Below, piece after piece: positions 1 to 64,000 of a DNA stretch of 64,000 nt. The stretch comes from Ruditapes philippinarum (Eukaryota). The DNA is taken from the NCBI RefSeq assembly GCF_026571515.1, contig NW_026862330.1, forward strand, positions 186,001-250,000, given 5' to 3'. The translations under genes and the position numbers were made by a program. Every line of letters starts with the position of its first letter. Position 1 is the stretch's first letter. The notes under the pieces were generated by a model that worked only from the letters and a program-made list of their open reading frames with translations, was not told where the DNA came from and did no database searches.

Positions 1-2899
1 TGAGTGGGAGAAAATATGTGTCTGACAAATACTGTAGTGTATTTAAGGAACAGTTACAAAAACTTAACATTCTTAAATGATATTTGTATGCACTTACTTT
101 CTAATCATTTGTGATACTTAAAGAGTAATAAAACAGATGAACTATTCATTTCGATTTCAAAGAGTGTAATTTGTCCAAAAATAATCATTGAAAGGTATTT
201 CACATTATTTCAGATAACTTAAAAAATGCTTTCCATTTTATAACCGTGTCCGAATGCCGAGTACGAAACGGCTTGGTATGAATGTTTAAAGGTGGAATCG
301 GTCATTCATGGTCAGCGCGCTGCTTGATTTTGTACCTACTCGGCAAAATTTGTAATAGGCTAGATGTAATAATTATTTGCTATGTAATATTTAAATAGGA
401 TTTTATTTTTATGTAGCCTCATTGGTTGATTATTTAATTTTAAACATACTTACCAACGCCAGGAAAAAGTAATATTGATCGCAAGAGGCGAGCATAATAC
501 ACGTTTATTCAACCCTTAAATAAAATTTAGAATTGAACCTACACTCATTTAATATAATCTTAATACACATTTTAACTCAATAATTTCAGCAATAGGATAC
601 TCATTGTATTGATATCAAAAGATATTATATTTTTCCATTGTTGTGCTGATAGTAAATTGAGATGTTTGTTATCAACACTGGTAAATAAGCATTTGTTTCT
701 AGGTTATTTATTTATTAGATATAAAAGAGACTACATAAATCTACGAATTAGACTTTGAATTCAAAAGGAAACATCATTGTATATATTTTTCAATAATGCT
801 TCAAGACTGAACATTTAAAACTTTTATTCGACCCTCGCAAACATAGACTACTTTTCTAAAATAATCTGGCAAATTTTCAGAAACAGTTATTTTCAATATA
901 AGCATTACGTTTAATTCTATTATCAAAGCAGTCGTATTTAATTAAAAAGTATTGTAAAACAAAACAGTTTTCAATTGATAAAATTTTACACATAAATATT
1001 GGAAAAATCCGAGAAAAAACACAAAAACAAACAAACAAAAACAATACATACATTTCAAACAACTGTATGACGTTACATTTTGTCGCGCAATTATTATCTC
1101 CATCAAATTTGTAATGCGAGTTGCATACCGATCCTCTCGTAAAGGGAAGACATCGCTCACTGTTTTATTCGTTGCAAAGCAATAGCAATATATATAGACA
1201 TTTGTAATTTAAGACGGTGACGGTGACGGTCACACAATAACAAAGAAACTGAACTGCAGTGGCGTACTGTGCCGCTTGGTTGCGCTTTTGAAAGTTTGTT
1301 TACATTTCTCGGTTAGATGCGCGTATCCTGATTTCTTAGCTTTGTTGCTTCTGTTTTCAAGGTTAATGGAATGTCATAAGAGCAACTTTTGTGTTAAAAG
1401 TGCTATTAAAATGGTAAATATATATTTTTATTGTTTTGTTCGTTTTATTTATTGAACGTTAAACTGTCATATTATGCAAAATAAACACGTGTCATGCTTT
1501 TTGATACTTTAATTTTAGTATAAGAAACATATTCCAGGACGGAATTCATTGTTAATGTTCCTTGATGTTGGAAATATGTAAAGATACTATAATATACCAC
1601 GTTTTATATAATTTCTATGCTAGAAAAACTAAAAAAAGATATTCTTTTCGCCCATAAAAATGAGTAGATTTATCAGAGAGTACGTTTATGTTGCTCAACG
1701 AAAACAGTTTTCATGAGGACGTAAATCAACGAAAACATTTCATATTACAGGAGCCTTGTCATGCAGTCTGCCGTTATTGCAGTCACATTCAAAAGCGTGA
1801 TTTTCAAGCAGTAATTTGTCACGGAGCTTATGAACACCCCAACCCGAGGACTACCTTCCCTATCTGATTGAGTCAAAAAAGCTTATAAAGTACCGTATAA
1901 GCAAAATGTGTAAGTTTCTCCGTAGGCAGACTAATTGACGTTTGATGAAATAAGTGGTAAATTATTAATTTCTACGTCTCATTCATTTGACATTCCTAAA
2001 CCTGAGACAAGGAAGCCCAAAAGAAAATAGGCCAACATACCAGACTACAGAATGCCATCACGAGGCACTCAGCCAGTAAGACAGTTCCACAAAACAGATT
2101 CTTCCCCACTTCATTATGAACAGTGGTTAGAAAAATAATTTGTAAACTCGTAAATGTTGTATAATAGTATAAGTTAAACAGTTAGTATGGAAGAGAGTAA
2201 TATATGCCAAGGCGCTAGTGGAAGCTTATACTTGTTGGTCAGGCTATATTTTCCTGTTTATCCCGTCAGCAACTTGTATAACTGATCTTTAATAACGCAT
2301 TTTCTTTTTTCATTTTCTCAAGATAATAGAAGACTTGATTATCAAGATTAAAATGTAACGCGATGAAAGGCGCCGCTTAAACAGATAACAAAAGCAATTA
2401 AAGTATATAATAATCTTTTGCGCTGTAAATTTATATATATTTTAATGGCACATCATTCCTCAGAAATAAATGCATATTATTTCCTCTAACATGGGCAAAA
2501 AATGTTTTATAGTGTTTTAAGAATGGGACTGAAGCATGATACGCGCTTATCATTTGAACAGAGAAAGCCTTGAAGAGAAATAATATGCCATAAATACAGC
2601 AAAAGTTAAACAATGTGGTATTTTGACTTCCATAAAAATGCTAAATCACTATAACTATACTTATTACTTATATGACATAGAAGCAAAAGGCGACTGCTAT
2701 TTGGCCAATAAGCTCTATTTAGAAAACTAAAACAAAACATCAGGAGTGAAATTCTTTTGAAAAATATGAATTATAGCACTTTTGGGGCTCAAAGGGCCTT
2801 TAATTAAATACTTGTTTTTGAACCGAGAAATGTGCCCTACGAAATATAATGCAATAAATTGATTGATATGCATATTCAATCCGACTTTTCCCCGACAAA

Positions 2900-3950
2900 C
2901 AAAACCTGTGCATTTCGTTACAACACGTGTTAAAACTTCACCACGATGTCTCCATACCGTTCCGACTGACTTAACTAACTCTTACTTTCAGCAATGGCAT
3001 GCTCAACACATACACGACACTTTCAAATATTCCTGTTCAACTTTCGACACTTTAACTTTTATCAAGCTTTCATCAGTCGTAACTGAACTTCAGAACACGG
3101 GGTTACAATTGGTGTCTATTTGGATATATTTTGTCGCTGAGAACACAATCGTCTGGGAAAGGTAGATCAGTTCCAATGTGGCGCATCAAACCGAACTGCT
3201 ATGCATCATTGAGATGTCCAATGAAACCGCACTCAACATATCTCATTCTGCCTGCAATGTCAACTATAACCAGGGAACGAATTGTGTGAAAGCTACTTCT
3301 TCAGAAGAATACTGTTGATCAGTAAATTTCATGTGAAGTTGCAATCTATAGTTCCAACCGCGGCAGATACTTTACCAAAGTGTAGTTCAACTTCTCCATT
3401 GGTCCACAGACGGCCAAATGATGAACGATTTAAGTTTTGAATAAAATAAGAGTTCTTATTTCTTCTTTTCCTATTGGCACACTGATTACAAACAATGCTG
3501 AAAGCATACGATACGTGATGTAACATGGAAACCACATCATAATAAGAACTCTATTTTTATATTGATAACGTATGTCTACGAACAGAATGAATATTAAGCT
3601 GTTTGATAAGATCCAAAAGTGTCTCGGGTGTTTCGCCAGCCACCTCAAAACATTGGTACCGATGTTGAGCAAAGGAACGATAAAATTATCAGCCACCATA
3701 TCTATGTTCATCTGATCCCAACAAGTCATTCCAAATGTCTAAAAGATGGTCAGGTGGCAATAAAAAGAGCATAAAAATAAAACGTAATAAAATTCGAAGT
3801 ATTCACTCGTATCAGTGGTGGCTGGACATATACTGGTAAAAACACAGTGACGATCCAACATTGCTGCAAAATGTAAAAACAATTAAAAGTCGTTTTGATG
3901 AACAAAAGAAGACGGAACCGGATGCCTCGAGCAAATACTGACTGATTTGA
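2900..3950 (-). mobile_element. Decayed PIF/Harbinger-type DDE transposase
   Basis: Minus-strand fragments AVGTIDC, FHTIRSLVIVDIAGRMRYVECGFIGHLNDA, SDKIYP and RVCVEHAI match the order of DDE_Tnp_4/HARBI1-like motifs; interrupted by stops and frameshifts. Boundaries approximate. Confidence 0.7.
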
Positions 3951-4997
3951 CGTACAGAATCATTGAAATGGCTTATGAATGACAAGAGACTTTTCAAATA
4001 CAAAATAACTGAGTTTCATGACATAAATGTTTGACATAAAATTTTAATGCTACCAAAGCAAAGCAATTACCAAAACTAGGTTCGCCATTGTATGAGCGAT
4101 ATGGTCATTTAGTAAACATTGAACATGAGTTTTACGTTTGGCAGAAATAGCTAAAGTTCGGCTGCAAGACCGACCGTTTTTTACAAACTGATATCACATA
4201 GATATCACAATATGTTGAGCTACAAAATGGCCAGCACAGCTGAGCCCAACAAATATCTGAAACTGTACATTTTCCGTAATTCGGGAGCTGTTGCGTGTTC
4301 ACCATCAGTAACTGCATCAAAGAAATATTATTTTCCCTCCCTGAGAGAAAATCCTGAAAGACTTCAACATTATGGTGACCTGTTGCGTCCATTTTTAGGC
4401 CGCGAGAAATTCTACCGTCAGTTTATAAAATGTCGCTAGCAACTTTTAAAACCGCGAGGTTTTATGTCGAAATTGTATGAAATGCCGCGGCTTATAGAAA
4501 CTATCGAGTCGTCAAATGAAGAGTTTTACGAAAGAAAACGTGACATTTTCTGTCTACACAGTAGACTTAGCTACATATACCTTCTTTAAGTAGCCGATTG
4601 CGACCATTATCATTCGCGAATTTTTATGCATATCTTGTAAACTAACAATTTTGAGAATTAAGCCTCGACTTTTTATGCCGGGAAATGTCTCTGCGCGAAA
4701 AGTCGCGGTTGAATATTGCTATTACTAGCCGCTTATGTTCCCTTGCAATTGATTTGTATATAATTCTAATATATGAACTCATTGAGACGTGAAGACATTA
4801 AACTTCACCTAGAAGTCGAAAGCATCCACAATCTTGTACGTGAAATAGTACGTGAAATAGCGTGTAATGATGCTTCCAACGATAAACAACAAGAAAGAAC
4901 GTGTCATTTTATCATCTATGTATTTAGACAAAAGCGTTATAAACTAAAGAATAATATGGTTGCTTTTAACGTAAGTTTAAATTCACTATAAAAATTG

Positions 4998-6582
4998 CAC
5001 AGACTTTAAAGTCCAAAAATCCATAACAAATCATTATTATACTTGAAGAACTAAATTATATTAACTTTTCATAAAATGGTTTTGTGAAATAAAGAGGTCA
5101 TTACACATTGTTGAGAACAATACTTCTACTGATTCCGACATAGCTGCAATATCTATATCAGACTCGGCTAGTACCTCATTTAATATATGTCTGACAGCTG
5201 CAAGCGTAAAAAATCATTGTACTCAACAATGTAAAATAAAATCATATTTACAAAAGAGACAACTGCGATAACGATATATGTATTGTGATACACATGATTT
5301 GCTTACCTTTACAGTTATTATAAGTTTAAGGTTGAGAAAATAGCAGACGACAATATCTATTGCTGTACAGCAAAATCATTCCGTTGTTTTGATAGAAACT
5401 TATCTAACCTTTCAAAGATTTAAATAGGTAACATTGGCCATGGGGATATCTTTCCGAAATAAGAATAAATAAAAAGGTCGTCAGCCGACAAGAGAATTGT
5501 TTATAACTCACAGCAACACATACTGAACCATTCGGGAATTATTTTGCTTGAAAATTAATGCGCCTGTCATTTGCCCATCTTTACGCAGTGATCTCCCCTG
5601 AATTTTTCGGTGTCAGTGTACATATAAAGGGAAGTAACCGCTTCAAAAAAAGCGGACTACATTCGGCATTTGCAATTAACAGCATTAGAGTCTGAAATTT
5701 CGCTACCATTATTTGTTTGGTCTGACGACCCAAACAAATAAAAACGATATTACACTAGTCTAATAACACTTTGACGTGACGTCATTTGCGCTATATATAA
5801 ACATAGCGTTAAAGCGCGCTAATGTTAGCGAAACACTATAGGCACATCATTGAAACCATACTCATTTTAACAATTTACTGTTCTTATTTAATATATATCA
5901 TAAATAGAATATTATATTCGCGTCGATTCAATACTAAATTTATTGAACTCGTTGAATAAAACAATGATTTTATTCAAGTCGTTCAATAAATTATGTATTA
6001 AACTACACTCATTCAATATCATCTATATAAGATCAATATGTTCAAAATACACAGACTTTAAAGTCCAAAAATCCATAACAAATCATTATTGTACTTGAAG
6101 TAATAAATCATGTTAAATTTTCATAAAATGGTTTTGTGAAATAAAGAGGTCATTACACATTGTTGAGAACAATACTTCTACTGATGCCAACATAGCTGCA
6201 ATATCTATATCAGACTCGGCTAGTACCTCATTAAATATATGTCTGAGAGTTGCACGCGTCAATAGAATTCAGTATTGTACTCAACAATGTAAAATAAAAT
6301 CGTATTTACAAAAGAGACAACTGCGATAACGATATAAGTTTTGTGATACACACGATTTGCTTACCTTACAGTTTTCATTAGTTTAAGGTTGAGAATATAG
6401 CAGACGACAATATTTATTGCTTTACAGCAAAATCATTCCGTTGTTTTGATAGAAACTTATCTAACCTTACAAAGATTTAAATAGATAACATTGGCCATGG
6501 GAATATCTTTTCAAAATAAGAATAAATAAAAAGGTCGTCAGCCGACAAGAGAATTGTTTATAACTCACAGCAACACATACTG
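4998..6582 (+). repeat. Direct duplication of ~525 bp (4998-5526 and 6050-6582)
   Basis: Both copies run from CACAGACTTTAAAGTCC to CACAGCAACACATACTGA with high identity. Confidence 0.9.
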
Positions 6583-8504
6583 ACATTTTTACTAGTTTTA
6601 GACTAATAGAAGGCTTGGCTGGATTGGCTGCGACAAAAATAAACCAATGACATTTAAATATACTGCAATGCACTGGGGAAGGAAGGAGGACAAGAACATC
6701 AACAACAACAAAACTTATATGAGGCATGTTAATCAGTGGCAATTTTATGTAAACTTGACAACTTGACCAATAAGCTATGTTAAACAAATAAAATGTTTTA
6801 TTAAATGCACATAAAACCTTGGGATATCATTAGTATTAAGAGTACATACTGCCTTGCACATGTTTTGATCTTTGATTTTATAATAATGATAATCAAAATT
6901 GTTAATACGCAATTAACTGATCAATAGTTCAATAGTTTATCTGGACCTACCCTCAAAAGTATTTTTTCGCAGATTTCTTTCTTTCTTATACAATTGCAGA
7001 TCCCATCAAGAAATAATTATGTCATGATGTATTTGAAATCATACATGTGTAACATTTATTAGATGGAGAAAAATCTGGATAAAGTGTGATCCCTCGGAAG
7101 CATTAATCACAACAAAATTTCATGAAAATTGTAGACTCGGTTTGATTTAATCTATGCATAATGATAAATGAAAAGGTGCAACATCCCTCATGCCCTGAGT
7201 GGTACTTCATTTTCAACACAAAGTGCTGGAATCAATGTTCCCGAAGGACTAGAAAAATATAACAACACTGAAACACTGGAAAGTTGCAATATGAATTCTA
7301 CAGTATAAGTGTAAATAAAAACCTACAAAACAAATCAAACTTAGCTGTATAATTTCTTAATTGAACATCTGTCTCCTCGCCTCTGCTTGATCAATTTTTG
7401 TTTGTATTATACTACAATCCACAATGTCCAGAATTTCTTTTCCTAAACCACTCGACAGGTTCTGACCAAACATTACATGAATGATCCATGTAGCATTGCG
7501 TGATCTCGAATCACGTCCCTGGGAACAAATTTGAAGGGGGGGGGGCGTATAATGTGGTTGGATGGAGGTTATTTAATTTACAAAGGCTTGTATAGAATAC
7601 AAACCAAGTGCTTATATAGTTGGCAGGAAGCATTGTTGTACAAAAGTTAGTCAAGCCTCTCGGCCAGAATTAACCTCAAATTGATATAACCCGGGGTCAC
7701 TTATGTACATAGAACGACTTAAAAATCTCATCTGAAAGTACAATGCTAAGAGTTTAGATATTTTGCATGTAGCATCACCTTGTGTTATATAAATCATTCC
7801 TTGGGTCATTTAGTTTATAAGAAATATAATTCTTATAAGTCTTTTTTGTGAAACTACAATGCCAAGAGCTTAGATATTTCCTAGCAATGCATCTAAAGTG
7901 AGCGATCAAGAACCACCATAATCCTCTCATTATCTCTATGAATTTCTCAATTATTTCCTGATGAAACGCAAAATAAGCTGCATATGAAGTAGATAAGTGA
8001 CTCTATTATATGTAAAATATATGTTGCCTGTATTCTTTCAACAGAAGATGTAAGCGATAAATAGAACATGAATAGTAAAACACAACATTTATTTCTTTTA
8101 ACTTTCAGAATATATTATATTGTTCTTATATTATGAATGTTAACATTTAATAAATAAAGTGATTTCTGAGGCATAATGTGCTTTTAAGACCCAGCGTTTG
8201 TCACAATGTTTTGTATATATTATGTTTATATAGAATAGTATTCAATAGAAAACGAGTTGGCATGAAATCGGTCATGGCTTGGTAAAAGCATATTTAATTA
8301 TTCAACCTATTGAATGCATACGTGTTTCAAATAGTTCAAACTACAGAATTACATTTTTGTACTTTACTTTAACGTTTTTTATTTGCCCAGGCACTGGTTG
8401 CAAAACCGTGATAGCACATGCTGCAATCTGTTTTACAAAATCGATCAGCTCCGATCACGCTGGTTGGCGTTGTGATTCAATATTTAGATTTTGTTATGAA
8501 GATT

Positions 8505-8660
8505 ATAAGAATCTTACACTGGATGCTGGTACAGACCGGAATATTTAGCTCTCGGGTAACTGTTTATGGCGGTAACGAGGCTCTTCTGAGTTTCCGCTAA
8601 ACAGTTACCCGAGAGCTAGATATTCACATCTGTACCGACAGCCGGTGTTTGATTCTTTTT
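8505..8660. mobile_element. Palindromic MITE-like hairpin
   Basis: TAGCTCTCGGGTAACTGTTTA...TAAACAGTTACCCGAGAGCTA core with imperfect extended arms. Confidence 0.6.
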
Positions 8661-11600
8661 CTTTCAAAGTCAATTGTTTTCGGAAACGAAATAACGAAAA
8701 TTGATATTTTCATTACGCACTTATTTTCTTATAATAGCGTATGAACATACAAACTTCATTCATTACTGTAAAAACAGATGAGTTATATTTACTTTCAAGT
8801 TAGGGATACCTCACCACACTATTTATACAAAGGCAGTTATTATGTTTTCAAAATCTATGCCGTGCTGTTTTTTTTTCTCATTTTTTACGCACCACCAGAA
8901 TTGTTATCAGTAGATACAAATAATCTATGGGCGAGGATTATTCCGTTATTCGCCCACATGTTTTGCTATCGACCAGCAAATATGAATAATATTAATGCGA
9001 AACAGCAGTTCCGTTGTCAAACACAATACATGTATGATAAAAATACGAAAAAAGAAGAAAAAAGACTGTAAACAAAATTAATTCAATACATTTTTTTCTT
9101 CAACTTATAGTACTAATTAAATCAGATCATTAACCCCACACTCTGTCTTTCCTTCACCCTCCGCACAGATTAAATAATTATGCATCGGGTTTTTCTGTAG
9201 TTATGTATTTTGATAAATCTAGCTCGGTCAAATTCCAAGCAACATGATCACCGTCTTGTGGAATATATAAATTTGAACCTGAAAGAAGAATTTATAATTA
9301 AATATTAAAGTTCTGAAATAAACCCGCAAAATAAAACAACAACAACAAAACACAAACAACAAAAAAAACAATAACAAACAACAACTATTATCTACAGAAT
9401 AACAATAAGAGTAAAGTTTATCTTTTTAAAGATTATGGCATCAACTAAAGCTGATTTCAGTTTTACTTTCAAATTGAAAGTGTCACGGATTCTTGTGAAG
9501 GTCAATTTGTGAGGTAATGGTTGCCCTTATATACTTGTAACCAACACAGACTTATTGATAGTTTAAATTATTTCGAAAGAGTTATATATAATTGTTTAAT
9601 TGGCATACACTTGTGTAATATTTTCTACAAATTATATGACAATTGATACGGTGTAAATTTTAGGTATTAGCAATTGTTTTAACACTTTCACATGGTAGAA
9701 ATATAATGACCAATGGAATAAGTAAATCGGGAAAAGAATTCAAATTCAAGATTTGTCAATAAGTTAGCTAATCGTTCAGTGTCCAGAAGATTACTTACCC
9801 ACTTCATACTGTTTACCAGTAGAATGTTCAATTAGCTCCCAGTATCTCTCACCGGCTATTTCCGACACTCCATTATGTGCACTGACGTAGTATCCAACTC
9901 CAGGGAAATATGTCTGCGAAAAACTTAAAAGAAACCAAGTGGTATTAATTTGATTATTTGTAAAAAAACCCCTTCGTTTATACAAAGTGATAAGGACCAT
10001 TAATTTGTTTGTAGTTTGCACTTCGTTAACTTGAATATCTTTAGATAAGAAAATTTGGGCATCTGCGTCCACGCCAACAGTACTTACTAGTTAAGCTTAA
10101 TACCACTCACTATTGTTTGCAGAAGTACTTATTTTGGCATAACCATGCACCTTTTTCTACCTGTAATATCTGCTAAGATCTTTTAAGCATATCATTTTAT
10201 TCAGAACACTAGGAGTGAGCAAATTACATTTTGGTTAGTTTCTGGTAACGTTGTACGGACGTGGTAAATGCTTGAATAACCTACAACCAGAGACATAACC
10301 AAGCCAGCATCACCTAGCACTCCGATGTGTTGCGCTGATCAGGCAAACTGTCATGCCATACAGCTTATGATTGTGTAAATAGTACTATATACCCATTGAC
10401 AATAAGGGGAGACCAGGACACAGTGAAAGACAAGGCAAAGTGAAACACTTTATGAAACTTAGTAAGCAGAATTTAAAAGGTTTTCATAGGCACTACACTT
10501 GAGACGTCAACAGTTTTGAGACTTTTGAAGCTGTACGAAAGTGATGCTGGTTTAAGCTTTAACTGAATAAGATTAGATCACATTCGCTATTGTGCCATTG
10601 TTGTATAAATAATAAAATTCAACCTTATACGTTATTACGATTGTATTTTTTGCTTTATATACAATTGAAAATGAAGTCTTGTACATATTATGATTATGAT
10701 TACCAACAGTATATATCATGTGTAAACCATTTCTGTTTAGGTTCACTCTGTATTTGTGTTGATTGATATTGCTACAAACTTTATAAGTTTAATACGTATA
10801 AAGCTGAATAAAGTGTGTTGTATTGTGATGCGCTGCTCAGCTAACATACATTTGTGATTGCATATACTTGTTTGACACTTACTTATTAAAAAGGTCCTTG
10901 CGTGTGTCACAGGCATGTTCCATATACGTGATTAGTCTGGTTGTATTACAGCCAGTGATGTTCATTTGTATCCGGTGATGAAAGAATGGTTCCACGAGTA
11001 TGTTCTTCACCGAGTAGTTCATCTGACCTTGAACTTCATCAGCTATACATCCCGGACTTAAATGTGATAAAACCAAGGAAATTTAATAGTGGTAAAAGGC
11101 TGGAAGTTTGTTTAATAAATTATGTACGGTATACATTTCTGGCGACCTGAACATTTTCATCTTAAGTTAAATTTGAAATAGAGTTTGTCTTCGCGTTGCT
11201 TCATTATGTGTCTTAATTGTATAGTCTCGGGTTTTCTAATCGTTTTTAAAGATCAAGTTATGACCATGCATGACTGACTTGTTATGCATGTCCCGTTCCC
11301 CGTTTTGCCACTGGTTTCGTCCTTTCACGTTTTGGTTCGGTGTTTTGTGTCTGTGTGCCCTGTTGGTGGGGCTAGGTTGTATCAGCAGTTACGTTCTGTG
11401 AACCTGGCCTTGCCTTGTTGAACTTTGCTCTCATTTTTTATTTGTTATGACTTGATCACGATTATCTTTATCGCCAAACCTGAACGTATGCATGCATTGT
11501 ACCCACGCAAATATCATCATATTGTCAAACAAAATCACATTGTAGAGTATATTTTAATATAAGCGAATACGTTAACTGAACAATTTGGGTTGCCCTGTTT

Positions 11601-12506
11601 TTCTTTTGTTAATTTCGTGTAAAGTAAAAGATTTGGATTTTAAAATATCGGTAAATAAGAAAATTTAAAAAAAATGCAGAACATAACAAATGGCTTACTT
11701 GAGAAATCCCGACACGCAACACGGTAGCACAATAATGAAAATGTTTATATTTATTGATGCCAGCATTTTCCTTAATGCGTCGAAATGAATGACAAGAAAG
11801 ATAAGGCAGCGGAGTTGAAGCACAAATGTCAAATGAGTATTTAGAACACAATCACGTTATCTACATTAAACATACTGTCTACGTACTCTATGTAAAAACT
11901 AACATGATTGTAGGGTTCTTTAGAACATTTTAATCTAAGATACCTTACATTAATTACAGTTAGCTTCTTCTTCAAAGATAATATAGCATGGTAGTTTGGA
12001 TCTAACTGTACACCCGCTTTAATAAAGACTTTGAATGTACAATGTAGGTTACACTTTGATAAAACTGAGCCTTTGTTGCTATAGCTGTAAAATGACAAGT
12101 TACATCCCTGCCTTAGTTCCTTTTAAATTGATGGAAAGTATGTAACATGACAATTTAAAACTAGCTATAACTCTGCCTTTGTTTGAAAAGCTGCAACAGG
12201 ACAAATTGAATCTAAAATTTAAATATCTGTCGGGATAGCTTTAAAATGGCAACTGGACTGTACAAATATGGTTTAAAAACAGATATTTTGGAAAAGCTGT
12301 AATATGATAATTTTAATATATATCTCGAAATGGCTGTAACATGGCACAATGAAGCTAGCTTCCGCTCTGCCATTGTTGGAACATCTGTAGTTGGACAATT
12401 TGCATCTGGCTATAACTTTGGTGGTACTGATGTAATATGGCAATTTGGATGAAGCTATGCCTATTTATATATCGGAATAGCTAAAAGATGACTGTTTGAA
12501 TCAAGT

Positions 12507-13539
12507 AAAACTAGAAATGTGTCCATAGGACACGGATGCCCCCACACGCCACTGTTCTGTCAATCTTATGACTCTAGGTCAACTATTTTTTGGACTACAT
12601 GTGCCACAAGTTGAAAACTAAAAATCAACAAAAACCCATTATTCTGTTAAATTTGTTCGCAGCAAAAATTCATTCCTTTACTACCATCTACACATTAAGG
12701 TTGTTCATCCCTGGAAGTTTAAGCAAAATCTGCCATCCGGTTTAAGAGGAGTTGCGTTCACAAAATTTCTACAGAGTATATAGTGAAAAAATCAACAAAG
12801 GGCCATAATTCTGTTAAATTTGGTTGCAGCAAAAATTCCTTCCTTTACTGCATCTACACATTAATGTTGTTCATCCCTGGAAGTTTAAGCAAAATCTGCC
12901 ATCCGGTTTAAGAGGAGTTGCGTTCACAAAATTTCTACATAGTATATAGTGAAAAAATCAACAAAGGGCCATAATTCTGTTTAATTTGGTCGCACCAAAA
13001 ATTCCTTCCTTTACTACCATCTACACATTAAGGTTGTTCATCCCTGGAAGTTTAAGCAAAATCTGCCATCCGGTTTAAGAGGAGTTGCGTTCACAAAATT
13101 TCCAAATAGTATAAAGTGAAAAAATCAACAAAGGGCCATAATTCTGTTAAATTTGGTCGAAGCAACAATTCCTTCCTTTACTACCATCTACACATTAAGG
13201 TTGTTCATCCCTGGAAGTTTAAGCAAAATCTGCCATCCGGTTTACGAGGAGTTGCGTTCACAAAATTTCTACACAGTATATAGTGAAAAAATCAACAAAG
13301 GGCCATAATTCTGTTAAATTTGGTCGCAGCAAAAATTCCTTCCTTTACTACCATCTACACATTAAGGTTGTTCATCCCTGAAAGTTTAAGCAAAATCTGC
13401 CATCCGGTTTAAGAGAAGTTGCGTTCACAAGATTTCGGGACGTACGGACAGACGTACGGACGGACAGACGGACGGACGGACGGACACTCGGACGGACAAG
13501 TGCAACGCTATATGCTCCCACTCTGTGGGGGCATAAAAA
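12507..13539 (+). mobile_element. Non-autonomous Helentron-associated element (HINE/pearl-like) with about five 166-167 bp internal tandem repeats
   Basis: 5' AAAACTAG, short hairpin GTGTCC-ATA-GGACAC, sub-terminal ATGCCCCCAC, ~167-bp array at 12620-13430, (GGAC)n microsatellite, 3' hairpin ATGCTCCCAC-TCT-GTGGGGGCAT followed by an A-run. Confidence 0.85.
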
Positions 13540-13872
13540 CTGTGGTGTACCTGTAATATGACAATCTATATTTGGTCATGTCTTCGCCTCTGGAGGTACT
13601 GCGGCATAATTTCTATTTGAATCTAGCTATATGACATTTACAAACTTTCTAGATAACTGACGGGATTTGAATTCTTTCATCCAGCTAGCTTACGGAAGGT
13701 CGCTGGTTCTGAATATGCATATAGCTTAACCCTTGTCTCTGGCTAAATAGTATAATAAATACTCTGAGATAAATAATAGATTGATGAATAATATGACATT
13801 TTGAATTTAAATATTAGTTCGTCGTCTTTCTGGAGATGCATTTGAAAAAGAAAGTTTTCTTGGATATATAAA

Positions 13873-16118
13873 TTACATTTTGCAACAGAAAAATCTGACA
13901 TCATTCAAGGCAGTATCATCACGGAATTTGCCTCGAGCTTTTTCCACTTTTGTCTGAATTCCACATACAGCTGTTCTATTCGGACATTGGTTGCTCCAAG
14001 CTCCCCATGTTCCCCATAGACCGTGTCCCGGGGGTTTGACAAGTTCGTACGTACGACCACCACGACACCGACACTTAAACTTTACATAGTTTGCAGCAGT
14101 GTCGTCCTTCATTCTACCCTAAAATTATGAATGTAAATATACAAAATGTATATCAATACGTAAATGTTCATATATAAATTAACAAATTTGCATAAGTTTA
14201 ACTGTCTAGTTTAAAAAAAAATAGACCCGAGGAAAATATAATTGTAGCTTTAAAATTAAAAGACTATATACATTTGTATGTTTAACATAAGAAAATCCCG
14301 TTTTAAAATCAGCGGCATAATGTATGTGAAAATAGAAATAGTCTCAGCTTCTTTAAAAGGAAAATCGTACTTGATATTTCTCTACTTGAAGATCAAAAGA
14401 GCTGAAGTAAAAATGCTTTCGGCATTTGGTTTGTCCGACCCAGGATCCCCATGGTCCCTCAGTAGACGTGACATAACCAGTAACTTTTCCATCCTGGTCC
14501 TCACAGATCAATTTGATGGCATTCAATGCAGTATTGTCTGTAAGCTGTTTAGGTTCAATCTGTAATTAATGGTTTTTATAGTCAGTTATCAAATATAAAT
14601 ACAAGGACCAACAGGCAAGGGCGGCACTCATTGAACCCATCCTCCAACATGACCATTGGCAAGGAGCTCAGCAGGACACCAAACAAAAACAGAAAAGGGT
14701 ACAATGGCAAAGCACGCACATGTGGTGATTATAAATTCAAAATAGGAAATCATAGAAACCGACAAGAATATGAGAGAAGGCAATTAATTCTTTAGACCAA
14801 CAAAAGGATAATGACGCGAAGGAAGGGGTGGAAATAAAGGAAAAAACACAAGAAGAATATAGCAATAAACATGACATACATCTGGGGAACAGCGCTGCCA
14901 TAAACCGCCAGCAGCATTACACTACATTAGCACTACTGAGAAGTTTTAAAGCAATTGATGGTGCCCAAACTAAACTGCAACATGTGCCTTTTAAACGAGA
15001 CAGCGTAAATGATCATATGAATACATATAAAAAGTAAACACAATAAACATAAACAAAACTACTCAATATCTTTAAGGAAGATAGAGCAGCACCTACAACG
15101 ACCCGACAAAGCAAGACAGAAGACAAAAATTAAAACGTTTCAAAACCAATGGGTTTTAAGAACTGTCTTTCACAATCTATCATTTGGTCCATCAAATATA
15201 ATCAATAGAGGAAATCTAAGTGTCCGACTGCACACTTAGCATATGGCATGTCTTAAATAGTAGAATTATTACCTCTTTTAATAATATTTTTAACAAGTTT
15301 AGAAAATACATCAGAAGTCTGTTTTGATCATCAATAATACGTGGCGATATTGATTAATATGACCTCCAAATAAACATAAGATAACAGGTATCAGTGTCCA
15401 CTTGAGAAATGCTTAAATCACAAAATTATTTAGCTTGCTCTACCTTCATGTCGTAACCGACGGCGAAAGATCCCTCCTGACAAAACTTTGCTGGTCCCCA
15501 TTTACCCCATGGACCCCCATTGTTCACTCGCAGCATTTCCACAAATCTAGCATCGACTAGAATAATCAGAAAATGTAATGGTATTAGTTTATTCAATCAT
15601 AACATTATGTTTTATCGTAATAAATTCCGTGAATAAAATAAAACATGAGTAGTACTTAATGTTTGGTATGTATGTGTTTTATTCTCCAAATAACTAGTAC
15701 TATTCTGTGCATTTTCACATCTCATCACTAATTCATTACCTTATATTTAAAGAAATAAATTCAGATATCATAAAATGGAAAAGATACTAACACACGCACA
15801 CATGCACACACGCACGCACGTGCACGCACACAAGTATTTCTAAGCAAAAATAATATAATAAAGCAAATAAAATATAAGAAAAGCGTAAAAAGAAAATTTC
15901 AATAGTTTTAGACTTTACATACCACCAGTTTCAGTGACTTCCGTTTCATCATAGTCTCTTGTAATATCATTTCCAGTCTCTAAATGATGGTTAACTGTCT
16001 CATCAGCAGGCATCTCGAATTCTCCCTCAATTCCATCTCTGACGCGGAAGAATCCCGCACAAAATATCTGACCGACAAGCATAAAGCCCACGAGAGTGCG
16101 GATTGATTTTATTACCAT
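13873..16118 (-). CDS. VMO1: VMO1-domain secreted protein, paralog 1, intact, ~247 aa. Exons 16118-15923, 15556-15444, 14559-14371, 14118-13873
   Basis: All introns GT-AG with consistent phases (1,0,0). Protein: signal peptide [22 protein letters not shown], acidic spacer, then NGGPWGKWG...FC...YDMKIEP...[12 protein letters not shown]...GPWGSW...[12 protein letters not shown]...[10 protein letters not shown]...CGIQTKVE...[13 protein letters not shown], the three-fold repeat of the VMO-I beta-prism domain. Confidence 0.93.
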
Positions 16119-17663
16119 TGTCGCTGCTTCGTAGAACGCAACGTTTGCAATCAAAAATGGGAAATGAAATTTGAAAATGTTCTTCACCGTTATCCTGCCC
16201 GGAAATGTGCACCGGCGCGTTAGATAAGCGTTGTAAACAGTTTGCGTCAATCATCAAGTGTTTCCGGTATTAATTAATCTTTCTCAATTTGGCTGATTGA
16301 ATCGAATTTGTATTATTAAAATATTATTTACATGGCAAGCTGAAAATATAAGTGCAACGAAAACAACAACAGCAACAACAACAACAACAACAACAACAAC
16401 AAGAAAGTACAGCACAAAAAAAATGAATTTAACACATTTTATTTTGGAATAAAACCACAAGTCTGTCATAAGAAATTAAAAGTTCGGTTATTTTTCCTTA
16501 ACAGAAATCATAAATATTAAACATGACATAAGTGGGTTTGATGCAAATTATGTAAACAATTGCATTCTAAACCCTGAATTTGTGTCGTAAATTTTCCTAA
16601 CGTTGAGTTTTGAATAACCCGGAGATTTACGACACTAGAGAACATTTGCTGCCAAAATATTTCAATGCAATATTGAGAAAAATGAACTAACATTTTTTCA
16701 AGAAAAGTTTTTAAATTTTTTAGAAAAGTAAAAATATACACAATTTAGGTGATGGTTTACATTAAATTTGCAATGAGGTGCTGAGTTTGCAGTATTCATC
16801 ACCGTATTTCTACTGCGTGACCAACACAGTATGGACTATTTTTGCGTATTTTGACCTTTATTTGGTTAAATACATGCCGTTTGCAAACTGTAAATTACAT
16901 TTCTTTGTTCACTTGACAATATTTTTTATATATATTTTCAACATTTTCATGAAACTGCTCTTTTAAGCGACACTTAAAATTTAATTATCATTGTGAGAAT
17001 GTTAGATGTACAATGATTTTATCGGGCGGAACCAGGATATGGATAATAATAACCATACTTCCTATTTCTTAAGCTACAAATATAAATTATTTTCATCATT
17101 ATGGGAAATCAATGAACTTCTTGCCTTTGCGCAATGTTTCAATTAAAATTATTAATATCGATTTAGCCTCGATTTCATTTTCCGAGTCTAAGAATAAATA
17201 TCAATCCATAATGTATTCCATCTAGTCTCGATTTCATTTTTTCGTGTAAAACGTCACGTTTAATTCATATTGAACTTGAACGATAAAATCTATATACATC
17301 ATGTACCTCAATATTAAATTAAAGTGGAGTGATATCATTGGCTGTATTAGAACATTAATATAATACAAAATCACTGTTAGTGTTTCCTTTAGTTGAACGT
17401 ACTAAAGTATTTTCTCCTAAAAAATATGGCGGTGTGAAATATAGAGTTTTTTAATATACATTTCTAATTCTATGTATTGATTTTACTGGACTAGTTCAAA
17501 GCTGAAAAACTTATATTGGCCTCGTCTGGTGCCTCGTCCAAAAAATGGTATTATAGCTGTGAAGTACAATATAATTATTTTTGTGCTAGACATTGTATTT
17601 TAACATCATCGTATTTATTATAATTATATCTATAAAGGCCTATACGTATACATCTTACGTTAA

Positions 17664-17940
17664 GGGGCGTCCGTGGCCGTGTGGTTAAGGTCGTTGACTT
17701 CAAATCACTTGCCCCTCACCGCTGTGGGTTCGAATCCTGACAGGGACTTTGGATTCTTTCATGTGAGGAAGCTATCCAGCTAGCTTACGGAACGTCGGTG
17801 GTTCTACTCAGGTGCCCGTTCGTGCCTGAAATAATGCACGGACGGGCACCTGAGGTCTTCCTCCACCAGTGAAGCTGGAACGTCGCGATATGACCTATAC
17901 TGTGTCGATGTGACGTAAAACCAAAAAACAAACAAACAAA
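17664..17940 (+). mobile_element. tRNA-derived SINE, apparently full length; degenerate fragment also at ~13660-13710
   Basis: Pol III A-box TGGCCGTGTGG and B-box GGTTCGAATCC, GC-rich body, (CAAA)n tail. Confidence 0.85.
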
Positions 17941-18309
17941 ATAAGTTAATTGTAACAATTTTAATAACCTAGCTAACGTTGGGACTCTTTGCATACATGC
18001 ACACAGGCTTTTTATGTTTGGACGTGACTGCTTTATCTTTGAGAATTTTGATTTCTTTATCTCTGGATATGTTAAAATTTGCACATCATTATTATTTCTT
18101 TTATCTATGTTATACTACATGTTCTTACTTTCGACGCAATATGAGTTTTTATCTATGTGTTAACTTAAATAACATCGCATGTGTCTTGTTCACTGTGGAT
18201 TGATGTGTAATATTGGAGGGGATGGAATTTAGACATTATTCTTTTATTAAGGCTTCATGACAGCACGCCATATAATGAATATATAACGGAAGTTATTTCA
18301 ACTGTTCTT

Positions 18310-18620
18310 TTCACGATTTCAACTGCACGATTTCAGTTTCGTGAATTCACGATTTCAACTTCACTAATTCACGATTTCAACTTCATGAATTCAACACACA
18401 AATTCACAATTTTCAATTTCTCGTATTCAGTTGAAATCGTAAATTTGTGAAGTTTAAATCGGGAATTTGTGAAATCGAAATCGTAAATTCGTGAAGTTGA
18501 AATCGTGACTTTATGAAGTTGAAATCGTGAACTTTAGGAAGTTGAACTCGTGTACTTGTGAAGTTTAACTCGTGAATTCGTGAAGCTGTAAACGTGAATT
18601 CTTGACTTGAAGTTGAAATG
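18310..18620. repeat. 22-bp minisatellite foldback array, copy 1
   Basis: GAATTCACGATTTCAACTTCAC units followed by reverse-complement units. Confidence 0.85.
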
Positions 18621-18886
18621 TCCCCTCCGATCTTTCGTAACATTGTGATAATTATTTGTTATTGTTATTTTCGTGGAAAAAGAGAATATCTTAACTTGAT
18701 ATATAAGTATTTATATTTACTCTTCCGTTTGGTTGCAGGTCACAGTAAAAACAACACATCGTAAGAATTCAACATGTCCGACATCCTACAAATCTGAGAG
18801 ACGTTTTATTGAAAATTATCAAAAGTATTTATATATAAAGTATCAAAAGAAAATGTGACATATATAAAGTCGGACAAAATTCATCT

Positions 18887-21110
18887 TTAGTCACTAAGGC
18901 TATCTGAATTGCACGGCAGCTTACAGCAATAGAATGCGACGTCATTAAGAGCAGTATCATCTCCATGCCATTGGCATTTCTCTACTTTCGTCTGGATTCC
19001 ACAAATTCCTGATCCTTTAGGACATGTGTCGCTCCATGCGCCCCATTTTCCCCAAAGGCCGTGTCCTGGCGGTTTGACCAGTTCGTAGGCATGTCCACCA
19101 TGACACCGACACTTAAATTTCACGTAATTGGCTGCTGTGTCGTCCCCCCGTCCCTGTGTGAAACAAATTAAGATCACACTAAGGCAGTCTTGTAAATAAA
19201 TGTTTTGAATGATGGCTGAAGTAAATAAAACTGTGAGGCTCAAAATCAGCAAAACAACTGTGACTTGCTATAAATTCGTTTTCTTCAATANNNNNNNNNN
19301 NNNNNNNNNNNNNNNNNNNNNNNNNNNNNNNNNNNNNNNNNNNNNNNNNNNNNNNNNNNNNNNNNNNNNNNNNNNNNNNNNNNNNNNNNNNNNNNNNNNN
19401 NNNNNNNNNNNNNNNNNNNNNNNNNNNNNATAAATCAATAATAGATAAACNNNNNNNNNNNNNNNNNNNNNNNNNNNNNNNNNNNNNNNNNNNNNNNNNN
19501 NNNNNNNNNNNNNNNNNNNNNNNNNNNNNNNNNNNNNNNNNNNNNNNNNNNNNNNNNNNNNNNNNNNNNNNNNNNNNNNNNNNNNNNNNNNNNNNNNNNN
19601 NNNNNNNNNNNNNNNNNNNNNNNNTTTTTCTACTTGAAGATCGAACGCGGCAAGGTGTCTGTGCCCGTTACAATTTATTCGTCCTACCCAGGAACCCCAT
19701 CTGCCTTGTGTTGAAGTTACTTCACCGGTGTATTTTCCTCTTTCATTTGCACAGATTAGTTTGATCGCATTTAACGCAGTATTGTCGTTGTGTTCTAAGG
19801 GTTCGATCTGGATTTGTAAACACAATTTATTATTTATTCATATCATTATGATAAAGCTTCTTATGCTAACTTTTTAATATCATTTTAGTTCATTGTTGAC
19901 TCAAAACTGATCCCACAGGCATAAAATCTAAAAGCAATCTATAGATCTAAACTTGTATGACACATCTTAACTTGTACAAATGCATAAATGGAAGTCTAAA
20001 CGATTACAATGAAGTTCCACCATGCCAATTATTTAAAGGGAAACATAAATGAGAGTTTCAAATATCAAATATTTGTAATAAAAATGACAAGCCTGATGTC
20101 GTGCCTCAAATTCTAGAATTAGGCAAACATTATGAAAAATAAAGATAATATGTATAAATCTAAAATTAAAGTAATAGTTTTGAATACTGCAGCTTTACTA
20201 CTAAAAGAGCTCCTCCCTGGCCCAATGTCTAAAAACCATTAAATTAGACACAAGATGATAAATCAAGTTGGGGGAGACTAAAATAATGATAATGACATAG
20301 AGAAAAACAAATTCCCTAAGAACGTAGATACCGACAAAATTGAAAAAATGTTGCAGGCTCGGTTTGATCGAGCGTGTTCATGGGCAGTAATGGTAAGTGC
20401 AAGTTACCGTCCACGGCCCCCTTGCACCGGCTCAAGCAGAATTCAACATTTAAACATGAAAATGGTAAGATGTTTAATTTAGAAACACCCGCAAATGTGT
20501 TTATAAAACAAAGAATTTAATCTTACTTTCATGTCATAGCCAACAGCATACGAATCACCAGGACAGAACTTGATATTCCCCCATGTACCCCAAGGTCCTC
20601 CATTATTTACTCTCAATATTTTGGTCCACAGCCTATAAGTCTCTGTTTAAACAAAATTTTTAAATTTTGAAATGTATTCTCAAGTAAGACAAATTTTTTT
20701 TTACATAAATAAATAAATAAATAAATAAATAAATGAAAGATATATCACACACGAATTACTTACCTATCAGGTTTATATTCTAGTATATTGTACATTTTTT
20801 TATTTTACGTTTAAATCATAATTTTAATTAAAATAAAAACGCAGCTGAAGAACTAACATAAGTCTTTCTCTTCTAAATAATGATAAAAATCATGATTTGA
20901 CAATTTCATTACCTGAGCTGTCGTCTGCTTTTGATTCTTCTATGAAGCCGTCTTCACCATCACTAGTGTTACTATCATCATCAGGTATCTGAAATTCTTT
21001 CACACCTTCAGTCACTCAGTCGGTTCGAATCCTCTATCTACACCACATAGCGCTCGGCCTACAAGAAAAATAACGGTAAATAAGAAAATTTCTCGCATTA
21101 CGACGCCCAT
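18887..21110 (-). pseudogene. VMO1: VMO1-domain paralog 2, frameshifted in exon 1. Exons 21110-20913, 20642-20527, 19807-~19619 (end in N gap), 19153-18887
   Basis: Close copy of paralog 3, but an 8-bp insertion (21014-21021) gives TGA at codon 33 (21014-21012). Exons 2-4 are open with intact VMO1 motifs. Exon 3 donor is hidden in the N-run. AATAAA on the minus strand at 18805-18810. Confidence 0.8.
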
Positions 21111-21732
21111 GTTCTTGAAGATCCTGTGCAAAACTGTGAAGTTACAAGAAGGGTTGAGCTTTTATAAGGCTTCGGGAACGTATATTAAACCATATCCGTT
21201 TCACAAATTGTGCGAGGATCATCAAATTTGAAATTTTATTGATATATTTATTGATAAACCATATATTGTTTCCGCAATATAACATATGCACGCATTTCCT
21301 ACTATTGTTTGATTTGAAACACTTACTTGTTATCGGTAGGTCAGAAACTTCAAGATATACTAGAGTAATATTTCGGTAACATTTACATTCAAAAACTATA
21401 TTCTATTCTTCTGGGCATCGTTTCATAGAAAGTTCTAAGTAATATCCTGAGTCCTAGGCCTTATGAGCAACTATTGCACTGACTTAAGACCGTTTCAATA
21501 AATATTTTGATCTTTAGTCGATGACTTGGAATTTAGTTAATTTCACCCCCTCTTAGAAAAGATAAGAGATACATTGAACACATGCTTCAAACCATAATTT
21601 GTTCATGCTTATCTACATGACAATTCAGAAATTGAAAAAAGTATTAACATAGGAGTCATAAGTTAGTATATTTTCTTTGTAGCACCAAACTGTCTCAGTT
21701 TTAGTCTAAAGACTAATTTTAGACTGAGGACT

Positions 21733-22840
21733 AACAATTGCTGTTGCTTAATGTTGTGCAACAATAGCTGTTGCTTGATATTGTGTAACAATATCTGTTG
21801 CTTAATGTTGTGTAACAATAGCTGTTGCTTAATGTTGTGTAACAATAGCTGTTGTTTAATGTTGTGTAACAATATCTGTTGCTAAATGTTGTGTAACAAT
21901 TGCTGTTGCTTAATGTTGTGTAACAATAGCTGTTGTTCAATGTTGTGTAACAATATCTGTTGCTAAATGTTGTGTAACAATTGCTGTTGCTTAATGTTGT
22001 GTAACAATATCTGTTGCTTAATGTTGTGTAACAATTGCTGTTGCTTAATGTTGTGTAACAATATCTGTTGCTTAATGTTGTGTAACAATTGCTGTTGCTT
22101 AATGTTGTGTAACAATAGCTGTTGTTTAATGTTGTGTAACAATATCTGTTGCTAAATGTTGTGTAACAATTGCTGTTGCTTAATGTTGTGTAACAATATC
22201 TGTTGCTTAATGTTGTGTAACAATTGCTGTTGCTTAATGTTGTGTAACAATATCTGTTGCTTAATGTTGTGTAACAATTGCTGTTGCTTAATGTTGTGTA
22301 ACAATATCTGTTGCTTAATGTTGTGTAACAATTGCTGTTGCTTAATGTTGTGTAACAATAGCTGTTGTTCAATGTTGTGTAACAATATCTGTTGCTAAAT
22401 GTTGTGTAACAATTGCTGTTGCTTAATGTTGTGTAACAATATCTGTTGCTTAATGTTGTGTAACAATTGCTGTTGCTTAATGTTGTGTAACAATAGCTGT
22501 TGTTTAATGTTGTGTAACAATATATGTTGCTAAATGTTGTGTAACAGTAGCTGTTGCTTTATGCCATGTAACATTAGCTGGTGCTTAATATGTGGTAACA
22601 CTATCTGTTGTTTTATATACGGTTACGTTAGTTGTTGCTTTATGTATGGTGACAATAGCTGTTGCTTAATATATGGAAACAATAGTTGCTGCTTTATTTA
22701 TCGTAACAATAGCTGTAGCTTTATATATGTGGTACCTATAGCTGTAGTCTTATTTATGGTAAATAATAGCCTTTACTTTATATATGGTAACAATAGTTGT
22801 AGCTTTATATACTGCAACAATAACTGTTGCTTTAAACATG
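21733..22840. repeat. 27-bp minisatellite AACAATAGCTGTTGCTTAATGTTGTGT, ~40 units, degenerate at the right end
   Basis: Direct reading; it generates the spurious CCLMLCNN, LLHNIKQQ and CYTTLSN ORFs. Confidence 0.95.
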
Positions 22841-23962
22841 TTAAGAATAGCCGTGAAGGAGTTTGAACTTTGATGTAATTCACATGATCAAACTATAAAC
22901 TTATGTGGACAATAACAGATAAAATATCGACCGGAAACACATTTGTCGATAATTACTTTTATCCGGACTATTATCACAATTTGTATGCAGGCGCAACTTT
23001 ACATACAGTTATGTCTTTCGGTTGCTTTATGGCAAACAAACGCATGCAAAATATCAACGAAGTGTGACTTTTCTTGAGAATGTAACAGGCGTTCCTACTA
23101 GCCAATCGAAATGAAAATGCTACCGTTGTAGATAGTTATATTTTCCTCGTGTTGGCCATATGACACCTGAAATTGGCACTGTGTCACAATATATTGGCTA
23201 CATGTAGAGTACAGAAATGATTTTTTTGCGCGAGCAAAATCAAAACTCCATATGTTAAAATACTGTATAAAAATGTTGCCATATGTTAATCACAGTGAAA
23301 CTTTCCCATTTTTCCGCATAACCTAATTTCATTGTACGGGTATAGAAAAGTAATTGAAAAAAGTGAAATGTCATCAATATCCCATTCTTTCTTAAGTAAC
23401 CTAGGTAACATATTGCAGGAATTTGGTTTATTCATAAAAACCACAAACATGTAATGACAAATTATACTGTAACCCGTAACATAGGATTAGCAAATGGTCA
23501 TTGCGTGCGTGAATGGATAAATTACAAGAGCCAATTATTATTCCTTGTTTGGAGATACTGAATAAAAGTTTATAAAAATATTTGAAAATAGCTTAATCAG
23601 TGAAAGTTAATATGTAACAGTTCATATAGCTTGTGAATCCGAAAGAAGAAAAGAAAAGTCAACTCCTCGATTCGTGAGGTACGAAATAACGGGACGATCT
23701 TAATTTTGTTATAATCAGAACAGATTTTTTTTAAAAAAGTAGCGTTAAATAAAAGTGAAAGTTTGGATACTATCATGGATATGTATAAATATATTGTATT
23801 TACCTCTGGAATATTGCTGTTTCTCCACGTTGATGTGACGTACACGTTGACGTTAGGTGATATGAAGTGTCAGGTAGGCCCGTACCTATATCCTGCAGGA
23901 AAGAATAGAATAGAATAACTTATATTTCAAATCAAGGGTCATGTTAAATGACATGTTAATCA

Positions 23963-23963
23963 C

Positions 23964-24011
<48 letters not shown>
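23963..24011. repeat. (AAT)n microsatellite
   Basis: About 16 units. Confidence 0.95.
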
Positions 24012-24014
<3 letters not shown>

Positions 24015-24189
24015 ATCAAAGATCAAATACAGACGTTAAAGAAACTAAAACTTTGTATTATAGTAACAACAATGAACTTTTAGAAAAACAAACACAGTAA
24101 ATGGCAGAGTTTCGCAAACTAGCATTAAACATCATAATTATATATATATATAATAATATATATATCAAGAGGATATCTTTTGTTTGATT

Positions 24190-24302
24190 GAAATATGGAA
24201 TATATTTTCACGAAACATGATAAAATGCCACATATTTTCACGGACGGCGAGTGAAAATATGTGGCATTTTATCATGTTTCGTGAAAATATATACCATATT
24301 TC
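24190..24302. mobile_element. Near-perfect hairpin (52-bp arms, 9-nt loop), MITE-like, in intron 1 of gene A
   Basis: GAAATATGG...CACATATTTTCAC-ggacggcga-GTGAAAATATGTG...CCATATTTC. Confidence 0.75.
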
Positions 24303-26299
24303 ACGAAAAACGAAAAAATAACCTTTTTATTTAATTTTATTATCAAAGAAAAATAGTTACGAATCCCATTGCTTGCTACGCAACTGCAATTGGACCTTTC
24401 CGATGTTTACAGTTTTATGTAAATTGGCTGACTTGTTATCCAATCGCTACACTGAGATAATAAATAGTCACTGGTTGAACTGGTTTGCACAAAAGAACAC
24501 GTGTTTATGTTTGTGATACTGTTTGTGAGCAGTTGACCTAACAATGAATGGAATAGGTGTGTCTAAATGTTCCGCTACGAAAAACCGGAAAGGTCCTAGA
24601 TGCGTCTTGTTTTGCACGAGATATTTGGCGGTACATTGTGACGTCACGTAAACAACTCTTTAAACATTGGTGTTCGTATTTATTTTCTTAGTTAGACCAT
24701 TTTCTATCCTTTTAGATAGTTTTCAAAATTCAACAAAAAGTTGTTTTGTATTTATCAGATATTTCAAACAAATGGCGAAAGAAGTCCCTTAAAATAAATA
24801 CCGGTATGAGTTTTGACTCCGCCCACTTTCATATTTATATTTCATATTTATTTTCAAAAAATATGAAATATATTTAACTGATATAGCACCATATTTCATG
24901 GGTAAAATTAAATAAATATATGAATTAATAATGACATTATGTTTTTATAATCATTTCGAATAACATTCAATTTACACAAAAAGTTAGCCTATACCTGTAG
25001 TATAACTACACCGTACAATACACATGTCCCCCAAAAACACAAATACTAAGTTAAATCAATGTATGGTTTCTTATTATCATTTCTGAGTTTAAAACAAGTA
25101 AAAATAAATTCTACAAATTGTTTTATGATTTTTTCATCTTCGTTGCTCATTAACCAAATGAATTTGCTTATTTCAGACATTTTTAAAAAGTTTAAATTCT
25201 TATCTTTTATTTCATCACATAAAATGCTGCGTTGACTAGTAAGTCTGCAGAAACCCTTGGACTTATTAAAGTACTCACCCTGTGGGCTCTTGCTTTCAAT
25301 GTGTCCTTGTGCTTCTGCAGATGTGAATGCACAAAACAAAGCAAGGTGGACTATTAAGCTATTCGATACTGAGGGAGGTCTTGATGAATACATTAAATTT
25401 TGTATTTGACAATTTGATATGCAACTGACAATATAAATTGTTATTTTTCCAACCTTTTTAGGAGAATTTATGAACCCAGAAGATGCATGCAGTGTATGTG
25501 ACTGCATGGATGATGGTAGCTATGACTGTCGGTCAGTGTGCTTGAAACCACCATGTGGAACTGACCTGTACAGGAATGATACAAACTACCCCACGTGTGG
25601 TTGTAAAGTGTGTTCGAACATCTGTCAAAATATAAATCCACCGTGTGGAGAGCTCACATGTCCAACATTGAATCATTACTACGAACCAAACGAATGTTGC
25701 CCTGAATGTCGTTGCTGGTATGAAGGCGTAATGGTACCAAGAGGTAAATATTCTTAACCTTTCTTATGAAGAAGGACATCAGAAGCGTGCTTTACACGAG
25801 AGGTGTTCAATTTATTATGAAATACAATCAAAATACTTTATAAGATCTTATAGCTTATAAAAACTAGTGCAAATCGATTAATTTATGTAAAGTAGTGTAT
25901 CATACATATACCCATCTCATTTGATTTCAAAATTCAATATAGTTAGACCAAAAATAAATGATTAAGTTCAGGGCACTATTTTAAGACTTTTGAAGCAAAA
26001 TAATATTATATCCTACAGAAACATTGTGAAATAAGCAAAACAGATGGGATATAATATTTCTGCTGCTTTTGTGTATCGCATTCAACATGGTAAAGGTGCT
26101 TTTCGAAATGACATACACAAAACAGGTTAAAATGGTTCTTTTACCAAACGTCGCACAGCAGCTACTGCTGACGTCGTACGTAAAATCTGTAATTTGAATG
26201 CCTGGTGAAGCCTCTAACACAAAGACAAATAGCAGCTTAGTGTGTGGTGTCTCTAGGCAATATCAATAAAGTTATAGCCAAACTTCTAAAAGCAGAACT

Positions 26300-26950
26300 C
26301 AGTTCATTGGCTTAGTGAGGCCCAGGTTTTGAAACTTCGAGCTTGGTCATGGCGTCTATATCTCGGCCCTAACTGTGAAAAATAGTAAGATATTGTCACC
26401 ACAGATGAGGATATGTTTTATATGGGCGGTAGTTACGGTCGACGTCGTGTTTGCTACGTTCGTACTTTTGTTCGTACATTTGCACCTGGATGTATGGTTT
26501 GGGTCGGAGTTAGTTACTTCGGCAAGACATATCTAATTTTCAAAAATAAAGGGGTAAAAGTAAATGCAAAATATTTAATAAACAAAGTTTTTAAGCTATT
26601 TCTAAAAGAAGATGTTCTGCAACCTTTTTCCCGGAAGAATAAATGCTATGGTATTCTAGCAAGACTCGGCCTCTAGTAATATCGTCAAAAATGACCATTA
26701 CCTTTCTCAACACATGCAAATTGAATTACAAAACACATGCAGAATGGATGCCAAAAAGCCCAGATGCAGCTCCCATGGACTTTGGTATCTAGGGTATACT
26801 GAAACGCAGGTTACAGAAACGCAAGATTAATTGTATGTCCGTTTTTAAAAGGCTCTTAAAGAAGAATGGAGCAAACTTGAGCAGTCATGCATAAACCGGA
26901 CTTTAGAAAGCTAGACAAAAAGGTGTAGAATGATTTACTATTGCCATGAA
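26300..26950 (+). mobile_element. Decayed Tc1/mariner DD37D (maT-type) transposase in intron 2 of gene A
   Basis: IVTTDE, MVWVGVS...GKT.LIF...GVKVNAKY, QDSASS and WMPKSPDAAPMDF.I*GILK motifs; 37 residues between the 2nd and 3rd Asp after correcting one 1-nt frameshift. Confidence 0.8.
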
Positions 26951-28739
26951 TCCTAGATTAAACATCTGTTGCAATAAAACACATGCGAGTAAATTATTAG
27001 GCAGGTTTTAAAACTGTCCATGTAATAATTTAAACACCTTTCCTTTTTTTCTGGAATGTTTGTATAATGTAAGACTATTTATGTATAATAATTTTGCTAC
27101 CAAAAGCATGTTTTTAGTTTAGATATGCATTTAATAAACTGAGGAAGTATACCTGTTCCGATCATGCTTGTTAAGTTGGCGTTCGCTAGCAGATCATCAG
27201 TTTTGTGTTCGAATCAGCACTCATCTTGAGGTTAATCTTCACATTTATACATAGTAATACATCTATAACACTTAGATTTGAAATCACACACAAAAACTAA
27301 AACAAAAACAAAAAACAAAAAAAACAAAAAAACAAAAAAAACAACAAACAAACAAAGAAACAATAAAAAAAACGTGTACAAATGACATTCAAGGCTATGG
27401 ACACTTTTGTTTTATTTAGTTGATTTTAATTTAGAGAAATGGACTGTACGACATAAGATGAAATTGTGCATATTTCAGGACGTTTCGGTCCCGCATGTGA
27501 TAACTGTAGATGCAAAGCGAATATGGAAGTGATATGTGATCGACCAGCTTGTCCTGCCGTAAAACTTAAATGTGTAGATGCAACGTTTGACAAAGATTGT
27601 AATTATATTTGTCCAAACGGTAAGTATAGCTGACATATGTATGTATAGTTAAAGTGATGTTTCACGTGACTTTGCGTGCAGTTCATATATTATACATTGT
27701 GGAAGTGTTTTTGAAGAAGTTAATGTTATTTGTTTTAATAAATCATTATTAATAATAAAAGCGGTGGCTGAACTGCTCTGGTACATTCAATGTGGTTTAC
27801 TGTCGCGGTCCGGAGTAAAAAATACCACCACCACCACCAGCTAATTGTTAATACTACATGTATTTTTTCTTGTTTAAATTCATCCTAGGTAAAACATGCA
27901 GCCAAGGACCTCATGTCATAAAATACGGAGAGTTCAAGAAGATAGGGAATAAAGTGTGCATGTGCGTTGGATCCGATTGGTACCCTCATGCTTTTTGTGC
28001 TAAACCAATGCAGTTAGGAGACGATTTCAAGAAGTTGATGAGAAGAAGATGTGTTGATAATCCTTCAACATTTCCTACGTGGAAAGAGATAGCAGCACTT
28101 TAGAAATGACATTAAAATGCATTATTTTACATGATCTGATGTGTAAACTTTTTATCTTAAATAGATCATCACAAATATAAACGTATTTGTTTTTCAATTT
28201 AAGCAACCCGTTTGTTTTCATATTCTATAACCATGTAAAGCTTACATGACGTTTTCTTTCTGCTATATGTTTATATATGACCCTAACATACGCCAGAGAG
28301 AAATAAAATTTGGCACGAAATTGTCTAAATCATCGGGAAACATTTCAATACTGAGTGTCTTACTCTCAGAGTGTTCATTACACATTCAATTTAGACATCA
28401 AGGAAGATAACTAGAGCAACAAATTTGTCTAGTCATGATGTATTACTTACCTTTATTATCTATTAAGATAAACACATGTATGAAAGAAATAATCAATTAA
28501 GTTTAATTAAGATGCCTTTTATTTCCGTCCCTGATGAAAGTGGACATTGCGTGTTAATTCAAAACAAACAAAACCGTTAAGGAATTTTATTTTCTTGCTC
28601 AAACAAATAATCATGGTGACAGTCTACCCTGTGTTGTTAATGTTAATAAACAAAACCAATTTCGAAAATTCTAAATGACAAAAGAGAAATATGCTACTAC
28701 GATGACGATGAGAATATGGTGAAGAAGATGTATTATAAC

Positions 28740-29240
28740 TGTTACCCTCCTAAATTTAACTCCAGTTTTCCTGTTAAATTTTTATACTTATCTTGCCAGA
28801 CTTTTAGGCTTATCCTGCACAATTATAACGCTTATCCTGCTGAATTTTAACGCCTTCACTGCAAAATTTGTAAGCTTTCACTGCTAAATGTGTACCATCA
28901 CACTGGTAAAATTTAAATTTAACTCGTTTACGCTGCTGAATATTAACGCTTACTCTACTTGATTTTAACATTTTCAGTGCTGAATCTTTACTATTACTCT
29001 GCTAAATTTCAAAGCTAACATTGCTAAATTTTAACGCTTACACTGCTAAATGTTTACTATCACTCTGGTAAAATTTAAATAAAACACTGTTAAATTTTTA
29101 CAGTTACGCAGCTAAATATTAACGCTTTACTATCACTCCAGTAAAATTTAAATTTAACAATGTTAACGTTATCACCGCTTATTTTTTTTTAATAACCCTA
29201 CTTAACGCTTACACTTCTAATTTTTAACGCTGACCGTGCT
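28740..29240. repeat. Degenerate ~21-bp minisatellite (CACTGCTAAATTTTAACGCTT); counterpart at 43030-43580
   Basis: Direct reading. Confidence 0.75.
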
Positions 29241-29819
29241 AATGGACTTGGCTATTTTCATTTTTTAAATTGTTCTTTATCAGTTATTGGAATATCAGAT
29301 AAACCGGTATAAAAGGTTACACATAACATAATGCCACGATGATTGGCTTTACTTTTTCTGTAACAAATTTGGTCTTTTTTCTTAAAATTACATTAAACAA
29401 AAGAATATTGGACTCTATAGATTTTGTAAATGTAAAGTGGAATCTGTTATAAATCTGTTTCGGTACTGTCCAGCTACAGATGTTTAATGCTTCACATTTT
29501 CAAATAGTACGACAATAATATTTAGAGTTTACTAGATTTGTTCTAGCTTTACGAAAAAGTGAACCAACTGCAATAAATATGCTATTTATTTTCTACAACG
29601 GATGTATTACACCTTTACAGTAAAGGAAATTATATCAAAAGGAAGAAAGGCACAAAAGAAGCAGCCACAGACCCCCAGATTATCGCCCCCCAACTGGATA
29701 ATAAGTATAAAAAGACGATAGTTCATTACTTATGGCGGGGTCACATAGATATGGAATCTATCGAAGCCCCCAAAAAAGCTTACGTTTCAAAAAAAGCTTA
29801 CGTTCTCCCTATATTCAAG

Positions 29820-30130
29820 GTGACGATCAACTACAAGGCTATATCTATCCTGCTTACAATTTCTAAAAAGTATTTGACAGTCACATAGCAAATCGAGTGT
29901 AATCATTATTTATGTAAACAAACATCAATTATTAAACTCAATCAGGGTTAAGGCAGTACCATTTATGTCACACACAGCACTAATTCTGCTTTTAGAATGG
30001 TAAATATGTCAGTACTGTATTTTTAGATCTAGAAAAATCTTTTGATCTTGTTGGACAAGAAATGTGTATTGTATCATTTTTCATTTTACAGATGATAGTG
30101 TTAATCTTTTTAAATCTTTTGATTTTCTAT
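29820..30130 (+). mobile_element. CR1/L2-like reverse transcriptase fragment
   Basis: YKAISILLTISK (cf. YRPISIL) and FLDLEKSFDLV (cf. FLDLxKAFD) motifs, decayed. Confidence 0.55.
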
Positions 30131-30399
30131 AGATTACTGAAAAAAGGAAAGCAACTAATAAGATGAACTCATTCGAGTATTCACAGATGCAAAACAACAT
30201 AAAAAACAAACATTAACAAACACAAACTTGCAAGCACACAGGCACACACGCACCCACATACACAAAATACCTACAAACAATAATTAAAAAATGAAATAAA
30301 ATAAAATCAACAAAAAGAACAATAACAACAACAACAACAACAACAACAATACAAAAAAAACGCAAGTCATATATTTCTTTATTTGTTTTCTTTAGTCTC

Positions 30400-31960
30400 A
30401 TCTTTGCATGTAAACATATGATATATATAAAATATACAATACATAAACATAAAGTACATATACAGTCATTCTAAATAGAATTGCAGGGGACTGTTTATTT
30501 CTTAGGGTGACAACTCAACAGCCAAAAACACAGGACACTGTTTTATGCACTGAAGATTTATCTTCCTAAGCTTCACACATTCCCTACACAACAAAATACT
30601 TGAATTTCACTTTTATATAATATAATACAAGGAAAATCAATAAAAGTATCAATGTTGATAATGTTTAAACTCAAACGAGATGAAATAGGATTTAAGTATA
30701 ATCATATGCTAAAATGCTCCACAGTCAAATTTTTGTTTTAACTTAATAGTATGTGATTAATCAAATCAGAGCACATCTAGATTAACAAGGAAACTTTAAT
30801 AAAACATTGCATATATCACTACAGCCCTACTATAAACAATAGGATAATATGTCACATATAGAAGACAGGGTTTTTATGATTTGTATTGATATAAAACAAG
30901 TTTTCCTTTATTTAGGATGTTAAAGCAGGTTTTGGCGCTTACTTTTGCTATGTCTGCATTAGATAAAATGTATCCAAATTTATCAAAATCGGTTAAATTA
31001 TCAAACCATTATTTAGTCTGTTTACCGATTGAAGTAATTCTAATCTAATTGAATAATAAAGAGGGCAATGTAACAATACATGTGCTTCATTCTCAACTAC
31101 ATTATTACAATGGAAACAGAGTCTTTGTTCTACGTGTATTCCATTATATCTTCCTAGTTCAATGTCTATTGCAGCAGTCTCACTTCAAAATTTTGCAAAG
31201 GCACGTCTGTAAAATATATTATTAACAACTCCAATATAATGTTCTTTTTCAAAATTAGTTATAAAAGTTTTGTATGTACGAAGTTTATTACTGCCTGAAC
31301 CTGATCCCGATGTATCTCGATTTACACCAGTGCTCCCTTTAAGTACATTTTAAGTATACATTTTTTCGAAAATATATATCAATATTACAAAAGCTATCAA
31401 AATCATATTGTCTAAACTTCTGACAGACCATATAATTCCATTTCTTACATCTGTTATTTGACAATCTTTTTGCCCACGTGAAAATTTTCCTATTAAGTCA
31501 ATTAGCACCAATTGAAGTGTATATACATGAATTTGACAAAACAGTTTCCCATAATAAGGACATAATAAGTTTTCAGACAATATCTCTATAAGTGCCTGTA
31601 TTTGGAGTATATCTCCCGACAAAAAGGAACGAGCAGTCCTATTTTGTACTGCATTTATACAAGAAAAAATTTCATAGCCCCAAAAAAGCCGAATCAGTGT
31701 GTAATTACTGGTTAAACAGTAGACTCATAATTTTTTGTAAAAGCTTCATAAGAGGATCCCTCCAAATGCTTTTAAATTAAAATTCATAGACTTTGATACT
31801 GTTTTAGCAGATATTGCATAGTCTAAATGTTGGGCTGAAACAAGTCCCAGATACTTATACTGTTTAACATATTTCAATGATATATCACCAATATTAAAAA
31901 TAAATTTCGATTTAAAACCATTTGACCAATTCCGTTGCAAATTTAATTTTGTACAACTAT
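30400..31960 (-). mobile_element. 3' portion of a decayed non-LTR retrotransposon (CR1-group ORF2 C-terminus and tail); tail also at ~43810-44390
   Basis: YKYLGL, KLRTYK, GRY and RLCFHC...VENEAH motifs on the minus strand, with stops and frameshifts. Confidence 0.65.
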
Positions 31961-32534
31961 GGAGAGTTTTCTTCACATGTTTAAAGATTTAAAGCCCTAA
32001 CCCAAGGAAAATGTCCTGGAGATTTCCGCATGGTTAGGTCATTTTGCGGCGATTTGCTCTTTCTTTTTATAAAGTGTATACATTTCGAGAAAAAAATCAT
32101 TATTTTAGAGCAAAACGTTCTGACAGTGGTCTTCTAACTTCATATAAGTTGAAATCAGTTCTGGTGTGTGTGACAAAAACGCCCTTGAGAGAGCTCGATC
32201 TTGCTGAAATTGATCTCATGTACAGTTAGTCATTACAAAATGAACGCTACGTAATTAAAATAAATCAAGTAGATAGTATAAGTTAAAAGGATCTTCTTTA
32301 CTGCTATATAAGGCTTAAAGGATGACACAGATATTTAACTGAAGGAAAATAATAGCAAATACTCCACGTTCAATAGTCGATATTCGGACCTGCGATTTGT
32401 TCTTTATTTGTTCTTTATTTATATAAAGGCTTAAGAAATTGCGTGAAAAACACATCATGTTCTCGTGTTAACTGTTGAAAAACCATTCGACCAATATCGT
32501 TGCAAATTCGATTTTGTACAACTTTGGAAGGTCA

Positions 32535-32765
32535 ATTCACGATTTCAACTGCACGATTTCAGTTTCGTGAATTCACGATTTCAACTTCACAAATTTACGA
32601 TTTCAACTTTATGAATTCAAGATTTCAACTGAACAAATTCACGATTTCAACTTCACAAATTCAACTCACGATTTCATAATTTTCAACTTCACGAATTGAC
32701 GATGAAGTTGAAATTGTGAATTCAGGGAGTCGAAATCGTGAATTCATGGAGTTAAAATCGTATAT
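32535..32765. repeat. 22-bp minisatellite foldback array, copy 2
   Basis: Same unit and inversion; start is identical to copy 1. Confidence 0.85.
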
Positions 32766-33039
32766 TGGTGAAATGTCCCCTCCGGCCTTTGTAATATTGT
32801 GATAATACTTTGTTATTGTTATTTTTGTGGAAACAGATGATATACTGATATATATATAATTGCAAATCCCATGGGGATGCAGCTCACAGTAAAAACAACA
32901 CATCGTAAGAATTCAACATGTCTGATATCCTACCAATCCAAGACATTTTATTGAAAATTATCAAAAGTATTTATATACAAAGTATTCAAAGAAAGTGTGA
33001 CATACATAAAGTCGGACAAAATTCATCTTTATAACTATT

Positions 33040-33653
33040 TTAGTCACTAAGGCTATCTGAATTGCTCGGCAGCTCACAGCAATAGAATTTGACGTCATTA
33101 AGAGCAGTATCATCTCGCAGTTTCCCGCGGTATTTCTCTACTTTCGTCTGGATTCCACAAATTCCTGATCCTTTAGGACATGTGTCGCTCCATGCGCCCC
33201 ATTTCCCCCAAAAGCCGTGTCCTGGCGGTTTGACCAGTTCGTAGGCATGTCCACAATGACACCGACACTTAAATTTCACGTAGTTGGCTGCTGTGTCGTC
33301 CTTCCATTTTCCCTGTATGAAAACAAATTAAAATCACACTAAAGTAGTCTTAAATAAATATTTTGAATGATGGCTGAAGGGAATAAAACTGTCAGGCTTT
33401 AAATCAGCAATGTGTTAACACTAAACAACTGTGACTTGCTATAAATTCGTTTTCTTCTAATATTTAGAGTGTTTTAATTAATTAAATAATTAATTAGTTT
33501 ATTTATTTGAAAGTACTTTTAATGAAAAAATGAATGTATGCATAAATAAATAAGTAAATAAATATTTAATTAACAATAAATAAATAAATAAATCAATCAA
33601 TAATAAACACATAAAATAGATACTAATAATAAATGAATAAATAAATAAAAAAA

Positions 33654-33688
<35 letters not shown>

Positions 33689-34918
33689 AATGAATGAATG
33701 GATTAAAATGTACCTGAGGTTTTTCTACTTGAAGATCGAACGCGTCAAGGTGTCTGTGCCCGGTACAATTTATTTGTCCTACCCAGGAACCCCATTTGCC
33801 TTGTGTTGAAGTTACTTCACCGATGTATTTTCCTCTCTCATTCGCACAGATTAGTTTGATTGCATTTAATGCAGTGTTGTCGAAGCGTACTTTGGGTTCT
33901 ATCTGGATTTGTAAAGAAGATATATTATTTATTCGTGTTTCAGAAGAAATCAGAAGAAATCATATCATCATGAATAAATTCTTATGCTTACTTTTTACAA
34001 TTATTTTATTTCATTGATTACTAAAAAAAACTGTTCTCACAGGCATAAAATCTGAAAACAATCTATAGATCTTAAACTTGTATGACACATCTTAACTTGT
34101 ACAAATGCATAAATGAAAGTCTAAACGATTACAATGAAGTTCCACCATGACGATTCTAAAGATCGACAAAATTGAAAAAATAATACAGGCTCGGTTTGAT
34201 TGAGCCTGATCATGGACAGAACTGGTAAGTGCAAGCTGCCGTCGACGAACCCTAGTACAGGCTTAAGACGAATTCAACATTTTAAACATGAAAATAGTGA
34301 AATTTTGAATTTAGAAAATTCGCTGATTAGTTCATCAAACCAAAAACTTTATCTTACTTTCATGTCATAGCCAACAGCATACGAATCACCAGGACAGAAC
34401 TCAATCTTCCCCCATGTACCCCAAGGTCCTCCATTCTTTACTGTCAATATCTTGTTCCACAGCCTAGAACTCTCTGTTTAGACAAGAATTTTGGAATTTT
34501 GAAATGTATTCTCAAGTAAGACAAAACATATTTTTTACATAAATAAATAAATAAATAAAATTTATATCACACACGAATTACCTACTTCAGGTTTATATTC
34601 AAATACATTGTACATTTATTTTACGTTTAAATCATACTTTCAATTAAAATAAAAACGCAGCTGAAGAACTAACATGAGTCTTTCTCCTTCAAATAATGAT
34701 AAAAATCCCGATTCGACAATTTAATTACCTGAGCTGTCGCCTGCCTCTGATTCTTCTATAAAGCCGTCTTCACCATCACTAGTGTTACTATCATCATCAG
34801 GTATCTGAAATTCTTCCACATCTTCAGTCTGTTCGAATCCTCTATCTACACCACATAGCGCTCGGCCTACAAGAAAAATAACGGTAAGTAAGAAAATTTC
34901 TCGCATTACGACGCCCAT
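33040..34918 (-). CDS. VMO1: VMO1-domain secreted protein, paralog 3, intact, ~255 aa. Exons 34918-34729, 34473-34358, 33902-33714, 33312-33040
   Basis: GT-AG introns, frame-consistent exon lengths 190/116/189/273. Signal peptide MGVVMREIFLLTVIFLVGRALCG, D/E-rich spacer, three D[DN]TA motifs and WG.WG repeats. AATAAA on the minus strand at 32947-32952. Confidence 0.93.
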
Positions 34919-36199
34919 TTTCTTGAAGATCCTGTGCAAAACTGTAAAGTTACAAGAAGAGTTGACCTTTTAAAAAGGCTTGGGAAACGTATATTAAACC
35001 ATATCCGTTTCACAAATTGTGCGAGGATCATCAAATTTGATATTTTATTGATATATTTATTGATAAACCATATATTGTTTCCGCTATTTATCATATACAC
35101 TCATTTCCTACCATTGTTTGATTTGACACACTTACTACTTGTTATCGGCAGGTCAAAAACTTCAGGATATACATGAAGTAAACTGCTACTAGAGTAATAT
35201 TTCGGTAACATTTACATTCAAAAACTAAATTCATTCTTCTGGGCAGCGTTTCATAGAAAGTCCTAAGTAGTATCCTGAGTCCTAGGCCTTATGCGCAACT
35301 ATTGCACTAATTTAAGACCGTTTCAATAAATATTTTGATCTTTTGTCAATGACTTGGAATTTAGTTAATTTCACCCCCCCCCCTTAGAAAAGATAAGAGT
35401 ACTTTTGAACACATGCTTAAACCCACAGTCTGGTCATGCTCAATAACATGACTATTCAGATACTAAACAGGCATTTACATAGGAATCAAAATTAGGACAT
35501 TTTCTTTGAAGCACTAAACTGTCTCAGTTTCGGTCTAAAGACTAATTTTAGACAAAGGACTTTCCATGAAACGCAACCCGGGGATGACGTTACGTCACTT
35601 CTTCCGTTTTGTCTGAATATATTTATATTTATAATTAATGTCGCTGAAGAAGGTCGAGAGGCCAAAAGCTACGGCAAAATCAAATTGGCGTTTTTAATTT
35701 TATTCTTCTTTAAAATGTTCAAAACGAATACAAAATTGATCATTTAAGTCGAGTCAGTCTCAAGTCTTATCTCTCACTTATGTTAAGCTGTCACACCAGC
35801 AAATACATTCACCATACATTTATATTTACTTTTTAGTCAGATGAAATTGTGATGGATTCATTTGAATTTATTTTAGATTACCTGTCGTGACTAGTTTGGG
35901 TCGTATTGTTAAAAAGAAATGCCTTGGGTGCAGTTGCCTTCGCCGCCTTCTACCGCCAATGAACAATGAGATGGTATAGAAAGACACCTAGGCAAGTCGC
36001 CGCTGATAAGACAAGCAAGAGCGCAGATATTCAATCCAACCGGCCAGATGTAATAATCCTAACTAAAAGTAATTCCAGTAAGTCTACAAAAGTCAACCAA
36101 TCATCCCTATAACTAAGCATTACTTGACCTTGATCTGTCAACGGCGAATACATATCGGGATGGATGATGAAAAGGAAAGATTTTTGGTTTACTTTTATG

Positions 36200-37360
36200 T
36201 ATGACAACTATAGCTCTTGCTGTTTACATGGTAACAACAGCTATTGCTTTATTTATGGTAACAATAGCTGTTGCTTTATTTATGGTAACAATAGCTGTTT
36301 CTTAATAAATGGTAACAATAGACGTTGCTTTATTTGAGGTAACAATAGCCTTTGCTTTATATACAGTTACAATAGTTGTGGATTAATGGTAACAATATAT
36401 GTAGCTAAATCAATGGTGACAATAGCTGTTCCTTAATGTTGTGAAACAATAGCTGTTGCTTAATATATGATAACACTATATGTTGTTTTATATACAGTCA
36501 AGTTATCTGTATGGTAACTATAGCTGTAGTCAGGGAAGACCCGTTGCTAATGTTGAGAGAACTTGTGGGTCAACCCTTTTGCCAAATATGTCATGTCATT
36601 GTATTGTAACTGTATGTATATGTCTTGTTTTTGGCAATAAAATATGTTTAAATCAAAATAACAATAGCTGTTGCTTAATGTTGTGTAACAATAGCTGTTG
36701 CCTAATGTTGTGTAACAATAGCTGTTGCTTAATATATGGTAACAATATCTGTAGTTTTATATACGGTTAAATTAGTTGTTGCTTTAAATATGGCAACAAT
36801 AGCTGTTGCTTATTCTATGGTAACAATATCTGTTGCGTAATCAATGGTAACAATAGCTGTTTCTTAATGTTGTGGAACAATAGCCGTTGCTTAATGTTGT
36901 GTAACAATTGCTGTTGCTTAATGTTGTGTAACAATAGCTGTTGCTTAATGTTGTGTAACAATATCTGTTGCTTAATGTTGTGTAACAATAGCTGTTGCTT
37001 AATGTTGTGTAACAATAGCTGTTGTTTAATGTTGTGTAACAATATCTGTTGCTAAATGTTGTGTAACAATAGCTGTTGCTTTATGCCATGTAACATTAGC
37101 TGGTGCTTAATATGTGGTAACACTATCTGTTGTTTTATATACGGTTACGTTAGTTGTTGCTTTATGTATGGTGACAATAGCTGTTGCTTAATATATGGAA
37201 ACAATAGTTGCTGCTTTATTTATCGTAACAATAGCTGTAGCTTTATATATATGGTACCTATAGCTGTAGTCTTATTTATAGTAAATAATTATTATAGCCT
37301 TTGCTTTATATATGATAACAATAGTTGTAGCTTTATATACGGCAACAATAACTGTTGCTT
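36200..37360. repeat. 27-bp minisatellite, second copy, interrupted at ~36530-36660
   Basis: Same unit; right flank is shared with the first copy. Confidence 0.92.
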
Positions 37361-38322
37361 TAAACATGTTAAGAATAGCCGTGAAGGAGTTTGAACTTTG
37401 ATGTAATTCACATGATCAAACTATAAACTTATGTGGACAATAACAGATAAACTATCGACCGGAAACACATTTGTCGATAATTACTTTTATCCGGACTATT
37501 ATCAAAATTTGTACGATTTCAAAATATTTCATTATAAATCTTAACAACTTTACATAAAGTTATATTTTTCGGTTGCTTTATGACAAACAAACACATGCAA
37601 AATATCAACCCAGTGTGCCTTTTCTTGATGTAACAGTCGTTCCTACTAGCCAATCGAAATGAAAATGCTACCGTTGTAGGTAGTTATTGTTTCCTCGTGT
37701 TGTCCACATGACGCCTGAAATGGGCACTGCGTCACAATAATTATACTGGCTACATGTAGAGTACAGAAATGATTATTTATGGCGCAAACAAAAGCAAAAC
37801 TCCATATGTTAAAATACTGTATAAAAATGTTGCCATCTGTTAATCACAGTGAAACTCTCCCTCTTTTCCGCATAACCTAATTTCATTGTACGGGTATAGA
37901 ATAGCAAATGAAAAAGTGAAATGTCATCAATATCCCATTCTTTTCGAAGTAACCTAGGTAACAGATTGCAGAAATTTGTTTTATTTATGATAACCACAAA
38001 CATGTAATGACAAATTATATTTTAACCCGTAACATAGGATTAGCAAATGGTCATTGTGTGCGACTGGATAAATTACTATATTTATATAATTATTCCTTGT
38101 TTGGAGATACTGAATACAAGTTTATAAAAATATTTAAAAATAGCTTAATCAGTGAAAGTTAATATGTTACAGTTCATATAGTTTGTGAATCCGAAAGAAG
38201 AAAATAATAATCAAATCATCGATTTGTGAGTTACGAAATAACGGGACGATATTAGTTTTGTTATAATCCGAGCAGATTTGAAAAAAGTAGCGTTAAATAA
38301 AAGTGAAAGTTTGGATACTATC

Positions 38323-41300
38323 ATGGATATGTATAAATATATTGTACTTACCTCTGGAATATTTCTGTTTCTTCACGTTGATGTGACGTACACGTTGACG
38401 TTAGGTGATGTGAAGTGTCAGGTAGGCCCGTACCTATATCCTGCAGGTAAGTGACTGAACGATCAACAATTTCCCACTCTGCCGGCCAATCAATAATTTC
38501 TCTGTCTGTCAAATCTGTCAAAAGATCAGCAATTTATCCTTTCCATACATAAAATATTTACTAATCCTTATATACCTAGATGCTGGGACTAAAATGTAAC
38601 TTGTGTATTTTAAATGTTAATATACGGTTATTTCGTTAATGTTTTTATATATGAAAAAAAGAAAGGTAGATTTTTATTAACAGATAGTAAATGTTATGTC
38701 ATTTATAAATGATTAAAATAATTATAAATAGGAATAATATTATTTGGCACTGAATAATCTGTTTATCTAATAAAATGTTGGCTCCGCCTCGGGTGTTTTT
38801 TTCAGTGCTTGAGTTGCTAATATCCACTATTACCCTGAGAGACACGTGTTTATATTTTCATAATAGATCATGCTTTACATATGTCAAGTTGAGTATATCA
38901 TAAATTGTAATCGCTGACTTATATTTCACATACAAATATTCATTTTCATATACAAAATTTGAGAACAAATGACCTGGAAAAGTTCCAGGAATATGCATGT
39001 TTTGTGGTAACTATTTTGTCTCATGTCTTTCCTCTTAAACAATCATTAGTCAAACAAATATATTCTACATAAGCTAAGTATGAAGAAAAACGAAAGTATA
39101 GTACTGAAACATTTAAAAGCAATAATGGAATTATCCTTTCCTTTAAAAAAGGGGAATAAATCAATATTTGATGCAACCGCATTACGTTACACATATAGAA
39201 CAAAAAGTGCGTTAGCGCTATAATTGCATAAAATAATACCTCTAAATCGGTGATTCCGCATTTTGCACAAAGAAACCATTGCTTGCGCCATGCTTTCCAC
39301 GTTCTATTATCAAAACTATAACTGTCAAATGGCATCGCACGAGCACGCGGAAAGCATGACGCAAGCAATGTTTCCTTTGTACGAAAAACAGATTACTAAA
39401 CGCGAAATTACTGATTAAGAGATATACTTTAATGCAAGAACAACAGCGCTAATGCACCTTTTTTCCGTGCATAAACATCTGCAGAAACCCTTGGACTGTA
39501 GGGTCTGGCTTTAAATGTGTCCTCGTGGTTCTGCAGATGTAATTGCACAAAACAAAGCAAGATATATTAACACGCGATTCGATATTGAGGGAGGTCTTGA
39601 TGAATACATTCAATTTTGTATTTGATAATTTGATATGCAACTAGCAATAAATTGTTATTTTTCCAACCTTTTTAGGAGAATTCATGAACCCAGACGATGC
39701 ATGTAGTGTATGTGATTGCATGGAAGATGGTAGCTATAACTGTCGGTCAGTGTGCTCGAAACCACCATGTGGAACTGACCTGTACAGGAATGATACAAAC
39801 TACCCCACGTGTGGTTGTAAAGTGTGTTCGAACATCTGTCAAAATATAAATCCACCGTGTGGAGAGCTCACATGTCCAACATTGAATCATTACTACGAAC
39901 CAAACGAATGTTGCCCTGAATGTCGTTGCTGGTATGAAGGCGTTATGGTCCCAAGAGGTAAATATTCTAAACCTTTTTTTATGAAGAAGGATATCAGAAA
40001 CGTGCTTTATACAAAAGGTGTTCAATTTATTATGAAACACAATCAAAACACTTTATAAGATCTTATTGCTTACAAAAATAAGTGCAAATTGATCAATTTA
40101 TATAAAGTAGTGTATCATACATATACCCATCTCATTTGATTTCAAAATTTAATATACTAAGACCAAAAATAAATGATTTAGTTCAGGGCACTATTTTAAG
40201 ACTTTTGAAGCAAAATATATCCTACAGAAACATTGTGAAATAAGTAAAACAGATGGGATATAATATTTCTGCTGCTTTTGTGTATCGCATTCAACATGGT
40301 AAAGGTGCTTTTCGAAATGACATACACAAAACATGTTAAAGTGATTCTTTTACCAAACGTCGCACAGCAGCTACTGCTGACATCGTACGTAAAATCTGTA
40401 ATATGAATACCTGGTGAAGCCTCTAACACAAAGAGAAATAGCAGCTAAGTGTGTGGTGCCTCTAGGCAATATCAATAGAGTTATAGCCAAACTTCTAAAT
40501 GCAACACTCAGTTCATAGGTTTAGTGAGGCCCAGATTTTGAAAATACGAGCTCGGCCATGGCGTCTTTATCTCGGCCCTAACTGTGAAAAATAGAAAGAT
40601 ATTGTCACCACAGATGAGGCTATGTTTTATGTTGGCGGTAGTTACGGTCGACGTCGTGTTTGCTACGTTCGAAATAAAGAGACAGACCTTCACAAAACAA
40701 AGTTTGTAAAACGAAATACATTTGCACCTGAGTTTATGGTTTTGGCCGGGGTTAGTTGCTTCGGGAAGACATCTCTAATTTTCAAAAATAAAGGGGTAAA
40801 AAATAAATGCAAAATATTACAAAGACGAGCTATTTCTCAAAAAAGATGTTCCGCAATTTTTTCCTGGAACAATGAGTCAAGACTCTTTCTCAACAAACGC
40901 AAAGTGAATTACAAAACACATGCAGAATGGATGCCAAAAAGCCCAGATGCAGCTCCCATGGACTTTAATATCTAGGGTATACTGAAACGCAGGTTACAGA
41001 AACGCAAGATTAATACTATGTCCGTTTTTAAAAGGCTCTCAAAGAAGAATGGAGCAAACGTGAACAGACATGCATAAACCGGACTTTAAAGCTGGCCAAA
41101 AAGGGGTAGAATGATTTACTATTGCCATTGATCCCAGATTAAGCATCTGTTGCACTAAAACACATGCGTGTAAATTATTAGGGAGGTTTTCAAACTGTCT
41201 ATGTAATAAATTGAACACCTTTCCTACATATTTTTTCCTGGAATGTTTGTATAATGTAAGACTATTTATGTATAATAATTTTGGTACCAAAAACATGTTT

Positions 41301-42270
41301 TATTTTAAATATGTATTTAATAAACTGAGGAATTATACCTGTTCCGATCATGCTTGTTAAGTTGGCGTTCGCTATCAGATCACCAGTTTTGTGTTCAAAT
41401 CTGCACTCATCTTGAGGTTAATCTTTATATTTAACCATAGTAATTAACAAACACAAAAAACAACAACAACAACAAAACCAAAACAAAAAAAAAACGAACA
41501 AACAAACAAACAAAAAAAACGTGTACATATGACATAATTCAAGGATATGGACACTTTTGTTTTATTACGATGATTTTTTATTATAGAAAGGGGTTGTACG
41601 ACATAATCTGAAAATGTGCATATTTCAGGACGTTTCGGCCTCGCATGTGACAACTGTAGATGCAAAGCGAATATGGAGGTGATATGTGATCGACCAGCTT
41701 GTCCTGCCGTAAAACTTCAATGTGTAGATGCAACGTTTGACACAGATTGTAATTATATTTGTCCAAACGGTAAGTAAAGAGAAGCTGACATATGTATGTA
41801 TACACAATTCTGTAGTTAAAGTTATGTTTCACGCGACTTTGCGTGCAGTTCATATCCTTCATTGTGGTAGTGCTTTTTAATGTAATTTGTTTTAATAAAT
41901 CATTTATTAATAATAAAAACGGTGGCTGAACTGCTCTGGTACATTCAATGTGGTTTACTGTCGCGATCCGGAGTGAAAACTACCACCACCACTACCACCA
42001 GCAGCAGCTTATTGTTAATACTACATGTATTTTTTCTTGTTTCAATTCATTTTAGGTAAAACATGCAGCCAAGGACCTCATGTCATCAAATACGGAGAGT
42101 TCAAGAAGATAGGGGATAAAGTGTGCATGTGCGTTGGATCCGACTGGTACCCTCGTGCTTTTTGTGCTAAACCAATGAAGTTAGGAGACGATTTCAAGAA
42201 GTTAATGAGGAGAAGATGTGTTGATGATCCTTCAACATTTCCTACGTGGAAAGAGATAGCAGCACTTTAG
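38323..42270 (+). CDS. Secreted VWC-domain (brorin/VWC2-like) cysteine-rich protein B, intact, 253 aa. Exons 38323-38446, 39676-39957, 41629-41769, 42056-42270
   Basis: All introns GT-AG and phase 1. Signal-like N-terminus MDMYKYIVLTSGIFLFLHVDVTYT. VWC patterns CQVGPYLYPAGEFMNPDDACSVCDC, CCPEC, CDNCRCKANMEVIC, CPNGKTC...CMCVGSDWYPRAFC. Confidence 0.88.
40510..41130 (+). mobile_element. Decayed DD37D (maT-type) transposase in intron 2 of gene B
   Basis: Orthologous copy of the 26.3-26.9 kb remnant with different indels. Confidence 0.78.
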
Positions 42271-44414
42271 TAATGTCATTCAAATGCATTATTTTACATG
42301 ATCTGATGTGTAATCTTTTTATCTTAAATAGATCATCAGAAATATAAACGTATTTGTTTTTCAATTTAAGCAACCCGTTTGTTTTCATATTCTATAACCA
42401 TGTAAAGTTTACATGACGTTTTCTTTCTGCTATAGGTTTATATATGACCCTAACATAAGCCAGAGAGAAATAAAATTTGGCGCGAAATTGTCTAAATCGC
42501 CCAGGAACATTTCAAAACTCAGAGTGTTCATTACACATTCAATTTAGATATCACGGAAGATAACTAGAGCAACATATTGGTCGAGTTATGATGTATTACT
42601 TACCTTTATTATCTATTCAGATAAACACATGTTACTCTCAGAGTGTTCATTACACATTCAATTTAGACATCAAGGAAGATAACTAGAGCAATATATTTGT
42701 CGAGTTATGATGTATTACTTACCTTTATTATCTATTCAGATAAACACATGTATGAAAAGAATGATCAAATTAGCTGAATTTAGACGCCATTTATTTCGGT
42801 CTCAAACTAGTAATGATGATGAAAGTTGACATTGCGTGTTAATTCAAAACAAAAAAAAAAACCGTTAAGGAATTTTATTTTCTTGCTCAAACAAATAAGC
42901 ATGGTGAAAGTCTACCCTGTATTGTTAATGTTAATAAACAAACCCAATTTGGAAAATTCGAAATGACAAAAGAGAAATATGCTACTACGATGACGATGAG
43001 AATATGGTGAAGAAGATGTATTATAACTGTTATCCTCCTAAATTTAAGTCCCTTTTCCCTGCTAAATTTTTATACTTACCCTGCCAGATTTATAGGCTTA
43101 TCCTGCTAAATTATAACACTTACACTGCTAAATTATAACACTTACACTGCTAAATTTTAACACTTTCACTGCTAAATTTAAACGCCTTCACTTCTAAATT
43201 ATAACACTTACACTGCTAAATTATAACACTTATCCTGCTGAATAATAATGCTTATCCTGCTAGATTTAAACGCCTTCACTGCTAAATTATAACACTTACA
43301 CTGCTAAGTTATAACACTTACACTGCTAAATTTTAACGCTTTCACAGCTAAATGTTAACGCCTTTACTACTAAATGTTTACTATCACACTGGCAAAATTT
43401 ATATTTAACACTGCAAAACTTTTACGTTCATGCTGCTAAATATTAATGCTTACTCTGCTAGATTTTAAGATTTTCAGCGCTTAAGTTTTACTATTACTAT
43501 GCTAAATTTCAAAGCTAACATTGCTAAATTTTAACGCTTACACTGCTGATTTTGAACGCTTAACCTGCTAAATTTCAACGCCAAAACCAAAGCGCACATG
43601 CACTCACTCGAGTATTCACAGATGNNNNNNNNNNNNNNNNNNNNNNNNNNNNNNNNNNNNNNNNNNNNNNNNNNNNNNNNNNNNNNNNNNNNNNNNNNNN
43701 NNNNNNNNNNNNNNNNNNNNNNNNNNNNNNNNNNNNNNNNNNNNNNNNNNNNNNNNNNNNNNNNNNNNNNNNNNNNNNNNNNNNNNNNNNNNNNNNNNNN
43801 NNNNNNNTATATGTTTATTGGAGTCTCATCTATACATGTAAACATATAATATGCATAAAAATATACAATACACAAACATAAAGTACATGTATAGCCATTC
43901 TAAATAGAATAACAGGGGACTATTTTCTTCTAAGGGTGACAACTCACTAGCCCAAAACACAGGACACTGTTTTATGCACTGAAGATTTATCTTCCTTAGC
44001 TTCACACATTCCCTACACAACAAAACACTTGCATTTCACTTTTATATACATATAATATAGAAAAAAATAAATAAAAGTATCATTGTTGAACTAAAACGAG
44101 ATGTAAAATGATTGAAGTATAATCATATGCCAAAATGAATGCTCCATATTCTAAAACAAGGTTGTAAAGTAATGGTATGTGACGATCATATCAGAGCACA
44201 TTAAGATTAACATTATAACTTTAGGCATGTACTAAAACAATACATATATCATTAAAACAATATTCTAAAGGGGTACTATAAACACTAGGACAATGTATCA
44301 CATCTACAAGACTGGGTTAATTTATGATAAATAATGATATAAAACAAGTTTTCTTTTATGTGGGATGTTATAGCAGGTTTTGTCACTTACTATTATACAA
44401 AAGACCGGTAGGGC

Positions 44415-44945
44415 CATTTCAACTTCATGAATTTCCGATTTCATCTTCATGAATTCACAACTTGAACTTCGTGAATCCCGTTTTCAAAATACGGAATTCA
44501 CGATTTCACGATTCATCTTCATGAAAATGACTTCAACTTCATGAATTCACGATTTCAACTTCACGAATTCACGATTTCAACTTTATGAATTCACGATTTC
44601 GACTTCACGATTTCAACTTCGTGAATTCACGATTTCAACTTCACGAATTCACGATTTCAACTTCATGAATTCACGATTTCAACTTCACGAATTCATGATT
44701 TCAACTCTACGAACTCACAATTTTAACTTCATTAATTCAACTACGTGAATTTACGAGTTCAACTTCACGAATTCACGATTTTAACTTCACGAATTCACGA
44801 TTACAACTTCACGAATTCATGAATTCACGATTTCAATTTCATGAAGTTGAAATCGTGAATTCGTGAAGTTGAAATCGTGAATTCATGAAGTTGAAATCGT
44901 GAATTTTTGAAGTTTAAATCGAGAATTCATGAAGCTGAAATCGTA
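44415..44945. repeat. 22-bp minisatellite foldback array, copy 3
   Basis: Same unit; orientation flips at ~44840. Confidence 0.88.
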
Positions 44946-44954
44946 TACGTTATC

Positions 44955-46004
44955 ATAGACTGGTGCTGGGGATTCATTACAATTCTTTTTCCTGAAGTCC
45001 ATGCATTTTCTGAATACAGATTTTATTTCTATATGATATCTGCAGCAGCAAGTTATTCTGTCTTTTGTTGTCGCTTGTCGTATGAAAAATGGTTTACATC
45101 GCTCAAATGAACGCTGTAATATCTTAATGTCAGGGTTGCTTTGTGTAAATTTTTTTCCGTAAAACCTGTACTGTATGACTTGTGTAAGACTTAAAACCAG
45201 TTCTAACTCGTTTTACGTCATTCTTATTGCCTGAAGGATGGGAATTGTCAGGTGCACACCAAAAATCATAAATTTTTCTTTTAAGTTCTTCTGATATCGC
45301 ATCTTTGCGGGTTTTGCGAGTGGTATATTTGAAACACGACTCATCAGCGTGGGAGATCTGAGATCTAATTATATACCCTTTTGCTATAGTTCTAACTGGA
45401 ACACCTAGTTTTTTAGCAAGCTTAACTTTGCATCTTGATTTACTGACTGACTCTCCACTAATAGTTGTTGTGATAGAGTTCATTTCAATTCTCGCCTCAT
45501 GTGATCTTTTCTTTTTCTTGAGTTTCAAATTTTCTTTTATGTCGCACATAACAGCCTCTAGTAAAACCATATCTTCTCTGCTATCATTATTTGAAATTAA
45601 TTTCTTTCTTACGGATTGAACGACCGGACTTTTATGGTTTTCAAAATATGCCGCGATTGTTGCTGCTCTCTTGGTTGGTGTTTTCGGCAAAGAAGATTTC
45701 ATCTTTTTCAAAGCTCGTAACTTTTTCATTCTATTTGGAAAGCTTGCAATTTCTATGTCACTGACTTTATTTTTTCTCTTCGACCTCCATTTTCTCTGAT
45801 ACTCTGTTCTCCTCTTTTTTGCCTCTGCTTGTGTCTGTCTAATATACCGTTTTCTCAATGCATTGTCCGTCTGTGAATAATCTGGAAATAAATTTAAAAC
45901 GTTGAACACATTCATGACAAAAAGTTAGACTGCTGGCGGAAGTGTATCATTTTTTTTAGAAAATACTTAAAAAGTCAATTATTCATCTACCGATAGATTG
46001 ATAA

Positions 46005-46038
<34 letters not shown>

Positions 46039-46345
46039 CGATCGATCGATTGATTGATTGATTCAACAAATAATCTTGTTCATTAACAGAAAATGAATGC
46101 ATGAATGAATGAATGAATGAATGAATGAATGAATGAATGAATGAATGGACGAACGAACGAACGAATGAACGAACAAATTTATTAATGAATTACATGTACT
46201 TCATAAAAATACGGAAGAAATGTAAAAGCTACCTTGTATTTTATTTCTACGATGGTAGTTGATATTCGCTGCGTTTCTCTTATACCAATCCAACTTCTGT
46301 TTCTTCCGCTTTCCTTTCTTGTTGTCTATTCTTTTCTGAATATTT
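44955..46345 (-). mobile_element. Truncated DNA transposase gene, Sola2-like N-terminal half, with a probable upstream exon at ~46233-46342
   Basis: LPKTPTKR, RKTRKDAISEELKRKIYDFW and PSGNKNDV motifs, then after a frameshift PDIKILQRSFERCKPFFIRQ...RITCCCRYH. Superfamily assignment is from recalled motif similarity. Confidence 0.55.
46005..46172. repeat. (ATTG)n and (GAAT)n/(GAAC)n microsatellites
   Basis: Direct reading. Confidence 0.9.
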
Positions 46346-49300
46346 TGTCTTTTGGAACCACCTGAAAAATGTGAATAAACTATGAATGCTCATCATCATC
46401 ATCTCGAGTAATCGCAGTCCTCCTGCAGGAGTATTCTCGCGATACGTGCTTTCCGCGATTCATGCTTAATGGAAACATATTACATTTTGTGAATAAGTTT
46501 GTATGCATCTACCTGTAAAGATCATGCAGTGACTGACAGAATAAATAATTATAAAATAAGAAGATTCTCCACTTTTTCTTAATATTTTAAATGACTTTAT
46601 TTGATATCTTATGAATACAAATGTAACTTAATTTGATATTTAAATAATTTTTGAAACCAAACGCACAATGACGTTACTTTATGTCAAAAATAGCTTTTGG
46701 GACATTTTCGCTAGACTTAGAAATATTATCACTTATAGCAGGTAAATAATGATACCAAAATGAAATTTGGTCAGCATACACAGCAGAAAAACGCTATTAT
46801 TTAGAATAAATTTGAAATAAAATGTTTCATTGCTAAAACTATTTTATTCGATAAATGTTAAGGTGAATGACGCGATTAAACGCATTATTTCCAATTTTGG
46901 CCATTTCCGCTAGACATAAATATTTGCTCATAATTTACAAACTATATATATTATTTTCTAACAAAAACAGGAAAAGAAACAATTTGAAAACGCATTTTTG
47001 AAAATCTAAAAATGATCTCAAAATTAAGTTAAATATAAGGTAAACATTCATTTAAAATTTCTTACCCGTCATTCTTTAAACACAATTCTTGTATCTCTAC
47101 ACAAATTTCTCATTCACGAAATCTTCATTTTTCTCCGCACTTTTCAAACGTTAACGTTAATTCAAATGACATCATCTGCGTAAATGATGACGTCAACGTC
47201 AGTATGAATTTTAAAACGTTTTGGCGCCAGTTTCTGGCAAAATGTAAGTATAATCTTCTGTTGCTCAGACATTTTCGTTACATCTCTACATGCGATTTTG
47301 GTATCGTTTGATGTTGTATTTTGCTATGACAAAATTCTGCATCAATGAACGGCGAATCATAATGATAAAAATTTTGTCAGGTGAAAATTTTCCTTTATTT
47401 TGATATATAATTTTTATTATTTTATAAAATAGTTCCTGGAAAAACAACACTTCAAGATATTGTACTACAGCAAAAAGTGCAGTTTGCCCAATGATCTGAC
47501 GTCGCGTCTTAACAATTTCCATTAGTTTTAGTGGAAATGTTGCAGTCAATGCTAAGTATGTAATTTATCTCTTAAGTGAAAACGTACATACGTGTACGGA
47601 TATCTCGACTTTATAAGGACCTGCGTGTAATCCACAAACAATATGGGGACCGAAACCTAATATAGTGGGCTGACACGTCCGTCCTTATGTTGAGGTTGTC
47701 CCTATTTTAGTATATTTTTCTCTCTTCAGGAGCGGCATGTCGTAAATGAACAAGAAACAGTAGTGGCGTGCCATAATTGAACATGTAGCGGTATGAGAGC
47801 GCCATAATTGAATTATGTAACAGCTGATTGTTTTCAGGAATGAAAACTTGCGTATATAAAACAAGCTCCCTTTATATTCCCATGCTGTTGCATTTATGTC
47901 AATGGTTGTCAATTATATATGTCTACTTACTTATTGTACGTTACGTATAACAATCCCATTTCAGGCGTGAATCAACTGCAATGTCGAAAAATATTATGAT
48001 CATAATTTTTGCACAGTTTTTTAACATTAATCAAAAATTGATGTAAGGTTATGTGCTTGTAGATATATTGTACATTGATTAAAATACTAGCGGTTGATTC
48101 TGCTGAAATAGGAATTCAATTGATTTTAACATTGATTGAAACTGACAAAAAATTGGCTTTGCCACAGTGTATTAACAAGTATACTTCATGTACCGCAAGT
48201 GAAGAATAAAGTTAACATATATAAGCTCCTAACAAAAGTACGTTTAGTGACCGGAAGTAACATGTGCTTTACTTCGCAAAATATGGCACACAATGAATTG
48301 TATAGGTACAGAATTCCGTTTATCTATGTTTTAAGTACATGTTAACTAAACACTTACACGACTTCACCTATAATATAAACATAACATACGTACATAGATA
48401 TGTTTTAATATATTTAGTTTAATGATTTGCTAAGCAAAACACACTATAATAAAGAAAGTAAAGACAAATATTTCATACAAACAAAAGAATAGTACTGTAA
48501 CTAGCAAATGAATACATGTTTTTTGTAAAGCGTATTAAATTGGAAGTAAAGTCATTATATAGTTTCATGTCAGACAAAAATATCAATACACGTATATTCC
48601 AACAAGCTTTTATGTTGCGTTCATTAGAACGCCGCCTTTCCTTGTTGATTTTGTTTACCATATTTTATATTAATTGAGGTCACTCAACCGAACTTTTGTC
48701 TATATACATACTTTTCTTTGAGCCTTAATTTGTAACATATGTAAAATATAGAATATACACACACAAATAAAAGCGCAATGAGATGTAGTGTTGGGTGTTG
48801 GACCGTATATGTCTTTACATTTTGTAATTAGATTAAGTAATCAGTCGTAAAAAAATGATGCATTACTGACCAAAAAGTAAATAGAGCAACGATTCACATT
48901 GTTTGTAGAAATATATACACTGTAAAAATGGTTACACAGATGGCCTTTATAACAAATAACATCAAATGTTAAACAACCACGAGTTTTTTTCCTATATTTA
49001 GAACCCATTATGTTTTCCAGCAATGCTTAAAACTATTATTTATGGAAAAATTCAATAAAAAATATAAATAATGCAGATATTATATATGATAACGCAGAAA
49101 AGAGATATAAATAATGTAGACAAAAATATAAATGATGCAGAATAGTGAAAACAAGAAATTTTTATAATGAAGTCAGAAATATATTTGATGCAGCGAGAGA
49201 TATGAAAACAACAGATATAAGTAATGCATACAGAAATATAAATGATGCAGACATAGATAATGTAGACAAGAAATATATATGTTGAAGACATAGATATAGT

Positions 49301-49563
49301 TAATGCAGACCGGAATATAAATAATGAAGACACAGATATATAATGAGTTCTTAACGATTGAAAAGGCGGCATTTGAAACTGAACTTGTGATTCTGAACTG
49401 TTACTATATTTTAATGAGCTTATAACTTAAACTCATTAATTACACAAAGCACTTGGCAGATGATGAAAAAAAGGGTGATGTGATTTTTGATGAATCATGT
49501 ACGAAACTATATGTGGCTGATGTGGATATATTTAAGAAAGCGACTAAGGTTGATAATCATTAG

Positions 49564-55327
<5,764 letters not shown>

Positions 55328-57114
55328 GAAACTGTGACGGAACTAAATTTTAAATGTTGTTATTTATTAGCAATAAATGTATCGAAGCATTTCTGTTATC
55401 TTGAATATTAATGATAGTTTGTACATGCACATATAAATCTTTTTATCAGTATCCGATGACTTCTGGTAACTTGAATAACATTCTGTAAAGAGAATACTAT
55501 AATTGAATACGGTAAAAGTTAATAGCCTATACATTAATAACGTGGAAAAAACACACAACAACAACAACAACAACAACAACAAAACAAACAACTAAACAAT
55601 CGTTAGATATAACAATTTACGCGGCTCACAGTTTGCTGAGTGTAAAAAGCTTGAAAATTTGCAATAATTTTAGTGGGCCGAATGCTTGGCATGTACTTGT
55701 TCTCCCTGTAATTTTGTATTTAGGTGCGAACGAACATATTTCTACTGACATCTCGGCAATATAAAGGCCTGCGTGTAATCCACAAATAATATGGGAACCG
55801 AAGCAAAATTTTGTGAGCTCTTACGTCCGTCTCTTTGATGATAAGAGGTTCTTAGTGGTGTGTCCTTTTTTTGAGTTAATTTCTCTTTCTGTCTGCAAAC
55901 TTTTCAGGAGTGGCGTGCCATGAATGAACATGAAACAATAGTGGCGTGCCATAATTAAACATAAAGCAGTATGGGCGTGCGATAATTATGTAACAGCTGA
56001 CATTTTTTTCAGCAATGAAACATACATAATTTGAACTTGCATATATAAAACAAGATCTTTTTATATTCCCATGCTGTTGCATTTATGTCAATGGTTGTCA
56101 ATATATGTCCACATACTCAGTAACGATTTGCCATCCCCTTTCAGGCGTGAAACAACTGCAACGTCAAGAATTTATTATGATAATAATTTTTGCAAAGTCT
56201 TTTTACATTGAACAAGAATTGATGTCTCTGTTGAAAATTCCATTCCTATAGAAATGCAATGGATTTTAACATTGATCAAAACTGAAAAATGGCTTTGCCT
56301 TATATATAGATAAAAAAAACCTATTTTTTACAAGTATACTTTATGTATCGCAGGAAAAAATCAAGTTAACATAAATAGGCTCCTAACAAAAGTATGTACA
56401 GAGACCGAAGGTAACATTTGCTAGAAAAACATGATATAGGCTCACAAGAAAGGGTAATTTTTTTAAATGTATGAGAGATGTACATATACATGTTTTAACA
56501 TAAGTCAACAATACACAATATTAGAAAGAAAGTATTAATAGATATTTCAGATAAACAAAAGAGTATAGATTCGTGGTAACTGTAAAGCGTATTAATTCGA
56601 AGTTTAGTCATTATATAGTTTCATGAAAAGATTCAACGTCATAAACTAAAATATCAATTCTTTCCCATAAGCTTTTATATAAATGGAGGTCGCTCAACCG
56701 AAATACTGTCTTTAGACAAACTTTTCTTGGAGCCCGTTTATGTAACATATGTAAGAAATAAAATATATACAAAAACAAGTGCGCACCGAGTTGTATTGTG
56801 GGGTGTCGGACCGTATATATCTTTACATTTAGTTATTCGATTAAATAATCAGTCGTAAAACAATCAATATACTGCTTACCAACAGTTTATTCTCTACAGT
56901 AAGTTAAATAAAGCATCAATTTACATTTTTGTTAAAAATAACAAAATAATTTATACCGCAGTTAAAAATGGTAAAACAGATGTGATATCAAATGTTTAAC
57001 AACCACGAGATTTTCTCTATATTTAGAACCCATTATGTTTTCATGCATTGCTATTGAATGAAACTAAAGTTTATGAATAAAAAAAACTTACACCAGACCG
57101 GGGGGTTCTTCATT

Positions 57115-57820
57115 CAGGAAAAAATATAAATGATGCAGACAAAAAATGTAAAATGCAAACAGAAATATAAATAATGCAGCCAAAAAAATGTATAATGCAA
57201 ACAGAAATATAAATGATGTAGACAAGAAGTATAATAATGCAGACGAGAAGTATTAGAAATACAGTAAAGAAATATAAATTATGCAGATATAGATAAAATA
57301 ATATAAATAAGAAATATAAATGATGAAGACAGAAATATAAATAATGCAGCGAGAGGTATAAATAATGTAGACAGAAATATAACTAATGTAGACAAGAAAT
57401 ATACATAATGCAGACAGAAATATAAATAATGCAGCCAGAGATATAAATAATGTAGACAGAAATATAACTAATGTAGACAAGAAATATAAATAATGCAGAC
57501 AGAAATATAAATAATGCAACCAGAGATATAAATAATGTAGACAGAAATATAACTAATGTAGACAAGAAATATAACTAATGTAGACAAGAAATATAAATAA
57601 TGCAGACAGAAATATAAATCATGCAGCCAGAGATATAAATAATGTAGACAGAAATATAACTAATGTAGACAAGAAATATAAATAATGCAGACAGAAATAT
57701 AAATTATGCAACCAGAGATATAAATAATGTAGACAGAAATATAACTAATGTAGACAAGAAATATAACTGATGTAGACAAGAAATATAAATAATGCAGACC
57801 GAAATATAAATGATGCAGCC
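57115..57820. repeat. 21/22-bp minisatellite GACAGAAATATAAATAATGCA; shorter degenerate counterpart at 49060-49345
   Basis: Direct reading. Confidence 0.9.
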
Positions 57821-58680
57821 CAGCAATCAGTTTGTATCAATATGGCGGAATACTTCTAATTGGTCAAGTAAAACTTTGTTTGATTATTTTTCTAATTGTC
57901 CACTTGCTCAATAGGAAGCACGTCGGATTCGTAATCTGGGGGTCGCCGGGTTGATCCTCGATTATATTTTTTCCCATATTTACTTTAATGGTTCCTTGTC
58001 TTTCACGACTGATCATGGAAAGGATAAGTTAGTTATACAGGAAAGTTTGTAAAGTGGACCCACCTCTATGATATTTGGAATCGGCATAAAAACAAGCAAA
58101 CTTACATGATCATTTAGAAATATAACGCCAATTTTGTATTTAATCAGATTTTATGTTAAGATGATATATTATGTGTATAAATATATAGATGATTTGCTAG
58201 ACACGAAGAACTTTACTAATACAACCTAATCAAAGTTATCAAATCTATAATAGTGAGATTTTAGAACTTTCTGCAAATGGGATGAAAACATAAAAACATT
58301 GGTGAGAAAAATATCAGATTTTATGTTTATGTGAACGTATTGTAAGAAAATTTTATTAATTTATATTAATATAAATGAGTGCTAAATTATTGAAAAATCG
58401 ACCTTTGAAACTGGAGATTATGTACTGGTATATTCTTATTTTACAAAATTATTAATTAACATGTTTATTACACAAACCGCTTGGCAGATTAAAAAACAAC
58501 AAAACAAAACGTCATGGTACATGGAAACTATCAAAAACGTTAAATATTGAAAAAATCCAGGGTGATGTGAATTTTGATGAATCATGTACGCATCTTTATG
58601 TGTTTGATGTTGATATATTTAAGAACGTGGCTTAGGTTGATTATCATTACTTTAATGTGTTTTACCCTCATTGGTACAGA

Positions 58681-61600
58681 ATGAGGGTAATTTTCATCTT
58701 GGTATTCTTTGCCGTCCTGGCGAGTGTTACTTATGCAGGGAAGGGAAGCATGTCTGAATCTGACAGCGGAAGCTCCACACGGACTAGTACGGGTACAGGT
58801 AAAGGGACCGGAACAGGCACTGGTGTAGATGGGAAAAGCGGTACAGGAACGGGCACAGGAACCGGTACATTTACTTTCACCCACTCTGATACTGGTAGCG
58901 GAACTTCTAAACCATCAAGCGCAAGTAAATCAAGTGAATCAAAGAGCAAAACGAGTAGCAAAAAGAGTAGCAAAAAGAATAGCAAAAAGAGTGGCAAAGG
59001 GTCCGGTCCAAGCCCTCCTGTGTATCATTGTATAAAAGACGGTATACGATATAGTGGTAAGCACACACTTCTTCTCTACTACCTATAATGTTTAACTCGG
59101 TATTAATATGTAAAACTTTAAGAATTATACTTGATGGGATGTCTTATTAAAAATATAACAAAGAATAATATTGCAAATTCATCACATTTCAACTGAAATT
59201 TCCGCCACTTGTCATTGGCCATATAGCCAAACCACCTTTTGCTCTCTTTTTTTGGCAATAAGTGCAGTTATAACTGGTTTAGTACTCTATATGAAAGTCA
59301 AGATATAATGTTGTCTACGTTGTGCTACCTTTATAGCAAGTTAATTCACAATCAATGCTCCTTATTTAGGTGATAATCATTTGAAATATGTCTTAAATCA
59401 ATTATAAAAACATTACTCAACATTTATCGTTTGATAGGAACATGGCTTGTTGGATTTTTTTTTATAAAATTATAAATACACCTTTTTAAGCCAAACATTT
59501 GCTTTTATATTCAAGTTAATTCATATTTTTTCGCTAAACATGCAATCGAGTGTGCCAGATATTTCTAAACTTAATAGGTTTATACCGCGATACAAAAGAA
59601 AATAACTTAATATTTTCAATGTACATTTTCAATTAGGTCTTTCAAAACATATTTATTATTAGTAATAAAGAATTTCAGCAAGTTACATGACGGCACTGGA
59701 AATATTTTTCCGAGATTTGACAAAGGTTTTGGCCAAAAACTTGTGCGCCAGTTGTCAGATAATTCCTTCACATCGATTTTCCAGGAATTTTAAGTGTGCA
59801 AAATGACACAGTTCGCTCAAATCGGACTAAGAATCGCCAAAAAATAATAATTAAATAAAATAGAAATTAAAATATAAAATTTATGATAATAACCATAAAA
59901 TCGATATTCAATTTAACACTAGGTATATTTTTGTCTTCCAATGCAAGGTTTTTGTATTAAGTGCTTCACTTAATAAAGTATGATAATCAATCATATACCA
60001 GAAAAAGCAATAAAAATCAAAATCAATTTTTTTTAAAACAAAAAAAAAAACAGGAATAGTTTAGTGTACATGTTTTAAGCAAAAAGCAAAATGAAGCTGG
60101 CGATATTTTTTTGCTCTTGCTGGTGTCGCGTTTGGTATTTTTACAACATACTTCAGTCACTTACTAAAACGAAGAAATGTATTTTATTTCATATTTGGTT
60201 TTGTTTACCAATTAGGCCAAAATAGGCTAAAACGTCATATCATGTCACATATATTAGATGTTCTCATATTGGCGGTAATCCATGTTCGGTTCTTGTCGTA
60301 GGTCAGAGGTCATCTAAAACTGGTGAATAGTTATAGGGTGTATCTGCATCAGTAAGACCAAAGATTATTAAAAAATGTATTCACATTAACGGTTAATATA
60401 AATTTCTTTGTAATCGGCGAGGTGCTCCAAATGAGTTATTACACCGTGCCGTAAGAATTGAATGGTTGTGGAAAGTGCAGTGCTAAATATACATGGAAGT
60501 AAATAGCAGAGTTGTTCTGAATCTAGTGGTTCGTTTCTTTTTTTTTAAACACAAACTTTGGATAATATTTTTTAAACGCATTCAAGTCATTTAAAAACAG
60601 CAATAACTGTGTTTCAATAACTCAACGTGATTCCTTTGGGAAAGAGATAATTGTTTAATAACCAAACGCGATTCCTTTGGGAAAAACGGTGCAAAATTCC
60701 TATAGCAAATCAGAATAAATGTCTGGTGTAAGTTTGGAAACGGAAACATACTTATGATCTTCATTTACAACCTTTTATTTTACCAATATCATCAGAGCAT
60801 TTGATTTCATTGCTATTCGACATATTTAACCAATTTGGCACCGTATCTGATGGAATGACGTATGATTTTCTGTTTCAGGAGTATTTGCTGATCCATTCAA
60901 CCCATGTAAAGTTTGCATGTGTTGCAAACCTGGAATCTATACGTGCACCATAAGATAATGTCTAAAACCAAAGTGTTGTGAAAAAATACAAACACTGGAT
61001 TCCAATGGCTGTTGTATGAAATGTCCAAAAATTTGTAAAAAAGAATGGAAGAAATGTCCGAAACTTAATTGTCCAAAGAGGCGTTATGCATATGGAGAAA
61101 CGGCCTGTTGTCCGTCTTGTGGATGTGTTAACTTTCCCAGTAATGCACCCCCAGGTAATTTATTATTTGTTACAGTAAGTATTTGGAAAAAAATTCAAAA
61201 TCAAGATGATCATTGTTATTTTTCAATGTCTAAGCTTGAAAAACGTCCTCATTTGGAAAAGTCAAAAACCAAAATTGAGTATACTAAATAAAATAAGCTA
61301 AGTAAAGTTATTCTTCGTGATATCTTCGCAATATAATATGATAAACGATTTAGCACAATCGTAATTAACACATAAATATAGAATTGAAAATATCAAATTA
61401 ATTACGGTTCATTTACATATATTTAAAACTGTTGAAACCACTTTTATATTTGTAGGCAAATTTGGAGATGAGTGTGCGAAGTGCGAGTGTAATCCCGGAG
61501 GTCCCCCATATAATGGGGATGGAGTAATTACCTGCAACCGTCCACCATGCCCTGACAATAAACTGGAATGTGTTGACCCTAAATTTAACAAAAAGTGTGA

Positions 61601-63028
61601 ATATAAATGCCCTCAAGGTGAGTGTTCTTTCAGTAACCACACACACGATACAAAATGACTCTAACACTATAAAGCAATTAACAAATGTGATGGTCCGAAA
61701 ACTAAAGTAAAAGCCATGTTTGACCAATTTCATTCCTAGATATGTGTTCATAAACAAAAATCATTTTTACTATGCAAATTTAAAGCGACCTTAAAATTTT
61801 TTGTAAAGGTAAAACATGTTATTTTTAGATAAATCGTTTCATATAGTCAAATCAAAAGAATTAAAGTGGGAAATGAAATTGATGAAATACAAAAACAATA
61901 AGGGAACCCCTCGATACCTTTAACATACCGGTCTGCTTTCTATATTTAATAAAGTGAAGAGAACGATTCATTTTCAGATTTTTTAGAATCGAACATTGAC
62001 GCGTTATAAATACTCTCGGACGCTGTTTTGAAGAAGGCTAAACAGTAATATGCTTCATTTTCCAAAATAAAAGTACTGAAATACTTGGTTTGAAACGACA
62101 CAAAATTGTTTTTTCAACAGAAATCAAAAGCTGAAGGCCGCTTTAATGAGCTATTAAAAGTGTTTATGAAATGAAGGGATTGTGTTTTTAATAAATTACA
62201 CGTTGTTATCATGTATTTAATTATTCACCTTAAGAATCAGTCAACAATAGTCATTTAGAATTCCAAAAGAGAGTTGAAAGGATGGTAACATAAACCGAGT
62301 TAAATACATTTATTGTTTTAAAATAAACAAATCATTTCGTATATAAGTTTATTCACTTGAAGACTAGTACACAAAGTGTGCAAGTATATGATAACTTTAG
62401 GCCAAAAAATGAATAGTTATCTATACGAAAGTGAATTTTTAACATTATGCTCTTGTTTTTTTCAGGGCCAACATGTAGAAGAGGAGATCTGATAATCAAG
62501 AAAGGTAAGCCGCAACTTTTAGGCGATAAAATTTGTGTTTGTGAAAGAAACTTTTACCCACGTGCGTTCTGTGTGACTGCGAATCCGTTCGAACGAAAAA
62601 TAAAGAAGTTAATAGATCATAAATGCGTTGCCACGATAGAAGAACAAAAGAAAAAGTTTCATAAAGGAAAAGCCAAAGAGCCGGACAGTGGCGTAAGCAG
62701 TGCAGGAAAGGGAAGTGGAAAGGGTAAAGGCTCTTCAAGCAAGAAAAGTAAAAGTTCGGGCAAAATGAGCGGAAAGTCTTCTAGCAAAAAGAGTAAAACT
62801 TCGAGCAAAAAGGGTGGAAAGTCATCAAGCAAAAAGAGTAAAAGTTCGAGCAAAAAGTCATCTAGCAAAAATAGTAAAGGTTCGAGCAAAAAGAGCGGAA
62901 AGTCATCAAGCAAAAAGAGTAAAAGTTCGAGCAAAAAGAGCGGAAAGTCATCAAGCAAAAAGAGTAAAAGTTCGAGCAATAAGTCATCCGGCAAAATCTC
63001 GGGAAGTAAAGGCAGTAACAAAAGTTAG
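58681..63028 (+). pseudogene. Secreted VWC-domain protein D with Ser/Lys-rich tail, paralog of C, with an in-frame stop in exon 2. Exons 58681-59056, 60879-61154, 61456-61617, 62466-63028
   Basis: Same signal peptide and exon structure as C. AAA>TAA at 60956-60958. Splice sites all intact. AATAAA at 63183-63188. Could be a null allele or be rescued by skipping exon 2. Confidence 0.75.
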
Positions 63029-64000
63029 GGCAGTAAAAGCTCGGCTTACAAATTCAAATAAAAAAGCGGAACTATTAGAAAAGATTAAGGCATGGCAAGA
63101 AGTAACAAACGAGTAATTTAACTCAATTTAAAACTTTAAAAACTGTGTCAAAATTGTTATTTAAATGATGTTATATATTAGCAATAAATGTATCGAAGCA
63201 TTTCTATTGTCTTAACTTCACTCACGTTATTCTGAATAGTAATGATATTTTGTAAATATGCTTCTTTTTATCAGTTTCCGTTCACTCCAGGTATCTTGAA
63301 TACAATATTTAAAATTTGTAAAATATTGTTAAATAAAAGATTTTGGTTTTAGTAATAGCTTATGTTTATACATGTAACAGTTTTGGTGTAAAAAGGAAAG
63401 AGGATTATACGAGAGTCGTCATGATTCAAAATTATCGTTCGTGATTTATACAACGAAAAACAATAAGAAGAGATAATATTTTTTCAATAAAGGGTAAAAA
63501 CACGCAACTGATGCTTGAGTACATGAATAACATATTCAAGTTATAAAATGTTTATTTATAAACTCGAAAATATAAGCTCACCAGATGCTAGACTGTTTTT
63601 TATAACATATCCAAGCTATAGAATGCTTATTTATAACATTATAACATATTCACGTTATAGAATGCTTATGTATAGTTTATAACATAAACATGTAATAAAA
63701 TGCTTATTTATAACATATTCAAGTTATATAGAATAGTTATCAACTCGAAAATATTAATCAATAATTTTGACCCAGGCGATAAGAGTTTGATTTATCTTCT
63801 TGTTGCCCTATTGTTCACGGACAATAGCATGTTTTAAAGGGAAAGAATTAATCGGTTATACGACGCATATAGTTTTCCCTTATATGATCTTTACGGTGTC
63901 GGTCAATCTGATTAAAATCAACACCTAATTAACGCTAAGCACTATGCTCTGACGGGCACCAATATGAGGTCACCTTCTAGTGACATATCTAGCAGGCAAT

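Follow-up and report, generated by a model that had tools for sequence, protein, structure and literature searches.

A tandem cluster of VMO1 and VWC-like genes in Ruditapes philippinarum, probably lineage-specific and shaped by segmental duplication and pseudogenisation

Seven genes in a 64,000-nucleotide stretch of Ruditapes philippinarum DNA (hereafter the window) very likely make up a tandem cluster that is specific to the lineage, combines two unrelated secreted families, grew by segmental duplication and is being pruned by pseudogenisation. The ancestral neighbourhood included a VMO1 gene of the "long" kind, which encodes a signal peptide, an acidic tail and a beta-prism VOMI domain; head to head with it lay a small four-module VWC-like gene. 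A satellite-bordered 14-kb unit was duplicated once in tandem, and both genes of its first copy were later disabled. The VWC-like genes had split into a and c types at an earlier stage; the c genes acquired Gly-Thr and Ser/Thr/Lys arrays and then duplicated, and one of the copies now contains a stop codon.

Both families were found where the original prediction had placed its seven genes, three VMO1 and four VWC. The VWC-like set comprises two short a genes (a1, a2) and two repeat-bearing c genes (c1, c2).

13873-16118, minus strand, VMO1-A, intact; exons 15918-16118, about 15438-15556, 14371-14559 and 13873-14118 (from splice sites and translation)
18887-21110, minus strand, VMO1-B, lesioned; four exons (from alignment with copy C)
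23775-28103, plus strand, VWC-like a1, lesioned; exons 23775-23898, 25462-25743, 27479-27619 and 27889-28103
33040-34918, minus strand, VMO1-C, intact; signal peptide, acidic N-terminal tail and VOMI domain (from splice sites)
38323-42270, plus strand, VWC-like a2, intact; about 253 aa
49594-55327, plus strand, VWC-like c1, intact; about 547 aa
58681-63028, plus strand, VWC-like c2, lesioned; in-frame TAA at 60956-60958 in exon 2

The claimed secreted character is supported by a hydrophobic, signal-peptide-like N-terminal stretch in all seven genes, as judged by eye. Three of the seven had been called lesioned, and we found the same number: VMO1-B has an 8-bp insertion, a1 has lost its exon 1 splice donor, and c2 is interrupted by the TAA. 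The sequence is that of one draft assembly, in which the cluster itself includes N runs, so some of these lesions could be assembly errors or polymorphic.

Pfam and homology searches of the window genes were run exon by exon, and dN/dS was likewise added up over exons. The database orthologue P0147 or the RefSeq remnants P0001 and P0121 served as stand-ins for whole proteins. Pfam assigned no family to twelve other long open reading frames in the window. These comprised a 264-aa reading frame at 45133-45924, remnants resembling transposable elements, reading frames within repeat arrays, and reading frames inside minisatellites, the last being treated as repeat artefacts.

The VMO1 assignment is secure at the domain level. 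Exon scores against VOMI (PF03762) ranged from 25.8 to 77.4 bits, all over the Pfam cut-off of 25 bits. Exons 2, 3 and 4 scored 29, 51 and 77.4 bits in VMO1-A and 26.1, 48.9 and 76.2 bits in VMO1-C, and in both genes they span profile positions 2-34, 25-95 and 95-167. In VMO1-B, exons 2 and 4 exceeded the cut-off, and exon 3 was an 83% match to copy C (tblastn). Relative to copy C, the insertion near 21013 in exon 1 of VMO1-B shifts the frame and creates a TGA directly after the signal peptide. Exon 3 of this gene (19625-19807) is in frame as far as the edge of an N run, with its last codons and donor within the Ns, and the RefSeq model P0001 consists of exons 3-4 only, bridging the N runs. 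VMO1-A is an old paralogue, with 68-70% amino acid identity to VMO1-B and VMO1-C and saturated dS.

Exons 2, 3 and 4 of the VMO1 genes cross-match around the G-x-W-G-x-W and D-D-T-A motifs (tblastn), and each of them appears to encode one of three internally homologous Greek-key units. The clam genes share with VMO-I a full VOMI domain, three putative repeated Greek-key units, secretion, and conserved cysteines and DDTALN-type motifs. They differ in that exon 1 adds an acidic tail of 40-50 residues to the N-terminus. This tail is common to the Mercenaria proteins P0176, P0184 and P0178 (VMO1-C exon 1 is 48% identical to P0178, E 7e-13) and absent from shorter bivalve VMO1 genes.

Each VWC-like gene has four exons, and every intron is in phase 1. 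At the exon 1 donor of a1, GA replaces GT, and a1 and a2 cease to align at exactly that base. For a2, Mercenaria P0147 is the best orthologue, with 58% identity in exon 4 and 57-63% in exon 3, where the figure varies with the length of the match. In c1, exon 1 encodes a signal peptide together with Gly-Thr repeats and a stretch rich in Ser and Lys, the VWC-like core extends across exons 1-4, and the C-terminus consists of seven 15-residue Ser/Thr/Lys repeats. The repeat arrays of c2 are shorter and Lys-richer than those of c1, and the RefSeq remnant P0121 of c2 begins past the TAA.

Used as single-exon queries, the window exons scored 14.2-18.6 bits against Pfam VWC (PF00093), under the cut-off of 27.6, because intron 1 splits the first module. 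Orthologues exceeded this cut-off (P0122, 28.0; P0118, 39.6; P0119, 39.8; P0117, 61.8 bits), with P0147 (25.2 bits) and P0148 (24.7 bits) just short of it. Read across exons 1 and 2, c1 shows the ten-Cys VWC pattern with CxxCxC and CCxxC; a1 and a2 have CxC in place of the CC pair. Modules 2-4 of the VWC-like proteins miss some cysteines and are truncated or altered VWC derivatives. At the domain level, the orthologue scores and the ten-Cys pattern of c1 sustain the VWC assignment. A VWC fold is also suggested by a predicted model, that of the orthologue P0147 and not of a window protein (pLDDT 80-90 at residues 40-140, mean 61.8). Its best domain match was collagen IIA VWC (probability 1.00, TM 0.59-0.63, rmsd 2.9-3.2 A), with Foldseek E-values of only 0.02-0.03, and the model also superposes on NELL VWC repeats.

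The predicted brorin-like identity was not supported. The VWC2L_2nd profile gave 11.8 bits (E 0.3, cut-off 27), and among 24 profile-search matches at E<=0.001 in 1.84 billion representatives the named ones were all molluscan. "Brorin-like" is the automatic RefSeq name of the Mercenaria orthologue. The ten-Cys pattern of the first module is a feature shared with vertebrate brorin (VWC2) and BMP-binding chordin-type proteins, but there is no orthology signal to brorin and modules 2-4 are truncated or altered. The family is narrow, and its named members are mostly heterodont bivalves: it was found in Ruditapes, Mercenaria, Mya, Mactra and Dreissena, with weak matches in Biomphalaria. A word-index search with P0147 retrieved only its own isoform, and a PDB sequence search with it gave no significant match.

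Among the closest known relatives are two Mercenaria mercenaria proteins with the four-module layout and the length of a1 and a2. XP_045169207 (P0147, "VWC2-like / brorin-like") is the best a-type match; XP_045162279 (P0148, "kielin/chordin-like") is the best match of the c-type core. Both names are automatic, and both proteins differ from the c genes in having no repeat arrays. Mactra antiquata KAL4222213 (P0118) and the Mya arenaria "HMU-like" proteins P0115 and P0119 combine the same core with long low-complexity regions, as c1 and c2 do. These regions are Ser/Lys-, Pro/Thr- or Ser/Gly/Asn-rich. The repeat chemistry varies by species and, unlike c1 and c2, these proteins carry two to seven repeats of the core. 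Arthropod single-VWC proteins of the SVWC/Vago type are likewise small, secreted, Cys-rich and VWC-derived, and PMC5854119 treats them as immune factors in its discussion. However, they have one eight-Cys domain and the clam proteins about four modules, and no sequence relationship was detected.

Self-alignment of the window revealed a 14.1-kb period, in agreement with the tandem duplication that had been predicted. The repeated units, satellites and gaps are as follows.

18559-30946 and 32703-44394, two copies of a tandem unit of about 14.1 kb, 80-87% identical (self-blastn)
47559-55239 and 55707-62979, two copies of a tandem unit of about 8 kb, 69-83% identical
18326-18600 (left border of the 14-kb unit), 32552-32664 and 44497-44944, 22-bp satellite (TRF)
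21732-22832, 27-bp minisatellite (about 41 repeats) within the VMO1-B/a1 spacer (TRF)
36194-37379, 27-bp minisatellite between VMO1-C and a2 (TRF)
19291-19624, two N runs with a 21-base island, over the last part of exon 3 and some of intron 3 of VMO1-B; both flanks are colinear with 33463-33719 of copy C, where 257 bp including an ATAA microsatellite correspond to the 334 positions of the gap
43625-43807, N run, intergenic, 3' of a2

Each copy of the 14-kb unit holds a minus-strand VMO1 gene and a plus-strand VWC-a gene, head to head, with start codons about 3.4 kb apart. We attribute the two copies to one duplication event because the self-alignment has a 14.1-kb period, dS is similar for both genes (0.11 for VMO1-B/C, 0.09 for a1/a2), and the 22-bp satellite is present at all three borders. 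The two families had been described as interleaved and co-duplicated. They are indeed interleaved, but repeated co-duplication is not borne out: one block duplication made the pattern, and the co-duplication, as a single event, therefore says little about function. The duplication that produced c1 and c2 is a separate and older event (dS 0.15-0.30), and each copy of the 8-kb unit contains one c gene and no VMO1 gene. Between a and c genes dS is saturated. A mosaic c1/c2 sequence is present in another sample, and we count it as evidence of copy turnover. The duplicated copies together with the three lesioned genes agree with the birth-and-death pattern proposed for the locus.

Uncollapsed haplotypes or mis-joins around gaps could in principle mimic such a cluster, with fewer true genes than counted here. 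Gaps within a draft cluster and the occurrence elsewhere of the mosaic c1/c2 sequence speak for this. However, the divergence between the units, 13-20% in DNA with a dS of about 0.1-0.3, far exceeds that of alleles; lesions and repeat lengths are particular to each copy, and separate RefSeq models exist for copies (P0001, P0121). We regard an assembly artefact as extremely improbable.

In the duplication-and-decay account that we favor, the copies would have arisen by unequal crossing-over between satellite arrays, and the two families would be neighbours by descent. The products of all genes would be exported. VMO1 may be a module of the carbohydrate-binding type, the a proteins compact disulfide-knotted modules, and the c proteins mucin-like polymers on the same core, probably O-glycosylated. 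A shared function through the head-to-head pair is possible, and this orientation could permit shared regulation.

The original prediction went further and placed VMO1, as glycan reader, and the VWC-like proteins, as scaffold, in a single secreted structure such as an egg coat, a mucus, an adhesive or a shell matrix. On this reading, VMO1 would bind glycans on the repeat-bearing c proteins, and the genes would be kept together for co-regulation. The duplication of the VMO1/VWC-a pair as a unit speaks for it, but this was a single independent event. VMO1-A has no VWC partner and the c genes duplicated without VMO1: in the window, tblastn detected neither a VWC exon next to VMO1-A nor a VOMI exon next to either c gene. 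The 3.4-kb spacer with its 1.2-kb minisatellite is not a compact bidirectional promoter. The Thr/Ser-rich arrays of the c proteins do suit O-glycosylation, and the VOMI beta-prism fold is common to lectins (PMC8878817).

Conserved linkage in other clams, which had been suggested as a check, was found in one genus and not in another at the chromosome level. In Mercenaria, VMO1 genes with the exon 1 signature occur on exactly two chromosomes (82.43 and 76.38 Mb), and the same two chromosomes hold all three VWC-like homologues found. This co-occurrence favors a joint structure and fits an old, perhaps maintained, association, but it is also predicted by conserved macrosynteny with no functional tie. 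The long VMO1 of Mactra (P0189) does not share a chromosome with the VWC-like P0118 of that genus, and P0150, a further VWC-like gene of Ruditapes, is located on a contig without any of the VMO1 genes listed; both observations count against the joint structure. The literature searches returned no study of these genes or of VMO1/VWC linkage, and no expression or proteomic link between the families. Overall, we consider a common structure improbable.

RefSeq accession order was too unreliable as a distance proxy to be scored. The accession gaps were 15 numbers between Ruditapes c2 and VMO1-B and at least 356 between Mercenaria VMO1 and VWC, a hint of non-adjacency.

A more specific version would make the long, acid-tailed VMO1 and the heterodont-specific VWC-like genes an ancient head-to-head pair that co-expression has held together in venerid clams, with products that build one glycoprotein layer, for instance an oocyte envelope, a jelly coat, or mantle or gill mucus. 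The Gly-Thr and Ser/Thr arrays of the c-type proteins would carry O-glycans, with the beta-prism VMO1 as their cross-linker. We give this proposal little credence.

Alternatively, both families could serve humoral immunity or defence, with VMO1 as a lectin-like effector and the VWC proteins as cysteine-rich ones comparable to the arthropod single-VWC type, acting separately and evolving fast under pathogen pressure. The tandem birth-and-death, the restriction to one lineage and an intermediate dN/dS of 0.26-0.56 are in line with this idea, but the dN/dS values are below 1 and inflated by decaying copies, and so give no sign of positive selection. A Mercenaria VMO1, not necessarily the orthologue of the window genes, is listed with the immune-related transcripts that are more abundant in hemocytes of the hemolymph (PMC8902148), but a surfclam paper groups VMO1 with reproduction genes. 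VWC-repeat proteins of shell proteomes have also been discussed as possibly immune (PMC5854119). An effector role is, in our judgment, unlikely.

In terms of gene family evolution, the locus is an ordinary birth-and-death cluster of secreted proteins, and it illustrates that one satellite-bordered block duplication can give two unrelated families an interleaved look. It documents a VWC-derived family, with named matches mostly from heterodont bivalves, that has mucin-like offshoots, and it flags the automatic names "brorin-like" and "nucleolar protein 56-like" as misleading. If the two families do cooperate, the cluster would offer a tractable entry to the composition of bivalve extracellular coats and a first function for an invertebrate VMO1.

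Seven genes were located in the window, which is AT-rich (G+C 33%) and contains three runs of N. Three carry the VOMI domain (Pfam PF03762; VMO1-A, -B and -C) and four are VWC-like, of a short (a) or a repeat-bearing (c) type:

13873-16118, minus strand: VMO1-A, reading through without lesion
18887-21110, minus strand: VMO1-B, lesioned in exon 1 (in one draft assembly)
23775-28103, plus strand: a1, a type, about 253 residues
33040-34918, minus strand: VMO1-C, reading through without lesion
38323-42270, plus strand: a2, a type, about 253 residues, intact
49594-55327, plus strand: c1, c type, intact
58681-63028, plus strand: c2, c type, with an in-frame TAA

The VMO1 genes share a four-exon plan: a hydrophobic signal-like start and an acidic tail are specified by exon 1, whereas the VOMI domain, with its three repeat units, is divided among exons 2, 3 and 4, one unit per exon. 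The introns flanking exon 3 (introns 2 and 3) are in phase 0, and every VOMI exon in the window scored above the Pfam cut-off. Relative to VMO1-C, exon 1 of VMO1-B contains an 8-bp insertion, and the resulting frameshift leads to a TGA just past the signal peptide. Its RefSeq model from Ruditapes philippinarum (P0001, XP_060558385), to which the final exon is 100% identical, is a truncated remnant of 153 aa covering exons 3-4. Exon 3 is open as far as base 19625, at the edge of an N-run region (19291-19624). Both flanks of this region are colinear with the VMO1-C region, so that order and orientation are consistent across the gap; the VMO1-C counterpart is 257 bp long and includes an ATAA microsatellite as well as the exon 3 donor together with the two codons that precede it.

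All four VWC-like genes have four exons, phase-1 introns and GT-AG borders, except for the exon 1 donor of a1. The c type differs from the a type by extra Gly-Thr repeats and a Ser/Lys-rich stretch past the signal peptide, and also by a C-terminal array with a 45-bp period:

54998-55306, plus strand: array of c1, seven 15-residue Ser/Thr/Lys units, Ser/Thr/Pro-rich
62735-62983, plus strand: array of c2, Lys/Ser-rich and Lys-richer than c1

The two arrays are homologous, yet homogenised separately, which fits concerted evolution within each gene.

Window proteins were searched as single exons, with database proteins as stand-ins for the whole proteins. No single exon reached the Pfam VWC cut-off, in part owing to intron 1, which interrupts the first module. 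When the exon 2 peptides of all four genes were combined into a profile, 24 proteins were retrieved at E<=0.001 from 1.84 billion representatives, with named matches in Ruditapes, Mercenaria, Mya, Mactra, Dreissena and, weakly, Biomphalaria. Several of these relatives exceeded the Pfam VWC cut-off, and those of Mactra and Mya resemble c1 and c2 in that the VWC-like core is joined to extended regions of low complexity. Exons 1 and 2 of c1, read together, give the canonical ten-Cys VWC pattern, and the modules that follow are derivatives of reduced length. For Mercenaria P0147, the orthologue closest to the a type and a stand-in for the window proteins, AlphaFold gave a model that rests on a shallow alignment and is confident only at residues 40-140; structurally it matched best the VWC repeats of NELL and the VWC domain of collagen IIA. 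The term "brorin-like" in the original prediction is the RefSeq name of P0147; Pfam gave no specific brorin signal.

Comparison of six-frame segments all against all and DNA self-alignment of the window revealed two sets of gene-bearing tandem repeats, with the following copies in the self-alignment:

18559-30946 and 32703-44394: 14-kb unit with one VMO1 and one a gene, period about 14.1 kb, identity 80-87%
47559-55239 and 55707-62979: c-gene unit, identity 69-83%

Divergence, summed exon by exon, was as follows:

VMO1-B and VMO1-C: dS 0.11, dN/dS 0.56
a1 and a2: dS 0.09, dN/dS 0.26
c1 and c2: dS 0.15-0.30, dN/dS 0.41-0.43
VMO1-A against B or C: dS saturated
a against c: dS saturated

The equal, low dS in both genes of the 14-kb unit indicates that they were copied together once. 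The two families had been described as interleaved and co-duplicated. This comes down to a single event, since in the window no VWC exon adjoins VMO1-A and no VOMI exon lies in the c1 and c2 units. A 22-bp satellite is found at all three borders of the 14-kb units (18326-18600, 32552-32664 and 44497-44944), which suggests that unequal exchange between satellite arrays may have produced the copies. The array at 44497-44944 is partly palindromic, aligning with its own reverse complement. The third gap (43625-43807) is intergenic and beyond a2; its size is uncertain, because the counterpart in the other unit spans 1.2 kb.

The gene pair of the unit is arranged head to head, with start codons at 34918 and 38323, 3.4 kb apart, and a 27-bp minisatellite fills about 1.2 kb of this spacer. 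Minisatellites occur 0.3-1 kb upstream of the start codon in all four VWC-like genes, with a 27-bp unit in the a genes (21732-22832, 36194-37379) and an apparently unrelated 21-bp unit in the c genes (49103-49340, 57122-57818). Just upstream of the cluster lies a 167-bp tandem repeat (12620-13436; 4.9 copies, 94% identity). Open frames in the spacer between the 14-kb units (31353-31988, minus strand) may resemble the tail of a LINE-type reverse transcriptase, and others in intron 2 of a1 (26389-26673) and a2 (40595-40972) may resemble a decayed Tc1/mariner-type transposase; neither set had a Pfam match. A Lys/Arg-rich 264-aa ORF with ATG and an adjoining 109-aa frame, between the a2 unit and c1 (44886-45924, minus strand), are possibly part of a mobile element, and no Pfam family was found for them.

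As predicted, three of the seven genes are lesioned in this one draft assembly. Besides VMO1-B, a1 has lost its exon 1 donor, which reads GA instead of GT; similarity to a2 stops at that very base, indicating a putative rearrangement breakpoint. In c2, the TAA replaces a Lys codon of c1, and the RefSeq model (P0121, XP_060558370), misleadingly named "nucleolar protein 56-like" by automatic annotation, is a truncated remnant that begins only past the TAA. One good copy is thus left in each duplicated pair, and the first 14-kb unit has a lesion in each of its two genes. A metagenome-derived fragment, P0116 (1-kb contig, JGI metagenome), matches c1 exon 2 exactly and then continues as read-through c2 intron (compared with 53188-53502 and 60959-61288). 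This is a mosaic c1/c2 copy in another sample, suggestive of gene conversion or copy-number variation. Copy structure would then vary between individuals, as perhaps does the c2 stop codon.

Linkage in other bivalves was compared by the contig or chromosome of each homologue. Alignment-based searches identified a long VMO1 subfamily in Mercenaria, whose exon 1 matches that of VMO1-B and -C (P0177 differs from the others at its N-terminus):

82,432,825-bp chromosome: long VMO1 P0176, P0177, P0184; VWC-like P0147, P0136
76,376,716-bp chromosome: long VMO1 P0259, P0178; VWC-like P0148

All three VWC-like genes found in Mercenaria thus share the two long-VMO1 chromosomes, and the remaining VMO1 genes are on five further ones. 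Mercenaria has 19 chromosomes; on that assumption the exact two-for-two coincidence, scored at the chromosome level, would arise by chance about once in 171. The same outcome is also predicted by conserved macrosynteny without a functional tie. In a quick tree, the window VMO1 genes, represented by P0001, fell in a clade with the long forms (support 89), which also takes in some shorter genes from other chromosomes of Mercenaria and Ruditapes. The outcome for the expected conserved linkage was mixed: in Mercenaria the two families share chromosomes, but in Mactra the long VMO1 P0189 and the VWC-like P0118 lie on separate ones. Ruditapes has a second VWC-like gene, P0150, whose contig carries none of the listed VMO1 genes.

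The families had also been proposed to form one secreted coat or matrix. A surfclam transcript list places VMO1 with reproduction genes (PMC10869415), a Mercenaria VMO1 is listed among immune-type transcripts higher in hemolymph hemocytes (PMC8902148), the VOMI fold is described as lectin-like (PMC8878817), and an oyster shell proteome includes a multi-VWC protein of unknown role (PMC5854119); the literature searched held no link between the two families. We consider an egg-coat or matrix module of VMO1 and VWC-like proteins improbable, and an immune-effector role about equally so. The cluster is best accounted for as a birth-and-death group of genes for exported proteins, with the two families lying together by descent.
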